Program-made: the position numbers and the translations under genes
Virus record (IMG/VR): IMGVR_UViG_3300033069_001940
Span: 32,001 to 96,000 of that record
Length of the DNA stretch: 64,000 nucleotides
Strand: one strand, 5' to 3'
Origin: a virus
Taxonomy: Duplodnaviria; Caudoviricetes
Notes under the pieces: model-generated
Databases searched by the model: none
What the model saw: the letters and a program-made list of their open reading frames with translations, nothing else
Told to the model about the DNA's origin: nothing
Shown: positions 1 to 64,000 of the stretch, one piece after another
Position numbering within the stretch: position 1 is the first letter of the stretch
Layout: each line of letters opens with the position of its first letter

Positions 1-1
1 T

Positions 2-3000
2 GATTTAGGAAATGTTAATTATAAATCAATAAATATTTCAACAAAAAATAAACATATTACTGGAGTTAATGAAGTTTATACCAGTCTTGGAATATCCAAT
101 GGTGTATCTCAAAGATTTAATGTTTTAAATTTTAAAGATGATTATGTTGTATGTAATTTAACCAATAGGTCGGATGAAAGATTTAATGCTCAAGATGAAA
201 TGAATCCCTACTATTTTGATAGTGGTAGTATATATTTATCATATGACGCAAAAGAAATTAGACATATTTTTGACCATTATGATTTGGTTAATAATAATAC
301 TCCTGTTAATTTTGCTAATTCTAATGTTAATATTTTAGGTAATAAATTAAGTTTAGGTCTAGGTCCAGAGAAAAAAGAAAATTTAATTATTTCTAATGAA
401 ATAACATTAGAAGCTGAATTTTTATCAGACGGAATTGAAATTCAAAACGTTTTGTCAATTAGAAAAGTTTCTGATAATTCTGAATTAAGTGTTTCTAATA
501 TTTCTGGATATACAATTGTTCTTGATCAAAATATTAACTATCCATTAGCTGGCGAAGAGGTTGAGGTTATTTATAATTTGACTTTGAACGGATCCAGTAC
601 GCCCATTGTTGATTATGATCATGGCGAATTATTTATTGATTATACATATTTAAATGATGAAATTTTGGTATCCTATGAATACGGGGATAATTGTTTGGAT
701 TTTAGAGAATCTGAAACTGTATCCTCTGGAGAAACGTATTATGTGACTTATAAAGTAGGAGCATTGAGAGATGCTTTATTAAAGAATTTTGGTTCTTTAA
801 TAAATATTCCTGTACTTAATCATTTTGATAATTCAATGGTTAGGGAAAGATACAGAGATGCTTTAAGTGCTGCTCTTCAGAGTTTTACTAAAGGCCCAAC
901 AAAAATATCAATGGAAAATTTGGTTTCAAAAATAACTCATATTAAACCAGAAATAAACGAATCTATTTTTAAAGTTTGGTCGCTTGGATCTAGCTATTTA
1001 TATTCAAATAGTATTTTGGTTAATGGAGATGTTCAAATTGTTCCAGGAAAATTTGATTATGGAATGTTGATTGAAAAAGATGGTCAAAATATTGTTTTTC
1101 CAGTTTCGGGTAATTTAAAATTAGAAGAAGGAACCTTAGAAACATTTGTAACGCCTCAGTGGTTTGGTTTGGATAATGACGCGACTCTAACATTTAAATT
1201 ATTTTCTGATGAGTCTGTGTTAGATTCTGATAAAATTTATATTGGTTCAAAAGGATACCATCCAACATATGATATTACTAATTCATTTTCTTTAAATAAA
1301 AATGATTTAGAAAGTCCAAAAGGAATACCATATCAAATTAGCGATACATATTCAAATGGTATATTTATTTATTTTGATGAAGATAATAAAGTGTGGAAAT
1401 TATTAGCAAAAGATTCATCAAATAAATCATATACTGGAAATATTATTTCATCTGGGGAAATTTATAATGCCAAGTTAATTCCTGGTCTAGCTGATATTAG
1501 TGATTATATAAGAAGTGGATTAAAAGAGATTAATTTTAAATTAAATATTGATAACTATGATTTTATGTATCCAGACGGATATGCCGACGGTTATGCAGAC
1601 GGATACGTTGATGGATATGGTTATGTAGATGGGTATACAGATGGTTACGTTCAAGGATTTTCTTTCGACGGTCTACAATTTATGGCGGACGAAGAGCATT
1701 ATTTATTTGATTTTGGAGATTCAGATAAAAATAGATTTTCAATATTTAAAGATGGAAGTGGGTATTTAAATTTTCTTGTAAAAGATAAATTAGGTAATAA
1801 TAGAAGAGTAAGTACGGATATTTCTAATTGGAAGTCGGGGCAAACTCATCATATTGCAGCTTCATGGAAAATAGATACTTTTGATGAAAAAGATGAAATG
1901 CATTTATTTGTAGATGGTTTTGAGGTTCCAAATATAATTAAATATGGCGGTAGGCCCGAGACTTATATTGATGAAAAATTTAGATCAGTTAAATCAGAAA
2001 CAATTTTAGGTTCTTTAAGTAAAACAATATTATTTGGCGCCGATCTTCATACGCAGGCTGGTAGTCCGATTGTTTATTCTGACTCTATTGATTTTGATAG
2101 TAAAGGAATAATTCCTGGTGATTCAATAAAAATAATAGAATCTGGGTTTAATGATTATACAATTATTAGCGTTTTGGGAAATTATCTTACACTTGACGCT
2201 AATATGCCTGCCTCATTAACTGATGCAAGATTTTCGGTCAATGAATTTAGTTCAGTAGTTTCTAGTGAAATAAACCTTTACAGTAATATCGCTGTCTATC
2301 TTTTAAGATCTGGAGAAGAAATTGAATTACCAGGAGTTAGAGCCCAATTTCCTGGTTATGAAATTAGTAAGAACATGTTAAATCAAGATGTTCTTACTAT
2401 AATTGGTAATGCGGAAATTGGTGATAAAATAGTTATTAGAACTTTTGGTATCAATCATAAGCGTTGTCGAGATAGACAATTTATCTGGGGCAACTACTCT
2501 AGTATTTTTAAAACATCATTACCATCTCCAATTAATTTAGATGAAGTTAGTATTAAAAAAATATTATTACCAATGACTAATTTGAGTTTAGAAAATTCGT
2601 CATACGTTGGACCTGCTTTGGTATCCTTGAATATACAAACGTCACAACCTTCAAATATTACAGAAGGAAGAACTTTAGCGGTTAGAGTTAATGGTAACAA
2701 TGTTGATTTTTCAACCCCCACACAAATTACTATTAACGGAGTTACTAATGGGGTTGCTACATCAGAAGTTTTATCATTTACTAGTGCTGGAACACAATAT
2801 ACAACCAATAAGTTTCTTAATATTAGTGGCGTAGATGCTACAACATATACTATTGCTACAAATAAGCCAGGAATTTCATTTGAAATTTCTGAAAAATATT
2901 CTATTACATATTCTGAAGGTAATGAAAATTATCCGGTAATTAGATTTAGTTACAAAACGCAAACCGGCAAATCTCTTTCTGGATCAGGTTTAGATGTCGT

Positions 3001-4687
3001 AACCGATCAATCTGGTTATTTTCTTAATTCAAACGTTGGACAAAAATTAGTAATTAAAACACCTTTATCTGTGGCTGGAACTTATTTAATAACAGAAAAA
3101 ATTAATGATACCTCTATTAGATTAGACCCTCCTCCACCTACTAATTTTAGTGGTGGAACATATGATATTTTTAATGTTAGTTTGGGAAGGTCTGGATTTC
3201 AAAATGGTTTTTGGACATTAGAAACTGCTGGACAGGTTAATGTTCCATATCTTTTAACAGAAGGATTTTATGAGTTTGATTATTCGGTCTATTTAACTAT
3301 TCCATTCGATCCTATTTCAAAAGGCGATGTTTATATAGGGTCAGACATATTCGGTAAAAAACAGGCTAAGGTAGTATTTGATGAATTTATTATTTGGTCA
3401 AAGCAATTGACCGACACAAGGGTTGGAGAAACAATTCAAGATAACGAATTTTCAATAACATCAAATGCATTAAGAATAATTCCGCAAGAAAAAAACAAGA
3501 ATATTTTAGTTCTTTTAGATTTTAATAAAGTACCATTAATAAATAATTCAGATTATTGGATTTCATCAACTAGCGAATATCTTCAATCAGATTCAAGTGT
3601 TAATAGTAATTTTGAAAAAAGCCTTTTAATTACTGAAAAACCTTTTGTTTTGGATAATTTTGGTTTATTGCAAACTAACTCCGAAGGAACAATAGAATTC
3701 TGGGTTAGTCCGAAATACGATACATATAATGACCCGACTGTTAGATTTTATTTTGATGCCACCTCTGCTGTTTATGAAGATGTAACATCTTCAACAACAT
3801 CATCTATTGTTTTAACTGGTAAAGCTAATAAAATAGTTGGAATATATTTGCAAAAAGATATTAATAATCTGAATAATCTAACTGATGGTTCAATTTTATC
3901 CAATGATGGGCAGACAATTAGGTTAAGCCGCCCACTACCTTATCAGCAAACTCCAGTTAGAGTATATTATATACCAAATGGCATATCACAAGGAAGAATT
4001 TCTATTTATAAAGATTCTTACGGATATATTACTTTTTCTGTATTTACTCAAGATCAAACTTTTGAGGTAAAGCAACCAGTTTTTTGGTCTAAAAATACCT
4101 GGCATAGAATACAAGCTACTTATAAATTTAACAAATTAAATAACCAAGATGAAATAAGATTATTTATTGATGGAGAAGAAAAAGGAACTGTTAAATTTGG
4201 CCAAGGATTCTTATTTGGAGAGGGTGTTGTTTTCGGACAAAGCTTTGCAGGGGTTAACAAGGCGAGACTAGTAGCCGATATAAATTTTATAGATCCAATT
4301 AATCAAATTTATATTGGTTCAAATTATTTAAATTCATCAACAGCATTTGCTAGAATAGATAATTTAAGATTAAGTAATATATCTAGGCCTCCAACGGTAA
4401 TTGCTTATCAAGACACAGATATTAATTTTAGCAGTAATCTTTCATTAGTTTATCCTGTTGTTTCTGATGCATTTACAACGTATTTGATGGATTTTAATAC
4501 TCTATTTCAAAAGAATACTGATTTTTCTATCTTAGTTGATGAAAAATATGGTATCTTTAATTTTGATCTAAATATCTTAGACTCTTTTGGTATATTATCA
4601 AGCGATCTAAGATTAAAACAAATTTTAGAGACATTAATAAAAGTTCTTAAGCCTGCTGATAACAAAGTAAATATTATATATGGGTAG
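2..4687 (+). CDS. Very large putative virion structural protein with LamG/concanavalin-like domains (5'-truncated by the window)
   Basis: The frame is open from base 2 into the 200..4687 ORF. LamG-like motifs occur twice (EGTLETFVTP...WKSGQTHHIAASW...MHLFVDG; EGTIEFWVSP...WHRIQATY...IRLFIDG...YIGS...IDNLRLS). Beta-rich, >1500 aa. Confidence 0.65.
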   Translation, partial: DLGNVNYKSINISTKNKHITGVNEVYTSLGISNGVSQRFNVLNFKDDYVVCNLTNRSDERFNAQDEMNPYYFDSGSIYLSYDAKEIRHIFDHYDLVNNNTPVNFANSNVNILGNKLSLGLGPEKKENLIISNEITLEAEFLSDGIEIQNVLSIRKVSDNSELSVSNISGYTIVLDQNINYPLAGEEVEVIYNLTLNGSSTPIVDYDHGELFIDYTYLNDEILVSYEYGDNCLDFRESETVSSGETYYVTYKVGALRDALLKNFGSLINIPVLNHFDNSMVRERYRDALSAALQSFTKGPTKISMENLVSKITHIKPEINESIFKVWSLGSSYLYSNSILVNGDVQIVPGKFDYGMLIEKDGQNIVFPVSGNLKLEEGTLETFVTPQWFGLDNDATLTFKLFSDESVLDSDKIYIGSKGYHPTYDITNSFSLNKNDLESPKGIPYQISDTYSNGIFIYFDEDNKVWKLLAKDSSNKSYTGNIISSGEIYNAKLIPGLADISDYIRSGLKEINFKLNIDNYDFMYPDGYADGYADGYVDGYGYVDGYTDGYVQGFSFDGLQFMADEEHYLFDFGDSDKNRFSIFKDGSGYLNFLVKDKLGNNRRVSTDISNWKSGQTHHIAASWKIDTFDEKDEMHLFVDGFEVPNIIKYGGRPETYIDEKFRSVKSETILGSLSKTILFGADLHTQAGSPIVYSDSIDFDSKGIIPGDSIKIIESGFNDYTIISVLGNYLTLDANMPASLTDARFSVNEFSSVVSSEINLYSNIAVYLLRSGEEIELPGVRAQFPGYEISKNMLNQDVLTIIGNAEIGDKIVIRTFGINHKRCRDRQFIWGNYSSIFKTSLPSPINLDEVSIKKILLPMTNLSLENSSYVGPALVSLNIQTSQPSNITEGRTLAVRVNGNNVDFSTPTQITINGVTNGVATSEVLSFTSAGTQYTTNKFLNISGVDATTYTIATNKPGISFEISEKYSITYSEGNENYPVIRFSYKTQTGKSLSGSGLDVVTDQSGYFLNSNVGQKLVIKTPLSVAGTYLITEKINDTSIRLDPPPPTNFSGGTYDIFNVSLGRSGFQNGFWTLETAGQVNVPYLLTEGFYEFDYSVYLTIPFDPISKGDVYIGSDIFGKKQAKVVFDEFIIWSKQLTDTRVGETIQDNEFSITSNALRIIPQEKNKNILVLLDFNKVPLINNSDYWISSTSEYLQSDSSVNSNFEKSLLITEKPFVLDNFGLLQTNSEGTIEFWVSPKYDTYNDPTVRFYFDATSAVYEDVTSSTTSSIVLTGKANKIVGIYLQKDINNLNNLTDGSILSNDGQTIRLSRPLPYQQTPVRVYYIPNGISQGRISIYKDSYGYITFSVFTQDQTFEVKQPVFWSKNTWHRIQATYKFNKLNNQDEIRLFIDGEEKGTVKFGQGFLFGEGVVFGQSFAGVNKARLVADINFIDPINQIYIGSNYLNSSTAFARIDNLRLSNISRPPTVIAYQDTDINFSSNLSLVYPVVSDAFTTYLMDFNTLFQKNTDFSILVDEKYGIFNFDLNILDSFGILSSDLRLKQILETLIKVLKPADNKVNIIYG
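1574..1648 (+). repeat. In-frame DGY peptide repeat (DGYADGYADGYVDGYGYVDGYTDGY)
   Basis: Six DGY units encoded with varied synonymous codons. Confidence 0.9.
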
Positions 4688-4689
4688 AT

Positions 4690-7587
4690 ATGAAGAAAAA
4701 AGAAATTTCAATACCAGAAACATTATGGCAAAATTCAATGCGCGTACAGCAATCAGATTTGATTGCTCAACAAAATCACAGCAATCAAGTAGATTCTGCG
4801 ATAGTAAATAATCATTTTGGTTCTGGTGTTTTATTAGAAGGCTTGAATAAAACGATTATTTTTGATTCTGATAATCTTACTACAGACCAAACTAACTTAA
4901 AAAATATTAATTCATTTGATGGTGTTGGGATTACCCCTCATAATCAACCTTCGGATTTAACATATGGTAATCAGTTAGAGGTTATTTTAACTGATTCAAA
5001 TGTTTTTGGAAGATTATCAGTTAAGGTAGCGATCATCGGATTAGATTTTAATGGCAATCTGCAAAGTGATACTTTTTATTTTTTTGAAAATGAAAAGCAG
5101 ATTACATCCAAACATTATACCAAGGTCTTAAGTATTTTATTTTATGATTTTTTTGGAAATTTTATTTCTAGAAATCTTGGTGGAAGAATTTTAATTCAGG
5201 AAACAAATTCATTACAAATTTCCAAAGAATCTGTAATGATTGCTCAGGATACTTATCCATCTTTATTTTGGAGAGATTTTAAACCAAATACCACAACATC
5301 AAATTTATCAAATATCTTACAAACAGCAATAGGCCCAGAATATAATGTTGATGGTTTAAATATTAATATAAGCGGAATAACTTCCAAGCAATTAGAGCCA
5401 GACGACGTTGTTTCGCAGGTTGGACAAAAGTTTTTAGCAAAAACTAATAATATTCAAAAAATAACATTGCTTTTAGGAGTTGTAGCTGACGGTTCTGTAT
5501 TTGATTGGTCAGGTGATTTGGTTGTTAGTATATATCCATTACAAACAGACGTCGTTAATCCTGGCGATATTCTACCAGGATTGCCAATTGAATTTACTCC
5601 ATCTAATCAACCTTTAGTTCAAATTAGTTATAGTCAACAAACATTAAAAGAAATTGGATATCAATTAAATGATGTACTTCAACCAATTGATTTTGTATTT
5701 TCTGGAACAAAAGTTGGAAAATCTGGCGGAATAGTTCCAGATAAATATTATGTGGTAACTGTAAAACGCTCAGGTTCTGCTGATACTGGCACAATTTTAT
5801 TAGGAGCAGGTTTAAGCTCATCATCTGATTATAGAGTTACACTTTACAATAGCGTGTGGGTTGATATTCCAGAAGAATCATTATGGTTCCAAGTCTGGAC
5901 CGATGCTGCTAAAGTATCAGACGGAATGGGATATGATAATGGTATTGGTATTAGCATTCCTAAAACAAAATTAGATCCAAAAACTGGATCCATTATTGAT
6001 AACGAAGAAAAATATTATTCAATTTTTTCTACATCAGAAAACACTTTAAATACAGCTATTATACAGGCGGTTGAAGAAGATTTTCTAGTTTCTCAAAATG
6101 AAAGAACGGGATCAAAAACATTTATTAGAAAAAGAATGGTCCCATCGTTAAATTTTGTTAGTTCTTCTAAGCTTAATGAGTTAAAAAATGAATATTTACC
6201 ATTAATAGTGGGTGCTGCCCAAGATTTTAATCCAAAAAAGAATTTGACTTTAACTAAAGTTCAAACATATCCTGGATTAGGACTTAATGATGCATTTATC
6301 ATTATTAATCCTGACTCTGACTTATTATCATTTAATTTGGTCGGAAGCAAACTAAAACCAAATGTTCTTAATACTAATGAATATAGAATATTTAAACAAA
6401 CTCTATATACTAATTATTATGGAGACGTTAATGGCGATGGTATAATTGATAATTTAGATGTAATTAGAGCTACGGAATTATTAGGATATTCTTTATCAAG
6501 CCCTGTAACACAGCAAAAGATTTTAGACGGTGAAGTTACCACTTTAGAAATTTTAAGAGCAGATGTGGATGGCGATGGAACAGTAACATCAACAGATATA
6601 GACTTAATTACACAATATGTTAATAAAGAAATTTCTGGGTTCTCTGCTGGAACTTATTTTAAACACTTGTTATTAAAAGTACAACAAAGCGTTGGTCGTT
6701 ATGATTATTATTATGATTGTACTAATGGAAGAATAAGATTAGATGGAGTTACTAGTCAAAATATTATTTCGGTAGGTAGCGTCAGTGAGTCAACCGCAAT
6801 ATTAGACGGGTACATGTTTGATCAATCAATAGAGTCTGACCCAGCTTATTCAACTACATCATTTGTTGATGTAACATATGAAATATTACCACAATTATTT
6901 TGGCAGTCTTATTTATTCTGTGTTAATGATGATGTTAGATTAGTACCATCTTCATTTATAAATGAAAATGCAATAGTACCGTATACCGACCCCAACATTT
7001 CTTTGTCTGAGGATAAATCAAAATCTACACCAACAGTTGATACTGGAAGAAATGATGTATTTTTCCCAGGCCATATTTATCTTAATAATGGCCAATTACT
7101 TAATAAAGATGGCACTTATTACAAAATAGATTTTGAAATTGGAAACATTACTTTAGAATTACCAATTCAAGCTTTAATCGAATCTAATATTAATATTTTT
7201 GAAAAATTTATTTGCGAATATAATAACACTGGATTAACTGCGGCTAAATACAAAGCAATGAAATATGCTGATGGAAGTTTTGTTCAGCCAAATGATTTAG
7301 CATATAATAGAATAAGATTTGCAGCGGCGATTCAGAGTATTGCAAAAAATTCTGATGGTTATTCTGTCGATGATGGTTATGGAATAATTTTAGACGATAT
7401 ATTCGGGGTTTTAATAGATCATTCAACCGGCATTTTAACTTTAAATGTTCAGAATCTGTCGATAGATCCTATTTATTTAACTTTGATTACAAAAATTCAA
7501 ATTACCGTTTATCTTAAGAAAGGCAGTTGGAACAATACTCCTATTGTTGTTAATGCTTCTGAAATAGCGGGTTTAATTTCTTCGTAA
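4690..7587 (+). CDS. Large putative virion protein containing a dockerin-like duplicated Ca-binding motif
   Basis: GDVNGDGIIDNLDV ... ADVDGDGTVTSTDIDLI; starts 2 nt after the upstream structural gene. Confidence 0.6.
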   Translation: MKKKEISIPETLWQNSMRVQQSDLIAQQNHSNQVDSAIVNNHFGSGVLLEGLNKTIIFDSDNLTTDQTNLKNINSFDGVGITPHNQPSDLTYGNQLEVILTDSNVFGRLSVKVAIIGLDFNGNLQSDTFYFFENEKQITSKHYTKVLSILFYDFFGNFISRNLGGRILIQETNSLQISKESVMIAQDTYPSLFWRDFKPNTTTSNLSNILQTAIGPEYNVDGLNINISGITSKQLEPDDVVSQVGQKFLAKTNNIQKITLLLGVVADGSVFDWSGDLVVSIYPLQTDVVNPGDILPGLPIEFTPSNQPLVQISYSQQTLKEIGYQLNDVLQPIDFVFSGTKVGKSGGIVPDKYYVVTVKRSGSADTGTILLGAGLSSSSDYRVTLYNSVWVDIPEESLWFQVWTDAAKVSDGMGYDNGIGISIPKTKLDPKTGSIIDNEEKYYSIFSTSENTLNTAIIQAVEEDFLVSQNERTGSKTFIRKRMVPSLNFVSSSKLNELKNEYLPLIVGAAQDFNPKKNLTLTKVQTYPGLGLNDAFIIINPDSDLLSFNLVGSKLKPNVLNTNEYRIFKQTLYTNYYGDVNGDGIIDNLDVIRATELLGYSLSSPVTQQKILDGEVTTLEILRADVDGDGTVTSTDIDLITQYVNKEISGFSAGTYFKHLLLKVQQSVGRYDYYYDCTNGRIRLDGVTSQNIISVGSVSESTAILDGYMFDQSIESDPAYSTTSFVDVTYEILPQLFWQSYLFCVNDDVRLVPSSFINENAIVPYTDPNISLSEDKSKSTPTVDTGRNDVFFPGHIYLNNGQLLNKDGTYYKIDFEIGNITLELPIQALIESNINIFEKFICEYNNTGLTAAKYKAMKYADGSFVQPNDLAYNRIRFAAAIQSIAKNSDGYSVDDGYGIILDDIFGVLIDHSTGILTLNVQNLSIDPIYLTLITKIQITVYLKKGSWNNTPIVVNASEIAGLISS

Positions 7588-7589
7588 TT

Positions 7590-8684
7590 ATGAAAATTTG
7601 TATCAAAGGTTTTTTCGGTGAGAATCACTCTTGGGCAGTATGTCATCGCGGTCTAGCTAATTCCTTAATTAAAAAAGGACATGATGTAGATATCTGTTCT
7701 ACAGATGGAAGTAGATTTCTTCCAAAAAATCTACTTCCATTTCTTAAAAAAGAAAATCAATTATATCATGATTATGATATGCAAATTAGTTATACTGCTA
7801 TGATTAATTTTCCGAGACATTTATCGCGCGGAACCAAAAATAGATTTGGTATTTGGAATTATGAATTTACGGTTTTGCCAAATAAACCACAACCATTTAA
7901 TAAATTTTATACATTTACTGATAAATTTCTGCCATCCTCGAATTTTTCAAAAGAAATTTTTTTAAAAAATAATATTCCAGAGAGTCATATGGAAGTGGTT
8001 TCTCATGGAGTTGATTTAGAACATTGGAATAATTTAGAGCCATTTAAATTAAATACAAATAAAAAAGTTAAAATATTAGCCAATATAGCACAGCCTCATA
8101 TAAGAAAAAATCTATCAGGATTACTAGACGCTTATGGTTTAGCATTTAATAAAAGCGATGATGTTTGTTTAGTGTTGAAGGTAGTTGATAAACCGCCTTC
8201 ATTTTCTTTTGAAGTTTCTTTTTCAGAAATATATAAAGACTTTAATAAAAAATTCCCTAATCATGCGGAATGCGAAGTTATTAAAGCTTTTATTCCAGAG
8301 ATAGGAAGTTTATATAAATCAACAGACATAGTATTTACTATGTCAAATTCTGAATGTTTTTATTTTCCTGGATTAGAAGCATTAGCAACTAATAATATAA
8401 ATGTTTGTCCTCGTTATGGTGGACAATTAGATTTTTTAAATGATGGCAATGCTTTGTTGATAAGTGGAAAAGACGTCAGAGCCCCAATTGCGGCTCAATA
8501 CTGGAATGGTTCGCCATACTCTTCTATGTTTGAGCCATCAGTTAGTGAAGCCGTAGATAAGTTAAGGTTCGCGGTATCAAATGTAAATGATTTAAAAAAT
8601 AAATTTTCAACAAATTCTAAAGAGATATTGAAAGAATATACTTGGGACAAAGTTACTGACAAAATTATTAGTTTGGCAAAATAA
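7590..8684 (+). CDS. Glycosyltransferase, GT4-like (GT-B)
   Basis: HGVD, RKN, SECFYFPGLEALA (EX7E-like), C-terminal YTWDKV. Confidence 0.85.
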   Translation: MKICIKGFFGENHSWAVCHRGLANSLIKKGHDVDICSTDGSRFLPKNLLPFLKKENQLYHDYDMQISYTAMINFPRHLSRGTKNRFGIWNYEFTVLPNKPQPFNKFYTFTDKFLPSSNFSKEIFLKNNIPESHMEVVSHGVDLEHWNNLEPFKLNTNKKVKILANIAQPHIRKNLSGLLDAYGLAFNKSDDVCLVLKVVDKPPSFSFEVSFSEIYKDFNKKFPNHAECEVIKAFIPEIGSLYKSTDIVFTMSNSECFYFPGLEALATNNINVCPRYGGQLDFLNDGNALLISGKDVRAPIAAQYWNGSPYSSMFEPSVSEAVDKLRFAVSNVNDLKNKFSTNSKEILKEYTWDKVTDKIISLAK

Positions 8685-9646
8685 TGTCATTTAAAATTTT
8701 TCCTTTTTCGGCCGGAATCCCTTGGGAAATAAATAAGGGAATCTTAAATCCTAAGATTCCATTTAATATTTTAAATAATGCTATTTCAGATAAAAATATT
8801 ATTGTTACTTGTTATGGTGGTTTGCTAGAATCTTATTTAAGTCTTTCTTATCTTGAAGCTTTTAATAAAATTTGGCCATCTAAAAAATTAACTTGGTCAG
8901 GCAACCCTATATTCAAAGATTTGATAGAAGCAAATGGTCTGTCTAAATTTAGCGAAGAAATACCTGGAGAGATTTTATCAAGATACCCTGTACCGTTATT
9001 TTTTGATAAATTAAATAACGCAATATTTAATCCATTAAATAATTACATAAAAATAAAACCTTATTATGGAGGCTTGAAATCATTCAATAATAATAATGTT
9101 TATTTAAAACAAATCTGGAATAATTCTCTTCTTGATTTTAAAAATTTTTATTTGCCTTTAATTAGAAATGATTTTGATAATAATAATTTTAAAAATCATT
9201 TATTATTATCAAAATTTGATTTTAATAAACCTTATATTATTATTATCCCTGATGATTTAAAATATTCAATTCATTCTCAAAAATGTTTGCCTTGGAATAT
9301 TCAACAGGTTAAATCTTTTGCTACAATTATATCACAATTAGGATATTCTACAGTTATCTTAACTGATAACGTTTATAAATATTATTCAAATAATTTGCCT
9401 TTTGTTTTTGAATTTAATTTTACTGCATTTTTTACTTTAATTAAGAATTCAAAAATGATTTTATCTAATGAAATAGATTTTTTATTAATTTCACAGTTAA
9501 TATCGGACAATTATTTGGTATCAAATAAGGTAAAAAAATATCTAGATTTTGGTAAAATTGATTATTTATTAAAAACAAAAAGTAAAATTAAAATATTCAA
9601 ATCAATGAATCAAAATGATGTTATTGGATTATTAAATAAAATATGA
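8684..9646 (+). CDS. Putative glycosyltransferase (GT9/heptosyltransferase-like, divergent)
   Basis: GGLLESYLSLSYLEA...WPSKKLTW and KPYIIIIP...KCLPW pattern; cluster context. Confidence 0.45.
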   Translation: MSFKIFPFSAGIPWEINKGILNPKIPFNILNNAISDKNIIVTCYGGLLESYLSLSYLEAFNKIWPSKKLTWSGNPIFKDLIEANGLSKFSEEIPGEILSRYPVPLFFDKLNNAIFNPLNNYIKIKPYYGGLKSFNNNNVYLKQIWNNSLLDFKNFYLPLIRNDFDNNNFKNHLLLSKFDFNKPYIIIIPDDLKYSIHSQKCLPWNIQQVKSFATIISQLGYSTVILTDNVYKYYSNNLPFVFEFNFTAFFTLIKNSKMILSNEIDFLLISQLISDNYLVSNKVKKYLDFGKIDYLLKTKSKIKIFKSMNQNDVIGLLNKI

Positions 9647-12252
9647 AATCATATATTACAGCATTTAAAAATTGTAGATTTACTAACTATGGATTATTAT
9701 TTGAATCTAAAACTGGAAGGTGTTTTTTAGATTTGTCTGGATATAGTAAAGTTAAGTTATGTTTTACCAGAATTTCTGGAGATGGCAAAATTATTCTTTG
9801 TTCTGACGGATTAGATAAAGAATATTCAATATTATCAAAATATAATTTTGAATTAGAGATTGAATTTAACGATCCAAAAATTCAAATACTTCGCCCTAAG
9901 AGTAGCCTTGGAGAGATTGTTTTAACTAATGTTATAGTACAGGATGGTATGTCAAAATGGAATGAAATTTTTAAAAAGATTGATTCTAAATATATTAGAG
10001 TTGTTAATGATAATTTATATGCCAATGACGGGGCTTATATAGCGCCTAAAGATCTTGTAGATAATTTAATAACAATTCCAGAAAAAAGTTTTGTTTATAA
10101 GGAAGATAAAATTGTTTTTAGTCAATGTCAAATAAGCGCTTTGTCTTTAAAAGACAAATTAGAGACGACAAAAGAAGAAAAATATACTGAAATATATAAT
10201 TCAAATCAAAGTCTTTCTTTTAAAAATTATAATTATAATAGTAAAAAACTTAAATATATTTATAGTTGCGGGGAGCATTTTTTATTATTAAAACCAATCT
10301 CCAATGCGAGTTTTTCTGTTTCTAATCTTGAAGAAAACACAAAATATTACATTAAAATTAGAGCAAAAAAATTAAATGGCAATGGTAGATTTCATTTTAA
10401 TATTTCTCCAAAAAATAATCTTGGATTTGCTGACTGTACAATAGACGCTGGTTCTAATTTTAATGAATTTAATCTAACTGTAGAGACTGGTTCTATAGAA
10501 TTTCCTGGCAATTTATTTAAAATAAATGTAGGTATGTTAGATGATGGTATAGGCGAAGTTTTAATATCTAACATAACAATTTATTGCGATTCAGAAAAAT
10601 GCAATATTGTAAATATACCAAAAAATATACCAAAAAATACATTAAATAAATTAAAAGAAAATGAAACAAAAGTTATTTTAAATAAAAATATTAATAACAA
10701 ATCAATAATATCTAAAAATCTCCCACAATTATTAAATCCATCCAAATTAAGACCATCTTTTGATTTAAAAGCAAATACAGATAGAAAATTTGTTATAGTT
10801 ATTCCAAGCTATAAAAATGAGAAATGGGTTGAAAAAAATATCACTTCAGCATTAAATCAAAATTATAATTTTTATAGAGTTATTTTTATAGATGATTGCT
10901 CCCCGGATAATACATTTGAAGTGGCTCAAAATGTTATTAAAAAATTAAATTCACAAATTAAAACAACTCTAATTAAGAATCAAGTTAGAAAAGGCGCTCT
11001 TTGCAATTTATATAATGCCATTCATAGTTGCGCTGATGACGAAATTATTGTTACTCTTGATGGCGATGATTGGCTTGCACATGATAATGTTTTAAGTTTT
11101 CTTAATACCGTTTATAAGTCTGGAGATACTTGGATGACTTATGGCCAATATAAAAATTGGCCAGATGGCGGCAAGGGTTTGTGTAAACAAATTCCAAAAC
11201 ATATTATTGATAGTAATGCTTATCGAGCGCATGAATGGTGCTCTTCTCATTTAAGAACATTTTATGCCTGGCTATTTAAATCAATTAAGTTAGAAGATTT
11301 TAGATATCAAGACCAAGAATTTATGAGTATGGCTTGGGATATGACTATGTGTTTCCCAATGTTAGAAATGTCTAAAAATCACCATAAATTCATTCCAGAT
11401 ATTTTGTATATTTATAATCTTGAAAATCCACTCAATGATCATAAGGTTAATAAAAAATTACAACAAGACACCGATGCATTTGTTAGAGCTAAAAATAAAT
11501 ATCAACCTAAATTACCAGAACAATATAATGGTAAAAAAACTAAAATTGGTCTTTTAATTATTGGGACTAATAAATATGTACAATTTTTAAATCCATTAAT
11601 TTCATCTGCCGATAGATATTTTTTTGTTGATGATAAGTATGATGTAACTTATTTTGTTTTTACCGATGGTAAAATTAATTTTGCTACAAACAGAAACGTT
11701 GAAGTAATACCTATTGAACATAAATCATTTCCGTTTGCGTCTATGGATAGATTTAAACATTTTTCAAATAATAAAGAAATTTTAAGTAAAATGGATTATC
11801 TTTATTATGTAGATGCGGATAGTTTGTTTGTTGATAGTATAGATGATGAAATTTTAGGTGATTTAGTTGGCGTTACTCATTGTGGTTATTACAAGCGCCA
11901 AGGAACCTTTGAGACAAATAAAAATTCTAAATTATACCATCCATTAGAAAAAACAAAAAATGCAGTTTATTATGGAGGAGGATTCTCTGGAGGTTTGTCT
12001 TCTAAATATTTAGAGTTAAGTCAGGAAGGTGCGAGACTGATCGAAGAAGACCTAAATAATAACATCATGCCCCTTTGGCATGATGAGACTTTTTTAAATT
12101 ATTACTTTATTAATAATCCTCCACAAATTACTCTTTCTCCAAGCTATCATTATCCACAAGATAATCCAGAAATATATAAAAAATGGAGCCCTGATAATTT
12201 TATTCCTAAAATATTGTTGCTTGAAAAAAATCACAGAGATATTAGGTCTTAA
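9643..12252 (+). CDS. Multidomain glycosyltransferase: N-terminal beta-sandwich region + GT2 + GT6 (ABO-family alpha-1,3-Gal/GalNAc transferase)
   Basis: GT2: VIVIPSYK, IDDCSPD, LDGDDW. GT6: IGLLIIGTNKY, YFVFTD, YVDADSLF, YYGGGFSGG, WHDETFLNYYF, LSPSY, LEKNH. Confidence 0.85.
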   Translation: MKSYITAFKNCRFTNYGLLFESKTGRCFLDLSGYSKVKLCFTRISGDGKIILCSDGLDKEYSILSKYNFELEIEFNDPKIQILRPKSSLGEIVLTNVIVQDGMSKWNEIFKKIDSKYIRVVNDNLYANDGAYIAPKDLVDNLITIPEKSFVYKEDKIVFSQCQISALSLKDKLETTKEEKYTEIYNSNQSLSFKNYNYNSKKLKYIYSCGEHFLLLKPISNASFSVSNLEENTKYYIKIRAKKLNGNGRFHFNISPKNNLGFADCTIDAGSNFNEFNLTVETGSIEFPGNLFKINVGMLDDGIGEVLISNITIYCDSEKCNIVNIPKNIPKNTLNKLKENETKVILNKNINNKSIISKNLPQLLNPSKLRPSFDLKANTDRKFVIVIPSYKNEKWVEKNITSALNQNYNFYRVIFIDDCSPDNTFEVAQNVIKKLNSQIKTTLIKNQVRKGALCNLYNAIHSCADDEIIVTLDGDDWLAHDNVLSFLNTVYKSGDTWMTYGQYKNWPDGGKGLCKQIPKHIIDSNAYRAHEWCSSHLRTFYAWLFKSIKLEDFRYQDQEFMSMAWDMTMCFPMLEMSKNHHKFIPDILYIYNLENPLNDHKVNKKLQQDTDAFVRAKNKYQPKLPEQYNGKKTKIGLLIIGTNKYVQFLNPLISSADRYFFVDDKYDVTYFVFTDGKINFATNRNVEVIPIEHKSFPFASMDRFKHFSNNKEILSKMDYLYYVDADSLFVDSIDDEILGDLVGVTHCGYYKRQGTFETNKNSKLYHPLEKTKNAVYYGGGFSGGLSSKYLELSQEGARLIEEDLNNNIMPLWHDETFLNYYFINNPPQITLSPSYHYPQDNPEIYKKWSPDNFIPKILLLEKNHRDIRS

Positions 12253-12972
12253 ATGTCAGTTATGTTTTCAAAATTGGGACAAATGGGGCGTCTAGGTAAT
12301 CAGTGCTTTCAGGCGGCTGCCGCCATAGCATTGGCAGATGAATATAGCGTCCCCTACTTATTACCTAAAACAGAATTACATGAAGCTTTTCCTAATTTAA
12401 AATATTGTAGTATTCCAAATAGCTCAATGGTATATAAAGAACCAGATTTTTCTTATAAAGAAATACCGTATGTTGAAAATATGGATTTATTAGGATATTT
12501 CCAATCTTGGAAATATTTTAATAATTGTAGAGGCTTAATAAATAATTTATTTAAATTTCCCAATGATGTGCCAGAATTAACAGGAGTTACTGCTATTCAT
12601 GTACGTCGTGGTGATTATGTAAAACTTGGTCAAGAATATTATGTCGATTTGTCTTTTACAGATTATTATGTCCAAGCAATAGGATATATTAAGTCTAGTA
12701 AATATTATGTTTTTTCAGATGATTTAGAATATTGTAAAAAAATGTTTAAAGGTAATGAATATGAATTTATATCATCTGGAAGTCCGTGGAAAGATTTACA
12801 GATGATAAGTTCTTGTGAAAATGTTATTATGGCCAATTCATCATTCTCTTGGTGGGGAGCTTATTTAAATAATAATCAAAATAAAATAGTAATAGCTCCT
12901 AAAAAATGGTTTGGTAGTAAATTGTCGCATAGTACAAATGATTTATATAACTCAGAATGGGTTATAATATAA
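12253..12972 (+). CDS. GT11 alpha-1,2-fucosyltransferase
   Basis: GRLGNQ, GYFQS, HVRRGDY, FSDD, ANSSFSWWGAYL, APKKWF. Confidence 0.92.
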   Translation: MSVMFSKLGQMGRLGNQCFQAAAAIALADEYSVPYLLPKTELHEAFPNLKYCSIPNSSMVYKEPDFSYKEIPYVENMDLLGYFQSWKYFNNCRGLINNLFKFPNDVPELTGVTAIHVRRGDYVKLGQEYYVDLSFTDYYVQAIGYIKSSKYYVFSDDLEYCKKMFKGNEYEFISSGSPWKDLQMISSCENVIMANSSFSWWGAYLNNNQNKIVIAPKKWFGSKLSHSTNDLYNSEWVII

Positions 12973-12981
12973 AGGTTTTTT

Positions 12982-13761
12982 ATGACAAGCTGGTGGAATA
13001 AAAATGTAGAATCAAGGCTTGATGACTTTAAGTCATGGGTTGGGGACCATAATCAGGCAAGTAAAGTTTATTGTAGAAAATATATTGTAGAAAAACAATA
13101 TAAAAGTATGGTAGATTGTGGTTGTGGGTTAGCCACAGATTTTTTTGCATTAAAAAATGATGGTTATAGCATTGCTTATACCGGCATAGACAGTTGTAAA
13201 TTTATAGTTGATACTAATAGGTCTAATGGAATAGACATGGTGGAGGCAGAATTAGAACAACCTTTACCAATAGAAGATAATAAATACGATGTAGCGTATT
13301 GTAGAGAAGTTCTTGAACATCTATCTTATTATGAAAATGCAATAAATGAATTTATAAGGATAGCTTCAAAAGAAGTAATAATTGTATGGTTTATAAAACC
13401 AATAGAAGAATGGCAGTGGGAAGAAGAGATAAAAGATAAAATTCTTAGAATGAAAAAAGAGCATTTTGAAGAACAATATAAAATAAATACAGAGAATGGA
13501 TTAACTGATCCTCTTCTAGTAAAAGATATAGATATAGTAATTTCCGATGATAATAAAGAAATCAATTATTGGAAGCCAGAAGATCTTTATCATAACAAAT
13601 ATGATAAAAATAAATTAGAGAATTTTATCTTAAGCAATCCAAAAGTAGAAAAAATATTTTGGAATGATGTGTGTGATGAACCATATCCAGTTCAATGTGA
13701 AACTGATAATAAGCCCAATTTCATAAAATCAGTATTACATATAGTTTTAAAGGAAAAATGA
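12982..13761 (+). CDS. Class I SAM-dependent methyltransferase
   Basis: VDCGCGLA, YTGID, YDVAYCREVLEHL. Confidence 0.8.
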   Translation: MTSWWNKNVESRLDDFKSWVGDHNQASKVYCRKYIVEKQYKSMVDCGCGLATDFFALKNDGYSIAYTGIDSCKFIVDTNRSNGIDMVEAELEQPLPIEDNKYDVAYCREVLEHLSYYENAINEFIRIASKEVIIVWFIKPIEEWQWEEEIKDKILRMKKEHFEEQYKINTENGLTDPLLVKDIDIVISDDNKEINYWKPEDLYHNKYDKNKLENFILSNPKVEKIFWNDVCDEPYPVQCETDNKPNFIKSVLHIVLKEK

Positions 13762-14837
13762 AATTTTTTAATATCGATCAACATGTTTCAGTCATAGCGG
13801 ATATCGCTCATATATTTAAAAATTTAGGTCATCAGGTTGATGACTGGTCATTGTCTGGACATCATTGGGTTTTAGGTAAACCAAAACCAAAAATTATGTT
13901 AAGCGACGGAAGTCAACTCATTGGATCTAATGTTTGCACTCAAGAAACATGTGATAAATTTTACGAACAATATAAAGATCAATTAGAACAATATGACGCT
14001 TTTATTGTTTGTTATCCAGTAGAATTTGCGCTCCTTTATGAAAAATGGAACAAACCAATTATAGTCGTAAATTGTGTTAGATATGAAGCGGATATGAATA
14101 TCCAAACATGGACACGAATAATTAAAAGTAGGCTAGATAATTTTTTAAAGCTTAAACAAAGTGAAGGTAAATTATATTATATTTGTAATAATAAAGGAGA
14201 CCAATATTATACAAAATATTTTACAGGCATAGATGGTGTGCATATTCCAAGTTTGTGCGAGTATACTAACGCAAAATATACTGGAACAAAAAATAAATAT
14301 ATAATACATGATAGAGCAGAGATTTCTGTTAATAATAATTTATGTATTAACTTAGATAATATAAGGGATAAAAATAGGAAATATACTTGGCAAGATTTAT
14401 ATGATTATAAAGGGGTTATACATGTACCTTATAATAATGGTTCAATGTCTATATTTGAACAATATACAGCAAATGTTCCAATGTTTTTCCCATCAAAACA
14501 ATATGCAAAAAAACTTATTAGTGAAAATAAAATGTTTTCTGATTTGACGTTTTATAAAATTAACAAAGTTAATGAGCCAGAAGATTATAATAATCCAAAT
14601 AGTTTAAGAAATCCAGAAATTTTAAATAAATGGATTGATACATCTGATATGTATGATGTTGACAATATGAAATATATTCAATATTTTGATTCGCTTGCTC
14701 ATTTAGAGCATTTATTAAAAACAGTTAATTTGAAAGAAATTAGTAGTAATATGTCGGCACATAATGTATTAAGAAAAGAATCTATATATAATAGCTGGAA
14801 TCAAATTATTACAAGTGTTAAAAGTAAAATTAATTAA
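13758..14837 (+). CDS. Hypothetical protein, probable GT-B glycosyltransferase
   Basis: YKGVIHVPY..SMSIFEQYTANVPMFFP motif; cluster context. Confidence 0.45.
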   Translation: MKFFNIDQHVSVIADIAHIFKNLGHQVDDWSLSGHHWVLGKPKPKIMLSDGSQLIGSNVCTQETCDKFYEQYKDQLEQYDAFIVCYPVEFALLYEKWNKPIIVVNCVRYEADMNIQTWTRIIKSRLDNFLKLKQSEGKLYYICNNKGDQYYTKYFTGIDGVHIPSLCEYTNAKYTGTKNKYIIHDRAEISVNNNLCINLDNIRDKNRKYTWQDLYDYKGVIHVPYNNGSMSIFEQYTANVPMFFPSKQYAKKLISENKMFSDLTFYKINKVNEPEDYNNPNSLRNPEILNKWIDTSDMYDVDNMKYIQYFDSLAHLEHLLKTVNLKEISSNMSAHNVLRKESIYNSWNQIITSVKSKIN

Positions 14838-14852
14838 ATAAATTAGGATAAT

Positions 14853-15638
14853 ATGAAGGTTGCTATTTTTTCATTCGCTGTTAATTTTCAATTTCCAATT
14901 GATATTATGAATAGACAATTCAAAAAATATTTAAAAGATGATTATGAATTAATCATTTTTAATGATGCTTCTGATAAACAAGAAGAAAAAAATATTAATG
15001 TTGTTACTTCATCTAATCAAATTAAATGCGTACGTGTGCCACAAGAAATACATAAAATATTTAGTCCATCAGTAGCATATGCTGAAACTTTAAATTGGGC
15101 CGTTCACAATTATGCAGCATCAAAAGATTTTGATATTATTGTATTAATGCATTCTGATATATTTCCAATATGTCAAATTTCTATGGTTGATATTTTAGGA
15201 GATTATACTGTGGCTAGCACTTCTGAGTTCCGTAAAATTGGCGAAACAGGAATAACATATTTATATCCAGCTTTTACAATTGTTAATATGAAATCTTTAA
15301 AACAATTAGGTGTTCATAAATTAGATTTTGGTTTGGAGCCAGGCGTAGACACTGGAGGTAAAACTAAAGATTTTATTATAAAATATCCAAATTTAGTTAA
15401 ATTATTACCTAATTATCAAGCTTCATATTTTTTACAAACATTAGATAATTCTGAAATATTAGCGAAATATTTTAAAGAAGATTTAGAAATTTCTAGAGCA
15501 CACGGATTAAGTTCTGGATGGATTGCAGAGGGTATGTACCATTATATGGCGGGGTCTAGATGGAATTTGAATGATAATCCATTATTTGCCGAAGGGCATA
15601 AAAAAAGAATGGATTTATTTTTAAAATATTTTTATTAA
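14853..15638 (+). CDS. Probable GT-A fold glycosyltransferase
   Basis: LIIFNDAS, VLMHSDIFP (DxD-like), DTGG, YHYMAGSRW. Confidence 0.5.
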   Translation: MKVAIFSFAVNFQFPIDIMNRQFKKYLKDDYELIIFNDASDKQEEKNINVVTSSNQIKCVRVPQEIHKIFSPSVAYAETLNWAVHNYAASKDFDIIVLMHSDIFPICQISMVDILGDYTVASTSEFRKIGETGITYLYPAFTIVNMKSLKQLGVHKLDFGLEPGVDTGGKTKDFIIKYPNLVKLLPNYQASYFLQTLDNSEILAKYFKEDLEISRAHGLSSGWIAEGMYHYMAGSRWNLNDNPLFAEGHKKRMDLFLKYFY

Positions 15639-15640
15639 AG

Positions 15641-16288
15641 GTGGATATGACATATTATTCTCAAGCGTGGCAAGATGAATTTGTAGCAAATATTCTAAAT
15701 TTTAAAAAGAATGGATATTATTTAGATATTGGTAGTACAGATGGAATTAATCAAAGCAATTCATATTTTTTTGAAAACGAACTTGGCTGGAAAGGAGTTT
15801 GTATTGAAAGGGGTGTTGGATATACAGAACACTACAAAAATAATAGGAATTGTGTTTTTTTAAATGAAGACGCGACACAAATTGATTATAAAAAGTTATT
15901 AGATAATTTATCTTATCCAAAGCAAATTGATTATTTATCAGTTGATATAGATGAAAATACCGTTGCTGCTTTAAATAAGCTTCCGTTAGAAGATTATAAA
16001 TTTAGTGTAATAACAATTGAGCATGACGCTTATCGTTTTAATGATTCTTTAAGATTAGAAGAAAGAAGAATATTAAGTTCATATGGTTATACCTTATTGT
16101 GCTCAGACGTTTTAGTTCCGCTCGGCTGTGGTATGGGTACAAATCTTCCATTTGAAGATTGGTGGGTGGATAATAAAGTTTTTAATATGGATAATACACA
16201 TAGGTTATGTTGCGATAAACAGTATCCAGATGATATAGTTAAAAAAGTAAAGCAAGAAAAAGTACAATGGCTAAAAGGAAATGAATGA
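15641..16288 (+). CDS. FkbM-family methyltransferase
   Basis: YSQAWQD, YLDIGSTDG..SNSYFFE..LGWKGVCIE, IDYLSVDID, ITIEH. GTG start. Confidence 0.8.
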   Translation: MDMTYYSQAWQDEFVANILNFKKNGYYLDIGSTDGINQSNSYFFENELGWKGVCIERGVGYTEHYKNNRNCVFLNEDATQIDYKKLLDNLSYPKQIDYLSVDIDENTVAALNKLPLEDYKFSVITIEHDAYRFNDSLRLEERRILSSYGYTLLCSDVLVPLGCGMGTNLPFEDWWVDNKVFNMDNTHRLCCDKQYPDDIVKKVKQEKVQWLKGNE

Positions 16289-17121
16289 AAAAAATTATAA
16301 GTTATTCTTTATATAATTCTATACCAAAAAATACAATTAATGCAATTATTAATTGTATGTTAGCCGAAAAAATTTATCCAGGTTGGGTGGTGAGATTTTA
16401 TTTAGATGATACTGTGCCAAAACCTATAGTTGATATATTGAGAACATTTTCTCATGTTGAGGTTGTAGAAATGCCGCGCGGAACAGGAAGCGAAAGAATG
16501 CTATGGAGATTTTTAAGTTGTAGTTCGGAAATAGAAACAGATTACCAATCTATTATGATTAGTCGTGATGCTGACTCTTATTTATCGGTTAGAGAAAAAG
16601 CTTGTGTAGACGCTTGGCTTGCTGGTAATAAGAATTTTCATAAAATTATTGGTCATTGTTATCACACAGACCCTAAGGTTAAAATTATGGGAGGTTTATG
16701 GGGCTGTAGAAATTCTATTTTATCAAAAATGAAAGAAGAAGTTGATAAGTTTATTAATGGAGGCGAGACATATGACCAAGGATTTTTAGCCAATGTGATT
16801 TACCCAAATGTACTGCATGATTTAATTTGTCATTATGACGACCCATCATTTAATAATAAAGGTCAAAGAGTTTATGGTCAGCCAGAAGAAAAAGGAAGTG
16901 CATTTCCAATTCCTCCATATAAAGAGTGGGATGAGCCTGTTGAGGGAATTTCTTGGCTTGAAGCTAATAAACTAAATGAATTTTATTGCGCTCATTGTAA
17001 TAAAAAACACAAAGAAGTTATTGGCGGTATTATTGAGCATATTCCATCGAGAGCGATGGAGGTCGTTCGAAAATATGTCGCAGAAAAAGGAATTTCTGTA
17101 GAAGGTTGCCCCGGTTTTTAA
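16285..17121 (+). CDS. Probable GT-A-like glycosyltransferase of the type seen in viral glycan clusters
   Basis: KIISYSLY, YPGWVVRFY, MLWRFL, SRDADS (DxD), IMGGLWG, DQGFL..IYP. Confidence 0.55.
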   Translation: MKKIISYSLYNSIPKNTINAIINCMLAEKIYPGWVVRFYLDDTVPKPIVDILRTFSHVEVVEMPRGTGSERMLWRFLSCSSEIETDYQSIMISRDADSYLSVREKACVDAWLAGNKNFHKIIGHCYHTDPKVKIMGGLWGCRNSILSKMKEEVDKFINGGETYDQGFLANVIYPNVLHDLICHYDDPSFNNKGQRVYGQPEEKGSAFPIPPYKEWDEPVEGISWLEANKLNEFYCAHCNKKHKEVIGGIIEHIPSRAMEVVRKYVAEKGISVEGCPGF

Positions 17122-17133
17122 TAAAGGATAAAA

Positions 17134-18033
17134 ATGATAAATAATGAAGTTGGTATATTATGTAACGAACAACATGGTGACATAGGTTTGTGTACATCTG
17201 TTTTAAAATATAAAGATCTATTATGGCCAGGTAAAAAAGTAATATGGTATTGTAATTTTGCTCCAGAGAAAGTTACATATATGGATATGTTAAAATTCAA
17301 TGATGCTATATCTGAAATTAGAGAATGGCCAAAAGTTTGGTTTAAAGATATAATGGATGAAAATTTTCAAATTAGACATGATAAAAAACATGAATTTGAA
17401 CAATTAAAAACACTTGATGTTGGATATTTTCCAGCACCTTGGGCAGCATTACCAAATAATTTATTTAATAACAAAAATTATTCAGAAATACCAAGACATA
17501 TATTCGGAGCAGACCCCTCTTGGGAGTGGCGGCCGTGTTTGGGATTTTCAAATGAAGAGAGAGAGATGGTTAAAGATTTTTCTTCAAAACTACCTCATTC
17601 AAAAACCGTAATGCTTGAAACTCAATTAAGATCTGCTGGTAATTTTAATCTAAGCGAAGATATTATAAGAAATACCATGAGCCTTTGTAGAAAAAAATGG
17701 GGGAAATGTAATTTTATTTTTGCTAGCAAAATAGATCATACTAAATTTGTTGATGACGCTGGCGTAGTTTCAGCCGCGGATTTCACTGTAAGGCAAACTT
17801 CATTAATACATGACCAATCAGATTTATTTATATCTGTATGTAGTGGGATTACTGTTGCTTCAAGTTGCTGGGGTTCGAAGCCGGTTCCGAGAGTCGAGAT
17901 GTGTAGTGTAAATACAAGTTATAAAAATTTATGTTATGGACCGACCATTAGTGTTTTTTGTGAAAATTGGACAGAAGAACAATTAAAAAAAGGTTCTGAA
18001 GATGCAATTATTCAGATTTTAAATAAATTATAG
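17134..18033 (+). CDS. Putative GT9-like glycosyltransferase
   Basis: HGDIGLCTSVL...WPGKKVIW; SDLFISVCSG. Confidence 0.5.
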   Translation: MINNEVGILCNEQHGDIGLCTSVLKYKDLLWPGKKVIWYCNFAPEKVTYMDMLKFNDAISEIREWPKVWFKDIMDENFQIRHDKKHEFEQLKTLDVGYFPAPWAALPNNLFNNKNYSEIPRHIFGADPSWEWRPCLGFSNEEREMVKDFSSKLPHSKTVMLETQLRSAGNFNLSEDIIRNTMSLCRKKWGKCNFIFASKIDHTKFVDDAGVVSAADFTVRQTSLIHDQSDLFISVCSGITVASSCWGSKPVPRVEMCSVNTSYKNLCYGPTISVFCENWTEEQLKKGSEDAIIQILNKL

Positions 18034-18043
18034 CAGGGGAAAT

Positions 18044-19261
18044 ATGGAAGAATTATTTACATTAGGTGAGTTTTATTTATGTGACTTTCTTAAAAGCGAG
18101 GAATCTTATAGAGGAAGCAAACATGAATTAAAGTTAGTTTTAACTGATGATGGTAATGTTAGACTAGATAAACCTGCGCCATTAAATCAAATGTTTGGTC
18201 GTTACTTTTATAGGAGCGGAACAAATCAAACAATGAGAGATGAATTAAAAAATATTGTAAATTCAATTCTTCATGTGTCAAAATTAAAAGAAAATGATCT
18301 TTGGGTGGATATTGCTTCAAATGATTTAACTTTATTAGGATTTGTTCCAAATAATTTAATTAGAATTGGAATAGACCCTTGTGAAGATTCTTATTTAACC
18401 GACGCCTCTCAGAAAACTAATTTGGTTATTCAAGATTATTTTACAGCAGATGTTTTTAAAAAATGTATTTTTGGAAAACAAAAAGCAAAAGTAATAACTT
18501 GTATAGCTATGTTTTATGATTTAATTGAACCAGATAAATTCCTTCAAGATGTTAATGAGGTCTTAGATGATTCTGGTTTATTTGTAGTACAATTATCTTA
18601 TACCCCTTTGATGCTTAAGCAATTAGCGTTTGATAATATACTTGGAGAACATTACTATTATTATTCGCTTTTTAATTTAAAAGCTTTATTTGAAAAAAAT
18701 GGATTTAAGATTTTAGATTGCCAGTTGAATGATACGAATGGCGGTTCATTTAGAGTATATGCTTCAAAAATAAATTCTAATGAGTCTCATTTTGCTACTC
18801 AGCCGTATCGTGATGTAGCTGAATTTAGAGTTAAATCAATTTTGGAGTATGAAAAATCTTTAAAATTAGATAAAAAAGAAACATGGTTGGAATTTAAAGA
18901 AAATATTGATAAGCTTAAAGCTAAAGTTTTATCATTTTTAAATGAAAAAAAATCTCAAGGTAAAACTATATATGGCTATGCGGCTAGTACAAAATCAGCA
19001 ACTTTACTTCAATATTTTGGAATAGGGTCAGATTTAATCACATCTATTGCAGATAGGAATCCTTTAAAATGGGGTACGACAATGCCTGGAATAAATATTC
19101 CAATTGTTTCTGAAGATGAAGTAAGGAGCGCTAAACCAGATTATTTATTAATTTTAAGCTGGCATTTTGCCAAAGAATTTATTGAAAGGGAAAAGGATAT
19201 GTTACTTAATGGTACAAAATTTATTATTCCGTGCCCTCAATTTGAAATAATTTCAATATGA
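18044..19261 (+). CDS. NDP-sugar C-methyltransferase (TcaB9/NovU-like)
   Basis: YFYRSG, VDIASND, IGIDP, FDNILGEHYYYYS, NGGSFRV, YGYAASTK..TLLQY, PDYLLILSWHF. Confidence 0.85.
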   Translation: MEELFTLGEFYLCDFLKSEESYRGSKHELKLVLTDDGNVRLDKPAPLNQMFGRYFYRSGTNQTMRDELKNIVNSILHVSKLKENDLWVDIASNDLTLLGFVPNNLIRIGIDPCEDSYLTDASQKTNLVIQDYFTADVFKKCIFGKQKAKVITCIAMFYDLIEPDKFLQDVNEVLDDSGLFVVQLSYTPLMLKQLAFDNILGEHYYYYSLFNLKALFEKNGFKILDCQLNDTNGGSFRVYASKINSNESHFATQPYRDVAEFRVKSILEYEKSLKLDKKETWLEFKENIDKLKAKVLSFLNEKKSQGKTIYGYAASTKSATLLQYFGIGSDLITSIADRNPLKWGTTMPGINIPIVSEDEVRSAKPDYLLILSWHFAKEFIEREKDMLLNGTKFIIPCPQFEIISI

Positions 19262-20049
19262 ATTTAGTTATAGGCAATACCTCACAGCTTTCATATTATT
19301 TCCCAAACGATTATATTAAAATATCATCAAGAAATATAAATTTAGATTATATTAAAAATAACAAATGGAATGCTGTATATATCTGTTTTGCAGAACAAAG
19401 AATATATGATTCTAATATAGATTATATTACACCTAATTATATTTATACTTTACAAATAATAAATTCTATTTTGGAATGCACTGATAAAATAGTTTGTTAT
19501 ACTAGTTGTGAATTATGGAATAATTTATCTGGTTATATAGATTTAGATACCGCCCCTAATTTTGATATAAATAACGAATATACTATTTCAAAATTTTTAT
19601 TGCTTAATAAAATTAAGCAATTAAGAAAAATTAACGAGAGATATAATAAAGTAATATTTATCCATCCATTCTATTTTAATTCTGCTTATAGATCAAATTA
19701 TTTTTTGTTTGGAAAAATTTTTGATTCAATTCTTAATAAAAAAGTTATAGATGTTGGTAATTTAAATTTTTATCGAGATATAGTTCATGCACAATATATT
19801 GTAGATAAAAGTATTGAAGCAAACAGCGATCTTGTGGTTGGGGCGGGAAAGTTATTTAATGTCAAAGATTTTATTGTAGATCTTTATAATTATTTTGATA
19901 TGGATTTTGAAAATTATACAAAAATTAATAATTTTTCTTCTTCTGGAAAAGAAAAATTAATTATGGCAAAAGTAAATATTAATTGGGATTATACATATCA
20001 AAATTTATTAAACGACACAGTGAATGATTTAAAAAAAGTTAAAGGATAG
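19258..20049 (+). CDS. Divergent NDP-sugar epimerase/reductase (extended SDR)
   Basis: YTSCELW, YTISK (YxxxK), RDIVHA; the Rossmann glycine motif is degenerate. Confidence 0.55.
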   Translation: MNLVIGNTSQLSYYFPNDYIKISSRNINLDYIKNNKWNAVYICFAEQRIYDSNIDYITPNYIYTLQIINSILECTDKIVCYTSCELWNNLSGYIDLDTAPNFDINNEYTISKFLLLNKIKQLRKINERYNKVIFIHPFYFNSAYRSNYFLFGKIFDSILNKKVIDVGNLNFYRDIVHAQYIVDKSIEANSDLVVGAGKLFNVKDFIVDLYNYFDMDFENYTKINNFSSSGKEKLIMAKVNINWDYTYQNLLNDTVNDLKKVKG

Positions 20050-20050
20050 T

Positions 20051-20308
20051 ATGGAAGTAACTTTAGGAAATCTTATAGACCAGCTTTCGGTTGTTAATTT
20101 AAGAATCTGGCATGCCGAAGATAAAAAACGAGATAAGAGCGCTACTGATAAAGAGATAGCTGACGCCTGCCGTTTAACCAATATATGTAATAGCCAAAGA
20201 AATGATTTAATTGAAGAGATAGATAAAAAAATAAATCATATGGTTCAAACTGGTGAACTTCAAAAACTTTATGGACAGGGCTCAACAAAGATGTATGGTG
20301 GAAAATGA
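20051..20308 (+). CDS. Small helical protein (DUF4254-like, common in glycan clusters)
   Basis: [21 protein letters not shown]...[12 protein letters not shown]. Confidence 0.55.
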
Positions 20309-21309
20309 CTCAAACGGCAATAATTACTGGAATTACTGGACAGACTGGCTCATATCTTGCAGACGTTCTTTTGGAAAAAGGTTACAAAGTATATGGTTTA
20401 AAAAGAAGAGCTTCAACAATTAATACTGAGCGTATAGATCATTTATATGTTGATCCTCATAAAGAAAGTAATTTAGAATTGGTTTATGGTGATTTGGCCG
20501 ATTATTCATCTATTGTGAGTATAGTAGCTGATGTTAAGCCGGATATGTTTTTTAATATGGCCGCACAATCGCATGTTCGAGTTTCTTTTGATATTCCTGA
20601 ATATACAATGGATGTTACTGGCAATGGTGTAATGCGTTGTTTAGAAGCTATAAGAAAATATAGTCCAAATACAAGATTTTTACAAGCCTCGTCTTCGGAA
20701 TTATTTGGCAGTTCGCCCCCACCACAAAATGAACAAACTAGATTTCAACCAAGGTCTCCGTATGCTGTAGCTAAAGCGGCCGGATATTATGCTGCTGTGA
20801 ATTATCGAGAGGCATATAATTTATTTGCTTGTAATACAATATGTTTCAATCATGAATCTCCACGTCGCGCTGAAACATTTGTTACAAGAAAAATAACAAA
20901 AGCGGCCTCCAGAATAAAATTAGGTTTACAAGACTTTTTATGGCTTGGTAATTTAGAATCTAAAAGAGATTGGGGTCATGCTAAAGATTACGCTAAGGCT
21001 ATGTATTTAGTTATTAATTCCGACCATCCAGATGATTATGTTGTTTCAACTGGTCAAATGCATTCTGTTAAAGAATTTGTTCAAATAGTTTTTGATAAAC
21101 TAGATTTAGATTGGACTAAATATGTTAAATTTGATCCAAAATATTTAAGACCATCTGAGGTAGATGCGTTGTTGGGTGATTCTTCTAAATTAAGAAATAC
21201 ATTAGGTTGGAAACCAGAGTATGATTTTAATATGCTTGTTGATGAAATGATTGAAAGAGATATGCAAGATGCTAAAAAAGAACAGTATATATTAAATTCA
21301 AAATTATAG
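20305..21309 (+). CDS. gmd: GDP-mannose 4,6-dehydratase
   Basis: [71 protein letters not shown]. Confidence 0.96.
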
Positions 21310-21366
21310 CTGATAACTGTCGAGTAGCTTCATTTTAAATTTCATCTCCTGTGTTGGAGAATAAAA

Positions 21367-22299
21367 ATGAGCATTAAGGTATTAGTGACCGGCGCCGCTG
21401 GAATGATAGGGTCGCATTTATCAGATAAATTAATCGATCTAGGTTTCGAGGTTATCGGATTGGATAATCTTTCGACCGGCAAAATAGAAAATTTAAATAA
21501 AAAAATGATTCTTGATAATCATTTTTATCAAGATAGTATTACTAATAAATATCTTGTTAAAGAGTTATTTGAAAAATACAAATTTAATTATGTATTTCAT
21601 TGTGCCGCTGAAATTGATTTAAGAAAAAGTTTTAAAGATCCGATTGGAAGCGCAGAGACTAATATTTTAGGTTCATTAAATTTGATTGAGCAATCTGTAA
21701 AACATCAATCTAAATTTATTTTTTCTTCTACTGGTGGCGCAATATATACATCATCTGATGAATTGCGTCTTCCATTTACAGAATGGAGAGATGCTTTACC
21801 ATCAAGTCCATATGGGTTAACTAAGTTAACAATAGAAAATTATTTAAAGATTTTTCATGAACATGATAATTTATCTTATGTAGCATTAAGATATTCTAAT
21901 GTTTATGGAACAAGACAAGCATTCGGAGAATGTGGTGTTTTGTCTATATTTATTAATAAACTTCTCAAATCTGAAAGTATTAATGTTTTTGGTGATGGTA
22001 ATCAAATAAGAGACTACATATATGTTAGTGACGTAGTGGATGCCAACATTAAAGCTATGAATTTATCTGGTGTTTATAATGTTGGAACAGGAGAAGGGAC
22101 TTCAGTTAATACAATTATTTTACATTTGAATAAATATTTTGGAATGATTGATGTTAATTATTTAGATGCTATTCCTGGAGAAATGAGATATAGTGTTTTA
22201 AATTGTGATAAATTAAAACGTCAAGGATGGTCTCCGTCTTTTAACCTAGACCAAGGTATAGCACAAGTTCTATCAAAAAGTGAGAAGTTAAATGTCTAA
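21367..22299 (+). CDS. NAD-dependent NDP-sugar epimerase (GalE/UDP-Glc(NAc) 4-epimerase-like)
   Basis: TGAAGMIGSHL, DNLSTG, SSTGGAIY, SPYGLTK, LRYSNVYG, GDGNQIRDYIYV. Confidence 0.85.
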   Translation: MSIKVLVTGAAGMIGSHLSDKLIDLGFEVIGLDNLSTGKIENLNKKMILDNHFYQDSITNKYLVKELFEKYKFNYVFHCAAEIDLRKSFKDPIGSAETNILGSLNLIEQSVKHQSKFIFSSTGGAIYTSSDELRLPFTEWRDALPSSPYGLTKLTIENYLKIFHEHDNLSYVALRYSNVYGTRQAFGECGVLSIFINKLLKSESINVFGDGNQIRDYIYVSDVVDANIKAMNLSGVYNVGTGEGTSVNTIILHLNKYFGMIDVNYLDAIPGEMRYSVLNCDKLKRQGWSPSFNLDQGIAQVLSKSEKLNV

Positions 22300-23185
22300 A
22301 AAAATATTATGTGTTGGAAGTTGCGGATTCATTCTTTCTAATTTTGTTAGAAAAGTAATTAAAGATAAATTAGATTATCAAGTTTGTAGTATAGATAAAA
22401 TATCTTCATCAAAAGATATTCATAATGTCTATAGTAATAGAAATCATAATTTCTATATTGGAAATACATTAGATAAACATTTTCTTAAAACTGTTTTTGA
22501 AATTGAAAAGCCTGATATTGTTATTCAAGGCTCTTTAACTAACCAAGAAGAATTCCTTCTTTCCAATGTAATCGGAACTGATAATTTGTGTCAAGTTTGT
22601 GAGGAATATGGCTCTAAATTATATTTATTAAGTTCAGATATAGTTTATGGCGTTTCTGAAGATGAGGAGCTAAGCCATAAAGAAACGGACTCTTGTGTTA
22701 TTTATAGTAAATATATGACATCACTAATTTCATCAGAGGATTTAGTGCAACATAGTGGGGGAACAGTTTTAAGACTATCGAATGCTTATGGTCCAAGATC
22801 CAAAAAACAAATCATCACTGATCTTATTCGTTTTCATTTAAAAAATGAAACTCCATATATTTGGAATGTTGGCTATGATTTTACTCATGTAGAAGACGTA
22901 ATATCTGCAATCCTTGTGATTATAGAATCAGGAAAAGAAAAAATATATAACGTATCATCTTCTCATCAATTTTCTGAGAAAGAAGTGTATAATGAAATTG
23001 CTAAATTAATTGAGTTAAAAGACCCAATAATAAATCAGAATACAAATTCGGTATCTACTCTTTTTAGAAGTAGCGATAATTCAAAACTAAGAGCTTTGGG
23101 CTGGAAGACTCAGCATACGTTGCAAGGTTGGTTGCCGTCGGTTGTTCAGTGGTATCTTAATAATCAATGGTTTTTAAAAGAATGA
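22292..23185 (+). CDS. RmlB-like (dTDP-glucose 4,6-dehydratase-like) SDR with degenerate catalytic motifs
   Basis: VGSCGFILSNFV, SNVIGT, SSDIVYG, RLSNAYGP, VQWYLNNQ; YxxxK is replaced by YMTSL. Confidence 0.6.
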   Translation: MSKKILCVGSCGFILSNFVRKVIKDKLDYQVCSIDKISSSKDIHNVYSNRNHNFYIGNTLDKHFLKTVFEIEKPDIVIQGSLTNQEEFLLSNVIGTDNLCQVCEEYGSKLYLLSSDIVYGVSEDEELSHKETDSCVIYSKYMTSLISSEDLVQHSGGTVLRLSNAYGPRSKKQIITDLIRFHLKNETPYIWNVGYDFTHVEDVISAILVIIESGKEKIYNVSSSHQFSEKEVYNEIAKLIELKDPIINQNTNSVSTLFRSSDNSKLRALGWKTQHTLQGWLPSVVQWYLNNQWFLKE

Positions 23186-24357
23186 AAGACTTAACTATTA
23201 TCTCTAATGTTATGATGAGCGACGGAATTGGCCGTCAAGGAATTGGTATGTTAAAATGTGTACATCAAGATCTTGATGTTAACATATTTCCTATCGGCTC
23301 ACCTAATTATAAAGATGTCCCGCCAGAATTATTAAATACTGTATCAAAGCCATTTGATGGTTTTGGTAAGGTGGCTTTTTGGACCTATATTTTAGGTTTA
23401 AATGAACAAATGATTTCTGTTCATGCTAGGCTTAATTCAAATATTAAAATTGCTTATACTATGTTTGAATCAGATGCAATTCCTAATCTGTGGGTAAAAA
23501 TTTTAAATACTTATTATGACTTAGCAGTTGTACCAGACCCTTGGCTAGTTAAAGTATATAAAAAATGCGGAGTTAATATTCCTATTTTTGTAGTACCATT
23601 AGGCATTTTAATAGAAGATTTATTAGAATACCCATTAAAATCAAAACCAAATGATATTTTTACATTTGGGATGTCTGCCGGTTTCTGGCAAAGAAAAAAT
23701 CATATTAAGTTATTAAATGCTTTTGCTCAAGAATTTGGCAATAATGATAAATTTAGACTCAAGCTTCATGGTAGATTTGGGCCTTATAAAAATAATGTCC
23801 AAAAGGAAGTGGTTGGCCTGCATCTAAAAAATGTAGAGTTAATAGATGTTCCATTATCTAATCAACAATATAATGATTTTTTAAAAAGCTTGGACTGCTA
23901 TGTTTTCCCCTCACAAGGCGAGGGCTTCTCAGTGACTCCACGAGAAGCTATAGCTTTAGGTCTGCCTTGCATTCTTACTAATAATACAGTTCACAAAACG
24001 ATTTGTGATTCCGGGTTTGTGTTACCGATTGAGGCTAATCAAAAACAACCAGCTATATATGAAGTTTTTAATAATTCACAACTTGGACATTTCTATGATT
24101 GTTCTGTAGAAGATCTTCGCAAGGCTATGGTTGAAGTTTACAATAATTACGAAAAATATATTAAAAATTCAACAGAAGGTCGAGAGTGGGTAAAACAATA
24201 TTTATGGAGTAATCTTAAGCCCATTTATCTTAATCTCTTTAAACCAAAAGAGATCATTTTGGGAAATGAAAATTTAGTAACAGATTCTGTACTACAAACA
24301 AATAACAAAAAATTGTATAAGAAATATAATGATAGTAACTTGGTCAATCATAAATAA
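23182..24357 (+). CDS. Glycosyltransferase, GT4-like
   Basis: YTMFESD, RKN, DCYVFPSQGEGFSVTPREAIALGLP. Start placed at the ATGA overlap. Confidence 0.88.
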   Translation: MKDLTIISNVMMSDGIGRQGIGMLKCVHQDLDVNIFPIGSPNYKDVPPELLNTVSKPFDGFGKVAFWTYILGLNEQMISVHARLNSNIKIAYTMFESDAIPNLWVKILNTYYDLAVVPDPWLVKVYKKCGVNIPIFVVPLGILIEDLLEYPLKSKPNDIFTFGMSAGFWQRKNHIKLLNAFAQEFGNNDKFRLKLHGRFGPYKNNVQKEVVGLHLKNVELIDVPLSNQQYNDFLKSLDCYVFPSQGEGFSVTPREAIALGLPCILTNNTVHKTICDSGFVLPIEANQKQPAIYEVFNNSQLGHFYDCSVEDLRKAMVEVYNNYEKYIKNSTEGREWVKQYLWSNLKPIYLNLFKPKEIILGNENLVTDSVLQTNNKKLYKKYNDSNLVNHK

Positions 24358-25111
24358 TGAAGAAGATTATCTAAAAGATGTTATAGAACATCATCTACCC
24401 TGGGTAGATGCTATGTATTTTTTAGACACTGGCTCAACTGATTCTAGTTTAGATATTTTAAAACAATATAAATCAGATAAATTATATTTTGAAGAATATC
24501 ATACCAAATATATTCCTCAATATGAACTACCTTGGGAGAAAATGGTTAATCCTTTTCCAGAGGTAGAAGTAAGAAATTTTGCCATCAAAAGATGCCAGGA
24601 GATATTTAAACCAGATTGGTTAATTCAATTGGATGGAGATGAAATATTTTTACCATCACTCAAGTCTGTAATAGAAAAATCTGGTAAAGGAATATCTATA
24701 ACGCATAGTACAATCAATCCTGTTTGCGAATTAAAACATCATAATCCAGAGCGTCGAGGAGGCTATGTTTTATATGATCCTCATGCCAGAATCTGGAAAT
24801 CTGGGCATAAAATTGAATATATTAATAATCCTAATATAAAAACAGGCCAATTTCATTGCATTCCGGTTTTTAGACCTGATGTTGGACATAGAGGTCATAT
24901 ATTTAATCATCCATTAAATCTAGTAACAAATTTACCAATTCATTTTCATTTACACTGGATGTATGGTAAAAAATTACAAATGTTTTATGCTAAGCAGGGA
25001 ATAACAGAACGCAAAGAAATTGTTAAAGGGCAACCTATTAATACTTTTAGTAATATGGTTCCTCAGGTTTTTTGGGATAAAAGAGAGCAATGGATTCAGG
25101 AAATTAAATGA
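24329..25111 (+). CDS. Glycosyltransferase, GT2-like
   Basis: NNEEDYL, LDTGSTD, RNFAI, WLIQLDGDE. Confidence 0.82.
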   Translation: MIVTWSIINNEEDYLKDVIEHHLPWVDAMYFLDTGSTDSSLDILKQYKSDKLYFEEYHTKYIPQYELPWEKMVNPFPEVEVRNFAIKRCQEIFKPDWLIQLDGDEIFLPSLKSVIEKSGKGISITHSTINPVCELKHHNPERRGGYVLYDPHARIWKSGHKIEYINNPNIKTGQFHCIPVFRPDVGHRGHIFNHPLNLVTNLPIHFHLHWMYGKKLQMFYAKQGITERKEIVKGQPINTFSNMVPQVFWDKREQWIQEIK

Positions 25112-26436
25112 TTAAAACAGAAATTATAACTCAAGAAAATAAAATTATAGATGATGTTTCAGATGTAAATCAAGAAACTTTACAACAATTAAAAGAAAAA
25201 TTAGCTAAAAAGAAAGAAAAAGATATGACAATAAATATCGTAGCTCCAGTTAAAAGAAGTATTAAATTTGGCGTTGTTGGAAGCGGGCAAGCAGGCACAA
25301 GATTGGCTGAACAATATTTTTCTTTAGGCTATCCCGCTGTAGCTTTTAATACAGCGCCACAAGATTTAGAACACATAAGAATGCCAGATGAAAACAAATA
25401 CCTCTTAGAATACTCTCTAGGCGGCGCGGCTAAGGATTTAGAGATTGGCCGAGAGGCGGCCGAGCAGCATAAAGAGGCAATCTATTCTTTGGTTGCTGAA
25501 AAGTTAGAAGAGGCTCAAGTTTTTATTCTTTGTACTAGTTTGGGAGGAGGTTCCGGTGCCGGTTCTTTGCCGGTTATGGTTGACGTGCTAGCAGCTTTAG
25601 GCAAACCCATTGTGGTAATGGCAATTTTACCGATGTCTTCTGAAGATGCTCAAACTAAAAAGAATGCTCTTGAAACCTTAAGCTCCTTATCAAAAGAAGC
25701 TCAGGCTAAAAGAATTCATAATTTAGTAGTTGTTGATAATGCTAAGATTGAAACAATTTATAGTGACGTTAGTCCTATGGAATTTTTCAATGTTTCTAAT
25801 AAAGCAATTATCTCACCAATCAATGCTTTTAATGAATTATCATCATTGCCATCTTCTATGAAGCCTTTAGACCCTATGGAATTTACCAAACTTTTAATTG
25901 ATGGTTCTGGTTGTTCTGTTTATGGCGAAGTTATAGTTTCTGATTTTCAAGATGAAACAGCTATTTCAGAGGCTATTATTAATGTTAATTCGGGATTGTT
26001 AGCTAGCGGTTTTGATATTAAACAAGCCAAATATGTTGGTGTTATTATTGAGGCTAATAAATCAGTATGGGATAAAATTCCTAGCTCTAGTTTGAATTAT
26101 GCCAACTCTTTGATTTTGGAGCTTTGCGATGTGCCGACAGGTATTTTTAGGGGAACGTACGCTACAGATCTTAAAGATAATGTAGTTAAAGTCTACTCTA
26201 TGTTTTCTGGTTTAGGATTACCAGAAAGCCGCGTCTCTCAATTAAAAAAAGAAACTCAAGAGTTTGCGTCTAAAGTAAAAACAAAGGATGCAGAAAGAAC
26301 AGTTAATCTTAAATTAGATACTGGAACAGACGATACGGTTTCAGCAGCCGATAAAGTTAGACAAAAAATAGCAGCTAAGAAATCTGCTTTCGGCAGTATG
26401 ATTGGAAGTATTGCTCAAGATAAACGTAAAAAATAA
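25108..26436 (+). CDS. Tubulin/FtsZ-superfamily GTPase (PhuZ/TubZ/CetZ-like)
   Basis: GVVGSGQAG, FNTAPQDL, GGAAKD, SLGGGSGAG (tubulin signature), ILP..ED, VVDN, LDPMEF. Confidence 0.88.
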   Translation: MIKTEIITQENKIIDDVSDVNQETLQQLKEKLAKKKEKDMTINIVAPVKRSIKFGVVGSGQAGTRLAEQYFSLGYPAVAFNTAPQDLEHIRMPDENKYLLEYSLGGAAKDLEIGREAAEQHKEAIYSLVAEKLEEAQVFILCTSLGGGSGAGSLPVMVDVLAALGKPIVVMAILPMSSEDAQTKKNALETLSSLSKEAQAKRIHNLVVVDNAKIETIYSDVSPMEFFNVSNKAIISPINAFNELSSLPSSMKPLDPMEFTKLLIDGSGCSVYGEVIVSDFQDETAISEAIINVNSGLLASGFDIKQAKYVGVIIEANKSVWDKIPSSSLNYANSLILELCDVPTGIFRGTYATDLKDNVVKVYSMFSGLGLPESRVSQLKKETQEFASKVKTKDAERTVNLKLDTGTDDTVSAADKVRQKIAAKKSAFGSMIGSIAQDKRKK

Positions 26437-26459
26437 TTTAAAATCATAGATTGATTTAT

Positions 26460-26493
26460 AAATATGCCGTAGTAAACTACGGCATATTTTTTT
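26460..26493 (+). terminator. Intrinsic terminator after the structural/glycan/tubulin unit
   Basis: AATATGCCGTAG-TAAA-CTACGGCATATT followed by a T tract. Confidence 0.75.
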
Positions 26494-26501
26494 ATTTTCA
26501 T

Positions 26502-27635
26502 ATGGACATTTTAGTTTTATCAAAAAAATTTTTAAAATTAGCTGAAGAAATAATTGATTATAATTTGATTAGATTATCTCAAGTAATGTCAATTTTGCTT
26601 GGCAAAAACATTTCTAAAAATAATATAAAAGAATGGATCTCTATCAATAATTTATCTTTTAAAGATTATTTTTATATCAATAATGATAAATATATTTATT
26701 ATTATCCTCCAGGTTATTCTGTATTTTCTGGAACAAATCGGCCTATGGTTGTTGTTACAAATAAATACGAAAATTTGCCGAATAATTTAGATGCCACATT
26801 TGAAAAATTATTATTACCTTGTGGTTTAATTCCAAAATTATTTTTGGTTGCTGGAAATACTTTCAAAGTATCAAAAGACCCTAAAATTTTTTCAGAAAAT
26901 AATTTTATTATAAAATCTATAAGGGCATTAACGAAATTTTCAGATGAAGAAATATTAAAGTTATTGACGGATAATAAAGAAAAAATAGATTCTATTAGAA
27001 GGTTGATTCAAATGCAACCAGAATATCTTGGCGGTGGAGTAGATGGCGAAGCATACAAAATCAATAATTCTATGGTTTTAAAAATATTTGTTAATAATTT
27101 TGCTTATATAAAAGCGAAAGAATCGCAGGATCTGTTATTTAAAAATCCAAATCTGGCAGGCACAGAGGCTATGATTTATGATGTTGGAGAATTTAAAAAT
27201 GATATTTACCCAATCTATTATTACATTATAGAGCTATTTAAAATACCTAAAGATCGAGATAATTTAGATTATGTTATTAGAAATATTGAATCAACAATTT
27301 CATTTATTGAATGGAGATCTAAATTTGAAATTAAAAAAATAAGACTAGAATATTATAATAAAGAAATTACAGAATCAGATTTTAAAAATAAATTAAAATT
27401 ATTTACTGAATTAGTTTATAGGCAATTAATGCAGTCAAATCCTTTTATATCCAGAATGAAAATTATGCAAAAAGAAGAAGGCTTGTCTAAAGATTGGTTA
27501 AAAAGAATAATAAAAGAAGTTATTTTTAAAAAAATTACTGAAAGAAATGATTTACATTCTGGTAATTTAGGTGTTAATCAACGCGGTCATTTAAGATATT
27601 TTGATCCAGCTTTTAAAACATTAAATGTGCTTTAG
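26502..27635 (+). CDS. Protein kinase-like protein 1 (T7 Gp0.7-like motifs)
   Basis: [28 protein letters not shown]. Start moved to the ATG downstream of the terminator. Confidence 0.75.
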
Positions 27636-27655
27636 GCATATTTTTCTATGTAAAC

Positions 27656-28759
27656 ATGTATAATTTCTCGTTAAATTTATCAAAAAATTTTTTAAAATTA
27701 GCGGAAGAACTTCATTTATACGAAGTAATTCGTTTAAAAAAAGTTTTATCAAGATTTCTTGCAAAAAATCTTTTAGATGAAGATGTTAAAGAATGGTATA
27801 AAATTAACAATTTAGATATTATTTTGAATTATTATAATAATGATATTGATGCAATTTTTGTATTAACAAATAATAATAAAAACGCATTAATTACTTGGCC
27901 AAATCATAAATTAAACATTGATGCCGCTTTTGAAAAATTATTATTGCCACATAAAAATATTCCAAAATTATTATTTGCTATTGGGGAAGTAGTTGAACAA
28001 AATATTCCAAAGAATGTTGCTGAAAATGAATTTATGTATGTAGCTTTAAAACAACTTTTACGTATGACTCCAGAAGATTGTTCAATAATTTTAAATAAAA
28101 ACAAAGAAAAAATAAATTCAATTAGATCATTTTTTCAATTTAAACCAAAATATTTAGGCGCCGGCATCGATGGCGTAGCATTTAAAATTAATGATTCTAT
28201 GGTATTAAAAATATTTAAAAGCGAATTTGCTTATGAAAAAATACAAAATTCTCAACAGTTATTATTTGAAAATAAAGACTTGGCAGAAACAGAGATTATG
28301 ACTTATGATTACGGAGAATTAAATCTATTTTATGATAAAAAGATATATTATTGTATAAATCAATTAGTTAAAACTTTTCCATATAGTTCGCATAGTGATG
28401 ATTTAATTAAAGACGTAGTAAGTCAAATTAAAGAATATATTAATATCAATTTATATAATAAATTAATAGAATTATATAATAAATATAATTTAAAATTAAT
28501 AAAAGATTTAGAATTAAAAGAACAAATAATCTTATTATCTAATAATGTATATAATAATTTAAAAAGCTATATTAATAAAAGCGTTCTTGAGTTAGAATTA
28601 ATGTATGATTTACAAAATGATTGGGTTTTGAAGTTAATTCAAGAAATTCTATTTAAATTAATCTCAGGCAGAAGGGATTTGCACAGTGGTAATTTAGGTA
28701 TTAATAATCAGGGATATTTTAGATATTTTGATCCCGCATATACATTTTGGGCGCCATGA
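27656..28759 (+). CDS. Protein kinase-like protein 2 (paralog)
   Basis: [28 protein letters not shown]. Confidence 0.75.
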
Positions 28760-28875
28760 ACAATTCAATAATTAAACCTCATATTTATCCTTTGGTGAGA
28801 GGGCGTTCACACATGGGTAATATTGGATATAGTAATATGAGCTATTTTAATTATTTTGACTCGTCTGGGATATAA
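28756..28875 (+). CDS. 39-aa mini-ORF resembling the kinase catalytic-loop segment (remnant or peptide)
   Basis: [39 protein letters not shown]; ATGA overlap with kinase 2 and ends 2 nt before kinase 3. Confidence 0.5.
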
Positions 28876-28877
28876 AT

Positions 28878-30173
28878 ATGAATTTAATAAATATATCTAA
28901 AATTTTTTTAAAATTAGCTTATCAATTAAAAGAAGCTAATAAATTTACATCTTTACCTTTAAAATTTATTAAATATTTTAAAGATTTTATTAATCCAGAT
29001 CTTAGTATGGAAGATGTATTGATTTGGTATCAAAAAAATGAAAATGTTTTCAAAAAAATAGCATCTCGCGGAGATAGATTAACTAATCTATCTTGGAATA
29101 TTACTGATGATGAAGACGGTCAACCTCCGCACTTAGAGGCGGGTCTGGCGGAAATTGTAAGTTATTATTATAGATTACAAACTTATCAAGGGGTTCCTGA
29201 TTTTTTAAAAACAAGTAGTTCCTATTTTCTTAGTGGAACACAAAATATTCCTAATTTATATCTTTATAGGGTCAGTTACGTTGATAATGTTCATGAATAT
29301 AATTTAGATATTAGTCATAATTTCTTTTTGGCTCAATATTTATCCAATACTTTTAATCTTAATTTAGATAAAGAAGATGTTCAAGATTTAATAACAATTT
29401 TTCTCAAAGAGAACAGAGATAAAATTAATGATATTAAAAGATTAACAACTATGCATCCCAAGTTTCTCGGAAGAGGCTCCGATGGTACTGCTTTTCAAAT
29501 TTCTGAAGATTTAGTATTAAAACTATCTACTAAAAAATTTAGTCAACAAGAGGCGATTAAATCTATGAATAGGATATTTAGTGGCTCTGACCTAGCTGCC
29601 ACTGAGGCTATGATTTACGATGCCGGAATCTTCGGAGAATTTGAAGGAAATACTATTTATTATTATATCGTTGAAAAAATGAAACCGTTGACTGGAAGGA
29701 ATACAATTTTAACCCAGAAAACGAAATATTATTTCATGACAATTTTTAGAATGATTTTTACTTATGCAGATGAAATGAGAGAAGAATTAAGATATAGAAA
29801 AGAAAATATATCAGATTTAGAAACTCATAAAGAGGTAAAACAAGAGATTAAAAATAAAGCTAGCAGAATATTAAAATTAGTAAAAGATGAATATGAAGAT
29901 TTAAGAGAGGTCAAAGAGATAGAGGCTAACAATACGGGGATGGATATAAGACTTCCTCCATTTGAAGAAGCTTTGAATGAAATATCTCAAGTTTCCGGTT
30001 TACATGGTGATTGGTTTTTAGAATTAATTGAAGAAATATTAACAAAATATGTTACTAATAGAACAGATCTTCATGTTGGAAATTTAGGCGTAACTAGTTA
30101 TGGTAAATTAAGATATTTTGATCCATCTTATGAAGGTTGGGTTTCACGATTTCCAGCAAATGTTTTTTGGTGA
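28878..30173 (+). CDS. Protein kinase-like protein 3 (paralog)
   Basis: FLGRGSDGTAF, VLKLS, DLHVGNLG, YFDP. Confidence 0.75.
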   Translation: MNLINISKIFLKLAYQLKEANKFTSLPLKFIKYFKDFINPDLSMEDVLIWYQKNENVFKKIASRGDRLTNLSWNITDDEDGQPPHLEAGLAEIVSYYYRLQTYQGVPDFLKTSSSYFLSGTQNIPNLYLYRVSYVDNVHEYNLDISHNFFLAQYLSNTFNLNLDKEDVQDLITIFLKENRDKINDIKRLTTMHPKFLGRGSDGTAFQISEDLVLKLSTKKFSQQEAIKSMNRIFSGSDLAATEAMIYDAGIFGEFEGNTIYYYIVEKMKPLTGRNTILTQKTKYYFMTIFRMIFTYADEMREELRYRKENISDLETHKEVKQEIKNKASRILKLVKDEYEDLREVKEIEANNTGMDIRLPPFEEALNEISQVSGLHGDWFLELIEEILTKYVTNRTDLHVGNLGVTSYGKLRYFDPSYEGWVSRFPANVFW

Positions 30174-30176
30174 AAA

Positions 30177-30584
30177 ATGAATTATATAAATAAAATTGTA
30201 AAATTAGCTGCTGAATTTGAAGAAATGATTCCAGAAACATTACGCACTCCTTATTCTTCTGAGTATTCATTCTCTACGCCTGTAGTCGAGACGGAGCTTA
30301 GCGATGATGTTTTAGAATTAAAAGATAATTTATCTGATTTAGAATCAAAAATAGATCCTTTATTTTATATTTTAAAAAATATTAAAGAAAATATACAGTC
30401 ATCAAAATCTGCTTTAATAACATCTGATAAAGAACAATTATATTTAGATTTAGATACTTATTTATATAGTATTAAAAAATCTTTTTTATCATTTGAATCT
30501 TCTTTAAAAAAGATGCCAGAAATTAAAAATAAAATTATTGAAGTAGCTAATATGCATGTTCAATTGGGGCAACAACAAGATTAA
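30177..30584 (+). CDS. Coiled-coil protein with N-terminal VKLA leader
   Basis: MNYINKIVKLAAEFEE; heptad-rich body. Confidence 0.6.
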   Translation: MNYINKIVKLAAEFEEMIPETLRTPYSSEYSFSTPVVETELSDDVLELKDNLSDLESKIDPLFYILKNIKENIQSSKSALITSDKEQLYLDLDTYLYSIKKSFLSFESSLKKMPEIKNKIIEVANMHVQLGQQQD

Positions 30585-30642
30585 TCAATTATATTGGCGA
30601 GTCGATCTAAATATAATTTAAAAAGCTCTTTAAAAGGCTAAC

Positions 30643-32103
30643 TTGAGTTTAATTTTGATTCATGGTAAAAATTGTGAAATAGTTGAAGAAAACGATATTA
30701 ATTTTCTTCGAATGTTAGATGATGAATTATCATTTAAAATAATGGGCGCACAATATTCACGAGCATATATAGCTGGTCGATGGGACGGGATCTATCGTGT
30801 TTTAGAACGAGATTTAACTTTTAGTTATGGATTGCTTTCAAGGGTAATTGATTTATATAAAAAAAATAATAAATCAGTTAGGATTATAGACCAAAGGCCA
30901 GAAAAATCTAAAGTCTCTTCAATAGATATTATTACCCCTTTGACACAAATGGGCAAACCCCCTTATCAACATCAATTAGAGGCTTTAGAAGCGGCTAAAA
31001 ATAATGATTGCGGCATTATTAGATCGGCAACAGGGTCAGGAAAAAGTTTAATTTCCGCTTTAGTTACTGCACATTTTGGAAAGAAGACTATTATTTATGT
31101 TATTGGAACTGATTTATTGTATCAGTTTTATAAATTCTATCAGTCGATTTTTGGTCAAGATGTTGTCGGAATTGTTGGGGATGGATTATGTGAAATAAAA
31201 GATATTAATATTGTGAGTATTTGGACCGCCGGTCAGGCTTTAGGTTTGAAAAAATCACAAATAGTATTAGATTCTAGTGATGAGGAAAAAACCGATCCAT
31301 CAAAATATGATCAAATCAGAGAACTTCTTAGAACAGCTAAAGTTCATCAATTAGATGAATGTCACTTAGCTAGTTGTGATACTATTCAAGAAATTAATAA
31401 GGCTATTAATCCTGAATATATTTATGGAATGTCGGCCTCGCCTTGGCGTGATGATGGTTCTGATTTATTAATAGAATCGATTTTGGGTAAAAATATAATT
31501 GATATTTCTGCATCTTTGTTAATTGATCGCGGCATTTTGGTTAAACCAACTATTTTATTTAAAAAAGTTCCTTCTATGCGGATTAAAAAACAATATCAAA
31601 CAGTTTATAAAAATTATGTAATTAATAATGATGTAAGAAATAATATTATTGTTGATTCTACAATTCAATTAATAGAGCAAGGATACAAGCCATTAATTTT
31701 GTATAATAATATTAATCATGGTAAAAATATTTTTGACAAAATTAAAAATAAAATACCTTGTGTTTTACTGTCCGGAGCAGATGATTTATTAATTAGACAG
31801 CAGGCTAAAGAAGATATTGAGTCCGGTAAAATTAAAGCAATTTTAGCTAGTAAGATATATGACATAGGTGTTGATATTCCATGTCTATCCGGTTTAGTTT
31901 TAGCAGGCAGTGGGAAGTCGAGCGTTAGAGCTTTACAAAGAATAGGTCGAGTAATTAGAAAGTACGAGACGCCTTCATACAAAAAGAAAAGAGCTGCTAT
32001 TATAGATTTTAATGATGATGTTCATTATCTAAGAGAGCATTCAAAAGAAAGATATAAAATCTATTTATCAGAAAAAGGATTTGAAGTTTTGTGGTCCAAG
32101 TGA
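30643..32103 (+). CDS. Superfamily 2 helicase (UvsW/XPB-like)
   Basis: ATGSGKS, DECH, SASP, GVDIP, QRIGRVIR. TTG start. Confidence 0.9.
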   Translation: MSLILIHGKNCEIVEENDINFLRMLDDELSFKIMGAQYSRAYIAGRWDGIYRVLERDLTFSYGLLSRVIDLYKKNNKSVRIIDQRPEKSKVSSIDIITPLTQMGKPPYQHQLEALEAAKNNDCGIIRSATGSGKSLISALVTAHFGKKTIIYVIGTDLLYQFYKFYQSIFGQDVVGIVGDGLCEIKDINIVSIWTAGQALGLKKSQIVLDSSDEEKTDPSKYDQIRELLRTAKVHQLDECHLASCDTIQEINKAINPEYIYGMSASPWRDDGSDLLIESILGKNIIDISASLLIDRGILVKPTILFKKVPSMRIKKQYQTVYKNYVINNDVRNNIIVDSTIQLIEQGYKPLILYNNINHGKNIFDKIKNKIPCVLLSGADDLLIRQQAKEDIESGKIKAILASKIYDIGVDIPCLSGLVLAGSGKSSVRALQRIGRVIRKYETPSYKKKRAAIIDFNDDVHYLREHSKERYKIYLSEKGFEVLWSK

Positions 32104-32163
32104 ATTTTAAGTTCGTGATAGTCTACGAGGCTCTTGTTTTCAATTTGAAAATACGACACACAT

Positions 32164-32763
32164 ATGACAATTGAAAAAGAAGATAAATTAGTTCCATTAC
32201 CAAATAAATGGTGGGCGAATTTCTTTGAAAAATTCAAAGAAATAGAAACTTTGAAAATTTCTCAATGGAAAGAAATTCATCATTTAGCTTATATCTGTAA
32301 AAGATATAAAGATATTTATGGCCGCCAATTTTCATTTTCTTTTAAATCATCTCCGGGCAAATGCCCAGAGATGGTTTTGGTTAAAAGAATTGGCCCCATG
32401 ATCGGAACCTCTAATCAAAAAATAATCAAAGAGTATATTGATTGGGTTTTTGATGAGAAAATTATTCCTAAAAATATGCATCTCAGGTCTTTGGGTTTTC
32501 TGACATTACCTGGATTAGGTAATGAATTTTTAGCAGCTAAAGCTAAAGCTAAAATAATTGATAAAACAACTATTCTTCCTAAAGAATATCAAGATATTGT
32601 CGATCGATTCGAGCTTCCAATTCAGACTTATGGAGATTTAGCTTTTGCTAAAAATGCAATTGATGAAGCGCCAGAAGATGAATCTAGATTACCATATAAA
32701 AATATGTTAAATCAACTATATTGTATGGGGCTAGAGCCAAGCATTTTAAGTGGATTAAAATGA
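32164..32763 (+). CDS. Hypothetical protein in the replication module
   Basis: Intact ORF between the SF2 helicase and the DnaC/DnaB genes. Confidence 0.6.
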   Translation: MTIEKEDKLVPLPNKWWANFFEKFKEIETLKISQWKEIHHLAYICKRYKDIYGRQFSFSFKSSPGKCPEMVLVKRIGPMIGTSNQKIIKEYIDWVFDEKIIPKNMHLRSLGFLTLPGLGNEFLAAKAKAKIIDKTTILPKEYQDIVDRFELPIQTYGDLAFAKNAIDEAPEDESRLPYKNMLNQLYCMGLEPSILSGLK

Positions 32764-33308
32764 TAGGACAAATAGTTAAGGTTTATCTGGTTAACGGAAC
32801 TGGAGTAGATGGCCGGTTAACAGAATTAAATAATAAAAGATTAATTCTTGATTCAATCGAATCAGAGGAACAATTAATGATTCTTAATCCTTATAAAAAT
32901 ATTATAATGATTAGAACTTTTTCTTCTCTTAAAAAAGAAGTTGAGAAAAACAATCTTAATGTTAAAGAAACTTCTCCTTCTAAAAAAGAAGCTGTGGTGG
33001 AAAATGAAATAGAAGAAAATGAAAGAGAAGAAACTGAAGATGAAATTTCCCCATTAGCTTTGAGGGCAAGAAACATTGCCGAGCTAAAAGCAATGGAAGC
33101 CAAAGCTGAAGCAGAGCAAATTGCGGCAGCGTTAAAAAAACAAGAGATTTTAGAAAATAGAAAAAATATAGACACTTACGAGGATAAATATGGGGAAATC
33201 GATTATGCCAAGTGTAGCTCTCAGAAACCTACCACAAAAAAAAGTAGTAGATATGATGGAAAGAACACTTCTAGATTGCCAGACGTGTTCTTCAAACAAA
33301 GAAAGTAA
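32760..33308 (+). CDS. Sm/Hfq-like N-terminal domain with acidic/coiled-coil tail
   Basis: IGQIVKVYLVNGTGVDGRLTELNNKRLILD resembles the Hfq Sm1 motif (VSIYLVNGIKLQGQI). ATGA-coupled start. Confidence 0.5.
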   Translation: MIGQIVKVYLVNGTGVDGRLTELNNKRLILDSIESEEQLMILNPYKNIIMIRTFSSLKKEVEKNNLNVKETSPSKKEAVVENEIEENEREETEDEISPLALRARNIAELKAMEAKAEAEQIAAALKKQEILENRKNIDTYEDKYGEIDYAKCSSQKPTTKKSSRYDGKNTSRLPDVFFKQRK

Positions 33309-33927
33309 TTTAACCAACGCCTGTGATCGTTGTAAAACAATTAATACTGCTTTAATTAGATATTCCGAAGCTAACATTCCGGTTAAATATTGGAATTTAT
33401 CAGTGGCTCCAGAAGATTTTACTGGAGATAAGGTTCTTTTAAGTAAATATCAAGAAGTGGTAAAAGATATAAAAACCTCTTACCGAAAAGGTATTTGTTT
33501 ATGTTTTGCGGGTGCTAATGGTCTTGGTAAAACATTAATTTCAACTTCAATTCTAAAGAGAGCCGTAGAAAAAGGTTATACGGCTTTATATACTACATTA
33601 AGCGATATAGTTAATGTTTTAGTTTCTGCTTCTTCTGAAGAAAAGAATTTAGCAAGAAAAGAATTAATGCAAGTTGATTTTCTAGTAATTGACGAATTTG
33701 ATCCTAGACATATGGGTTCAGATAATGCAGCAGATTTATTTGGAAGAGTATTAGAAGATGTGTTAAGGAATAGAACTCAAAACACACTTCCTTTATTTTT
33801 ATGTACCAATTCGCCCTCTGTATTGGATTCTTTTTCCGGACCAATCAAAATGAGTATTGGTAGTTTAATGAATTATGTTACTACTGTTTCAGTTCTTGGC
33901 AAAGATCAAAGAAAACAAGGCAAATGA
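33190..33927 (+). CDS. DnaC/IstB-like helicase loader ATPase
   Basis: CxxC...CxxC, GANGLGKT (Walker A), FLVIDE (Walker B), R..N..P..CTN. Confidence 0.85.
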   Translation: MGKSIMPSVALRNLPQKKVVDMMERTLLDCQTCSSNKESNLTNACDRCKTINTALIRYSEANIPVKYWNLSVAPEDFTGDKVLLSKYQEVVKDIKTSYRKGICLCFAGANGLGKTLISTSILKRAVEKGYTALYTTLSDIVNVLVSASSEEKNLARKELMQVDFLVIDEFDPRHMGSDNAADLFGRVLEDVLRNRTQNTLPLFLCTNSPSVLDSFSGPIKMSIGSLMNYVTTVSVLGKDQRKQGK

Positions 33928-35357
33928 TGGAAGAAGACTTAGACTTAATTATAGAAGAGCAAGACCTTAGAATCTTAAAATCAGTTACTTCAGATCTAAA
34001 TTGTGGTTTAGAGTTTGCACAAACTTATAGTGAAGATTTATTTGTTGGCGACGCTAAAAAGTTAGCTAAACCTGTTTTATCTTATCTTAGAGCTTACAAA
34101 AATTTACCAACTGAACGTGTTTTAATTGAGCATTCTCGTACAAAAGAGGATAAGCAAGTTATTTCGCATTTATGGCAAGAAGTTCAGAAAACTGAATTTG
34201 ATCAAAGCGAATTTAGGTATGAATTAGATAAGATTAAAAATAGATATACTGTAAATAAAATTCAATCTCTAAAAGATTTAGAGTTTGGAGAAGACTTAGA
34301 GCAAACTATACGAAGAATTCAGACAGAATTAGAATCTGTCAAACAGATTCGTTCTGGTAAAGCGGCCACTTTTACTCAAAAAACATTAAAAAGTTACGTT
34401 CCAGAATTTAAAAAAGTTTACAATGATAAATATAACGATAAAACTTTAGGTCGTGGCATATTAACTGGGTATTCATTTTTAGATTATGTAAAGAACGGAT
34501 TATTACCATCTGATATGGTGGTAATAGGTGGAGAGACAGCTTCGGGAAAATCTGTGTTTTTAAACAATTTAGCTGTTCAAATGTGGATGCAGAAAAATAC
34601 TCTTGATACTCATCCTTCAGAGTTTACAAAAGGGTGCAATGTTCTGTATTTTTCATTAGAAATGCCATACGAGATGTGTGCTCGACGTACGTTTGGACGC
34701 TTGGCTGATGTTCCCTTATATGCTTTAAGGGATTCTACTCTTAATCGCTCTGAAATGGAATCAATGGCCAAGGCAACTTCTTTTATTGAGAAGTATCCAT
34801 TTGAATTTGAAATAGTTGATATTCCTAGAGGAGTAACGGTTGACCAAATTGAGGCTAGATTTTTAGATGCTCGTCAAAGATTTCAGCCAGATGTAATTGT
34901 CGTCGATTATCTTGGTTTATTAGAAGACCATGAGGCTCAAGGTGATGATTGGTTAAAATTAGGTTTTATTGCTGGCAAACTTCATGAATTAGCTAGAGCT
35001 TATAATATCGTGATGTTGACGGCTGTTCAACTTAATAGAATTAGTTCTAAAAATCCAGACCATAATGAAGTAGTTGGCATGCATAGAATTGGTCGATCAT
35101 CATTAATCATGCATAATGCTACAGTTGGAATTCAAATTGAAACCAGAAAAGACGAGCACTTATTTGCTGATTTTAGGTATCACATAATTAAGAATCGGGA
35201 CGGCGCTTTGGGCGGCCATTCTCTTAAAAAGAATTTTAAAAATGCTTCACTGTTAGATACAGAATATGTTTCTGATGGCATTATTTCGACGGCTAGCGAT
35301 AATGATGTGCAAGATATCTCAGACTTATTAGCTAAGTATAAATGGAATCAAAAATAA
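33924..35357 (+). CDS. dnaB: Replicative DnaB-like helicase
   Basis: TGYSFLD, GGETASGKS, FSLEM, VVDYLGL, AVQLNR, IIKNRDG. Confidence 0.9.
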   Translation: MMEEDLDLIIEEQDLRILKSVTSDLNCGLEFAQTYSEDLFVGDAKKLAKPVLSYLRAYKNLPTERVLIEHSRTKEDKQVISHLWQEVQKTEFDQSEFRYELDKIKNRYTVNKIQSLKDLEFGEDLEQTIRRIQTELESVKQIRSGKAATFTQKTLKSYVPEFKKVYNDKYNDKTLGRGILTGYSFLDYVKNGLLPSDMVVIGGETASGKSVFLNNLAVQMWMQKNTLDTHPSEFTKGCNVLYFSLEMPYEMCARRTFGRLADVPLYALRDSTLNRSEMESMAKATSFIEKYPFEFEIVDIPRGVTVDQIEARFLDARQRFQPDVIVVDYLGLLEDHEAQGDDWLKLGFIAGKLHELARAYNIVMLTAVQLNRISSKNPDHNEVVGMHRIGRSSLIMHNATVGIQIETRKDEHLFADFRYHIIKNRDGALGGHSLKKNFKNASLLDTEYVSDGIISTASDNDVQDISDLLAKYKWNQK

Positions 35358-35557
35358 TGAACAACAAATGGAAACATAAAATAGTTGCCAAAGCAATTAG
35401 GGTAGAAGTTTCTCAAAAAAAAGATCAATTATTTTTGGTTTTTGAGATTGTGGACCAAGATTTTAAAAATCAAATTAAAAAGGATTGGTTGCAAGATATT
35501 GATTTAAAGTTAATTGATAAAGATTTGGTAGCGATGGATTACAACGAGGATAAATGA
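35342..35557 (+). CDS. Hypothetical protein
   Basis: Coupled short ORF. Confidence 0.55.
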   Translation: MESKIMNNKWKHKIVAKAIRVEVSQKKDQLFLVFEIVDQDFKNQIKKDWLQDIDLKLIDKDLVAMDYNEDK

Positions 35558-36024
35558 AAAAACGAATTATAACTAAAGATTCATATACAATTAAAAATTT
35601 ACAAAAAGATTCATATGAAGTTTCAAAATCCAAAGGTTTTTGGGAGGGTTTTGAAAGAGGTGATTTAGCAGCCCTTAGTGGCCAATTGCTTTTGATTCAT
35701 TCCGAAGTCAGCGAGGCTTGTGAATTAGATAGAAAATCAAATCTTTTTAAAGAAGAGGGCTATGATATTCTGAAGCCGCTATATGAAGACACTGAAGGTG
35801 AATATACAGAAAAAGCAAGAGAAATAGTTCCAATTTCGGCTGACGGAAGTTATATTGAAATTAGACCAAATAAACCAGTTAGTTTGGGAAGTGAATTGGC
35901 TGATATTGTAATTAGAACCGCTCAATTAGCTGAACATCTAAATCTAGATTTAGATTTCTATATAAAAGAAAAGATGGTATATAACACATCTAGGAAAGTA
36001 AAGCATGGCGGAAAAAAGTATTAA
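35554..36024 (+). CDS. MazG-like nucleotide pyrophosphohydrolase
   Basis: IHSEVSEACE, ELADIVIR, KMVYN.SR..KHGGK. Confidence 0.8.
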   Translation: MKKRIITKDSYTIKNLQKDSYEVSKSKGFWEGFERGDLAALSGQLLLIHSEVSEACELDRKSNLFKEEGYDILKPLYEDTEGEYTEKAREIVPISADGSYIEIRPNKPVSLGSELADIVIRTAQLAEHLNLDLDFYIKEKMVYNTSRKVKHGGKKY

Positions 36025-36547
36025 TTTAGAAGAAAATTGGATTCAGACTTTTACAGGTAAATCATTTTTCCCATTATCTCCAAATTCAGAAGATGTCTGT
36101 ATTGAAGATATCGCTCATGCTTTAAGTTTAATTTGCAGATTTAATGGTCATTCTTTGGGATTTTATAGTGTGGCGCAACATTGTATTTTAGTTTCAAAAT
36201 ATTGCAGTGAGAAAAATAAGTTGGCAGGATTATTACATGATTCGGCAGAAGCATATATTTGTGATATTCCTAAGCCATTAAAACATAGTAAAGATTTTGC
36301 TAGATATAGATATATTGAGTCTATGGTAGAAGCATCTATCGCTTTTAAATTTGCAACTCATTGGGAAATTGAAGAAGTTAAAGATGTCGATTTTAAAATG
36401 TTAGCAACTGAAAAAAGAGATTTGATGGCGCCCTCTCAAAAAGATTGGGGGTGGCTGCCAGAACCTTATCCAGAAAAAATAATTCCTTTATCCCCAAAGG
36501 AAGCTGAAGAATTATTTTTAAAAACATTTATTCAATTAAAAAGGTAA
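36005..36547 (+). CDS. HD-domain phosphohydrolase (YfbR/YfdR-like deoxynucleotidase)
   Basis: IEDIAHALS..CRFNGH, YSVAQH, LLHDSAEAY, D..MLATEKRDL. Confidence 0.88.
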   Translation: MAEKSINLEENWIQTFTGKSFFPLSPNSEDVCIEDIAHALSLICRFNGHSLGFYSVAQHCILVSKYCSEKNKLAGLLHDSAEAYICDIPKPLKHSKDFARYRYIESMVEASIAFKFATHWEIEEVKDVDFKMLATEKRDLMAPSQKDWGWLPEPYPEKIIPLSPKEAEELFLKTFIQLKR

Positions 36548-36549
36548 AT

Positions 36550-36870
36550 ATGTTATATGATCATTTGTGCAGCGCTTGTAATACAGAATTTGAATTAGAA
36601 TATTCTATTAAAGAAGATCCGCCTACAAAATGTCCATTATGTGGCGTTGATGGGCAGGTTAAACGGTTGATTTCCTATGCTACTCCAGGCAAGGTTGAAT
36701 TATATGGAAGAGAACTTCAAGAAAAGAATAAAGAAGACGCTAGGAAGATGGTTAGAGATGGTGGAGAGAATTTTGTGGCCAATATTCTTGGCGAAAGTAG
36801 ATATAACTCTTTAGCTAGTAACGCCGACCAATCTCGCGGTAAAAAATCCACATTTAGAAGAACAAAATAA
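36550..36870 (+). CDS. FmdB-like zinc-ribbon protein
   Basis: YDHLCSAC..EFE...CPLCG....RLIS. Confidence 0.75.
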   Translation: MLYDHLCSACNTEFELEYSIKEDPPTKCPLCGVDGQVKRLISYATPGKVELYGRELQEKNKEDARKMVRDGGENFVANILGESRYNSLASNADQSRGKKSTFRRTK

Positions 36871-36877
36871 AGGAATA

Positions 36878-37354
36878 ATGTTTGAAGAAAAAGTTACAAA
36901 TTATGAGGTTAAATCATTAGATGAATTAAATCAATTCGTTGAGCAGAAAAAATCTGAAGGGTATACGGAAATAATTCCTGCTGATAATGTTAGGGAATTT
37001 AAAAAAGGATTTTTTGTTTCTGAGCCTTGGCCAGATATTAACGATCCTAAAAATAAAGAAAAAATAATTTCTAAAGAAGTGTTTTTTGTCAATAGTTTTT
37101 ATGTTACATATTCAATTTATCCAACAGCTAAAATTAATCCATGCCAATATGTTGAAGATGTCGAGGAAATTAAAAAATTATTAAATGCTTATTGGGGTAA
37201 ATTACAAAAAGCTGACAATCCAAAACAGCTTAGGGCGGGTTTTGTTTGGTATGATTACGATAAGAATGAAATTAATTCTTTTGAATTTCATATGAAACAT
37301 GTACGAGAATTAAAAGATATTTTAATTAGAGATAATTTTTGGACTTATGGTTAA
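36878..37354 (+). CDS. Hypothetical protein
   Basis: ORF with an AAGGA RBS. Confidence 0.6.
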   Translation: MFEEKVTNYEVKSLDELNQFVEQKKSEGYTEIIPADNVREFKKGFFVSEPWPDINDPKNKEKIISKEVFFVNSFYVTYSIYPTAKINPCQYVEDVEEIKKLLNAYWGKLQKADNPKQLRAGFVWYDYDKNEINSFEFHMKHVRELKDILIRDNFWTYG

Positions 37355-37412
37355 TTATTAAAGACTCTTAATACTTCGAGCCTCTTGGTTTAAAACCATA
37401 ACTCTTTTAGTT

Positions 37413-38102
37413 ATGAGTTTAAAAAATATCCAAGAACAAAACGAAAAAGTAGAAAAAATAATAGATCAGTTTCTTCTTTTAAAGAAGAATTCAGTTAAAT
37501 CTTTGGCCAACAAACAAGAATTTGAAAAATTTCAAAACTTTTGTATGAAAGAATTAAATTTTTTAGTTCAAAAAAGAGTTGCTAAATATAAAAAGTTTTC
37601 TAATTATCAAGATTTGCAACAAGATGGATATGAGGCTCTTCTTTATGCTCTTCGGACCTTTAAAAGAGAAAAAGGCTGCTTCTCTTGGTGGGCTGATAAG
37701 TATATTAGCACAAGAGTGTCGAGGGCTGCTAACACACATTCCACAATCCGTTTCCCTTTAAAAGTTACAAAAGAGTCAAAGCCTCATAAAATTAGTATTG
37801 ATACTTCATCAACGGATGAACAATCTCAAATTATATTTTCGCAGGAAACTTATCCTTCTTCAGCTTTTCTGTTAGAAAAAGCCGAAGAAAACGCTATAGT
37901 GGGAGTTTTGTTAAATAAAATTGACCAACCTTATCAAGATTTATTAAAATTGACATATGGATTGGCTAATGAGATGGCTTTGCCAGTATCAAAAATAATT
38001 AAACAATTTCAAATATCTAGGTCTCAATATCTAAGGCTTCTAGAGGAAGCTAAAACAAAATTTAAAAATTTGTTAGATAATTATGAATATTCTGACAAAT
38101 AA
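37413..38102 (+). CDS. Phage sigma70-family RNA polymerase sigma factor
   Basis: Region 2 DLQQDGYEALLYALRTF...FSWWA..YI; region 4 HTH-like C-terminus. Confidence 0.8.
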   Translation: MSLKNIQEQNEKVEKIIDQFLLLKKNSVKSLANKQEFEKFQNFCMKELNFLVQKRVAKYKKFSNYQDLQQDGYEALLYALRTFKREKGCFSWWADKYISTRVSRAANTHSTIRFPLKVTKESKPHKISIDTSSTDEQSQIIFSQETYPSSAFLLEKAEENAIVGVLLNKIDQPYQDLLKLTYGLANEMALPVSKIIKQFQISRSQYLRLLEEAKTKFKNLLDNYEYSDK

Positions 38103-38143
38103 TAACCTAAAGATTCTTTAGGTTAGTCATTCGGAGAAAATTA

Positions 38144-40012
38144 ATGCATTCTAATATTAACAGTACAGAAATATTAAGCGAAATTACAATATTTAATAAA
38201 TACGCCAAGTATGTTCCAGAAATATACAGGAGAGAAACTTGGGAAGAGTTATGCGAAAGAAATATGAATATGCATATTAAAAAATATCCTGAATTGGAGA
38301 ATGAAATAAGATATGTGTATGCGAATTTTGTTCTGAAAAAGAAAGTGCTACCAAGCATGAGATCAATGCAATTTGCTGGTAAGCCAATTGAACTATCACC
38401 AAATAGAATTTTTAATTGTGCATTTTGTCCTATTGATGATTATCGTGTTTTTTCTGAAATAATGTTTCTTTTGCTTGGCGGTACGGGTGTTGGATATTCT
38501 GTACAAAAACATCATGTAGCAAAGCTTCCTCCAGTTAAAAAACCAGTGCGTACACGTCGGTATGTAGTTAGTGATTCAATTGAAGGTTGGGCCGACGCTG
38601 TAAAGGCGTTGGTTGGAGCCTACTTAGCCGGAAAGGCTTTACCAGTTTTTGATTATTCAGATATTAGACCTAAAGGCGCCGCCCTTGTTACGTCTGGCGG
38701 TAAAGCCCCAGGCCCTGAGCCTTTAAAAGATTGCATTCATAATTTACAAAAAATATTTGATAGAAAAAATGACGGAGAACAACTTACTACACTTGAAGCT
38801 CATGATGTAACTTGTTTTATAGCCGATGCAGTTTTGGCTGGCGGTATTCGTAGAGCCGCTTTAATTTCTTTATTTAATATTGATGATGAAGATATGTTAA
38901 GTTGTAAGGCTGGAAATTGGTGGGAGTTGAACCCACAAAGAGCCAGGGCTAATAATTCAGCCGTTGTCATGAGACATAAAGTTACTAAAGAAGATTTTAT
39001 GAATCTTTGGTCCAAAGTAAAAGCTTCAAGAAGTGGCGAGCCAGGAATCTTATTCTCAAATAATTCCGAGTGGGGCACGAATCCTTGCAGCGAAATAGGT
39101 TTAAGACCATTCCAATTTTGTAATTTGGTTGAAATAAATCTTTCAAATATTGAATCTCAAGAAGATCTTAATGAAAGAGCTAAAGCAGTTTCTTTTATTG
39201 CAACACTTCAGGCGGGATATACTGATTTTCATTATTTAAGAGACGTTTGGAAAAGAACAACGGAAAAAGACGCTTTGTTAGGCGTATCTGGCACCGGAAT
39301 AGCATCACAAGCTTATCTCAAGTGTAATTTACAAGAAGCGGCTGAAATAGTAAAACAAGAAAATAAAAGGATTGCTAAAATTATTGGTATCAATACTGCT
39401 GCTAGACAGACTTGTGTAAAACCTTCTGGCACCTCATCACTTGTTCTTGGTACATCATCAGGAATTCATGCCTGGTTTGATAAATTTTATATTCGTCGAA
39501 TGAAGCTTGGCAAAAATGAGCCACTTTATAAGTATTTAAAAGAAAAAATGCCAAACTTAATTGAAGATGATTTCTTTAAACCAAATTTAGATGCATTTGT
39601 AATGATTCCAGTGGCGGCACCAAAAGACGCTGTAATTGCTCCAAATGAATCTGCTTTAGATCTATTAGAAAGAATTAAACATTTTTCTGAAAATTGGGTT
39701 AAGCCTGGCCATGTTAAAGGTGATAATACTCATAATGTTTCTGCGACTGTTTATATTAAGGACCATGAATGGGAAAATGTAGCTGAATGGATGTGGAGTA
39801 ATAGAGACTCATATAATGGGCTAGCTGTATTGCCATTTGATGGTGGTACTTATACGCAGGCTCCACATGAATCAATTACAGAAGAAAAATATAACGAATT
39901 AGTTTCGTATATCAAAAATATTGATTTATCTGAAGTTGTTGAATCTATTGATAATACCTCTAGAAGTCAAGAACTTGCTTGTGCTGGCGGGGTTTGTGAA
40001 ATTCAATATTAG
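38144..40012 (+). CDS. nrdJ: Class II (B12-dependent) ribonucleotide reductase
   Basis: RRETWEE, FNCAF, GTGVG, GGIRRAA, TNPCSEI, CNLVE, VKPSGT, C-terminal CAGGVC. Confidence 0.92.
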   Translation: MHSNINSTEILSEITIFNKYAKYVPEIYRRETWEELCERNMNMHIKKYPELENEIRYVYANFVLKKKVLPSMRSMQFAGKPIELSPNRIFNCAFCPIDDYRVFSEIMFLLLGGTGVGYSVQKHHVAKLPPVKKPVRTRRYVVSDSIEGWADAVKALVGAYLAGKALPVFDYSDIRPKGAALVTSGGKAPGPEPLKDCIHNLQKIFDRKNDGEQLTTLEAHDVTCFIADAVLAGGIRRAALISLFNIDDEDMLSCKAGNWWELNPQRARANNSAVVMRHKVTKEDFMNLWSKVKASRSGEPGILFSNNSEWGTNPCSEIGLRPFQFCNLVEINLSNIESQEDLNERAKAVSFIATLQAGYTDFHYLRDVWKRTTEKDALLGVSGTGIASQAYLKCNLQEAAEIVKQENKRIAKIIGINTAARQTCVKPSGTSSLVLGTSSGIHAWFDKFYIRRMKLGKNEPLYKYLKEKMPNLIEDDFFKPNLDAFVMIPVAAPKDAVIAPNESALDLLERIKHFSENWVKPGHVKGDNTHNVSATVYIKDHEWENVAEWMWSNRDSYNGLAVLPFDGGTYTQAPHESITEEKYNELVSYIKNIDLSEVVESIDNTSRSQELACAGGVCEIQY

Positions 40013-40017
40013 CAAAT

Positions 40018-40398
40018 ATGGATAAATTAGTCCTATCTAATAGAGAAGATATTCGTAAGATTGAAGAAATGGAGCGAATTAATTTTATTCGCTCCATTCT
40101 TCTCTCTATGGAAATTCCAATAGAAAATTGTTTTCCAGAAAATGAAGAAGATGAATGGTCTACTGAAAATAAAATTGAATTGAGAAAAATTTTATCACAA
40201 TTTAAAATAGATTTAGTAGATGATTTTGATGGAGGAATTAAAATTTTCGTTGATAAAGAAGTCATCGCTGAATGGTTTAAGCCTGTGTTTTTGTTAAAAA
40301 CAGATTTTTCCGAGCCTAACCCTAAAAATAGACTCTATGCCGAGATACATTTTAGAGCGCGGTCTCTTTTTGAAGAACAGGAATCAAATGCCAGTTGA
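40018..40398 (+). CDS. Hypothetical protein
   Basis: ORF in operon. Confidence 0.6.
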   Translation: MDKLVLSNREDIRKIEEMERINFIRSILLSMEIPIENCFPENEEDEWSTENKIELRKILSQFKIDLVDDFDGGIKIFVDKEVIAEWFKPVFLLKTDFSEPNPKNRLYAEIHFRARSLFEEQESNAS

Positions 40399-40630
40399 CA
40401 AAATAACTGATGAAGAATTAATGATATTGCATCAACTTTCATATAAACAAGAAATCTCGGCCAACAAAGCTGAGAATGCTTTGTTGGAATCGCAATTATC
40501 AGAAAAAGAAAAACAAATTTTTATATTAAATTTATATGTCAAATATCAATTGGATTCTTCTTATAGGATCCAAAATAATGGCGAAATTAAAAAAATAGAA
40601 ATTAAAGAAAAGGAATCTAAAGATGAATAA
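40388..40630 (+). CDS. Hypothetical protein
   Basis: Overlapping ORF; start moved to the internal ATG. Confidence 0.55.
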   Translation: MPVDKITDEELMILHQLSYKQEISANKAENALLESQLSEKEKQIFILNLYVKYQLDSSYRIQNNGEIKKIEIKEKESKDE

Positions 40631-40937
40631 AAAATTTGAATTATTAGCAGAATACGCCGGATTAGTTACGGTTAGAAATCATTTAATGACTTTATTGGAA
40701 ACTTCTAGAACTTTATTTGCTAAAGGCGACCAAAATAAAATTGCCAACTTAGTAAGAGAAATGGATAAAGAGCTTCTTAAAGTAGCTCTGTCTCCTAATG
40801 ACGTCGAGGAAAATGTTCAGCCAGTAGTAGTTGTTAAGACTCCGCAAGCTCCGGTCACTACGGAAAACATGCCTGTTGATGTAGTTGTTGAAGAAAAGAC
40901 TAAAAAGTCTTCTTTTCGTCGTGCTGGTCAAGAATAA
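40623..40937 (+). CDS. Hypothetical protein
   Basis: Coupled ORF. Confidence 0.6.
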   Translation: MNKKFELLAEYAGLVTVRNHLMTLLETSRTLFAKGDQNKIANLVREMDKELLKVALSPNDVEENVQPVVVVKTPQAPVTTENMPVDVVVEEKTKKSSFRRAGQE

Positions 40938-41707
40938 TGAATTTTAGAGAAACTAATTTTATTGTATTAAATACGACTGAAGATTTTTATCAAAATCAAA
41001 AGATAGCAGGTAGTTGTGTTAAAGCCTGTCTTAATAGATCAGAGGAATTAGCTAAACCAGGAATCTCCCTGAGAGAAATAGAATATGAATGTCTTTTGAT
41101 TTTAAATGAATATAAATGCAAACCAACCTTTCTTGGTTATAAAGGTTTTCCAGGGGCTATTTGCGCTTCAGTTAATAATCAATTAGTTCACGGAACACCT
41201 TCCGATTATATTTTGCAATCTGGGGATTTATTAAAAATAGATCTTGGAGCTACATATAATGGCGCTATTGCAGACGCTGCTAGAACTTTTATTGTTGATA
41301 AAGCTTTTTCAATAGAACATGTAGAGCTAGTTAATAAATGCAGACAAGCTTTGGACGTGGCTAAAACTAGTGTTCAAGTAGGTAAAAGAATTGGTTCTAT
41401 TGGATATGCAATAGATCGTTTTGTTAAGAAAAATTGTAGATTTAGTTTGATTACTAATTATGGCGGACATGGAATTTCGTTAAATGAGCCGCACGCTCAG
41501 CCATTTGTGCCGAATAGATCTAACTCTGATGAAGGAATTAGAATTCAACCTGGACTGACTATTGCAATTGAGCCGATGCTTTCTTTAAGTTCTAATTATA
41601 CAAAAGTAGCTTCAGACGGCTGGACAGTTTTGTCAGATGGTGTTAGTTCTCATTTTGAAGATACAATTTACATTAAAAATGATGGTTCGATTGAGGTTTT
41701 AACATGA
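40937..41707 (+). CDS. map: Methionine aminopeptidase, type I
   Basis: CASVN..VHGTP, IDLG..DAART, GHGI..H, AIEPM, HFEDTI (D,D,H,E,E metal ligands). Confidence 0.93.
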   Translation: MNFRETNFIVLNTTEDFYQNQKIAGSCVKACLNRSEELAKPGISLREIEYECLLILNEYKCKPTFLGYKGFPGAICASVNNQLVHGTPSDYILQSGDLLKIDLGATYNGAIADAARTFIVDKAFSIEHVELVNKCRQALDVAKTSVQVGKRIGSIGYAIDRFVKKNCRFSLITNYGGHGISLNEPHAQPFVPNRSNSDEGIRIQPGLTIAIEPMLSLSSNYTKVASDGWTVLSDGVSSHFEDTIYIKNDGSIEVLT

Positions 41708-42042
41708 AAAAGAAAAATTATGGAATAATAGTAACAATGCCGGGGATGCAAAAGGTTGGAGAATTTGATTCTTTTACGGCTGAAGATTGTTATGGTCGAA
41801 GAAGTTTGGCCGCTGTGAAATTAGAAGCTAATTTGTTTGATTTAAGCAGAAAGCAAAGCACAACAAATCAAACTTTAAAATTTTTGTATGCAGAAGAATT
41901 ATCGCCAGGCAATTATCGTCAAATCGACGATCTTGGTTATGGATTATTAACTGGTGCTGCTATTGTTGATAATAAGCAGGTTTATTTACAATTAGCTGAA
42001 TTTATTAAAGAACCTAAGAATACTAAATTGACAAAAAATTAA
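41704..42042 (+). CDS. Hypothetical protein
   Basis: Coupled ORF. Confidence 0.55.
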   Translation: MKKKNYGIIVTMPGMQKVGEFDSFTAEDCYGRRSLAAVKLEANLFDLSRKQSTTNQTLKFLYAEELSPGNYRQIDDLGYGLLTGAAIVDNKQVYLQLAEFIKEPKNTKLTKN

Positions 42043-42051
42043 AAGGCAAAT

Positions 42052-42843
42052 ATGGTTTTACCTAAAGTTGGCGCAAGATTAGATCCGCCAAATGAAAATT
42101 ATAAAAAATTCGACAAATCAATGATCTCAAATTATCTTCCCATTTTAAATGGAAATGTTGATTTGAGAGAATTTACTTCGCCGAGACATAATCAAAGAAA
42201 AACAAGTACATGTACTTGCCAAAGTGCTGTTAAGGCTTTAGAAATCAAAAGAATCATGAAATATGGTAAAGAAGCTCATGTTCCTTTATCAGTTATGGAT
42301 CTTTATTATGGCGCCAGAGACTTGATGGATCCTAAAGAAACAGATAGAGATGAGGGTACTTATCTTTATTTGGTTTGTGATGTTTTGAGAAGATTTGGAG
42401 TTTGTCGAGAGGAGTTAAATCCTTTTGATGAAAAAAACTTATTTGTGCCAACTCCAATTATGGCAACCAGAGAATCTTATATGAATAAGATTTCTGCTAA
42501 TTATCGAATTAGTTCAACCGGAAATGATCGCGTAGATGATGTTATTAATAATCTTAGAGTTGGTAATCCGGTTATTTTTGCCACAAGGGTGGGTATGAAT
42601 TGGATGCTATATAATTCTAATTCTAAACCATTAGAAATAACATCTATGGATAATTCTATCGGTAATCATGCTATTTGTATAGTAGGGTGGGTTGATGGAA
42701 AATTTGTGATAGAAAACAGTTGGGGTAATGGCTGGGGAGATGATGGATTTGCTTACTTACAACCAGAAGTAATAGCTGATTGTGGAAGCGTAGATTTTTG
42801 GGTAATAGCGGAGGGATCGGAGGCTTGGTATGAAAAAGCTTAG
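42052..42843 (+). CDS. Papain-like (C1 family) cysteine peptidase
   Basis: VDLR, NQ...STC, NHAICIVGW, ENSWGNGWGDDG. Confidence 0.88.
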   Translation: MVLPKVGARLDPPNENYKKFDKSMISNYLPILNGNVDLREFTSPRHNQRKTSTCTCQSAVKALEIKRIMKYGKEAHVPLSVMDLYYGARDLMDPKETDRDEGTYLYLVCDVLRRFGVCREELNPFDEKNLFVPTPIMATRESYMNKISANYRISSTGNDRVDDVINNLRVGNPVIFATRVGMNWMLYNSNSKPLEITSMDNSIGNHAICIVGWVDGKFVIENSWGNGWGDDGFAYLQPEVIADCGSVDFWVIAEGSEAWYEKA

Positions 42844-43171
42844 TAGTTTTTTATTGTTTTTGATGTTATTAATTTTAATTCCATCTTGTATTGAAACGCA
42901 AAAGCCAGGCGTTTCTCCAACTGTACCAACAGATACGGCTTTTTGCCGGCCAGGATGTGAGCATTTGCAATCCTTAACTGGAAAAGACGGTAAATTATCC
43001 TGTGAAGAGGCAAGGCCATTACATATGCCAAGTGGAGAGATTATTTCTTGCGAAAAGTTTTGTCAAGATACTCAAAATGCAGGAAGAAACCTTTATCCAA
43101 GTTGTTGGCTAGAGGTTACTAGTTGTGATCAAATAGAAACATTTAGACTACGTAGTGGGCCATGCAAATGA
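42830..43171 (+). CDS. Cys-rich putative lipoprotein
   Basis: MKK + hydrophobic stretch + LIPSC lipobox-like; several CxxxC motifs. Confidence 0.65.
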   Translation: MKKLSSFLLFLMLLILIPSCIETQKPGVSPTVPTDTAFCRPGCEHLQSLTGKDGKLSCEEARPLHMPSGEIISCEKFCQDTQNAGRNLYPSCWLEVTSCDQIETFRLRSGPCK

Positions 43172-43347
43172 AAATTAATTTTGATAGTTCAGATGTTAAT
43201 TATATAGAAATATATAAATCAGATAATGGAACAATAGGCGTCGTTATTTCGGCAAAGGATAATACTAAGCCTAATTCTAGTATTGTAAATTCTTGCTCTT
43301 TAAGCGTGGAACAATTTAATAAAATATTAGAGGAAATTAAAAAATGA
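43162..43347 (+). CDS. Hypothetical protein
   Basis: Short coupled ORF. Confidence 0.5.
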   Translation: MQMKINFDSSDVNYIEIYKSDNGTIGVVISAKDNTKPNSSIVNSCSLSVEQFNKILEEIKK

Positions 43348-43655
43348 AATATAATGATTTTTTAAAAGATCTTAAAAATAAAGAGGCAATAGAACATCTT
43401 TTTAAGATATTTGGTAATTGTTGCGCTTATGATTTTCTTCCTTTATTATCTAGGGCAATAGAATTTAGAATTGAAGATTTGGAACAAACAAATAAAATGT
43501 TTACTCAACGTTATTTGACAAATGATGGAATAATCATTTCAGTTACAGATCATGAAATTAAACAATTACAAAATTTAAAAGACGCTTTACGTTCTATAAA
43601 CGTTTCTAAGTTTAAAGAAGAAAATGTCCGAGAGGACGAGAAATTAAATACTTAA
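43344..43655 (+). CDS. Hypothetical protein
   Basis: Coupled ORF with a GAGG RBS. Confidence 0.55.
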   Translation: MKYNDFLKDLKNKEAIEHLFKIFGNCCAYDFLPLLSRAIEFRIEDLEQTNKMFTQRYLTNDGIIISVTDHEIKQLQNLKDALRSINVSKFKEENVREDEKLNT

Positions 43656-43697
43656 CAAGTTATCTGCTAAGGAAGCAGAAAGGTAGGATACGTTAGA

Positions 43698-44009
43698 ATG
43701 ATTGATAAAAGAGTAAAAGAGACTGTGCTAAAAATTAGCGCTCGCAAACTAAAGAACAATACTCAGAGAGCCCTCTTAGCTTTATTGAAAGCTGATGGTG
43801 AATGGGTTTCACGACGAAGTTTGCGTATTCCGTCAGTTGCAGCTAGATTACGAGATCTTCGTAAAGAACAATATGGGGAATTCGAAGTAGTTTGCAATGT
43901 AACTAGTAAAGATAACCCCTTTCAAAACAAAAGGGGTACATATTACAGAATTAACCCTAGATCTGTGACACTTAATCGTGTCCTTAAAGTTTTTGAGGGG
44001 GTGATATAA
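43698..44009 (+). CDS. Winged-helix DNA-binding protein
   Basis: LLKADGEWVSRRSL...VAARLRDLRK..YG..V......YRI; own RBS and terminator. Confidence 0.65.
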   Translation: MIDKRVKETVLKISARKLKNNTQRALLALLKADGEWVSRRSLRIPSVAARLRDLRKEQYGEFEVVCNVTSKDNPFQNKRGTYYRINPRSVTLNRVLKVFEGVI

Positions 44010-44043
44010 ACAAACAATTGTAGTACATAATTGTACGCTTTTT

Positions 44044-44077
44044 AAAAGCCGGGGAGAATTTCTCCCCGGCTTTTTTC
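44044..44077 (+). terminator. Intrinsic terminator (possibly bidirectional)
   Basis: AAAAGCCGGGGAGA-ATT-TCTCCCCGGCTTTTTT. Confidence 0.9.
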
Positions 44078-44119
44078 ATTTGTCTTTTGAAAAAGATATA
44101 TAGTACAAGAAAGGATAAG

Positions 44120-44773
44120 ATGAAAGAAAATTTTACAAAATATTTATGTCAATATTACCCTAAGTTTAAAGTAATTAATAAAGATCAATCATTATTAATG
44201 AAGTTATTTGTTAAATTATTATTTTTTAATAATTTTAATAAATTTGCTACTACGATTGGCTATACATGTTATCTTCCAGATAATTTTAATGATAATTATG
44301 ATACATTAACAGTTATTGCTCATGAATATCAGCATGCGAAAGATTACGGTAAATTAAAGCTTTTATTTCCAATAATTTATTTATTCCCACAATTATTATT
44401 TTTAGCGGTGGTATTGTTCCCAGTTATTAAATTCTGGTCATTAATATTTTTGTTATTTTTGCTTCCTTTGCCGGCTTATGGCAGAATGAAGTTGGAATTA
44501 AGAGGATACGTAATGAGTTTATTTGCTTACACAATGATTTATAGATATCTGGGAATAGAAAATATTTCAGAAAGACAAATTAATCTGGTAAATACATTTG
44601 AAAAACATTTTACTAGTTCCTCTTATTATTTTATGTGGCCATTTGGGGTAAGAAAATATTTGATACTTTCTCTTAACGAGATTAATTCTGATTCTATACT
44701 TGATGATGTTACATTTTTAGAAGTAAAAAATGCATTAGAATTAACTTTTGAGAATAATTCGTCAATCTCTTGA
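44120..44773 (+). CDS. Membrane protein with HExxH zinc-metallopeptidase motif
   Basis: TTIGY, AHEYQH, hydrophobic hairpin, ELRGY. Confidence 0.65.
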   Translation: MKENFTKYLCQYYPKFKVINKDQSLLMKLFVKLLFFNNFNKFATTIGYTCYLPDNFNDNYDTLTVIAHEYQHAKDYGKLKLLFPIIYLFPQLLFLAVVLFPVIKFWSLIFLLFLLPLPAYGRMKLELRGYVMSLFAYTMIYRYLGIENISERQINLVNTFEKHFTSSSYYFMWPFGVRKYLILSLNEINSDSILDDVTFLEVKNALELTFENNSSIS

Positions 44774-44808
44774 TATAGCTTCGTTGAAACTAACTATATT
44801 CGGAGATT

Positions 44809-46014
44809 ATGATAACATTAGATTGTGGAATTATTGGTGGTGGTGTTGCTGGTGTTTTTGCAGCCTTGCGTATTTCTGAAAATTATCCTAATTTAAAAAC
44901 AATAATTTTTGATATTTCTGCTCCCGCCGCCAAGCGTAGAAGATTTTTAGAAGGTTGGTTGGGGTGCTTGCCTAATTCAAATGGCAGATTTTATGTTTCA
45001 GATTTTGAAAAATTAAGTAGTATGATTGATGGAAGAAAATCGCATCATATTTCTAAATGGGTTTTAGATCAATTAAAAAATATTTCAAATATAAAAGAGA
45101 CAAAAAATCAATCACCAACAGCTTCTTTACAAAAAAAAATAAAACAAGATGGATTTGAGATAAGCCACAGCAATTATTATCAATGGTATCCAGAGCAAAT
45201 TCATTTATTATCTAAAAATATTGTAGATAGAATGCAAGATAATAAAAATTTAATATTTTCTTTTGAAAATGAAGTTTATAAAATTTTAAAAAAGAAAAAT
45301 TATTTTTTAGTTTCAACCTCTCAAGGAGATTTTGCTTGTAAAAAAATTCTACTTTGCGCTGGTAGAAGTGGTTGGAGATGGGTTAATAATTTATATAAAG
45401 AATTTGGATTAGTTACAGAAGACCAGGGTAGTTTTGGTATTAGAGCAGAAATTGGTTCTCAATATATGAAAGAATTTAATCAATCTCATTGCACAATATC
45501 AAATGAAGAAATAGAAATTGGACCCTTGAATTGGTTTGGTACGGTGATACCAGAAGATCATGCGGATTTAGTTTTATCAGGATTTAGGTCTAATGAAGTT
45601 AGGTGGAAGAGTGATAAAGTTTCTTTTTCTATTTTAAATAAAAATTTATTTAAAAACGACGGCGTAAATCAAATAGATAGAATAGCCAAATTATCTTTTA
45701 TCATTGCTAATGATAGGGTGGCAAAAGACAAAATAAAAAATATTTTAAATAAAAATTCTCAATTAAATTTACTACCAGAATTTTCTTGGTTGACAGATAC
45801 TTTAAATAAAGTTAATAACTTTATTCCAGAATTAATTTCAAAAGGTAGTTTTTTTATTCCAGAAGTGAATCCTCTTTGTTCTAAGATTAATATTAAAAAT
45901 AACTTAGAGACAGATATAGAAGATTTTTTTGTAGCCGGAGAAAGTGCTGGTTATAAAGGTTTATTGTTCGCCGCCGCTTCTGGAGCAGCAGCGGCTGATT
46001 TTATTGGTAGGTGA
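44809..46014 (+). CDS. FAD-dependent oxidoreductase (uncharacterised dehydrogenase family)
   Basis: IIGGGVAG, LCAGRSG, FVAGESAG..GL..AAASG. Confidence 0.75.
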   Translation: MITLDCGIIGGGVAGVFAALRISENYPNLKTIIFDISAPAAKRRRFLEGWLGCLPNSNGRFYVSDFEKLSSMIDGRKSHHISKWVLDQLKNISNIKETKNQSPTASLQKKIKQDGFEISHSNYYQWYPEQIHLLSKNIVDRMQDNKNLIFSFENEVYKILKKKNYFLVSTSQGDFACKKILLCAGRSGWRWVNNLYKEFGLVTEDQGSFGIRAEIGSQYMKEFNQSHCTISNEEIEIGPLNWFGTVIPEDHADLVLSGFRSNEVRWKSDKVSFSILNKNLFKNDGVNQIDRIAKLSFIIANDRVAKDKIKNILNKNSQLNLLPEFSWLTDTLNKVNNFIPELISKGSFFIPEVNPLCSKINIKNNLETDIEDFFVAGESAGYKGLLFAAASGAAAADFIGR

Positions 46015-46017
46015 AAT

Positions 46018-46368
46018 ATGCAAGAAGATAAAGTAAAATATTTGTATCAAGACGATGAATTATTAAATGAATCTAAAGGCATTAGTTTTCATCAGCTTAA
46101 AGCTGATAACGAATTGTTTCAGGAAGAGGATTATGTTCCTCAAACATTAATAAACGTTAAGAGAGTTACTTCTAAACGAGAGACAAAAGAAGATTGGGTA
46201 ATCTACCAAGATAAAAAAATTGTTTTGAGATTAAAGGGAAATAGATTTTCTACCAAAGAAAAACAATTTTTAAGAACTGTTGATGGAATGAAATTTATTA
46301 TTTCAGAATATAAAAATGGTTTAAAATCTATTAATGCTTTTAAAAATAAATTAAAGGAAATTTTATGA
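46018..46368 (+). CDS. Hypothetical protein
   Basis: Coupled ORF. Confidence 0.55.
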   Translation: MQEDKVKYLYQDDELLNESKGISFHQLKADNELFQEEDYVPQTLINVKRVTSKRETKEDWVIYQDKKIVLRLKGNRFSTKEKQFLRTVDGMKFIISEYKNGLKSINAFKNKLKEIL

Positions 46369-46508
46369 TTATATTTAAAGGGTTTAAAATTAAAGATAAA
46401 ATACCTCATATTTTATTTGAATCTAATGGTATCATTATAGAAGTTCCTATTGATATTGTAACCGCTGATAGAATTTCTGGATATTTAAATAAAATAACAA
46501 CTAAGTGA
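46365..46508 (+). CDS. 47-aa ORF whose stop codon is supplied by the IS-end remnant
   Basis: ATGA-coupled start; the TGA lies inside GTGAAC of the repeat. Confidence 0.4.
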   Translation: MIIFKGFKIKDKIPHILFESNGIIIEVPIDIVTADRISGYLNKITTK

Positions 46509-46546
46509 ACACTCTCTCGCCTAAAGGCGAGAGCTTTTCGATTTCT
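46505..46546 (-). mobile_element. IS200/IS605-family right-end palindrome remnant (copy 1)
   Basis: GTGAACACTCTCTCGCC-TAAA-GGCGAGAGCTTTTCGATTTCT; the minus strand ends in TTCAC; 38/42 identical to copy 2. Confidence 0.65.
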
Positions 46547-46672
46547 GTAAGAAGGATAAATATAAACTAAAAATTTAAATTGTGAAATGCAATTATTTAT
46601 GACTTTACAATATATTAACTTACACTTATCATTAAGCTGATATCAATTGATATCTAAGGTGAATAGATATTT

Positions 46673-47335
46673 ATGGAAAATGTAGGTTATACAATTTATG
46701 TGTGTGACACAGAAACAACATCGTTAAATCCAGAAACGGGCGACGTCATAGAGGTGTCTATGTGCCGTCTTCTTATTTCTAAAGATGGAAAACATGAGCG
46801 TGAGCAAAAAACTTGGTTAATCAAAGCTTTAAATCCGGCCGGAATTGAAGATGAAGCTTTGGCTGTTAGCGGTCATAAGAGAGAAGATATTACTCATTTC
46901 TCTAAATTTGGTAAAGAGAATTATCGTTTAGCGGCTGATGTAGTTGCTGAAATTGAAGAATGGATTGCTTGCGATGATGTTAGCGCAATAGATAGAATTT
47001 TCGCTGGACAGAATCCGATGTTTGATGTTTCGCATCTTCAAGCTTTATGGAGAAAAGTTGGCTGCGAAAATACTTTTCCTTTTGCTTTGGAAAAAGGAAA
47101 TCGAATTATTGATACTAGACAGATTGCGATTCTTATTGATCTTTGTACCGGCCGCCGCCGACAATATTATAACTTATCGTCTTTGGTTAAAGCTTTTGGC
47201 GTTAAAAAAGGCAAAGCGCATCAGGCGGCTGAAGACGTTCGAATGACCACTGATTTGTTATTAGCTTATCTAGAGCCATTAATAAGCATTATTGTCGAGA
47301 AGTTTAGTAACTGTTATCCTGATTCTGAGGAATAA
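46673..47335 (+). CDS. DEDDh 3'-5' exonuclease (DnaQ-like)
   Basis: DTETT, GQNPMFD, IDT, AHQAAEDV. Confidence 0.9.
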   Translation: MENVGYTIYVCDTETTSLNPETGDVIEVSMCRLLISKDGKHEREQKTWLIKALNPAGIEDEALAVSGHKREDITHFSKFGKENYRLAADVVAEIEEWIACDDVSAIDRIFAGQNPMFDVSHLQALWRKVGCENTFPFALEKGNRIIDTRQIAILIDLCTGRRRQYYNLSSLVKAFGVKKGKAHQAAEDVRMTTDLLLAYLEPLISIIVEKFSNCYPDSEE

Positions 47336-47352
47336 ATTATTTGGTGTTTAGG

Positions 47353-47667
47353 ATGGATAAAAAGAATATTGCAATTATTAGTTTAATTTTAGCTAAAGTT
47401 TCTGGTATTGCTGGTGTAGTTTTAGGATTTACTTCTGGAATTACTAGATTAATGGGTGGCGGTTTACTTGGATTAGCAGCAGTATTTTTAGTTAATTGTT
47501 TTATATTTTGCATTTTAGAAATGAAAAAGAATAATTCTGTCGATGAGCAAGAAGATGCGCTCCAGAAAAATATTTTAAAATTACAAAATACATTAAAGCT
47601 GACTAAGCTGGAATTAGAAGGATTGCAAGCTAAAAGAGACTTAGCTAAGTTTATGTCAAAGATGTGA
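47353..47667 (+). CDS. Two-TM membrane protein with coiled-coil tail
   Basis: Two hydrophobic segments followed by heptads. Confidence 0.6.
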   Translation: MDKKNIAIISLILAKVSGIAGVVLGFTSGITRLMGGGLLGLAAVFLVNCFIFCILEMKKNNSVDEQEDALQKNILKLQNTLKLTKLELEGLQAKRDLAKFMSKM

Positions 47668-48599
47668 AAATATTATATTCAGTTAGAGATAGTTTTAGCG
47701 CCGTTGAACAATTAAGGTTTTTCAAAAAAGAACATGATTGTAAAACAATGGGATTTTATAATTCAATCAAACAACTAGAAGTGGTTGATTGGTTGTTAGA
47801 TGGTTTGTATTTAAATTCTTCTCCAAAAGAATCATTGTTTTTAACTAAAAAATATAAATGTAAATTGCCTAAAGTTAACGCTAATTTATTTGATCTTTTA
47901 TTACAAGATATTGAAAAATATAAACCAAACCTAATAATTTCAGATTTAGAGCCGGTTTCAGCTTTCATCGCTAAAATATTAGATATTCCTTATTGGAAAG
48001 TTAGTTCTTTGCATATCATAGATCATGCAAAATTACCAAAAGGTCTTTTAAATAAAAAAATATTTAATAATATAAATTATCATCTGCGAGCTTTGCCAAA
48101 ATCTGATAGAACTTTAATAATATCTCCTTTCGCAGATTTTTATGAACTTGAATTAAGTCAAGAAGCAGAGTGGCTTTGTCCTCATTATGATAAAAATAAT
48201 GAAATTCAAAGTGAAAACTTTACAGTAATTCATCAATCAAGAAAAAATTTACAACAAAGTTTAAGCGATTATGGATTAGATGTATATGATAATTGTGAAA
48301 ATTTAGATTTTGAAAATTGTAATTGGATTTTAACCGATGGATTAAACTCAAATATTTCAAAAGCTTTATATGCAGGTTTAGGTAATATCTATTCGACTTA
48401 TAGTCCTAAAGATTTAGAAACTCAGATTAATTCATTTTTAATAGAGTATTTAGATTTGGGTAAAAGTTTTTCAGACTGGAATAAAGCTCCTGAAAAAATT
48501 TCAGATTATCTTTATCATTTAGAACAATTAAAAATAATCAAACAAAGTCCGTCAGAATCATCCTATTATACATTAGGAGAAACTATAAATAACATATGA
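47664..48599 (+). CDS. MJ1255-like GT-B glycosyltransferase (divergent)
   Basis: MKILYSV; KPNLIISDLEPVSAFIAKILDIP; ETQINS. Confidence 0.55.
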   Translation: MKILYSVRDSFSAVEQLRFFKKEHDCKTMGFYNSIKQLEVVDWLLDGLYLNSSPKESLFLTKKYKCKLPKVNANLFDLLLQDIEKYKPNLIISDLEPVSAFIAKILDIPYWKVSSLHIIDHAKLPKGLLNKKIFNNINYHLRALPKSDRTLIISPFADFYELELSQEAEWLCPHYDKNNEIQSENFTVIHQSRKNLQQSLSDYGLDVYDNCENLDFENCNWILTDGLNSNISKALYAGLGNIYSTYSPKDLETQINSFLIEYLDLGKSFSDWNKAPEKISDYLYHLEQLKIIKQSPSESSYYTLGETINNI

Positions 48600-49237
48600 G
48601 AAAATTTATTTTTGATGTAGGAAATGTTCTTTTTCATGTTAATTTTGATAAATTTAACAAAAGATTAAATGATTTAAATATTCATTTTCAAAATACCTCC
48701 AAATTGAAAACATTTGTAGACGATATTCAGGCTCATCAAGATTTGGGAATTGTTAATTTGGAGCAAGCTTTAAGGCATCACCTTGGAGTAGATGATAAAT
48801 TCATTCCCGCTTTAGTAGAAGAATGGAATAATTGTTTGCAACCTAATATAAAAATGATTGATTTTTTTGAAAAAATTAAATCGAGTAAGTTTTATAATGA
48901 ATTCAGATTAATTGATCCTAAAGTCGCAATAGCTTCTAATATGGGTGTGGATCATTATAATTTCTTAAGAAATCAGTATCCAAATTTATTTAAAGGAATA
49001 GATGTATTTATTTCATCAAAAATTGGCGCTAGAAAACCTTCTAATTTATTTTTTCAATCCATAATTTTAGACTATCCAGCATACAGAGGGGCGTTATTTA
49101 TTGACGATCGAAAAGAAAATTTAGAAACAGCTTCTGGATATTTTCAAACTTATCATTTTGATTTACAACAATTATCCAATTCATCTAAACTAGATTCAGC
49201 TTTAGATCAATTATCAATGACAATTAAGAGTATGTAA
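48596..49237 (+). CDS. HAD-superfamily hydrolase
   Basis: FDVGNVL, ASN, RKP, FIDDRKEN. Confidence 0.85.
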   Translation: MRKFIFDVGNVLFHVNFDKFNKRLNDLNIHFQNTSKLKTFVDDIQAHQDLGIVNLEQALRHHLGVDDKFIPALVEEWNNCLQPNIKMIDFFEKIKSSKFYNEFRLIDPKVAIASNMGVDHYNFLRNQYPNLFKGIDVFISSKIGARKPSNLFFQSIILDYPAYRGALFIDDRKENLETASGYFQTYHFDLQQLSNSSKLDSALDQLSMTIKSM

Positions 49238-49625
49238 TAAGAACGTAAAGAGTATAATTTCTGTTTTTAACAGTATTTTTTATTGATTGAAACATTCCTG
49301 GAACAAAAATATTAAATCTGCTACTTTCTTTTCCTAACAAGTTTGTAACATAATTAACTCTAGACTCATTAGTTTGGTATGGATTTTCTTCAAAGTTTCC
49401 AAATCTAACAGCCAAACAGGGTTCTTTAAATAAAATGCCAACATCAGTTTCTGGGTCCGTAATGAAAACAGGAACTAAATCTCCTGGCTTTTGATTTTCT
49501 AAATATTGCCCCTCAGATCTGACTTTTTCAACTTTTTCATTTAATTTTAGAGCTAATGATTTAAAGTAACTAACCTTCTCAAAATCATCGGCTAATTTTA
49601 CAAGGTTATAATATTTATTTTTCAT
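49224..49625 (-). CDS. Hypothetical protein with N-terminal VKLA leader
   Basis: MKNKYYNLVKLADDFEK; coupled to the upstream minus-strand gene. Confidence 0.6.
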   Translation of the reverse strand: MKNKYYNLVKLADDFEKVSYFKSLALKLNEKVEKVRSEGQYLENQKPGDLVPVFITDPETDVGILFKEPCLAVRFGNFEENPYQTNESRVNYVTNLLGKESSRFNIFVPGMFQSIKNTVKNRNYTLYVLITYS

Positions 49626-50487
49626 TTTTAACCTTATATTTAGTAATTCCTGGAGTAACGGAAATGGCTTTGGCTATTTCTGGATTTTTCATAGCTTCTT
49701 CAAAACTCATAGTTTGCCCGTTGTATTTAACTGTTCCTCCAACTAGCCTAGCTGAAGAAAGATATTCGGTATGTCCGGTGGTATCATGTGGTGTAAATGG
49801 TGAATGTTGAATAGGTTTACCATTTTTATCATAATAGCCGTATAAACTTAGTTTACCGTCTCTGGTTGGTTGAACAATATCTTTCATGTGGCCAGCAATT
49901 AATTTAGGAGGAGTATTGCCGTGTTGTTTTTTTAATTCCTCTTCGACTCTTTGATTGTATGCAACAGAGGTATCGGAATCTCCAATTTTTGTTGCTACAA
50001 CTTGTTCTCCGGTATAATTTTTGCCACCAATTACTCCACCAGCACTTAAAGGTGCTGGCTGAATTTTTCCATCAGCCGCCGTCCAGATTTGTTTTGACAT
50101 TTTGGTTGTGGGTAGATACATTCCAAAGTGGTTAGCTATTCTTTGGGCCGTCTGGCCGGTTAATGGAACTCGAATTCCATCAATAGTAAGATAGTCACTC
50201 ATAACATAGTAGGTTAATTTGCCCCCGTCCGGCACTTGCACTGTAACAGGAACTAAGTTTTTAGGTGGCCCCATTTTGATTGCCTCTTGATAAATTAATT
50301 CTTCTCTTGCCGGCCCTTGAGGCATTTTAGCAAATTTATCTTTAAAACTTTCTGGCTTAGTTAAAGCGTCAATATTGGCGCCAAGTGGTTCTAATTTTTC
50401 TTTATTTTCAATAGCTTTATTAACCACATCCAGCAAAGCTGATTTCTTATAAAGCCTTTTCATTAATTCTAAGCGATAGTTACTCAT
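49615..50487 (-). CDS. Conserved uncharacterised enzyme-like protein (possible cell-wall hydrolase family)
   Basis: DYL..G.RVP....AQRIA..FG..LPT, AGHMKD, LYGY....GKPIQ, H...H.EY....RLV. Confidence 0.55.
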   Translation of the reverse strand: MSNYRLELMKRLYKKSALLDVVNKAIENKEKLEPLGANIDALTKPESFKDKFAKMPQGPAREELIYQEAIKMGPPKNLVPVTVQVPDGGKLTYYVMSDYLTIDGIRVPLTGQTAQRIANHFGMYLPTTKMSKQIWTAADGKIQPAPLSAGGVIGGKNYTGEQVVATKIGDSDTSVAYNQRVEEELKKQHGNTPPKLIAGHMKDIVQPTRDGKLSLYGYYDKNGKPIQHSPFTPHDTTGHTEYLSSARLVGGTVKYNGQTMSFEEAMKNPEIAKAISVTPGITKYKVKNEK

Positions 50488-50582
50488 AACATAATGAAAA
50501 TTTATTCATAGAAAGAAAATTATGTACATTTTAAATCACCAATTACGATTCGTTTCAATTGATTTACCATTAAAGGTAAAAT

Positions 50583-50855
50583 ATGAATAGAGAAGAAAAT
50601 GACCCAATTTATTTAAATGCTTTATATGATGTTCTAGGCCGTCTAGGCGGGGATGATACACACGCGAGTCTTAGCAATTTGGACTATGAGTCTACTATTA
50701 AAGAAATTTTAAGTATGGTAGAGGCTCATGAAGAAATTGCCTCTAAACGTCATTGCAGGCTTTTAAGAAGAAAAGCGGCCAAGCTAGTTCTGCAAAAAGG
50801 CTTAGTTGAATTAGCAGAAGATATTCTAGAATTAGATTTATTAGAGGAAAAATAA
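50583..50855 (+). CDS. Hypothetical protein
   Basis: ORF with an AAGG RBS. Confidence 0.55.
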   Translation: MNREENDPIYLNALYDVLGRLGGDDTHASLSNLDYESTIKEILSMVEAHEEIASKRHCRLLRRKAAKLVLQKGLVELAEDILELDLLEEK

Positions 50856-50858
50856 TTT

Positions 50859-51695
50859 ATGTCAAAAACTACAGCATTATACGCAATTTCGGCGGCACTA
50901 CATAAAGCAGAAGAATTTGCCGAAGTCAAAGACTGGTATAGTAAAAATGATTTTCAAAAAGAATTTTTGGAAAAATTCTTTCCCAAAGACTCAGAGTCAC
51001 AATACTTTACTCCAGAAGAATTAGAATCAATCGCCTCTACTAGCGCCGAAGAAATTAATTCGTTTTTAAAAGAACGAGGTTTTGATTTAGAGTTAGGGCC
51101 AATTCCTCCATATGGTTTTGGGACGGCTGGGGTTATGCGGGTTTTGGTGAAATGGAAAAAAGCTGGAACGAAGATTAAAATTTTTAATAAAAATCGCAAA
51201 GAATATCCTGCTGCAAAGTTAGAAAATATAGCTATTTATGAAGTTAAAGGCTGGCCTAATTTGGTAGCGGAGATTGAATGCGAAAATAAAGATAAAGTTT
51301 ATCTTACCAAAGCTGAGAAAGATTATTCTGGTTTCTGGTTTTTACCAGAACAACTTTTAGAAGAAAATAATTTCCTTCGCAAAGGATTTTACGAAATTAA
51401 ATTTCCTTTTGTTGATTTAAATCAAATGGTTGATATATCTTTTCTTCAAAACATGGCACTAGAAAATCAATTTCAAATTGAAAAAGCAATTCAACAAACT
51501 AAATTCAGGATGAATCACCTTGGTGCAAAAGCGGAAAGTGCAGCGGCTTTTAAATATTTAAGATGTTGTAGCCAATCTCCTTCATTAATTTTTAATGAGC
51601 CTTTTCTAATTTGGATGACTAGACCAGGATTATCTATGCCATATTTTGTTGGTTACATTACAGAAGATGACTGGAAGGATCCGGGTGATTTATGA
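50859..51695 (+). CDS. Serpin-like protein (short)
   Basis: VKWK, IKFPFVDL, IEKAIQQTKFRMNHLGAKAESAAA (hinge), LIFNEPFLIWM...PYFVGYI. Confidence 0.7.
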   Translation: MSKTTALYAISAALHKAEEFAEVKDWYSKNDFQKEFLEKFFPKDSESQYFTPEELESIASTSAEEINSFLKERGFDLELGPIPPYGFGTAGVMRVLVKWKKAGTKIKIFNKNRKEYPAAKLENIAIYEVKGWPNLVAEIECENKDKVYLTKAEKDYSGFWFLPEQLLEENNFLRKGFYEIKFPFVDLNQMVDISFLQNMALENQFQIEKAIQQTKFRMNHLGAKAESAAAFKYLRCCSQSPSLIFNEPFLIWMTRPGLSMPYFVGYITEDDWKDPGDL

Positions 51696-51931
51696 AAATT
51701 TATCGAGTTAACGTACAAGTAGATCTTTTAGTCGAAGCAGAAGATGAAATTGATGCCGAAGAAGTTGCTTTAGATAATTTTAAAGAAGAAACGCCACAGA
51801 TTTACTCTGCGGTACAGATAGATGATGTTAATGAACTTACTGAGGACGAACAATTATCACTCCCTTGGAGAAGTTGGAAAAGGCAAAATGAAGATGATCT
51901 GACCGTTAAAGAGATTTTAGAAAATGGATAA
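51692..51931 (+). CDS. Hypothetical acidic protein
   Basis: VEAEDEIDAEEVA, a common phage small-protein pattern. Confidence 0.55.
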   Translation: MKIYRVNVQVDLLVEAEDEIDAEEVALDNFKEETPQIYSAVQIDDVNELTEDEQLSLPWRSWKRQNEDDLTVKEILENG

Positions 51932-52337
51932 AAAACAGGTACAATCAAATATTAGTAATTTGGAAGAATTAAATAGAGCCCTTTTTAATTCTCCTTTAAT
52001 CGGTGATACTATCTATTATCTAGAGAATTCTTTAAGTATTTTTGATTTGTCTAAATTTAAAGAAGGAGATGTTTTAAAATTAAATTTTACTCCAGAAATT
52101 AATAATGAGGTTAATCCGTCTTGGATAACTTTTAAACATTTCTTAGTAAAAGACGCTGTTTGTTATGTAAAGAATATTGTTTTCCATTATGGTAAATTTA
52201 GATGTGGAGTTATTTTCAAAAATGATAGTTATAAACATTTTGAAACAGGAGAATTGTTTCCAACAAAAGAAGATGATAAATTGATGTTTTATTTTAATGA
52301 GTGTGATCTTTCAATTTTAGAAAATGATCAATTTTAG
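51924..52337 (+). CDS. Hypothetical protein
   Basis: Coupled ORF. Confidence 0.55.
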   Translation: MDKKQVQSNISNLEELNRALFNSPLIGDTIYYLENSLSIFDLSKFKEGDVLKLNFTPEINNEVNPSWITFKHFLVKDAVCYVKNIVFHYGKFRCGVIFKNDSYKHFETGELFPTKEDDKLMFYFNECDLSILENDQF

Positions 52338-52492
52338 AAAATGATAAAAAAATCATATAATTCATCTATAATAAAACTATCTTCAGTAGATTTAATTGAA
52401 GAATTTGCATCGGCTTGTTCTATTGGTAACGAAATGGATAATAGAACTAGAATCGAAGAATTAAAAAAAGAATTATTGAGAAGGTTAGAAAA

Positions 52493-53050
52493 ATGCAAAT
52501 GAATTTTGAAAAAGGTGATTATGTTGAAATAACAAGTAAAATTGTCGAAGAACCAAACTCATTTTTAGCATTCTCTTATTCCGATCAATTATTTAAAGGT
52601 AAAAAATTAAAAGATTGTTCTAGAAATGATTTAGTTGGGTTACGAGGTATTTTAGTAGATCTCAACAGAGATGAAGCGGAGATAATTTGTCTATCAGAAG
52701 ATTCTGCTTTTTCAATCTCTTTGCCTTTAAGACAATTACAACTGATAAACAAAGGAAAAGAAAGAGCCGCTTTCTTTACAAGATGCGCTCTTGAGGAATT
52801 TCATGAAAAATTAGAAGAAAAACGAATGAATGCTTATGCGGAAGAAAAACTGTCTAAAGTAGATACTACGGCATATCGATCATCATATGTAGAAGAAGAA
52901 TATGAAACTATTACAACTACCGGCAGGCCAGAAGAAAATCCAATTCGTCCCAATGGTTCAGGTTGGAGATTAGTTTCATCGGCGGCAGTAAACTCAAGTT
53001 CTATTTATTGTTATGTTTGTTGGTATTGGGAAAGGCGTAAAAATGGGTGA
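52493..53050 (+). CDS. Hypothetical protein
   Basis: KOW-like start (FEKGDYVEI); C-terminal GWRLVS...YWER. Confidence 0.55.
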   Translation: MQMNFEKGDYVEITSKIVEEPNSFLAFSYSDQLFKGKKLKDCSRNDLVGLRGILVDLNRDEAEIICLSEDSAFSISLPLRQLQLINKGKERAAFFTRCALEEFHEKLEEKRMNAYAEEKLSKVDTTAYRSSYVEEEYETITTTGRPEENPIRPNGSGWRLVSSAAVNSSSIYCYVCWYWERRKNG

Positions 53051-53387
53051 ATATTTTGAATTTAAAATCGGGAAAATATCCGTATCAGAATTTAAAGATT
53101 TAATAGATTCTTGCATTCCAAATGCATTTGAAGGGTGGGAATTTATTAAGTTACAAGTTGTACCTTGTGATATTAAAGACGATCGTTTAATTAAAATTGC
53201 AATATTAGATATAAGATATCCAAATGCAGATGCAATTTTTTCAGTTTCATTGTTAAAGAATGGAAATTTAGAATCAAAATTAACCCCATGGGGTGGTAAT
53301 TATTTTGGTGATGGCAAGCAGGAAAAATTATTAACAATTATTAAAAATAAGGTTAAGGATGGAAGCTTTAAGTTGGTTAAAATATAA
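53043..53387 (+). CDS. Hypothetical protein
   Basis: Overlapping ORF; start moved to the internal ATG. Confidence 0.5.
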   Translation: MGEYFEFKIGKISVSEFKDLIDSCIPNAFEGWEFIKLQVVPCDIKDDRLIKIAILDIRYPNADAIFSVSLLKNGNLESKLTPWGGNYFGDGKQEKLLTIIKNKVKDGSFKLVKI

Positions 53388-53676
53388 TAAAAATAGAGAA
53401 TTTGCCGCTAATGCTTTTTCTAGAACAGAAGCTTTAAGCTTTATTAAAAAGCTTTATAAATTAGGAATTACTAGAGCAGAAATAGAAAGTTTTGGTTCTG
53501 AGCCAGATTATTCAGATAGAATTTGTCTTAGTTTACCGGCATCTTTATCAGCTAGATTAGATATAGTTTCGTTTATATTTAGTTATAGATGGCCAGATGA
53601 AATTACTTCACACGAAGAATATGTAATTCCGGTCAAATGGAAAATTGATAAAAAAGTATATTTGTGGTGGGATTAA
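53359..53676 (+). CDS. Hypothetical protein
   Basis: ORF ending YLWWD. Confidence 0.55.
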   Translation: MEALSWLKYNKNREFAANAFSRTEALSFIKKLYKLGITRAEIESFGSEPDYSDRICLSLPASLSARLDIVSFIFSYRWPDEITSHEEYVIPVKWKIDKKVYLWWD

Positions 53677-53732
53677 TTAATTAAATTATCCATATTTTGC
53701 TATTTAAAATGTAAATAAGTAAACGGAGATAT

Positions 53733-54539
53733 ATGTCAGGTTTTTTTGGAAGAGGATCGGCGGGAGCGCAAGGGCCACAGGGGCCGCAAGGACCGGAAGG
53801 GCCGGCTGGTCCTCCTGGAGCGGGGGCATCACGATTAGTTGCATTGGATGAAAATGATTTAATACAATGGAAATTTAATGAGGTATCAGGCCCATTTCTT
53901 AATACTGGTTCTGGTGGAACTTGTTCACTGGCAGCGACTGGAAATATTACAACATCTGTTGTAAGTTTATTTAATACTGGTGTAGTTGTCAACGATTCTG
54001 CTGCTGCTAAATTATGTTCCGTAGATACGACTGTCGGAGAAGCGCCGGGAGGAGCCGTAACATTGCATGGTTGGGTTCATCCTTTGGGTTGGACTAATGC
54101 TGCTGGTGGATTCTGGAAATTAGCCGCTCAAACTGGTGGCGGCTGGCAACAGCCATATACTAGCCTTGGTTGGCAAATTGGAAGCAATAGCGGAATCTGG
54201 ACGGCAGTTTGTGCTGTTGGTGGAGAACAAAAATATGGCACAGTTTCCCAATTCAATGCATTAAAGCTTAATATGTGGCAACATATAGCTGTTGTTCATA
54301 ATGGTTTAAAATTAAAAGGTTATATTAATGGAAATTTAGCAATTGACGTTGATGCCGTAGGTGATACAGATTGGTCGGCTCATGGTCCGTGGTGTATTGG
54401 CGACAATGTTAATAATTCTGGGCAAACAATAAATATGATTTTTGATGATTGGCGTGTTAGATCGGTTGCTATGACTCAGGAAGAAATAGAAGAAATTTAT
54501 CGACGTGCTCTTGGGTTATACCCCGCCAACGGAGAATAA
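53733..54539 (+). CDS. Collagen-like repeat + LamG domain protein (putative fibre/adhesin)
   Basis: GAQGPQGPQGPEGPAGPPGAG; WKFNE, WQHIAVVHNG..LKGYING, FDDWRV; GGAG RBS. Confidence 0.8.
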   Translation: MSGFFGRGSAGAQGPQGPQGPEGPAGPPGAGASRLVALDENDLIQWKFNEVSGPFLNTGSGGTCSLAATGNITTSVVSLFNTGVVVNDSAAAKLCSVDTTVGEAPGGAVTLHGWVHPLGWTNAAGGFWKLAAQTGGGWQQPYTSLGWQIGSNSGIWTAVCAVGGEQKYGTVSQFNALKLNMWQHIAVVHNGLKLKGYINGNLAIDVDAVGDTDWSAHGPWCIGDNVNNSGQTINMIFDDWRVRSVAMTQEEIEEIYRRALGLYPANGE

Positions 54540-54549
54540 ATAAACTTGT

Positions 54550-54939
54550 ATGAAATATACTAGTTTTGGGACTTTGAATTCAAAGTATGAAAATGGTATT
54601 ACCAGAATAGTTTTAGAAGTGGACTTAGAAATTGTTAATTTTGCTAGAGCTTTAGTTCCAAAATATTATAAATTAAATCGTCAAAAATATTCTCCGCATA
54701 TAAGTGTGGTGAGGGAGTCTTTTCCAATAAAAAATATTTCTCAATTTAGCGGAGAGACTGTTATGTTTACATATGACTTTGACATTGTTTGTGGCGATGT
54801 TTATTGGTGGTTGTATGCAGAGAGTGCTCGTTTACGCGAGTTACGGCTGGAACTTGGATTACCAGAATTAGACTGGTATAATCGTCCGCCTGATAATAAA
54901 GACTGCTTTCATATTACTATAGGTAATCAAAAAATATAA
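54550..54939 (+). CDS. 2H phosphoesterase-superfamily protein
   Basis: Two Hx(S/T) motifs: PHISVV and FHITIG. Confidence 0.72.
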   Translation: MKYTSFGTLNSKYENGITRIVLEVDLEIVNFARALVPKYYKLNRQKYSPHISVVRESFPIKNISQFSGETVMFTYDFDIVCGDVYWWLYAESARLRELRLELGLPELDWYNRPPDNKDCFHITIGNQKI

Positions 54940-55145
54940 TGGCACAAGAAAACGAAGAAAAAAAGCCGTGGTGGGTATTTAAATTTAACAAAGCATGCAA
55001 ATTAAATTCTTTTGGATGTGAGTGTTGTGGTTATTTTCATGGTTCAAAAGATGAAAAAAGAGCAGGGCTGAAAATTGAGTTCGATGGAACCCGAGTAGTT
55101 ACAAAAGATAAAATATCAGAGGAATATGACAATTTATCAAAATAA
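54939..55145 (+). CDS. Hypothetical Cys-containing protein
   Basis: Coupled short ORF. Confidence 0.45.
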   Translation: MAQENEEKKPWWVFKFNKACKLNSFGCECCGYFHGSKDEKRAGLKIEFDGTRVVTKDKISEEYDNLSK

Positions 55146-55443
55146 AGATATAGCTTATATGACCGTTGTTTTGGTTTTAAATGGCTGAAAAAGAGTTTCT
55201 TTAGATGACTATGATGAATTTGTCAAACATCGCTCAGATATTTTAGATAGAATAACTTGGTGCGAAATTATTAATAAAAATGAGGCAAATAATCTTTGGA
55301 CAAAAGATAACGAAGAATTAGTAATTTATTAAAAAATCTCTTTACCAAGACGCAGATGTAAAAAGTATTTATTTTACTCTAGAAGAAGCTTTTGGCCGAC
55401 AAGAAAATCTATGATAGATTATAAAGAATATAAAAGAAACTGA

Positions 55444-55929
55444 TTGATAATGCTAACATATCAAGAATATTTAAATAAATATCCGAATGATAGATATTTA
55501 GGCTGGGCTAAAATGTGCAATAGCACAACTTGGCCCAAGGCTAAATTAATTAGCTCTGGATTTTTAGAGTTTACTCCGGAAACTGCTTGCTGCTGGGGCG
55601 GGCCATTTACAGGCAATCATTGTTTATTTAGAATTCAAGATTTTACTTATGCAGATAGGCGTGGTGTTAATCTGATCGATTATCTAGAGCAATTAGAAAT
55701 TAAAATGCGCCGTTCTGCGGAATTTTATCAAAAAGATTTTATTCCATTTAACGATCAGCCTAGTCGAGAAAAGCCGATTGCTTTTCAAATGTACGGTAAC
55801 GACGACACATCTTACACGAAATTTTATTCATCATCAGAAAATGCCTTGGATGAATTGCAATTATTAATTGTCTGTGAGCCTTTAGATTTTCATGAGGTAA
55901 TTGAGTTGGGATTCATATTTACAAATTAA
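55444..55929 (+). CDS. Hypothetical protein
   Basis: Intact ORF (probable ATG at 55450). Confidence 0.55.
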   Translation: MIMLTYQEYLNKYPNDRYLGWAKMCNSTTWPKAKLISSGFLEFTPETACCWGGPFTGNHCLFRIQDFTYADRRGVNLIDYLEQLEIKMRRSAEFYQKDFIPFNDQPSREKPIAFQMYGNDDTSYTKFYSSSENALDELQLLIVCEPLDFHEVIELGFIFTN

Positions 55930-55933
55930 ATTT

Positions 55934-56161
55934 ATGAAAAAATCAGTTAAACAAACAGTTGCAGATATAGAAAAATCAAAGTCAAAAAAACAAATTAAAA
56001 TAATTAAAGACTTTGGTTGGTTTGATACAAAAGTATCTTTACAGGAACTTTTAGATTTGGCGAATGGGCTAGACCCAGCCAAAGTATTTATTGAAGTTAT
56101 TTACGATCAGCCTTATGATGAAAATGCAGATTTAATCTTATTTACAAATGAATTATCCTAA
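55934..56161 (+). CDS. Hypothetical protein
   Basis: Start moved to the internal ATG. Confidence 0.5.
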   Translation: MKKSVKQTVADIEKSKSKKQIKIIKDFGWFDTKVSLQELLDLANGLDPAKVFIEVIYDQPYDENADLILFTNELS

Positions 56162-56540
56162 AGTAAAATACAAAAAACAAAAGATTGTTAAAATTAATTT
56201 AATACCAGATGATAAACTGAACACTATTAAATTGAAAATAGAGAAACAAAACAAATCTCTAACAAATTTACAAAAGAAATTAATTGAATCAATTAAAAAT
56301 TCTAAGTTGGAATGTTTTAATTGCAAAAACCAACATAAAATTGGTGAAATAGATTATGTCCAGCCATATCATTATAATTATGAAGCTTATTGTGAAGGCT
56401 TTGAACCAGACTCTAACGAAGGTTCTTTTTTATGTCCTCAATGTGAGTCATTGAATAGGTTTAATGATAAAGAGTTAATAAATTATAGATATTATTTTAA
56501 ATCTATGGTTCAAAATTATTATGGGGTTAGAGCATACTAA
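56148..56540 (+). CDS. Zinc-finger protein
   Basis: CFNC ... CPQC. Confidence 0.55.
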   Translation: MNYPKVKYKKQKIVKINLIPDDKLNTIKLKIEKQNKSLTNLQKKLIESIKNSKLECFNCKNQHKIGEIDYVQPYHYNYEAYCEGFEPDSNEGSFLCPQCESLNRFNDKELINYRYYFKSMVQNYYGVRAY

Positions 56541-56740
56541 TGAAAATCAAAGATTATATTGAAGAGACTAGGAATTTAGAATTAAGACTTGGGGAGACGT
56601 TCGACGCAATAGAATATTTAAAAATATTTGATGCTGTGGAAAACAGAATATTGGATATGGAAATTTTACTTAAGAACGGTTATTCGCTTGATGATGAAAT
56701 GCCTGAGTTTCCAAACAGATTAATAGAAATTAAATGGTAA
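56540..56740 (+). CDS. Hypothetical protein
   Basis: TAATG-coupled ORF. Confidence 0.5.
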   Translation: MKIKDYIEETRNLELRLGETFDAIEYLKIFDAVENRILDMEILLKNGYSLDDEMPEFPNRLIEIKW

Positions 56741-56743
56741 TAA

Positions 56744-57181
56744 ATGAAAAATAAAAAATATGTTATAAAACACAGTAATACCAAAAATTATTGGTCAGTC
56801 TCTATTTATCATACTAATGGCGGCATATGGGTAAATGATCTTGCTACGGCGTCAAAATTTTGTTCAAAATTTGAAGCCTTGAAAAGCATAGAAAATTTTT
56901 GTTTAGATTGTGATAAGCTCAATTTCGATCTTAGATCGCTAATTAAATTAGTTAGATTAAAATCTTCTGGAATTAAAAAAGTAAAACCGGGTTTGGTGTT
57001 TAGATTTATAGATGAAACAACTCCCTGTTTAGTAATTAAACCTATTGATAGTCGCATACTATTTGTTAATGCAAATAATGCTGAGTCAGAATATGCTTAT
57101 GTAAACAGTTTTGATTCATCTAAAAAATTCTGGGAAAGTCTTAAAGCCGGCGAGATAGAAATTATTTGGCAACCGAGCTGA
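56744..57181 (+). CDS. Modular family member (shared N-domain + VKPG C-domain)
   Basis: YVIK...W....A.KF.SK.EA...LVRLK; C-terminal domain similar to 60459..60854. Confidence 0.6.
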   Translation: MKNKKYVIKHSNTKNYWSVSIYHTNGGIWVNDLATASKFCSKFEALKSIENFCLDCDKLNFDLRSLIKLVRLKSSGIKKVKPGLVFRFIDETTPCLVIKPIDSRILFVNANNAESEYAYVNSFDSSKKFWESLKAGEIEIIWQPS

Positions 57182-57213
57182 AAATGTCTTTTAAATTATA
57201 TAAAGATTCTTAT

Positions 57214-57308
57214 GTGAACGCTCTCTCGCCTTTAGGCGAGAGCTTCTCGATTTCTCAAAGGATGCGTCCCCATCCTTGCTCTAAATGTGAAGATAGGATT
57301 CCAAGACC
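57214..57308 (-). mobile_element. IS200/IS605 (tnpB-type) right-end remnant (copy 2, longer)
   Basis: Same palindrome as copy 1 (loop TTTA) plus a second hairpin AAGGATG-N7-CATCCTT. The minus strand reads GLGILSSHLEQGWGRIL*, resembling a TnpB C-terminus, then the hairpin and TTCAC. Confidence 0.65.
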
Positions 57309-58112
57309 ATGATATTAAATAATTTTTATTGGGTTATTAAAGATAAAAATACTCAAGAGTATTACACTAATGCATTAAAACTTTGGTCTAATAGTATTAA
57401 AAACGCTTGGAAATTTAAATCAAGAGGACAGGCTTATTTAAAACTTGATTGTCTTGGGAATAATTTTAAAGTCGTTAAAATTAAGAAAAGTTTTTCTAAA
57501 ACAAATTGTATTAAGTGTAATGAGAAAATTTTTGCTCCAAGTACAAGCCCTGGTGTCTGTCAAGCCTGTGATATTAATACTAGTTTTGAAATTGATTATG
57601 ATGTAAAATCAAGAGATTTTTTAACAATTCATATAGGCTCAGATAGATTTGTTTTTTTAGAAGATCACAAAGATTTTTGTGAGTTTTTATCTCTTCATAA
57701 ACCTTTAAGAAATTCAAGTTGCTGGGCCGGAAGGGGTTGGTATACAACCTCTGGCTGTGTAATATCATTAGCGCGATTGATTAATAATTTAAAAAACGAT
57801 AACGGATTAGATTACAAAAAAAGCATTTATAAAAAATTATACCAAAAGGATATTAAACAAAAAGGTCTTCATTCAGATCGATATGATTCAAACCCTGAAG
57901 AATTATTATTTGCATTATTTTGGGATGAAACAAATAAATTTTCAAAAACTTTAGATTATTTGCTTTCCGATTCAAAAGATAATAAAATCAATCTAGATTC
58001 AGTCTCTGAAAGAGATAGACAAGTAGCCGCCACTGTAATACAATGGCTTGGTAGTCCGGTCGGTAATCTATTCCTAAAAGATTTAGGCTATTATAGAAAA
58101 AAGTTAGTATAA
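57309..58112 (+). CDS. Modular family member (shared N-domain + CxxC Zn motif + extra domains)
   Basis: YWVIK...W...A.KFKSR..A...KVVKIK; CIKC..CQAC; C-terminal RDRQVAATVIQWLGSPVG. Confidence 0.6.
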   Translation: MILNNFYWVIKDKNTQEYYTNALKLWSNSIKNAWKFKSRGQAYLKLDCLGNNFKVVKIKKSFSKTNCIKCNEKIFAPSTSPGVCQACDINTSFEIDYDVKSRDFLTIHIGSDRFVFLEDHKDFCEFLSLHKPLRNSSCWAGRGWYTTSGCVISLARLINNLKNDNGLDYKKSIYKKLYQKDIKQKGLHSDRYDSNPEELLFALFWDETNKFSKTLDYLLSDSKDNKINLDSVSERDRQVAATVIQWLGSPVGNLFLKDLGYYRKKLV

Positions 58113-58173
58113 TGGAAAATTTATTGATAAGTAATAAGCAAGGGTCTTTATTTAAAAATAATTTGAGGTTTTA

Positions 58174-58407
58174 ATGGATAAATTAATTACTATTTTCTTT
58201 TTAGGTGTATTAATAGGGCTAACCGTAGCTCTTATTGCCAAGGTTGTAAATTATGAAAATAATAAAGAAGCTTGCAGATCTCTTGATCAAAATACATCAA
58301 TGGATGTTAAAATGTTTTGTGAAGCTTTGAGCGCCAAAGACAACCAAGAATGTTTAAAACTTGAAAAACTAGATCAAAGAATGGCTTGTATGAAGTGGAG
58401 ATTTTAA
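58174..58407 (+). CDS. Membrane-anchored Cys-rich small protein
   Basis: N-terminal TM followed by four spaced Cys. Confidence 0.55.
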   Translation: MDKLITIFFLGVLIGLTVALIAKVVNYENNKEACRSLDQNTSMDVKMFCEALSAKDNQECLKLEKLDQRMACMKWRF

Positions 58408-58968
58408 TGGATAGATATTTAAAGGTTGGAGATTATTTTAAATCCAAAAAAATTGGAGAAAAAGCAGTAGGACAAGCCATTTCAAAAAGCGAATATAAAT
58501 TTGATGAAATTCCAAATGAACCATTTGTTTCATTTAGCGTATTATCTTTATCAGATTATCCTTTTAAAACTTTAATTCATTATAAAATTGTAAAGGACGG
58601 ATGGTATAAAAAATCTAATATAGAATTAAATACCACAGCTTCGCATTTAGAGCTTGAAGATCAAATTTTTTTTAGTAAAAAAAGTATCTTTTTGCGGTGG
58701 AAGTAATTCCACACATGACCCTTGGCCTGATGGACATTATGTCGAAGCGGAGTCTTTTCCTATTAATAAATACAATTTATCCTTTTACCAGTCAGGCTGT
58801 TTTAATGGACTTCTTTTTCCAAAAGATATTGTTTTAGTTAAAGGCGCTTCTAATTTAATAGAAGCAAAAATTCAAATTCCGGATGATGATAATCTTTTCT
58901 TGGATAAATTAAAAGACTTTTTAAGGACGCAAAAAGCAGAAATTAAGGATTTAAAAGTAGGTGAATAA
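58407..58968 (+). pseudogene. Single gene split by a frameshift in a T8 tract (58666-58673)
   Basis: Removing one T fuses ORFs 58407..58706 and 58654..58968: LEDQIFLVKKVSFCGGSNSTHDPWPDGH. Confidence 0.6.
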
Positions 58969-59205
58969 ATGAATAATGAAAAGGCTATTGATGTAATTGT
59001 TGCGTTGTTTATCGTTGGAGTCGTGGTATTTAGTTTAGATACTTGTTTTCCTAGCAGCCCTGTTCCTAAATTGGAAGTAGATGATGGGACTACTTCTAGT
59101 CAAATGACCGGCGCTGGAGGATTCGCTGGTAATTTTGAAGGTTTGGGTGGAGAAGATGCCGGAAATGAAACGCAAACAGAATTAAATAACTCTTGTGGAA
59201 TGTAA
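58969..59205 (+). CDS. Small exported/lipoprotein-like protein with Gly-rich linker
   Basis: Hydrophobic N-terminus, LDTC, TSSQMTGAGGFAG...GGEDAG. Confidence 0.55.
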   Translation: MNNEKAIDVIVALFIVGVVVFSLDTCFPSSPVPKLEVDDGTTSSQMTGAGGFAGNFEGLGGEDAGNETQTELNNSCGM

Positions 59206-59206
59206 T

Positions 59207-59761
59207 ATGGAAAAAGTAGTTTATGCCATTAAGTGTATTAAGGATGGGTCTTGGTTTTCTGAGGATGGCGATTGGCTTTATAATAAAAAATATAGAGTAG
59301 AGTTTGCTACAAAATCAGAAGCTATTGGGCGCATTGAAAAGAATGGTTACGATCTTGATCTTTGTGAAATTTCAATTGTAAAAATTACAAAGAAAAAATT
59401 TAATCAAAGAATCGATGAATTATCTGAGAAATTAAATTTAGTTTCCAACAAGATTGCTGATATCGAAAATGATTTATCTAAAATAAAAGAACTGAAAAAA
59501 CCAGAACCAAGTCAAAGTTTGACTTCTAGAAAAGTTATTACTCAATCTTTTCAAGAAGGGGATGTTTGGCAATGGACATCTGAACGTGAAGCAAAAGAAT
59601 ATGGTGCAAAAGTTGGAACCTATGTTTTCGTTGGTAATCAAGATAGTTTATATCATAAGAGATTTTTAGTTCGTTATGGCACAAAAGAAGATTCTTGGCT
59701 AGAAGACCTTACGGATGGGCTTAAATTAGTTGAGCGTAATGGAGAGCTTGTAAATGAGTAA
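59207..59761 (+). CDS. Modular family member (N-domain + coiled coil + GDVW C-domain)
   Basis: C-terminal domain paralogous to 59754..60254. Confidence 0.65.
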   Translation: MEKVVYAIKCIKDGSWFSEDGDWLYNKKYRVEFATKSEAIGRIEKNGYDLDLCEISIVKITKKKFNQRIDELSEKLNLVSNKIADIENDLSKIKELKKPEPSQSLTSRKVITQSFQEGDVWQWTSEREAKEYGAKVGTYVFVGNQDSLYHKRFLVRYGTKEDSWLEDLTDGLKLVERNGELVNE

Positions 59762-60254
59762 ATATTATTACGTATTAAAAAACCAAAATTGGTATTGGTC
59801 TTCCAACGGACAATGGGATAATAAAGTTAACAGAAAACATTTCCTCTCAGAGGCAGCGGCTAGAGAGGAAGGATTAAAAGCGCTAATATTATTTAATAAT
59901 ATTCCTACTGGTACAAAAATTGTGCGCGTTAACGTGAAAACAAAATCGCAAATTGTAGAAGATCGTCTTGGAAAAGAAATCGCTAATCTTAAAAAACAAT
60001 TAGAAGAATTAAAATCCGCAAATAAAAAAACAAATCTTAAATTTGAAGCAGGAGATGTTTGGCGATGGGTCGATGAAAAGGAAGCAAATGATCACGAAGC
60101 AGAAGTCGGAACATATGTTTTTATTTCTCATCCATGCACTTATTCTGAATCTAATAATGTTTTTGTTCGATATTCTTCTCGTGAAGATTATTGGCTTGAG
60201 GATGCAATCGAAGGATTAGAATTAGTTGAACGTAGTGGAAAATTGGTTAAATAA
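59754..60254 (+). CDS. Modular family member (paralog of the previous gene)
   Basis: FEAGDVWRW...VGTYVF...VRY...EDYWLED..EGLELVERSGKLV. Confidence 0.65.
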   Translation: MSKYYYVLKNQNWYWSSNGQWDNKVNRKHFLSEAAAREEGLKALILFNNIPTGTKIVRVNVKTKSQIVEDRLGKEIANLKKQLEELKSANKKTNLKFEAGDVWRWVDEKEANDHEAEVGTYVFISHPCTYSESNNVFVRYSSREDYWLEDAIEGLELVERSGKLVK

Positions 60255-60256
60255 TT

Positions 60257-60457
60257 ATGTATATAGTAAAATGGATAAATCTTTATTTAAAATTATCCAA
60301 ATTAAAATTTATCAAATATGAATTTGCTTCTCATCAAAAAGGCTGTATCAAATTTAAATCAAAATCCGAAGCGCAAAATGTTATTAACTCTTTAACATCA
60401 GAAATAAAATATTTATTTCGTATAGTAAAATTAAAATCAAAATCTAGCAAGGTTTAA
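60257..60457 (+). CDS. Modular family member (N-domain only)
   Basis: MYIVK...Q..C.KFKSKSEA...FRIVKLK. Confidence 0.6.
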   Translation: MYIVKWINLYLKLSKLKFIKYEFASHQKGCIKFKSKSEAQNVINSLTSEIKYLFRIVKLKSKSSKV

Positions 60458-60458
60458 A

Positions 60459-60854
60459 ATGTATATTGTAAAATATGAAAATTTGTATCTAAGATGCGCG
60501 GACGAAGCCAATGATTGTAAATTAGTTTCTAGGCAAAAGTATTGCACAAAATTCTCATCGAAATCTGAAGCAAAAGATGCCATCATTTTTTATGATGAAG
60601 AGGAAATGCAAAAGAAATTTAGAATAGTAAAATTAAAAAATAAATCAAAACTGCCAAAATTAGTTAAACCTGGAACCGTTTGGAGATTTGCTAACGCTAT
60701 GGATAAAAATAAAGTTTTTATTTGCACAGGCTATTCTAATTTTATAGAATATGTATCATCAACTGAGCCACATATAATAAAAATTTATGGAGGTTTAATT
60801 GATTTTCAAACAGATGTAGAAAATAAATATATAGAAATTATTTATGAGCCATAA
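60459..60854 (+). CDS. Modular family member (N-domain + VKPG C-domain)
   Basis: MYIVK...KFSSKSEA...FRIVKLK...VKPGTVWRF...IEIIYEP. Confidence 0.6.
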   Translation: MYIVKYENLYLRCADEANDCKLVSRQKYCTKFSSKSEAKDAIIFYDEEEMQKKFRIVKLKNKSKLPKLVKPGTVWRFANAMDKNKVFICTGYSNFIEYVSSTEPHIIKIYGGLIDFQTDVENKYIEIIYEP

Positions 60855-60896
60855 AATAGTTAATTAAAATTTTGGTAATATTAAAGAATTTAAATT

Positions 60897-61313
60897 ATGA
60901 ATTTGTTTAAATTTTCTAATTTTTTTTTCAATTCTTCAATTGAAGATTATTATATGCAAGAAGCTTGTGCTTATTTTGCAATTGCTTTAGCGAGAAAATT
61001 TGGATATAATTTATGTATCCTTATAGATGATAATTCTTATTACGATGAAGATGAACAATATCCAGCTATTGCGCATGTATTTGCTAAATCAAAAAATAAT
61101 AAATGCGTTGATATAAAAGGCGTCAGATCAATATCTGAAATCAAAAATGATTTTTGGGATCTTGATTCGCCCCATGTTATTGATGTAACAGAAGAAGAAT
61201 TAAAAAAATATATGGGAGAAGATGATAGTAAACCATTGTATCCATATAATGATAATGAGATTAATGATGCGCTTGTTATTATAAATGATAATGAAAACTT
61301 ATATAAATCATAA
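60897..61313 (+). CDS. Hypothetical protein with a possible Cys-His-Asp triad
   Basis: ACAYFAIAL...AHVF...VDIKG. Confidence 0.5.
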   Translation: MNLFKFSNFFFNSSIEDYYMQEACAYFAIALARKFGYNLCILIDDNSYYDEDEQYPAIAHVFAKSKNNKCVDIKGVRSISEIKNDFWDLDSPHVIDVTEEELKKYMGEDDSKPLYPYNDNEINDALVIINDNENLYKS

Positions 61314-61343
61314 ATTAATATCTAATAAATATAGAGATTATTT

Positions 61344-61610
61344 ATGAGCCAAATTGAGATTAATATGGAAAATTCAAAAGATAAAGTTGTTAAAGGATGC
61401 ATTAGAATTATTGATGTTTTATTGGCTTCTGGCAGTGACGAAGACGCGCATTTGTGGGGTCTTAATCCAGAAGTTTCCGGAAAAGAAATTTTAAATTATA
61501 TTGAAAATATAGAGAATGTGGACCGATTAATGAGTGATTTGCGACCTGTTATTTTTAAATGGTTAAAAATAACGGCCGAAGATTATATTGATTGTGCAAA
61601 AAAGTCTTGA
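61344..61610 (+). CDS. Hypothetical protein
   Basis: Intact ORF. Confidence 0.5.
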   Translation: MSQIEINMENSKDKVVKGCIRIIDVLLASGSDEDAHLWGLNPEVSGKEILNYIENIENVDRLMSDLRPVIFKWLKITAEDYIDCAKKS

Positions 61611-61671
61611 CTTATCAATAACTTGTTTTAATATATGCATGCAGCCTTGGCTGTTAAATTAAGGAGGAAAT

Positions 61672-62079
61672 ATGACTAATTTAGTTAAGAAAGATCCATT
61701 TGATATTTTTTCTAGATTTTTCACAGTTGATAACTTTTTTTCTAGGCCAACATTTGCTTCTTGGCCAGATTCAGATTGGGTATTAGATGGAGACAAATAT
61801 CTTTTGAGACTGGAAGTTCCAGGATTTTCTCAATCAGATTTAAAGGTTAACGTTTATCAAGAAAATAAAGTTAGAGTAGTCGGCTCAGTATCTATTGATA
61901 ATAAATTTAGACATTCTAGTTCTAGTATAGATTATAGTTATTCGTTACCAGATAACTCTGACCCAGAAACATTAGAAGCCAGCTATCAATCTGGCGTTCT
62001 ATTAATTTCTGTGACTCGAAAAACGTCGAGCGCGCGAGAGTTAACTATTAAATGTTCAGAGGAAAAAGAGAGTAAGTAG
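61672..62079 (+). CDS. Small heat-shock protein (Hsp20/alpha-crystallin)
   Basis: LEVPGFSQSDLKV, YSLPD..D...LEASYQSGVLLISV; AAGGAGG RBS. Confidence 0.88.
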   Translation: MTNLVKKDPFDIFSRFFTVDNFFSRPTFASWPDSDWVLDGDKYLLRLEVPGFSQSDLKVNVYQENKVRVVGSVSIDNKFRHSSSSIDYSYSLPDNSDPETLEASYQSGVLLISVTRKTSSARELTIKCSEEKESK

Positions 62080-62101
62080 ATTTAAAATCTATTAAATAAT
62101 A

Positions 62102-62130
62102 GAAAAGGGCTGTCAACGACAGCCCTTTTC
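62102..62130 (+). terminator. Intrinsic terminator after the Hsp20 gene
   Basis: GAAAAGGGCTGTC-AAC-GACAGCCCTTTTC. Confidence 0.8.
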
Positions 62131-62144
62131 CTTGAAAGGACATA

Positions 62145-63263
62145 ATGAATATTAGAGAAGCTCTTTGTGCAGACGATGTGTTGTTAGTTCCTAAATATAG
62201 TGAAATTATATCTAGATCTCAAGTTGATCTTTCAGTAGATTTAGGTAAAGGTATTAAATTAAAATGCCCAATTGTCTCTGCGAATATGAGTAATATTTCT
62301 GGGCCCCAAATGGCAAAAGCTATCTCTGATTTAGGCGGATTAGCTTTACTTCATCGTTTTATGGAATATGAAGAAATAATGAAAACTTTTGTTTCATTAG
62401 TTGAAAACGAGCCTTGGAGGAAAGATTTTATTGGTTGTTCTATTGGGGTTCAAGAAAAAGATAAAGAATTAGCCAAGAATTTGGTTTCAGCCGGATGTAA
62501 AATTATTTGTATTGATATTGCTCATGCCCATTCTAAAATGGGATTAGAGATGACAAAATATATTCATGAAACATATCCAGATGTTTTATTAATTGTAGGT
62601 AATGTTGCTACTTATTCAGGATATAAGGTGTTGTCGGATAACGGGGCAGATGTAGTTAAATGTGGCATTGGCTCGGGATCGATCTGCTCGACTAGGATTG
62701 AAACTGGTAACGGGGTTCCGCAATTAACCGCTTTAAGTGATATTTATGAACAAGCTATTCATAAAGAAAATATTATTAATGATTTGCACATATTAAACTG
62801 TTATGAATCGGGTGGACCAAGTTATTTATTGATAAAAGATAGAATAACAAGACTCCAAAATGAAGCTGAAAATAGAGCTAAAATTATTGCAGACGGAGGA
62901 ATTAGGCGCGCGGGCGACGCTTGCAAATATCTTTGTTTCTCAGATGCCGTAATGCTTGGTAATGTTCTTGCCGGAACCGATGAGGCGCCTGGAGATACTT
63001 TTGTCATTGATGGGGTGACGCATAAAACCTACGCAGGAAGCTCCACGCATAAGTCTAATCATATTGAGGGGGTGGTGGGCCTAGTTCCATCCAAAGGCCC
63101 TGTTAAAAAGGTTGTGGAGTCCTTCTTAGAGGGGATTCGTTCAGGTTGTTCGTACCAAGGAGTCTCCAATCTTGAAGATTTAAAAAAGAATCCAGAATTT
63201 GTTAGAATTTCGTCCGCAGGATTAATTGAATCTCATCCTCATTCAGTAAAGATTGTCAAATGA
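62145..63263 (+). CDS. IMP dehydrogenase/GMP reductase family enzyme (no CBS domain; probably GMP reductase-like)
   Basis: [69 protein letters not shown]. Confidence 0.9.
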
Positions 63264-63466
63264 TTAAAAAAATAGTAATTCAAATGTTTTCGGAAGATAA
63301 TGGTATTGAAAATAAAGAAGAAATAATTTTAGATAATGTCTGTAGAGGAACCATTAACGAGACGACTAATTTTTCTGAAATTAGGGCGGTAGATGGTAAT
63401 TTAGTTGGATTCCAAAGCAATTATTATAATTTTAATTTATCGGTGGAATATAAAAAGAATAAATAA
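63260..63466 (+). CDS. Hypothetical protein
   Basis: ATGA-coupled ORF. Confidence 0.5.
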   Translation: MIKKIVIQMFSEDNGIENKEEIILDNVCRGTINETTNFSEIRAVDGNLVGFQSNYYNFNLSVEYKKNK

Positions 63467-63496
63467 GAGAGGCGACGAATATTTTGATATATATTT

Positions 63497-63778
63497 ATGC
63501 TATCAGAATATGACGCTATTAAGACAGTTTTTGGTATTTTTAGAGCCGTAGACTACAAGCCAGAGAAAAGCGTAGTTTTAGCAAAAAGTTTATCTGGACA
63601 AACTATTGCGTCTTGGTTAGTTTGTCCAAGTGACGTTTTAGCAGGTAAGCAATATTGGAATTTTGATTACATGCCTTCAGGGGCTAGTCTTATTCTCTTA
63701 TCCCCTGAAGGTAAAAAATCAACAGTTAAAAACTTTGTTATCTCGTGGGGTAAGTTTGTATTAAATGGGACCATATAG
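63497..63778 (+). CDS. Hypothetical protein
   Basis: Intact ORF. Confidence 0.5.
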   Translation: MLSEYDAIKTVFGIFRAVDYKPEKSVVLAKSLSGQTIASWLVCPSDVLAGKQYWNFDYMPSGASLILLSPEGKKSTVKNFVISWGKFVLNGTI

Positions 63779-64000
63779 AAATAATCCAAAACAAATTTCA
63801 GCACCGAAAAAATCTAGTTTTTATCATAAATTAAAAACATACTTATTTAGCTCAACTTTCGATCTCTTGGAATTAAAGAGACAAGGTTATTGTCGAGTCT
63901 GTAGAAATATGTTGATTTCTTGTTCAGACGGATTAGAACGTGCTGAGTATCAGGTCCATTTGCGTTTATCTGGTAGATTACGAGGTTGTACATGTAAAAT

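Follow-up and report, generated by a model that had tools for sequence, protein, structure and literature searches.

A lineage-variable cluster of glycan-synthesis genes beside the fibre-position genes of 430-480-kb phages, and its possible role in virion glycosylation

Introduction

Escherichia coli O86-type O-antigen loci, which direct blood-group-like epitopes, rely on WecA and carry Wzx and Wzy. They bring GT4, GT6, GT11 and Gmd genes together in a single locus, as does the phage island described here, but neither the fragment that holds our window (the whole 64,000-nt stretch of DNA analysed) nor its complete relatives have Wzx, Wzy or a WecA-type gene. Jumbo cyanophages (P-SSM2, S-SCSM1, S-SCSM2R) offer a nearer likeness. 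These are likewise large myoviruses, and their clusters of 15-22 genes (15 in P-SSM2; 22 in S-SCSM2R, 13 of them glycosyltransferases, GTs) share with our island several GT families including GT11, one to four SDR epimerases/dehydratases, methyltransferases, a content that varies between relatives and a target that is in both cases putative (PMC7824862, PMC12801897). The window's phage belongs to another lineage, and its island occupies a fixed slot after fibre genes, within a frame of a core GT4 and an RmlB-like gene, which we have not found described for the cyanophages. The jumbo-phage pattern of Iyer et al. 2021 (paralogous GTs, one to four SDRs, a genome above 200 kb and polymorphism between relatives) is present here as well.

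Other viruses direct such enzymes to their own particles. The Megavirinae carry clade-specific clusters of 6-33 genes, in a conserved slot, for the glycans of their fibrils (Notaro et al. 2022, PMC10117803). Like the island, which is likewise a variable cluster in a conserved slot, they combine virus-encoded sugar-nucleotide pathways with GTs, mostly between two conserved genes, and use no lipid-carrier export step (PMC10117803). They come, however, from giant viruses of eukaryotes, in which the fibril glycans have been demonstrated by chemistry, whereas the window island is known from genes alone, and the genes of the two are unrelated save at the family level. According to PMC12619734 and PMC10955285, which cite Freeman et al. 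2023, phage GTs glycosylate the virions of mycobacteriophages. Soluble phage enzymes would decorate virion proteins in the cytoplasm there and, putatively, in the window's phage, but those are other phages and hosts, described with two GTs per phage against about ten in the 18 genes considered here.

Results and Discussion

The window comes from a 125.6-kb fragment of a huge phage with a full genome of roughly 430 kb. Tail sheath, Baseplate_J, tubulin, UvsW, DnaB and RNR genes lie on the contig and the window's relatives are complete virus records of 435-459 kb, so that a cellular chromosome, the origin that an earlier note on this DNA had named as fatal to its interpretation, is ruled out. 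An INPHARED search returned no close relative of the window's phage, and the 'moraphage' lineage (PMC12619734), with genomes of at most 307 kb versus 435-480 kb here, is probably another group. The island itself consists of 18 consecutive ORFs (7590-25111), all on the + strand, co-directional and abutting, as the earlier note had described: the first ATG lies 2 nt past the TAA of the upstream 965-aa gene, and neighbouring ORFs are separated by -29 to +15 nt, with the sole exception of 57 nt before the ORF at 21367. Profile and fold searches place sugar-nucleotide pathway genes and several GTs in this one cluster, with eight firm GT domains and three further ORFs that are GT leads only.

The left anchor is a core GT4 of the retaining GT-B type (7590..8684). 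It matches phrog_2170 (E 5.8e-25) and GT4-type entries in the PDB, scores slightly below the Pfam cut-off and has an EX7E pair, E255/E263, that is invariant in 30 homologues; more than 848 homologues were found at about 50% identity, many on contigs of 200-480 kb, together with a weak match in Streptomyces phages whose gene context gave no clue. The second gene (8684..9646) encodes a protein of predicted GT-B fold (pLDDT 87) nearest the GT9 heptosyltransferases, its model retrieving WaaF, WaaC and TibC by Foldseek at E 5e-8 to 6e-5 and a TM of ~0.5; it has nine distinct homologues (33-42% identity) and belongs to the frame of the expanded cassette. The third is an 869-aa GT2-GT6 fusion (9643..12252; PF00535 65.6 bits, PF03414 129.4 bits, cut-off 25), with DGDD in the GT2 part and, as the DXD motif of the GT6 part, DAD at residues 724-726. 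Its N-terminal 380 aa are weakly fn3-like, and the GT6 part is a separate gene of 250-257 aa in three relatives (L016, L057, L069). A GT11-type fucosyltransferase (12253..12972; PF01531 91.2 bits, HVRRGD motif) matches phrog_2644 over its full length (E 4e-46). The GT-A glycosyltransferase at 16285..17121, assigned by predicted fold (pLDDT 94.6), comes from a family without a Pfam model, with 182 homologues and invariant D95 and D97; Foldseek relates it to glycogenin, the Skp1 galactosyltransferase and the PBCV-1 capsid GT A64R (E about 2-9e-5). A second GT4 (23167..24357; PF00534 46.5 bits) and a GT2-like gene of the Glyco_tranf_2_4 type (24329..25111; PF13704 35.1 bits, cut-off 27.5) complete the set.

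The three leads are orphans of differing kinds. The ORF at 13758..14837, a putative glycosyltransferase whose nearest ESM Atlas clusters are auto-named as such, has no match in Pfam, PHROG or the PDB and a homologue 72% identical in relative G004. That at 14853..15638, picked out by sequence motifs only, belongs to a family of 92 homologues, none with a Pfam domain, for which a profile search of the PDB gave no match. The third (17134..18033) may be GT9-like, judging from an ESM Atlas neighbour cluster with PF01075 in 13% of its members; an hhalign comparison with the 8684 family was negative, and such comparisons among the orphan families gave no usable signal. Neither single sequences nor profiles of 8684, 13758, 14853, 16285 or the N-terminal 380 aa of 9643 had a match in the PDB or Pfam.

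Three methyltransferases are present: a class I SAM enzyme (12982..13761; PF08241 E 2.4e-10), an FkbM-type enzyme (15641..16288; PF05050 26.3 bits, cut-off 22.7) and an NDP-hexose C-methyltransferase (18044..19261; PF08484 E 4.2e-48). They are accompanied by a divergent SDR-like protein (19258..20049; BLASTP to Gmd E 1.4e-5, no Pfam match), an 85-aa DUF4254 protein (20051..20308; PF14063 E 4e-11) whose gene stands beside Gmd in relative G004 too, and a GDP-mannose 4,6-dehydratase, Gmd (20305..21309; TIGR01472 452.8 bits, equivalog cut-off 415). Phage copies of Gmd are 57-71% identical to the window's; its best bacterial matches, at most 59% identical, are spread over many phyla and indicate no host. 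An extended SDR epimerase or reductase (21367..22299; PF01370 E 3e-54), under all equivalog cut-offs, follows Gmd in relatives as well. The right anchor (22292..23185) is, from its motifs and position, a degenerate copy of a core RmlB-like 4,6-dehydratase: it reads SSDIVYG and KYMTSL where an RmlB-type enzyme has T-D-E and YxxxK. TDEVYG-type motifs are kept in 43 of 54 relatives and YxxxK in most of those aligned; this copy has lost the catalytic Glu and Lys that its relatives retain. With eight firm GT domains plus leads, three methyltransferases, Gmd, two further SDRs and one SDR-like ORF, the earlier tally of 9-10 GT-like genes, three methyltransferases and four SDRs was about right, save that this last SDR lacks both catalytic residues.

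The absence of membrane components, also noted earlier, extends well beyond the window. A hydropathy scan of the 18 ORFs found no convincing transmembrane segment. Searches for initiating phosphoglycosyl transferases of the Bac_transf and WecA/MraY types (PF02397, PF00953) gave no match in G000 and the complete genomes G002, G006 and G007, and flippase, polymerase/ligase and ABC-2 exporter families (PF01943, PF04932, PF01061) as well as GT-C and LCP families (PF13231, PF03816) were absent from the window's fragment and three complete relatives; bacterial positive controls were matched in this seven-family search. There is no polytopic membrane protein among 545 cassette ORFs. The island thus lacks the initiating transferase and the flippase/polymerase or exporter of Wzx/Wzy- or ABC-dependent O-antigen and capsule loci, and by profiles, folds and hydropathy its GTs are phage-encoded soluble enzymes, as in virion glycosylation.

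These results bear directly on a possible remodelling of the host envelope. Lipid-linked acceptors are the norm for soluble GTs, and the phage enzymes could lengthen undecaprenyl-linked intermediates of the host on the membrane's inner side, after which host flippases, ligases or exporters would transfer the product to LPS, capsule or wall polymers; superinfection would be blocked, or progeny kept from re-adsorbing to debris. The enzyme set mirrors O-antigen units and is typical of O-antigen or capsule loci, with GT6, GT11 and Gmd here and DegT, WbqC, KdsA-like, CMP-sugar synthetase and formyltransferase genes in relatives, and the gene content fits O-antigen-like units on host carriers as well as a virion acceptor. 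One conserved single-pass membrane protein in the relatives' basic cassette also suits the envelope; searches of the PDB and Pfam with a 330-aa membrane protein of relatives gave nothing. Flippases usually favour their own cognate unit, and since the initiating transferase, flippase, polymerase/ligase, ABC-2 exporter, GT-C and LCP families are missing from three complete relatives, every membrane step, flippases included, would have to be borrowed from the host. We regard envelope remodelling as rather unlikely; in its favour, the comparable jumbo cyanophage clusters of 15-22 genes have been interpreted in that way (PMC7824862, PMC12801897).

Comparison across relatives shows a fixed slot with a variable filling. 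The order, seen in 61 of 61 loci, runs from two fibre-like giants through the core GT4, a variable cassette and the RmlB-like dehydratase to tubulin. The synteny with structural genes that the earlier note had proposed to look for was evident, the cluster lying 3' of the fibre-position giants, with giant 2 bordering GT4, in all 61 checkable loci; on the right, the RmlB-like gene lies at most three ORFs upstream of tubulin in 46 of 48. GT4 is conserved (~50% identity) while cassette content turns over: cassettes have a median of ~5.8 kb in most relatives, those of the window's subclade span 15-27 kb and 17-35 ORFs, and versions range from 5 to 35 genes across more than 60 related phages. Relatives' cassettes also contain Kdo genes beside the additional sugar genes named above. 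The earlier note's view that the locus far surpasses known phage systems in complexity was wrong in scale, given cyanophage clusters of 15-22 genes and relatives with up to 35 ORFs. We take the 18 genes to be one version of a lineage-variable glycan-synthesis island that keeps a single genome position across a clade of 430-480-kb phages; their content, its variability, the fixed position and the missing membrane components are shown by the data. The way in which the cassette differs between relatives is that of serotype loci, which would suit an envelope target too. Homing endonuclease, Fpg glycosylase, Acb1-like phosphoesterase and extra fibre genes occur in the same stretch of relatives, and the synteny may merely mark a plastic zone, which weakens the argument from position for a fibre acceptor.

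The giants themselves carry a second clue. Giant 1 (1..4687, + strand; the C-terminal 1561 of 2223 aa lie in the window) begins 1984 nt before the window start, directly 3' of a Baseplate_J protein gene, and combines Laminin_G_3 (ConA-like) domains with a six-fold array of DGY at about residues 1180-1215; giant 2 (4690..7587, + strand), a 965-aa fibre-position protein, has a dockerin-like repeat and three DGY. Homologues of both, at 36-52% identity for giant 2, stand upstream of GT4 in 61 of 61 loci. DGY occurs in the two giants at 13.6-fold and 20.9-fold above expectation, permuted tripeptides at 0.4-2.7-fold of expectation, and DGY in 770 other proteins from the same loci at 1.15-fold. Together with the synteny, this excess provides circumstantial support for a virion-protein acceptor, and neither it nor the strict position of GT4 3' of fibre genes is explained by an envelope target. 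DGY could also be a structural motif, and the giants have no Ser/Thr-rich tracts, which counts against their being the acceptors.

Cytoplasmic glycosylation of the tail-fibre giants is the best reading, to which we assign a probability of roughly 0.45. Soluble enzymes in the infected cytoplasm would produce activated sugars, Gmd yielding GDP-4-keto-6-deoxymannose, which the C-methyltransferase and the SDR reductases/epimerases would convert to branched 6-deoxy sugars and sugars of the fucose type. A set of about ten soluble GTs could then attach these to phage proteins directly, building up a methylated and fucosylated oligosaccharide, most likely on the two giants encoded immediately upstream, with the core GT4 adding the first sugar and the variable enzymes lengthening the chain. 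The acceptor, the order of steps and the glycan's role, be it surface masking or adhesion, are what we infer. Several observations favour this reading: the conserved order from giants to tubulin, the constancy of GT4 while the cassette varies, the lack of membrane and export families or a polytopic cassette protein, the specificity of the DGY excess, and the precedents of mycobacteriophage virions and Megavirinae fibril clusters. Glycogenin glucosylates its own tyrosine, and the resemblance of the 16285 fold to glycogenin and the PBCV-1 capsid GT likewise favours the fibre giants.

A bolder proposal, which we hold to be doubtful, is that the 5-35-gene hypervariable island with its GT4 and RmlB-like anchors acts as a phage 'serotype locus' of the 430-480-kb clade, placing lineage-specific glycans on tail-fibre giants tagged with context-free Asp-Gly-Tyr. 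It would then be to bacteriophages what fibril glycosylation is to giant viruses, with tyrosine O-glycosylation as a possible route. A glycan on the particle would make this by far the largest bacteriophage virion-glycosylation system, would show that a locus dedicated to diversifying the surface sugar coat exists in phages as it does in giant viruses and bacteria, and would bear on host recognition, evasion of defences and grazers, and the stability of huge particles. On the host, it would mean that lytic huge phages rewrite host serotypes at a large scale. Either way, a slot that stays fixed around a core GT4 while its modules are swapped is a simple typing marker for these uncultured phages, and GT4 with a DGY-bearing fibre fragment is a defined pair for the bench.

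A fixed, promoter-like TGATATA motif precedes GT4 in 47% of relatives and also precedes tubulin, not tail genes, which weakens both the tail-operon argument and the case for the fibre giants, and suggests expression apart from tail genes, as an envelope target would allow. In positions 6000-25999, a sigma-70 promoter scan did no better than shuffles and terminator-like matches fell inside genes; a k-mer search of upstream regions in the window's genome recovered only ribosome-binding-site words, and the GTTATATA motif is not enriched there.

On its right side the island abuts tubulin and replication genes as tightly as it does the giants on its left: the ATG of the TubZ/PhuZ-like tubulin (25108..26436, + strand; PF00091 and PF22453), a conserved neighbour outside the glycan system, overlaps the stop of the last GT gene (24329). 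This adjacency and the several orphan enzymes could point to some other acceptor, such as phage or host proteins outside the virion, an oligosaccharide made in the cytoplasm in free or lipid-bound form, a small-molecule glycoside or phage DNA. PMC12619734, citing Pyle et al. 2024, notes that phage GTs can attach several sugars to DNA. We judge these targets improbable as a group. The cluster contains no polyketide or peptide scaffold genes, and about ten GTs with fucose and C-methyl-sugar chemistry far exceed known DNA glycans. Hydroxymethyl pyrimidine synthesis requires a ThyA-family gene, and PF00303 does not travel with the GTs: it is present in G000 and G002 and absent from the complete G006 and G007, whose cassettes, at 20-27 kb, are the largest.

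Composition and setting of the cluster

The source record is linear (125,608 bases) and is rated 29% complete by CheckV, so that the full genome should be about 430 kb long. GC content is close to 30% throughout, with no break in composition at the cluster, and nearly all genes are on the plus strand. The part of the record before the window encodes a tail sheath (phrog_2839), a weak match to a tail-tube initiator and a 1081-aa Baseplate_J protein, after which come two giant proteins, giant 1 (2223 aa, with Laminin_G_3 domains) and giant 2 (965 aa, with a dockerin-like repeat). Downstream of the cluster are genes for a TubZ/PhuZ-like tubulin, UvsW, DnaB and ribonucleotide reductase. Since sheath, Baseplate_J, tubulin and these replication genes flank the cluster, the contig belongs to a huge phage; a cellular chromosome, which the earlier note had named, together with nearby export genes, as fatal to its reading, is ruled out by the tail and phage replication genes on either side. 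The giants occupy the slot held by tail fibres, behind the baseplate wedge genes, and this position and their domains are evidence, short of proof, that they are structural proteins. Three ORFs of 367-431 aa directly after the tubulin gene (26451-30173) belong to no Pfam family.

The cluster comprises 18 ORFs from 7590 to 25111, spaced by -29 to +15 nt with a single exception of 57 nt; its first ATG lies 2 nt past the giant 2 stop and lacks a ribosome-binding site. Pfam, NCBIfam and PHROGs profiles identify a GT4 (7590), a GT2-GT6 fusion (9643), a GT11 (12253), methyltransferases (12982 and 15641), a sugar C-methyltransferase (18044), a DUF4254 protein (20051), Gmd (20305, over the equivalog cut-off), two SDRs (21367 and 22292), a second GT4 (23167) and a GT2-like protein (24329). 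Two orphans were folded from alignments of natural homologues. ORF 8684 is predicted to adopt a GT-B fold (pLDDT 87); its nearest matches are WaaF and WaaC, both GT9 heptosyltransferases, and TibC, a protein heptosyltransferase. The predicted fold of ORF 16285, which has an invariant DxD, is GT-A (pLDDT 94.6), and here the nearest matches are glycogenin, the PBCV-1 capsid glycosyltransferase A64R and a Skp1 galactosyltransferase. ORFs 13758 and 17134 are candidate glycosyltransferases from ESM Atlas leads alone, 19258 is weakly SDR-like and 14853 is an orphan. Taken with the two folds and the weaker leads, these assignments bear out the observation of the earlier note as a whole, and its enzyme counts are in essence right. 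Over its first 380 aa (9643-10782) the GT2-GT6 fusion looks like two beta-sandwich modules, with only a weak fn3 match; this part may serve to bind a carbohydrate or the acceptor. A further GT-B-like gene lies outside the cluster at 47664-48599 (Glyco_trans_1_3, 27.5 bits, barely over cut-off), and the gene beside it codes for a small protein in which two segments are hydrophobic.

A variable island in a fixed slot

Homologues of the GT4 at 7590 number more than 848; they are typically 50% identical over their full length, and many belong to contigs 200-480 kb long. About 70 related loci came from a pattern scan of IMG/VR, and for three relatives (435-459 kb) completeness is rated at 100%. Synteny with structural genes, a check that the earlier note had proposed, was invariant: in each of the 61 loci whose upstream sequence is long enough, GT4 is preceded by homologues of both giants, with no ORF in between in 21 of these and one in 33. 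In relatives the giant 2-GT4 interval may hold a gene for an FGE-sulfatase-like protein or for a 2H/Acb1-like phosphoesterase (L008:8493-9272, L010:9406-9993), or one for a protein of 1208 aa with ten Big_3_5 Ig-like domains or for an SGNH/GDSL esterase protein of 726 aa (L052:6345-9971, L033:7768-9948). Tubulin follows within 10 kb in 48 loci, at a median of 5.8 kb from GT4 start to tubulin start (range 4.6-8.4 kb), and 46 of these 48 have a homologue of the SDR ORF 22292 at most three ORFs away from tubulin.

Most relatives carry a basic cassette with GT4, two GT2 genes, the SDR, a conserved 330-aa protein and often an Fpg/Nei DNA glycosylase. In the 330-aa protein (e.g. L007:11789-12775, L008:15100-16152) a single N-terminal membrane anchor is accompanied by a coiled coil and by a C-terminal part rich in Gly and beta structure; Pfam and PDB contain no match to it, and it is absent from the studied fragment and the expanded cassettes. 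The basic cassette of relatives has insertions of the Fpg/Nei glycosylase and of a LAGLIDADG endonuclease (e.g. L008:14319-15155 and L008:13600-14319 on the minus strand), and the Fpg homologue of the studied phage sits elsewhere, at 84227-84796 in window coordinates, past the window's end. The window's subclade has an expanded cassette of 15-27 kb and 17-35 ORFs, framed by GT4, the 8684 family and a 9643-like multidomain glycosyltransferase on one side of a variable centre and by Gmd, a 21367-like SDR and a 22292-like SDR on the other. We examined 107 expanded-cassette ORFs without a homologue in the window. These include 31 GT2 proteins and other GT families, about seven methyltransferases, DegT aminotransferases, nucleotidyltransferases, a carbamoyltransferase, a formyltransferase, UDP-GlcNAc 2-epimerase, WbqC, a KdsA-like enzyme and a CMP-sugar synthetase. 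Because the cassettes share a frame and differ in content, the 18 genes of the window are one allele of a variable island, and larger alleles exist among relatives. Relative G004 (L087/L088) is collinear with the window, with identities of 36-51% from GT4 through 12982, 60-72% from 13758 through Gmd (13758-21309) and 47-57% for the giants and tubulin, an unevenness that suggests module exchange or unequal constraint.

The tubulin-side SDR of relatives has the STDEVYG and YxxxK hallmarks of an RmlB-type 4,6-dehydratase, with the TDE motif kept in 43 of 54 copies, and on these hallmarks the ancestral core of the island is read as GT4 plus a 4,6-dehydratase. The enzyme is intact in most relatives and degenerate in G008 and in the window, where 22292-23185 reads SSDIVYG and KYMTSL, has lost the TDE Glu and the YxxxK Lys and carries a six-residue deletion. 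The window's dehydratase thus appears catalytically dead, and we infer that in the studied phage the 4-keto-6-deoxy intermediate now comes from Gmd.

Multi-gene glycan clusters in large phages and phage virion glycosylation are already published, and so are the Megavirinae clusters, which vary in content at a fixed slot. We did not find in the open-access literature an island of this kind in an uncultured huge-phage clade, variable in content, bounded by a core GT4 and a dehydratase and lying in a fixed slot after the fibre genes.

A promoter-like motif before the island in relatives

A promoter-like motif of the extended -10 type, TGATATA(G/A), lies within 60 nt upstream of GT4 in 29 of 62 distinct loci, 24 of them with a fixed position of -16/-15 from the ATG (among L007-L074; e.g. 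about 9985 in both L008 and L010). The GT4 start downstream of it lacks a ribosome-binding site, and this points to a leaderless mRNA. The same motif stands at about -28 before tubulin, followed by AAGGAG, in 15 of 41 loci, and precedes giants, SDRs, UvsW or other genes in only 0-4%. Since it precedes both GT4 and tubulin, the island in many relatives is predicted to be its own transcription unit, with a promoter type common to the non-virion tubulin. In the window the motif is absent before both genes.

The acceptor of the glycan

The earlier note had proposed that soluble phage enzymes glycosylate the virion. This is supported in part: synteny and the lack of an export route speak for it, and the fibre giants are a candidate acceptor. 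A hydropathy scan of the 18 ORFs showed none with a convincing membrane segment, and there were no polytopic proteins among 194 expanded-cassette or 351 basic-cassette ORFs. Profiles for Bac_transf, WecA/MraY-type, Wzx, Wzy/ligase, ABC-2, PMT_2 and LCP proteins, positive on bacterial controls, had no match in the fragment and the three complete relatives, so that the missing membrane parts, noted earlier for the cluster, are missing genome-wide. Remodelling of the host envelope, the usual reading of comparable cyanophage glycan clusters (PMC7824862, PMC12801897), agrees with the O-antigen-like enzyme set of the island; the phage would then have to borrow every membrane step from the host.

The giants are favoured as acceptor by this absence of export, by their invariant synteny with GT4, by the conservation of GT4 while everything downstream of it changes, and by an excess of the tripeptide DGY. 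Across relatives, DGY is enriched 14-21-fold in the giants (305 observed vs 22.5 expected in giant 1 homologues, 282 vs 13.5 in giant 2 homologues), compared with 0.4-2.7-fold for permuted or similar tripeptides and 1.15-fold for DGY in 770 other proteins from the same loci. The studied phage has 19 DGY vs 2.35 expected in the structural proteins encoded ahead of the cluster, and giant 1 has a six-fold array at residues 1187-1211. No conservation of the residues flanking DGY was found. The excess fits a modification tag and could equally be a structural turn. The giants are weakened as acceptor, on the other hand, because the stretch from giant 2 to tubulin is a plastic zone, where relatives also have genes for Fpg, a LAGLIDADG endonuclease, an FGE-sulfatase-like protein, a 2H/Acb1-like phosphoesterase and further fibre-like proteins, of which one has ten Ig-like domains and another an SGNH esterase; because the cluster joins tubulin, through an ATGA overlap with its last gene, as tightly as it joins giant 2; and because the GT4 motif is shared with tubulin and rare before the giants. 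Phage DNA is an unlikely acceptor: a ThyA-family gene is present in the studied fragment and in the complete relative G002 but absent from two complete large-cassette relatives, and the chemistry of the island goes far beyond known DNA glycans.

Follow-up and report, generated by a model that had tools for sequence, protein, structure and literature searches.

Does a huge phage carry the enzymes for a blood-group-like glycan and, if so, what would it decorate? The question arises from 64,000 nt of viral DNA (the window, whose positions are used throughout; all features below lie on the plus strand), taken from a 125.6 kb huge-phage contig that represents a ~29% complete genome. A soluble glycan-synthesis gene cluster (7590-25111) is found there straight behind baseplate and giant tail-type genes. 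The sequence-only reading had picked out from it an 'ABO enzyme pair', GT6 and GT11, that could make an A-antigen-like epitope. Both family assignments stand, but the unit is better described as a triad of GT2, GT11 and GT6, and the 869-aa fusion protein with its adjoining GT11 is a genuine variant of a known pathway, though not a singular one.

The fusion gene (9643..12252, translation table 11) encodes 869 residues, in which Pfam and AlphaFold delineate a tandem CBM-like N-module, a GT2 domain and a GT6 domain. The AlphaFold model has a mean pLDDT of 82 and four separate folded parts, whose packing against each other is not confident in the full-length model (pTM 0.41). An Asn/Lys-rich disordered linker (residues 319-372; 10597..10758; pLDDT <50) follows the N-module. 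The open reading frame ends in TAA and the GT11 frame begins at the very next base, so the two genes do adjoin without a gap, as first described.

The C-terminal domain is a retaining GT-A enzyme of family GT6 (residues 633-869; 11539..12249), which agrees with the earlier placement at ~11540-12250. A mismatch to GT6 profiles had been named as grounds for giving up the reading; Pfam Glyco_transf_6 (PF03414) matches residues 624-840 with an E value of 1.7e-37 and 129.4 bits against a cut-off of 25. With NCBIfam NF041524 the domain scores 173 bits, under the subfamily cut-off of 250. On alignment to solved structures the best match is BoGT6a (PDB 4ayj, E 1e-36), and human GTA/GTB align with E 1e-28. 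The three motifs DAD, YYGGGFSGG and WHDETFLN are all present, at the expected alignment columns. The metal site D724-A-D726 (VDAD) aligns to NAN in BoGT6a and to DVD in GTA, and the DxD is thus retained, as it is in 132/132 fused homologues. YYGGGFSGG aligns to GTA 264-270, which confirms Gly-Gly-Gly at the ABO 266-268 columns, where the GalNAc-transferase BoGT6a has Ala-Gly-Gly in its donor pocket. W812-H-D-E815 (WHDET) aligns to GTA 300-304, its glutamate corresponding to the catalytic Glu303. The C-terminal K862, H864 and R868, equivalents of which close over the donor, are also present and, like WHDE, are invariant or nearly so in the family.

In the acceptor pocket, H746 (position A1), G748 (A2) and L859 (A7) correspond to BoGT6a His122, Gly124 and Ile228, and are conserved in 100%, 100% and 98% of the 132 fused homologues, whereas alpha3GT has Gln, Trp and Trp at these positions (PMC3516806). 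As in BoGT6a and human GTA/GTB, the acceptor residues are His, Gly, Thr, Tyr, Trp and Glu, and those at 266-268 are small. Judged by these residues, the pocket fits a fucosylated (H-type) acceptor, of the BoGT6a/GTA type rather than the alpha3GT type. BoGT6a differs in being metal-independent (NxN) and in having a membrane-binding tail, and the human enzymes in being Golgi type II membrane proteins; none of them is fused to another glycosyltransferase. Closer in kind is the DxD clade of GT6, which includes the cyanophage P-SSM2 enzyme and Parachlamydia PaGT6 and shares the DxD, the WHDE and the C-terminal Lys/His/Arg without a C-terminal membrane-binding extension (PMC3516806). The domain is 33-37% identical to cyanophage GT6. 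PaGT6 is a Mg2+/Mn2+-dependent GalNAc-transferase that converts H antigen to A antigen and is inactive on LacNAc (PMC3516806). However, members of that clade are standalone minimal domains of ~230 aa, whereas here GT6 occupies residues 633-869, the C-terminal end of an 869-aa protein. The fused enzymes also have Gly rather than Ala at the GTA-266 column and Leu rather than Ala at A7; across the characterised GT6 enzymes these replace Ala/Leu and Ala/Ile, respectively. In view of these two pocket differences, the specificity of the fused clade may differ.

Between the linker and GT6 lies an inverting GT-A domain of family GT2 (residues 378-622; 10774..11508). Glycos_transf_2 (PF00535) matches residues 385-495 (E 6.8e-18, 65.6 bits against a cut-off of 23.3), the DGDD motif (D473-G-D-D476) is invariant in 50 homologues, and residues 382-620 give a confident alpha/beta model. 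PDB relatives include TarS, TarP and the chondroitin/heparosan synthases (E 1e-7 to 6e-6), the closest solved ones being GlcNAc and GalNAc/GlcA transferases at E ~1e-7; the sugar moved by the domain cannot be read from sequence. The neighbouring gene (12253..12972) encodes a short, 239-aa member of GT11, the alpha-1,2-fucosyltransferase family. Glyco_transf_11 (PF01531) is matched with E 8.9e-26 and 91.2 bits (cut-off 23.9), Pfam aligning the C-terminal half, residues 113-238, to profile positions 166-296 of 298. All the family motifs are in place (G12-R-x-G-N16, H116-x-R-R-x-D121 and N195-S-S-F-S-W-W201), and GRLGNQ, HVRRGDY, SDD and NSSFSWW are at least 95% conserved among 121 homologues. 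The protein is ~50 residues shorter than characterised enzymes, and this short form is a large family with a median length of 238.

A duplicated beta-sandwich at the N-terminus had also been proposed, and both the duplication and the fold are recovered. Residues 1-102 are homologous to residues 218-316 (hhalign 97%, E 2e-11), and structure prediction gives two CBM-type jelly-rolls, the N-module as a whole having a pLDDT of 90.8. Jelly-roll A (residues 1-102; 9643..9948; pLDDT ~90-98) resembles CE2-esterase N-domains and CBM35 (VIA-align Z 10-11). Jelly-roll B (residues 180-317; 10180..10593) has a CBM6/22/35/36-type fold and superposes on BiXyn10A CBM1 with Z 11.5 and an rmsd of 2.5 Å over 118 residues, and on CBM36 and CBM6 with Z 11.4-10.7. 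No Pfam family matched the N-module, and its likeness to CBMs is one of fold. Between the jelly-rolls lies an extra subdomain of confident beta structure (residues 103-172; 9949..10158), which gave no profile match to jelly-roll B and was barely sampled by the fold search. The N-module also stands at the head of GT2+GT11 fusions and of a ~700-aa family whose C-terminal half may be GT-B-like, at present only a lead. The probable role of the jelly-rolls, on their flexible linker, is to keep the enzyme at the glycan or glycoprotein it acts on.

The first reading had implied a singular locus. The fusion is real, but belongs to a large metagenomic family: ~130 fused GT2+GT6 proteins were found, and in the GT6 phylogeny all fused domains form a single subclade. 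Since more than 100 independent contigs show the identical architecture, neither chance nor faulty assembly can account for it. A GT11 gene lies no more than 800 nt 3′ of the fusion in 10/10 evaluable loci, and is present at 57 of the 78 loci that carry this GT2 subfamily. Every arrangement of GT2, GT11 and GT6, fused or not, is seen across viral contigs: GT2+GT6 then GT11; the three as separate genes, in the order GT2, GT11, GT6 or GT2, GT6, GT11; GT2 fused to GT11; and N-module+GT2+GT11. The gene fusions couple the three enzymes in the Rosetta-stone manner, and it is these arrangements that identify the triad as the unit, as in E. coli O86. There, wbnJ (a GT2 beta-1,3-galactosyltransferase), wbnK (GT11) and wbnI (GT6) act in sequence to make a blood-group B-type epitope, from separate genes accompanied by wzx, wzy and an initiating transferase. 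The likeness is at the level of the three CAZy families, which are identical; the phage set, in contrast, is partly fused and includes a CBM-type module, and its cluster encodes no membrane partners. Cultured cyanophages already show GT11 next to GT6, and in the cyanomyovirus clusters (S-8S55, B3/B23, P-SSM2) a nucleotide-sugar epimerase lies alongside, as here, although those genes are small and separate, have no N-module and belong to other phage lineages of 170-250 kb.

Gmd and a GalE-like epimerase do lie in the same cluster, as had been noted. The GDP-mannose 4,6-dehydratase (20305..21309) scores 453 bits with TIGR01472, above the cut-off of 415. The GalE-like UDP-hexose 4-epimerase (21367..22299) matches PDB 4zrm with E 1.1e-74 and scores 173 bits with TIGR01179, under the cut-off of 262; it is a candidate supplier of UDP-Gal/UDP-GalNAc. 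GDP-fucose synthase (Fcl) was found neither on the 125.6 kb contig (best score 44 bits against a cut-off of 500) nor, as an equivalog, in the class-A relative G001 (71% complete). A degenerate RmlB-like SDR of 297 aa (22292..23185; best PDB match 2hun, E 7e-22) was considered for this role and rejected: its Fcl match reaches only E 4e-5, it lacks the S-x-C and His motifs of Fcl, and the Lys of YxxxK aligns to Leu. Fcl scores reach 436, 259 and 237 bits in the relatives G002, G004 and G005, and in G002 and G004 a canonical Gmd-Fcl pair adjoins the same glycosyltransferase module; the host, too, may provide Fcl. One kilobase before Gmd lies a sugar C-methyltransferase (PF08484, E 4e-48), so GDP-4-keto-6-deoxymannose may be drawn off to another sugar. 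The acceptor pocket, Gmd and the GalE-like enzyme thus fit the A-like epitope of the original proposal; the missing Fcl and the C-methyltransferase count against it, as do the short, half-aligned GT11, the distant relatives of the GT2 and the two pocket differences of the fused GT6 clade.

We slightly favour a reading in which the 869-aa protein and GT11 together supply three activities, as a module of the ABO(H) kind. The inverting GT2 domain would add a beta-linked sugar, most likely galactose; GT11 would place an alpha-1,2-fucose on it, giving an H-type disaccharide; and the metal-dependent, retaining GT6 would attach alpha-1,3-GalNAc (or Gal) to that sugar as well, leaving an A-like trisaccharide cap. 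The tandem jelly-rolls and their linker would keep the enzyme on its substrate, most likely a phage structural protein, although the target is the weakest step of the proposal. Immediately 5′ of the cluster, in conserved order and on the same strand, come a Baseplate_J wedge gene and the genes for giant LamG and dockerin proteins. Virion glycosylation in mycobacteriophages, where soluble phage glycosyltransferases encoded beside structural genes attach glycans to proteins of the capsid and tail (Freeman et al. 2023, as cited in PMC12619734), offers a model for such a target, the glycosyltransferase families and glycans differing from those seen here.

The same enzymology could instead act on undecaprenyl-linked O-antigen, capsule or LPS-core intermediates at the cytoplasmic face of the host, with export by the host flippase, polymerase and ligase. 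The surface of the infected cell would be altered in this way, for example so that other phages are kept out or progeny do not adhere to debris. Bacterial O-antigen enzymes of GT2, GT11 and GT6, such as those of E. coli O86, are likewise soluble or peripheral, and cyanophage 'LPS' gene clusters contain the same families. None of the proteins encoded in the cluster shows a credible transmembrane segment (maxima of 19-residue hydropathy stay below 1.6, except 1.79 for a GT4-like protein at 23167-24357), which would suit dependence on host export. However, no Pfam family or membrane protein in the cluster corresponds to an initiating phosphoglycosyl transferase, flippase, polymerase or ligase, its place behind the baseplate and tail genes is conserved, and a CBM-type module common to several glycosyltransferase architectures suits a soluble glycan or glycoprotein better than a lipid-linked substrate. 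We regard a host-surface target as possible but less likely than not.

Rather unlikely, in our estimate, is that the families are right and the glycan is not ABO-like, GT11 moving another GDP-6-deoxyhexose made from the Gmd product (C-methylated, differently reduced, or colitose) and GT6 using another donor or acceptor. The lack of Fcl on the contig and in G001, the C-methyltransferase, and the clade-specific Gly 266 and Leu A7 all point this way, and GT11 does include the colitosyltransferase WbgN. Yet the canonical Gmd-Fcl pairs of relatives with the same module, the fucose-accepting pattern of His, Gly and an aliphatic residue at A1, A2 and A7, and the lack of a ColD-type aminotransferase-fold enzyme among the Pfam matches in the cluster argue for fucose, and with 29% of the genome in hand and a host that may supply it, a missing Fcl weighs less. 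That the genes came to adjoin and fuse by accident, or are decaying cargo, with no coupled function, is scarcely credible: nothing was found in its favour, and it is contradicted by catalytic residues that stay invariant in both domains over 50 to 132 homologues of ~40% identity, by the constant GT11 neighbour and by the single fused clade.

Taken to its furthest, the proposal is that a broad lineage of huge (~250-480 kb) uncultured phages furnishes the proteins of its own tails or baseplates with histo-blood-group A-like caps (GalNAc-alpha-1,3-[Fuc-alpha-1,2]-Gal-beta-) by a CBM-targeted, partly fused GT2/GT11/GT6 assembly line. This we hold to be unlikely; if true, it would give the first case of a phage particle bearing ABO(H)-type glycans, adding a new glycan class to those on virions. 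GT6 enzymes produce the ABO, alpha-Gal and Forssman antigens. Their scattered occurrence beyond vertebrates has been attributed to transfer of an enzyme of the DxD type from prokaryotes or phages, only two cyanophage examples being known at the time (PMC3961637), and the fused subclade would then add a large new pool of enzymes relevant to the prokaryote/phage origin proposed for the vertebrate ABO gene family. DxD-type GT6 is common in huge phages, fused to GT2 and a CBM-type module and accompanied by GT11, which makes a compact and testable three-step pathway. An A-like product would provide naturally fused bifunctional enzymes for blood-group oligosaccharide synthesis; should the product differ, the Gly 266 and Leu A7 signature would mark a new GT6 specificity.

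The genes flanking the module recur with it. Just 5′ of the fusion, a 320-aa frame (8684..9646) without a Pfam match is syntenic across all class-A loci; its Atlas structure (TM 0.63-0.67 to the GT9 family) suggests, as a lead only, a GT9-like protein. Downstream of GT11, a class I SAM methyltransferase (12982..13761; Methyltransf_11, E 2.4e-10) bears only a weak similarity to the methyltransferase that class-B proteins carry as a fused part, and its position is conserved, with synteny in L009, L014, L012 and L017.

The 869-aa open reading frame at 9643-12252 (+) carries, by Pfam, a GT2 domain (residues 385-495, E 6.8e-18) and a GT6 domain (residues 624-840, E 1.7e-37). Its TAA stop directly abuts the ATG of a 239-aa open reading frame (12253-12972, +) that is assigned to GT11 (Pfam, E 8.9e-26). 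The observation of a fused GT2-GT6 protein followed without a gap by GT11, made in the sequence-only reading, is confirmed in every detail. Among solved structures, the GT6 domain is closest to BoGT6a (E 1e-36), followed by human GTA/GTB (E 1e-28). Aligned to solved GT6 enzymes, VDAD coincides with the NAN/DVD metal motif, YYGGGFSGG with GTA 264-270 and WHDET with GTA 300-304, placing the DAD, YYGGGFSGG and WHDETFLN motifs recognised by eye on the expected BoGT6a/GTA columns. The printed structure alignment stops short of the C-terminal tail; by reading of the sequence, KNHRDIRS in the fusion appears to be the counterpart of the GTA tail KNHQAVRNP. The GT11 is of the short form (median 238 aa), a very large family in which the classic GRLGNQ, HxRRGDY, SDD and NSSFSWW motifs are all at least 95% conserved. 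The Pfam alignment of the 239-aa protein covers its C-terminal half only, and sequence comparison with the PDB gave no solved structure related to GT11.

In BoGT6a, residues His122, Gly124 and Ile228 at the acceptor-pocket positions A1, A2 and A7 permit a 2'-fucosylated acceptor, whereas alpha3GT has Gln, Trp and Trp (PMC3516806). The phage GT6 carries H746, G748 and L859 at these positions. All 132 fused homologues have His at A1 and Gly at A2, 130 have Leu at A7, and 129 have Gly-Gly-Gly at donor-pocket positions 266-268 (human GTA numbering); standalone viral and cellular DxD enzymes mostly share the Ala-Gly-Gly of BoGT6a and the A7 Ala of GTA/GTB. PaGT6, a member of the DxD clade, needs Mg2+ or Mn2+ to transfer GalNAc onto the H antigen and does not act on LacNAc (PMC3516806). 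Because the pocket residues match the fucose-accepting type, and given the activity of PaGT6, an A-like product of the phage GT6 is a reasonable prediction; the specificity could still be shifted, given the pocket signature peculiar to the fused clade. The A-antigen-like epitope proposed earlier is thus backed by the identity of GT6 and GT11 and by the pocket residues, and stands as a predicted product.

A full-length AlphaFold model of the fusion (50 homologues as input, mean pLDDT 82) resolves five parts, namely beta-rich regions at residues 1-170 and 181-316, a disordered linker (319-372), GT2 (382-620) and GT6 (633-869), whose packing against one another is not confident (pTM 0.41). Modelled on its own, the N-terminal region reached a pLDDT of 90.8. 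In VIA-align, residues 180-317 superposed on jelly-rolls of the CBM type: BiXyn10A CBM1 scored Z 11.5 (118 residues, rmsd 2.5 Å), and the Z scores for CBM36 and CBM6 were 10.7-11.4. Residues 1-100 matched the N-domains of CE2 esterases and CBM35 at Z 10-11. BLAST found no duplication inside the region, but profile-profile comparison did, aligning residues 23-102 with 218-316 (97% probability, E 2e-11); the two jelly-rolls are therefore a duplication, in agreement with the duplicated beta-sandwich that had been suspected. Segment 103-172 forms an extra subdomain between them. No Pfam family covers this N-module, and Foldseek with the two-domain model gave TM of at most 0.33 to tandem CBMs and phage tail proteins, which informs the fold class only. 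Matches of residues ~220-250 to giant proteins were dropped, these being fibronectin-III repeat proteins with a short strand-motif resemblance.

The fused GT2-GT6 architecture is not unique to this phage. A search of 5.8 billion proteins with the fusion returned ~290 relatives, many of them on contigs of 200-480 kb, in two architectures. Class A (N-module, GT2 and GT6; 840-930 aa) matches the query over its full length at ~40% identity, the two nearest relatives reaching up to 79%; class B (SAM-methyltransferase, GT2 and GT6; 730-1000 aa) shares ~55% identity across GT2 and GT6. Invariant or nearly so in 50 class-A sequences are the GT2 DGDD, the GT6 DxD, the Gly triplet, the H, D and E of WHDE and the C-terminal K, H and R. 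In an unrooted (midpoint) tree of DxD-type GT6 only, every fused protein has its GT6 domain in a single clade, and classes A and B do not separate cleanly. Nine apparently standalone sequences also lie inside this clade; most are probably cut fragments, from contigs of ~7 kb or less. In a 642 kb phage (LR756502.1, locus L002, 8720-10312), GT2 (241 aa) and GT6 are separate, abutting genes; this GT6 protein is 530 aa long with a ~290-aa N-terminal extension, and a GT11 lies 4 kb downstream. A genome scan of cellular MAGs gave ~400 DxD-type GT6 genes (401 stretches confirmed), many in Dependentiae and Chlamydiota, far more than the 36 GT6-bearing bacterial species known in 2014. Such genes (loci L086-L165) occur commonly in MAGs from Dependentiae/Babeliales, Chlamydiota (Parachlamydiaceae, Simkaniaceae and Rhabdochlamydiaceae), Verrucomicrobiota and Pseudomonadota.

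IMG/VR was scanned with the fusion-family alignment, and the resulting 78 loci were annotated with custom domain HMMs. Loci with this GT2 subfamily carry GT11 in 57 of 78 cases. Four gene arrangements occur: GT2-GT6 fused and followed by GT11 (L006-L017); separate GT2, GT11 and GT6 genes (L023, L032, L033, L036); separate GT2, GT6 and GT11 genes (L029, L038); and GT2 fused to GT11 (L028, L030), with the N-module added in L015 and protein P0326. GT11 lies within 800 nt downstream of the fusion in all 10 evaluable loci, overlapping or abutting it in 7. The adjacency on which the proposed GT6/GT11 pair was based is real, but the unit is a triad that includes GT2. That fusions occur in every combination speaks for a single pathway shared by the three enzymes. 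Within it, the reaction order GT2 first, GT11 second and GT6 last is suggested by ABO(H) chemistry and by PaGT6's requirement for fucose. The wbnJ/K/I genes of E. coli O86 follow the same logic.

The N-module also heads GT2-GT11 fusions, and one CBM-type module common to several glycosyltransferases suggests a putative common docking function. The sister architecture (L015 7917-10538; P0326) has 873 aa, its N-module and GT2 being fused to GT11, not GT6. The same tandem N-module occurs in a ~700-aa family (P0243-P0300; for example L018 4936-7038 and L044 7809-9983) next to GT2 and GT11 genes; its C-terminal half has no Pfam domain and, as a lead only, may resemble a viral GT-B (GT1/GT4-type) enzyme (Atlas score 0.93). 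As to what is glycosylated, none of the proteins encoded by the gene cluster at 7590-25111 has a credible membrane segment, and neither a flippase nor a polymerase, ligase or initiating transferase was detected there. The glycosylation of mycobacteriophages makes virion proteins the preferred candidate target here; remodelling of the host surface is a possible but less likely alternative.

Papers of 2012-2014 had already described the DxD clade and the occurrence of GT6 in marine metagenomes and in cyanophage P-SSM2. Cultured cyanophages carry GT11 adjoining GT6; S-8S55, with the order epimerase, GT11, GT6 (annotated hypothetical), resembles the phage module in having GT11 beside GT6 and an epimerase alongside. 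A soil-virome paper counts GT6 and GT11 among the auxiliary genes of phages and contains no enzyme analysis. In the open-access papers searched we came across no account of the GT2-GT6 fusion, the N-module or the triad from phages. The module is real, conserved and well defined, and we infer its product and target. The pathway is of a known kind; what is new is its fused, putatively CBM-targeted form with a distinct GT6 subclade.

The Gmd and GalE-like epimerase reported in the same cluster also held up: Gmd is a true equivalog, and the gene after it encodes a protein strongly related to GalE (4zrm, E 1e-74) that could plausibly supply UDP-Gal/UDP-GalNAc. No Fcl equivalog was found on the 125.6 kb contig, and no clear Fcl in the class-A relative G001 (71% complete). 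In the complete 428 kb class-B genome G002, a Gmd 66% identical to the one in the window is followed directly by a near-equivalog Fcl (436 bits), ~4 kb from the glycosyltransferase cluster; the relative G004 also has adjacent Gmd and Fcl (70% identical and 259 bits, respectively), and G005 an Fcl-like gene (237 bits) near a GT2-GT11 locus. For the module in general a fucose donor is thus likely; for this phage it is putative. In a 327 kb relative (G003:C1:202941-205040, L170), Fcl-like sequence occurs as two matched pieces in one 709-aa frame, which may be Fcl fused to another domain. A 297-aa RmlB-like SDR at 22292-23185 was ruled out as a hidden Fcl, lacking the Fcl Ser-x-Cys and His motifs and having Leu at the YxxxK lysine. 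It reads SSDIVYG against STDEVYG in RmlB-type dehydratases (and L171), has a deletion of the (H)xAA segment that four of the five other SDRs in the alignment possess, and looks catalytically degenerate; G001 keeps it at 32% identity. Just before Gmd lies a sugar C-methyltransferase (PF08484, E 4e-48), and between the two a 263-aa open reading frame (19258-20049) with no Pfam match, which may be a truncated SDR-derived protein: its residues 138-224 align with the C-terminal part of Gmd (181-277; 29% identity, E 2e-5).

The window covers bases 32001-96000 of an IMG/VR viral contig of 125.6 kb. CheckV puts the completeness of this contig at ~29%, which implies a genome of more than 400 kb; a DNA-level search of a phage collection gave no match. 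The window has a GC content of ~30%, nearly all genes on the + strand, and also encodes DnaB-type and other helicases, ribonucleotide reductase and a TubZ-like tubulin. Upstream of it lies a Baseplate_J wedge protein (phrog_6, E 9e-29), followed by two giant proteins, one with LamG domains and the other with a dockerin. The 965-aa dockerin protein (4690-7587; type I dockerin PF00404, E 2.4e-9) ends just before the glycan cluster, which starts 2 bases past its gene, and is ~50% identical in all class-A relatives. These keep the order giant LamG protein, dockerin protein, GT4-like, 320-aa open reading frame, fusion, GT11 (32-59% identity). The methyltransferase after GT11 is not clearly an orthologue of the class-B fused methyltransferase (25% identity, E ~1e-5). 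Beyond it, four unannotated open reading frames (359, 261, 278 and 299 aa; 13758-18033) without a Pfam match are 59-71% identical in L009, L011, L012, L016 and L017, and so more conserved than the GT2-GT6 fusion (40-56%). The tubulin gene (25108-26436; PF00091 E 7e-18, TubZ C-domain E 2e-9) overlaps the end of the cluster's last glycosyltransferase gene.

Follow-up and report, generated by a model that had tools for sequence, protein, structure and literature searches.

Bacteriophage T4 carries a short N-terminal capsid-targeting peptide on its internal proteins IPI-III and on Alt (Mullaney & Black 1996; PMC3012670, PMC5694885); in phage P1, an N-terminal segment of about 30 residues suffices to send the large enzyme DarB into the capsid for delivery (PMC9024508); and the phiKZ-like ejection proteins gp47, gp53 and gp54 of SPN3US have long N-terminal propeptides (PMC5694885). 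A first-pass annotation of a 64,000-nucleotide window (positions 32,001 to 96,000 of the 125.6-kb IMG/VR record IMGVR_UViG_3300033069_001940, a virus of the Caudoviricetes) noticed that several unrelated proteins, three of them kinases, begin with a shared leader containing KLA, and proposed that it is a capsid-targeting signal, processed by a prohead protease, for effectors injected with the DNA.

The T4 peptide is an apt analogue. Like it, the tag described here is a short N-terminal peptide on unrelated phage proteins: within 10-20 residues of extreme N-terminal sequence lies the sole feature common to diverse, fast-evolving accessory proteins of one lineage, with few carriers per genome, often clustered. 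The T4 peptide reads MKTYQEFIAE, to which the tag of this clade has no sequence similarity; and whereas a conserved prohead-protease site ends the T4 peptide, here neither an S77 protease nor a conserved L/I-x-E cleavage site was found, the capsid protein is a small one of the HK97 type, the carriers include kinases of ~400 aa, and packaging is putative. DarB offers a precedent for large enzymes as cargo, but its signal is on one protein in the stepwise Dar assembly, whereas here one motif is on many unrelated proteins of a clade. SPN3US is likewise a giant phage, with paralogous head and ejection proteins whose conserved N-termini are thought to direct prohead entry, but its propeptides exceed 100 residues and are cut at A/S/G-x-E by a known protease, neither of which is seen in this clade.

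An N-terminal tag on unrelated proteins

The six N-termini transcribed in the first-pass annotation are all exact, and the leader they suggested is real and longer than KLA: an amphipathic N-terminal helix of about 15 residues with the consensus LLKLADxFxKLAE, of which KLA is only a part, beginning 3-10 residues past Met1. Its N-terminal position is strict, and it is portable, conserved and clade-associated. On the plus strand of the window it is found in kinase-like protein 1 (26502..27635, 377 aa; tag at aa 3-17, 26508..26552, scoring 26.9 bits with a kinase matrix and 16.6 bits with a matrix built from non-kinase carriers only), in its paralogue kinase-like protein 2 (27656..28759, 367 aa, 40% identity; tag at aa 5-19, 27668..27712, 25.9 bits) and in the divergent paralogue kinase-like protein 3 (28878..30173, 431 aa, 27% identity to protein 1; tag at aa 3-17, 28884..28928, 22.1 bits). 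Because the three are paralogues (40% and 27% identity), they count as a single independent case.

With 150 genes called over the full length of the 125.6-kb record, [LIVFM][LIVFM]KLA occurs seven times in the first 25 residues of proteins and once in the remaining ~36,600, and KLA is the record's most N-terminally enriched tripeptide (Fisher p=2.7e-4). In G1 and G2, which are distant relatives, no exact tripeptide is enriched at N-termini, and a profile was therefore required. A matrix made from the kinases alone and scanned over three divergent huge-phage genomes (G0, G1 and G2) yielded, at ≥20 bits, three N-terminal matches in non-kinase proteins versus none at 185,646 internal positions; at ≥12 bits, with the kinases left out, it yielded five N-terminal matches versus 0.39 expected (P=5e-5). 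Shuffled N-termini gave a mean of 0.00. Detection is reciprocal: a matrix from the non-kinase carriers recovers the kinases. Strong carriers number only 3-5 per genome, weaker matches being at background level, and a locus search with a three-sequence tag alignment recovered only near-identical copies. Homology of the small carriers to the whole kinase N-domain was rejected because the profile similarity ends after the first 20-45 positions, short of that domain.

The residues K, L, F and A (GCN) use codons favoured at 31% GC, and the core AAA TTA GC is identical in all copies, so that the motif might seem to arise by chance or from the composition of AT-rich N-termini, or to be a DNA or mRNA signal near starts. 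Shuffled N-termini, however, never reached the observed counts; besides this record, with its 31% GC, genomes of 36% and 41% GC have the motif; the peptide changes and yet still fits the profile; and synonymous sites vary within the tag (GCT, GCG or GCC for Ala, TTT or TTC for Phe), which leans towards selection at the level of the peptide rather than the DNA. A DNA-level signal was ruled out on this synonymous variation together with the recurrence of the motif at 31-41% GC. The artefact reading is scarcely credible and is largely refuted.

Judged by sequence profile, the firm carriers in the window are the three kinases and the 49625 protein, with the 30177 protein a moderate one. The 49625 protein (49224-49625, minus strand, 133 aa) has its tag at aa 8-22 (LVKLADDFEKVS..., 49560..49604, minus strand), which scores 12.0 bits with the kinase-only matrix; its homologues read LSKLADNFEK and LAKFSEDFQK, and it has no match in Pfam, PHROG, the Atlas or PDB folds. 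The 30177 protein, of 135 aa and starting 4 nt past kinase 3, has a moderate tag at aa 7-21 (IVKLAAEFEE..., 30195..30239, plus strand) that scores 7.5-10.1 bits when the protein is left out of the matrices (per-protein p ~0.002-0.007); an orthologue at 73% identity retains VVKLAIDFEE, and no family or fold match was found for the protein. The first-pass list of carriers thus stands apart from its last and loosest member: the 50487 protein (49615..50487, minus strand, 290 aa), operon partner of the 49625 protein, scores ~2 bits with a matrix built without it (p ~0.1) and is therefore not a member of the tag family. The fold of its body (residues 44-290) resembles those of uncharacterized proteins from phages and Bacteroidota, among them a cluster with a T9SS tail.

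Two more carriers, the neighbouring genes 120794 and 121251, lie beyond the window, so that the set in G0 comprises the kinases, G0_120794 and its neighbour, and the 49625 and 30177 proteins. G1 has G1_322400 (72 aa) and G1_283897 (188 aa, basic), G2 has G2_62346 with a PG_binding_1 body, and other viral contigs contribute L059 (a 513-aa coiled-coil protein), L093, L091, L089, L007 and L006. A scan of all viral contigs brought at least six extra families of carriers, for the most part on contigs belonging to this clade. Among 36 in-frame matches to LKLADxF on all viral contigs, 13 fall within 16 residues of a start, and contigs sharing genes with the clade account for nine of these 13 start-near matches versus three of the 23 internal ones (p=0.001). 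Across the carriers the tag is borne by at least 10 unrelated bodies with no detectable homology among one another; in relatives, some are peptidoglycan-binding. As the first-pass annotation had remarked, the replication and glycan enzymes lack the leader: none in the 125.6-kb record is tagged. Cultured relatives were sought by blastn and tblastn against GenBank phages, and none was found. Carrier genes are often adjacent: those of kinases 1 to 3 and the 30177 protein are consecutive, and 120794 and 121251 are side by side.

Kinase-like carriers and the tag helix

The identification of three kinases holds up: on invariant residues, an AlphaFold2 model and Foldseek matches, they are predicted to share a protein-kinase-like fold. 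Each is related through its C-terminal ~220 residues to phage Ser/Thr kinases of the T7 gp0.7 type and to the aminoglycoside-phosphotransferase branch, sharing with them the Gly-rich loop, the Lys, the catalytic D-x4-N and the metal-binding Asp; the corresponding residues G177, G179, G182, K194, D350, N355 and D368 are invariant in 26 kinase homologues (alignment A1, which includes proteins 2 and 3). Unlike those proteins they have an extra N-domain of ~150 aa preceded by the tag, and no Pfam family, Pkinase and APH included, matches them at E<=0.01. The model of protein 1 (pLDDT 87) is a bilobal kinase fold, for which Foldseek returns APH(2'') phosphotransferases and phage Ser/Thr kinases at probabilities of 0.99-1.0, with TM-scores of 0.2-0.3 that are low because of the extra N-domain.

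In the kinases, conservation of the tag roughly equals that of the catalytic core. Between kinases 1 and 2 it is 73% identical versus 31% for the rest of the N-domain; between kinases 1 and 3 the figures are 47% for the tag, 14% for the rest of the N-domain and 32% for the core, which bears out the first-pass observation that the leader is kept where kinase 3 diverges. In the model of protein 1 the tag makes up the first half of a predicted helix spanning residues 3-33 (pLDDT 76-79 in the tag, ~90 further along), and in that of the 49625 protein it is the first half of a helix spanning residues 6-37, followed by an alpha/beta body. With fair confidence in these helices of ~30 residues, the tag could belong to the fold. 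It might then be a structural cap helix, inherited or shuffled, without any sorting function common to its carriers: a short 5' segment spread by duplication and recombination among fast-evolving accessory genes and kept as a generic stabilizer, as would suit tandem kinase paralogues, clustered carriers, a tag that runs on into a longer helix, and the weak similarity of small carriers to the kinases past the tag. We consider this unlikely, given that the tag is conserved like the catalytic core next to an N-domain reduced to 14% identity, that it persists among genomes with only 25-50% identity in core genes, that carrier bodies lack detectable homology, and that in the 120794 family the sequence is altered but the motif retained: P0047, 35% identical to G0_120794, has an altered yet canonical tag (14.6 bits).

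The first-pass description of the leader as amphipathic is correct, its hydrophobic moment being 0.53 versus a 95th percentile of 0.50 for random 14-mers. Net charge lies between -3 and +3 and averages close to 0, tag positions 6 and 13-14 keep acidic residues, and the hydrophobic run is broken by K, D and E; the tag does not qualify as a membrane helix, a signal or a SAR segment. In most non-kinase carriers the 30 residues after the tag are somewhat richer in polar residues (0.50-0.93) than the proteome on average (0.52). Known membrane-targeting helices of bacteria are cationic, and the conserved acidic residues and near-zero mean charge make it quite improbable that the tag is an amphipathic helix holding its carriers at the inner membrane, despite the high hydrophobic moment and the envelope-related character of some carriers and neighbours (peptidoglycan-binding bodies, GH73-like genes and a small membrane protein beside 120794); moreover, an anchor on the cytoplasmic face would not carry a peptidoglycan-binding domain to the wall.

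Directly 5' of the kinase cluster lies a gene for a TubZ/PhuZ-like tubulin (25108..26436, plus strand; Pfam Tubulin 7e-18, TubZ-like_C 2e-9), separated from kinase 1 by a gap containing a terminator-like hairpin (26460..26489, plus strand) with a 13-pair stem and then a T-run. A scan for sigma-70-type promoters near the kinases gave 46 sites versus 35 ± 5 expected and was not informative. The position of the tubulin gene would accord with a tag that marks cargo for the phage tubulin or directs import into a phage nucleus. Such a role is very improbable: the adjacency of tubulin and kinase genes is not conserved (they are ~290 kb apart in G1), wall-binding carriers would make no sense within a nucleus, the capsid protein is of the small HK97 type, and no homologue of phiKZ gp054 (chimallin) was found at E<=1 in G0-G2, including the 95%-complete G1, in a sequence search made without a positive control. 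The same two features, the small HK97-type capsid protein and the lack of a recognizable chimallin, weaken the comparison with phiKZ-like phages made in the first-pass annotation.

Possible relation of the tag to the virus head

The proposed involvement of a prohead protease found no support. No protease of the S77, S78, S49 or ClpP type (PF03420, PF04586, PF01343, PF00574) was recognized in the 95%-complete G1, a search in which PF03420/S77 controls were silent too and which a divergent protease could escape; Pfam and PHROG scans of the G1 head block also gave no protease. The residues just after the tag vary (KLAEE, KLAYQ, KLAQN, KLADDF, AAEF), with no conserved cleavage site, and the tag is probably not removed proteolytically. 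G2 encodes a ClpP pair.

In relatives, several arrangements place kinase genes near those of the head; together with the peptidoglycan-binding bodies of some carriers, they lend circumstantial support to a head association. On L009 and L010 a kinase gene is within the portal-to-capsid block, on L011 one is directly 5' of the large terminase gene, and on L005 one is ~5 kb from the capsid gene. The N-terminus of the kinase in the L009/L010 head block retains only a tag stub, MSQFLKL. None of the G1 head-module proteins is tagged, and neither the tag nor its complement was present in the G1 head block; the untagged G1 genes between portal and capsid include transglycosylase-like and weakly phosphatase-like ones. 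The capsid protein of G1 is encoded at 187944-188960, and head-block proteins that lack annotation at 189962-195703. Most carriers in G0 and G1 lie outside structural modules.

We consider it likely that the motif is a docking or sorting signal: one amphipathic helix of ~15 residues, fused to unrelated proteins in a single clade of uncultured huge phages, would serve as a portable address tag whose hydrophobic face (L, L/A, F, L/A) docks on one common, clade-specific receptor. By analogy with the T4 peptide and the DarB signal of P1, the virus head is the best single guess at the destination, though a tentative one, and the likeliest receptor would be the interior of the assembling head (scaffold, core or inner capsid surface). 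The carriers, which include protein-kinase-like enzymes, peptidoglycan-binding proteins and small basic or acidic proteins, would then be packaged and delivered with the DNA. As the same tag is found on kinases that act in the cytoplasm and on proteins that bind the wall, the simplest account of it is a common ride in the virion.

Alternatively, the helix may serve docking or oligomerization with a partner other than the capsid, either a hub protein or other carriers, and bring kinases into complexes with small neighbouring regulators or substrates, as kinase-anchoring amphipathic helices do. The spacing of KLAxxFxKLA is heptad-like, two unrelated carriers have N-terminal helices of ~30 residues, the genes of carriers are often adjacent (kinases 1 to 3 with 30177; 120794 with 121251), most G0 and G1 carriers are outside the head modules, and the head-embedded kinase has shed most of its tag, all of which favours such a partner. 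This alternative is nevertheless somewhat unlikely: it leaves unexplained both the extreme N-terminal placement of the tag in every family and what partner wall-binding proteins and kinases could have in common, and no candidate hub was found. Returning to the head as destination, it is possible, if somewhat doubtful, that the whole set of effectors injected by this clade is marked by a sequence-defined tag for packaging and delivery that needs no protease.

What is known of huge phages comes almost wholly from metagenomes, and the majority of their genes lack an assigned role. A sequence-detectable motif that groups unrelated proteins offers a handle on this dark matter, whether the proteins are cargo or partners, and even with another destination, a tag conserved like a catalytic core suggests a receptor that is itself conserved. 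If the tag does mark injected effectors, one could recognize virion cargo, from kinases and wall-binding proteins to small proteins of no known role, directly in metagenomic sequence, and foreign proteins might be loaded by means of the 15-mer. If the destination is the head, the tag would show which enzymes, kinases included, enter the cell with the phage, and it would be the first signal of the capsid-targeting kind beyond T4 and P1 to be defined clade-wide, apparently operating without a maturation protease.

The N-terminal motif and its independence of protein family

Unrelated proteins of this phage and its relatives begin with the same amphipathic helix of about 15 residues (consensus LLKLADxFxKLAE), a clade-wide, strictly N-terminal, portable and conserved element, which confirms and extends the shared KLA leader observed in the first-pass annotation; the six N-termini transcribed there all read identically on check. 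Across the whole record, [LIVFM][LIVFM]KLA is found seven times among the N-terminal 25 residues of the 150 proteins and once elsewhere (~36,600 residues), KLA is the top N-terminally enriched tripeptide in an unbiased count, and two more carriers lie beyond the window, at genome positions 120794 and 121251. Kinases 1, 2 and 3 (window 26502-27635, 27656-28759 and 28878-30173, all plus strand) are mutually paralogous and therefore count as a single independent case. The N-terminus of their family aligns as LLxLxxxFxKxA, and many distant members start with LLKLA[DE]xF, the same core as in two small window proteins, which points to a motif longer than KLA, with KLA occupying two registers of one predicted heptad-like helix, KLAxxFxKLA. 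The third base of the Ala codon varies, Phe is TTT or TTC among copies, and the remaining tag codons are merely preferred AT-rich ones, a pattern that leans toward selection on the peptide.

Independent tests drew on the record (G0) and two relatives: G1 (406 kb, 95% complete), whose tail-to-helicase region shows synteny with that of the record at 25-50% identity, plus the far more distant G2 (153 kb). A 15-column matrix built from kinases only recognizes the N-termini of the unrelated proteins G0_120794 (22.2 bits), G1_322400 (21.7 bits) and G2_62346 (21.4 bits), and more weakly those of the 133-residue minus-strand protein at window 49625 (12.0 bits) and G1_283897 (12.4 bits). With kinases excluded, five matches of at least 12 bits were observed at start positions 1-12 versus 0.39 expected, and three matches of at least 20 bits are N-terminal versus none at 185,646 positions inside proteins; shuffling the N-termini yields none. 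In reverse, a non-kinase matrix scores kinase 1 at 16.6 bits and kinase 2 at 10.0 bits. By matrices built without them, the 135-residue protein at 30177 ranks as a moderate carrier (p about 0.002-0.007), and the 290-residue protein at 50487, previously listed as a looser match, is a non-member (p about 0.1). When a profile of the kinase N-domain is compared with non-kinases, similarity is confined to the first 20-45 positions; thus, the carriers have a short module in common rather than a domain.

All IMG/VR contigs were scanned for DNA that encodes LKLADxF using TTA and AAA codons, which gave 82 loci. Thirteen of the 36 in-frame coding matches fall no more than 16 residues from a start (~8% expected if randomly placed), and contigs sharing genes with G0, G1 or G2 account for 9/13 of these versus 3/23 of the internal matches (p=0.001). 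Carriers added by the scan include a K/E-rich coiled-coil protein of 513 residues (23.4 bits) together with others of 146, 91, 219, 89 and 131 residues. Strong carriers are scarce, with five in the 125 kb of G0 and three in the 406 kb of G1. Separately, adjacent minus-strand G2 genes of 109 and 128 codons (L039:10093-10818; G2 110090-110818) are 55% identical over their first ~30 residues (including LIKIADKQQKIINKLAQ) and unrelated beyond, and may share a second, different N-terminal leader.

Conservation and shape of the tag

Identity between kinases 1 and 2 is 73% for the tag, 31% across the remaining N-domain and 40% for the core; between kinases 1 and 3 it is 47%, 14% and 32%, bearing out the earlier remark that the leader is kept where kinase 3 diverges. 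P0047, just 35% identical to its homologue G0_120794, has a tag spelled differently yet canonical (14.6 bits on the kinase-only matrix), and tags are retained in an orthologue of the 30177 protein and in homologues of the 49625 protein. The tag begins at residue 3-10; in AF2 models of kinase 1 and the 49625 protein it makes up the N-terminal half of a helix of ~30 residues. The 30 residues that follow it in most non-kinase carriers show a modest excess of polar, disorder-promoting residues (0.50-0.93 versus a proteome mean of 0.52). The helix is strongly amphipathic (mean moment 0.53; random 14-mers have their 95th percentile at 0.50) and near net-neutral; targeting to a membrane is weakened as an explanation because its acidic positions are conserved. 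Import into a phage nucleus is a weak alternative, since a sequence search of G0, G1 and G2 at E<=1, run with no positive control, turned up no chimallin homologue. The helix is probably a docking or sorting tag.

The carriers and their genomic setting

The source record (125,608 bp, GC ~31%) covers part of a huge phage genome, since its CheckV completeness is 29%; a simple gene call gives 150 genes, 97% coding and nearly all on the plus strand. The window runs from tail genes through a glycosylation island, a TubZ/PhuZ-like tubulin (25108-26436) and a terminator-like hairpin (26460-26489) to the three kinases, the 135-residue protein and a UvsW-like helicase. The hairpin is strong and ends 12 nt before the start of kinase 1; Shine-Dalgarno-like sequences are absent upstream of the kinase genes (26437-26501, 27636-27655, 28760-28877), and GGAG/AGGAG-like sites are present at a number of other genes in the record, some of them in the tail module. 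The 290-residue non-member (49615-50487, minus strand) is predicted over residues 44-290 to fold like phage and Bacteroidota proteins that are themselves uncharacterised, and one cluster of these bears a T9SS Por_Secre_tail, hinting at envelope action and a Bacteroidota host. The last ~70 residues encoded at 50859-51695 (plus strand) match Pfam Serpin below the 27-bit cutoff (E=7e-5, 22.6 bits).

Kinases 1-3 have a predicted protein-kinase-like core with catalytic residues invariant in the family alignment; fold matches include APH(2'') enzymes and phage Ser/Thr kinases, T7-type among them, and no Pfam model matches. Searches of GenBank phages at the DNA level or with a kinase protein as query matched nothing; homologues of the kinase family were found on contigs as long as 491 kb. 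A shorter, weakly tagged kinase is G1_298894. Two relatives have a seemingly split kinase gene, divided into a 54-residue piece and a 402-residue gene (L007:9613-11348) or a 201-residue N-domain gene and an 80-residue C-terminal piece (L012:9273-10186). G2_62346 joins the tag to a K/S/E-rich linker and a PG_binding_1 domain, a layout that G1_54109 resembles more weakly. The neighbourhood of G0_120794 is also wall-related: a GH73 glucosaminidase gene above the Pfam cutoff (genome 119659, past the window end), a weaker paralogue below it (genome 119116, E=0.0018) and, directly upstream of the tagged 126-residue gene, a 138-residue EamA-like multi-pass membrane protein (whole span L042:9116-10770; genome 119116-120773), possibly a lysis or wall-remodelling cassette. 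Other carriers are proteins without an assigned function.

Possible destination of the tag

The first-pass annotation read the leader as a candidate capsid-targeting/prohead-protease signal. Processing is unsupported: proteases of four families were sought in G1 and none was found (the controls of the S77 search were silent), and the residues after the tag do not resemble a conserved cleavage site. Two ClpP-family protease genes stand in tandem in G2 (G002:C1:114631-115770), and none was found in G1 or the window's genome fragment. The G1 head block contains, in order, a terminase, a portal, transglycosylase-like and weakly tyrosine-phosphatase-like proteins, unannotated proteins of 350-440 residues and an HK97-type capsid protein. 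Gene positions among relatives favour the head: a kinase gene lies inside the head block and co-oriented with it (L009/L010), a fully tagged one directly upstream of the terminase (L011) and another near the capsid gene (L005). Against this, none of the G1 head-block proteins carries the tag, and in the head-embedded kinase it is reduced to MSQFLKL. The phosphatase-like gene (tyrosine/dual-specificity; E=1.7e-5, 24.9 bits, under the 27-bit Pfam cutoff) and the lytic-transglycosylase-like gene between portal and capsid (L023:2725-5600; G1 202722-205600) are both untagged and are candidate head or ejection enzymes.

The head, probably reached without cleavage, is the leading but tentative destination; the main rival, somewhat less likely, is pairing between tags or a shared partner that is not the capsid. 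The capsid-targeting sequence (CTS) is the sole common part of T-even internal proteins (PMC3012670), and in P1 DarB the N-terminal 30 residues suffice for capsid targeting (PMC9024508). By analogy, the tag may work as the T4 CTS does, although it falls outside that family on the feature of a conserved cleavage site. A shared ride in the virion would most simply account for one tag on kinases acting in the cytoplasm and on wall-binding proteins, which the tag would carry into the virion together.
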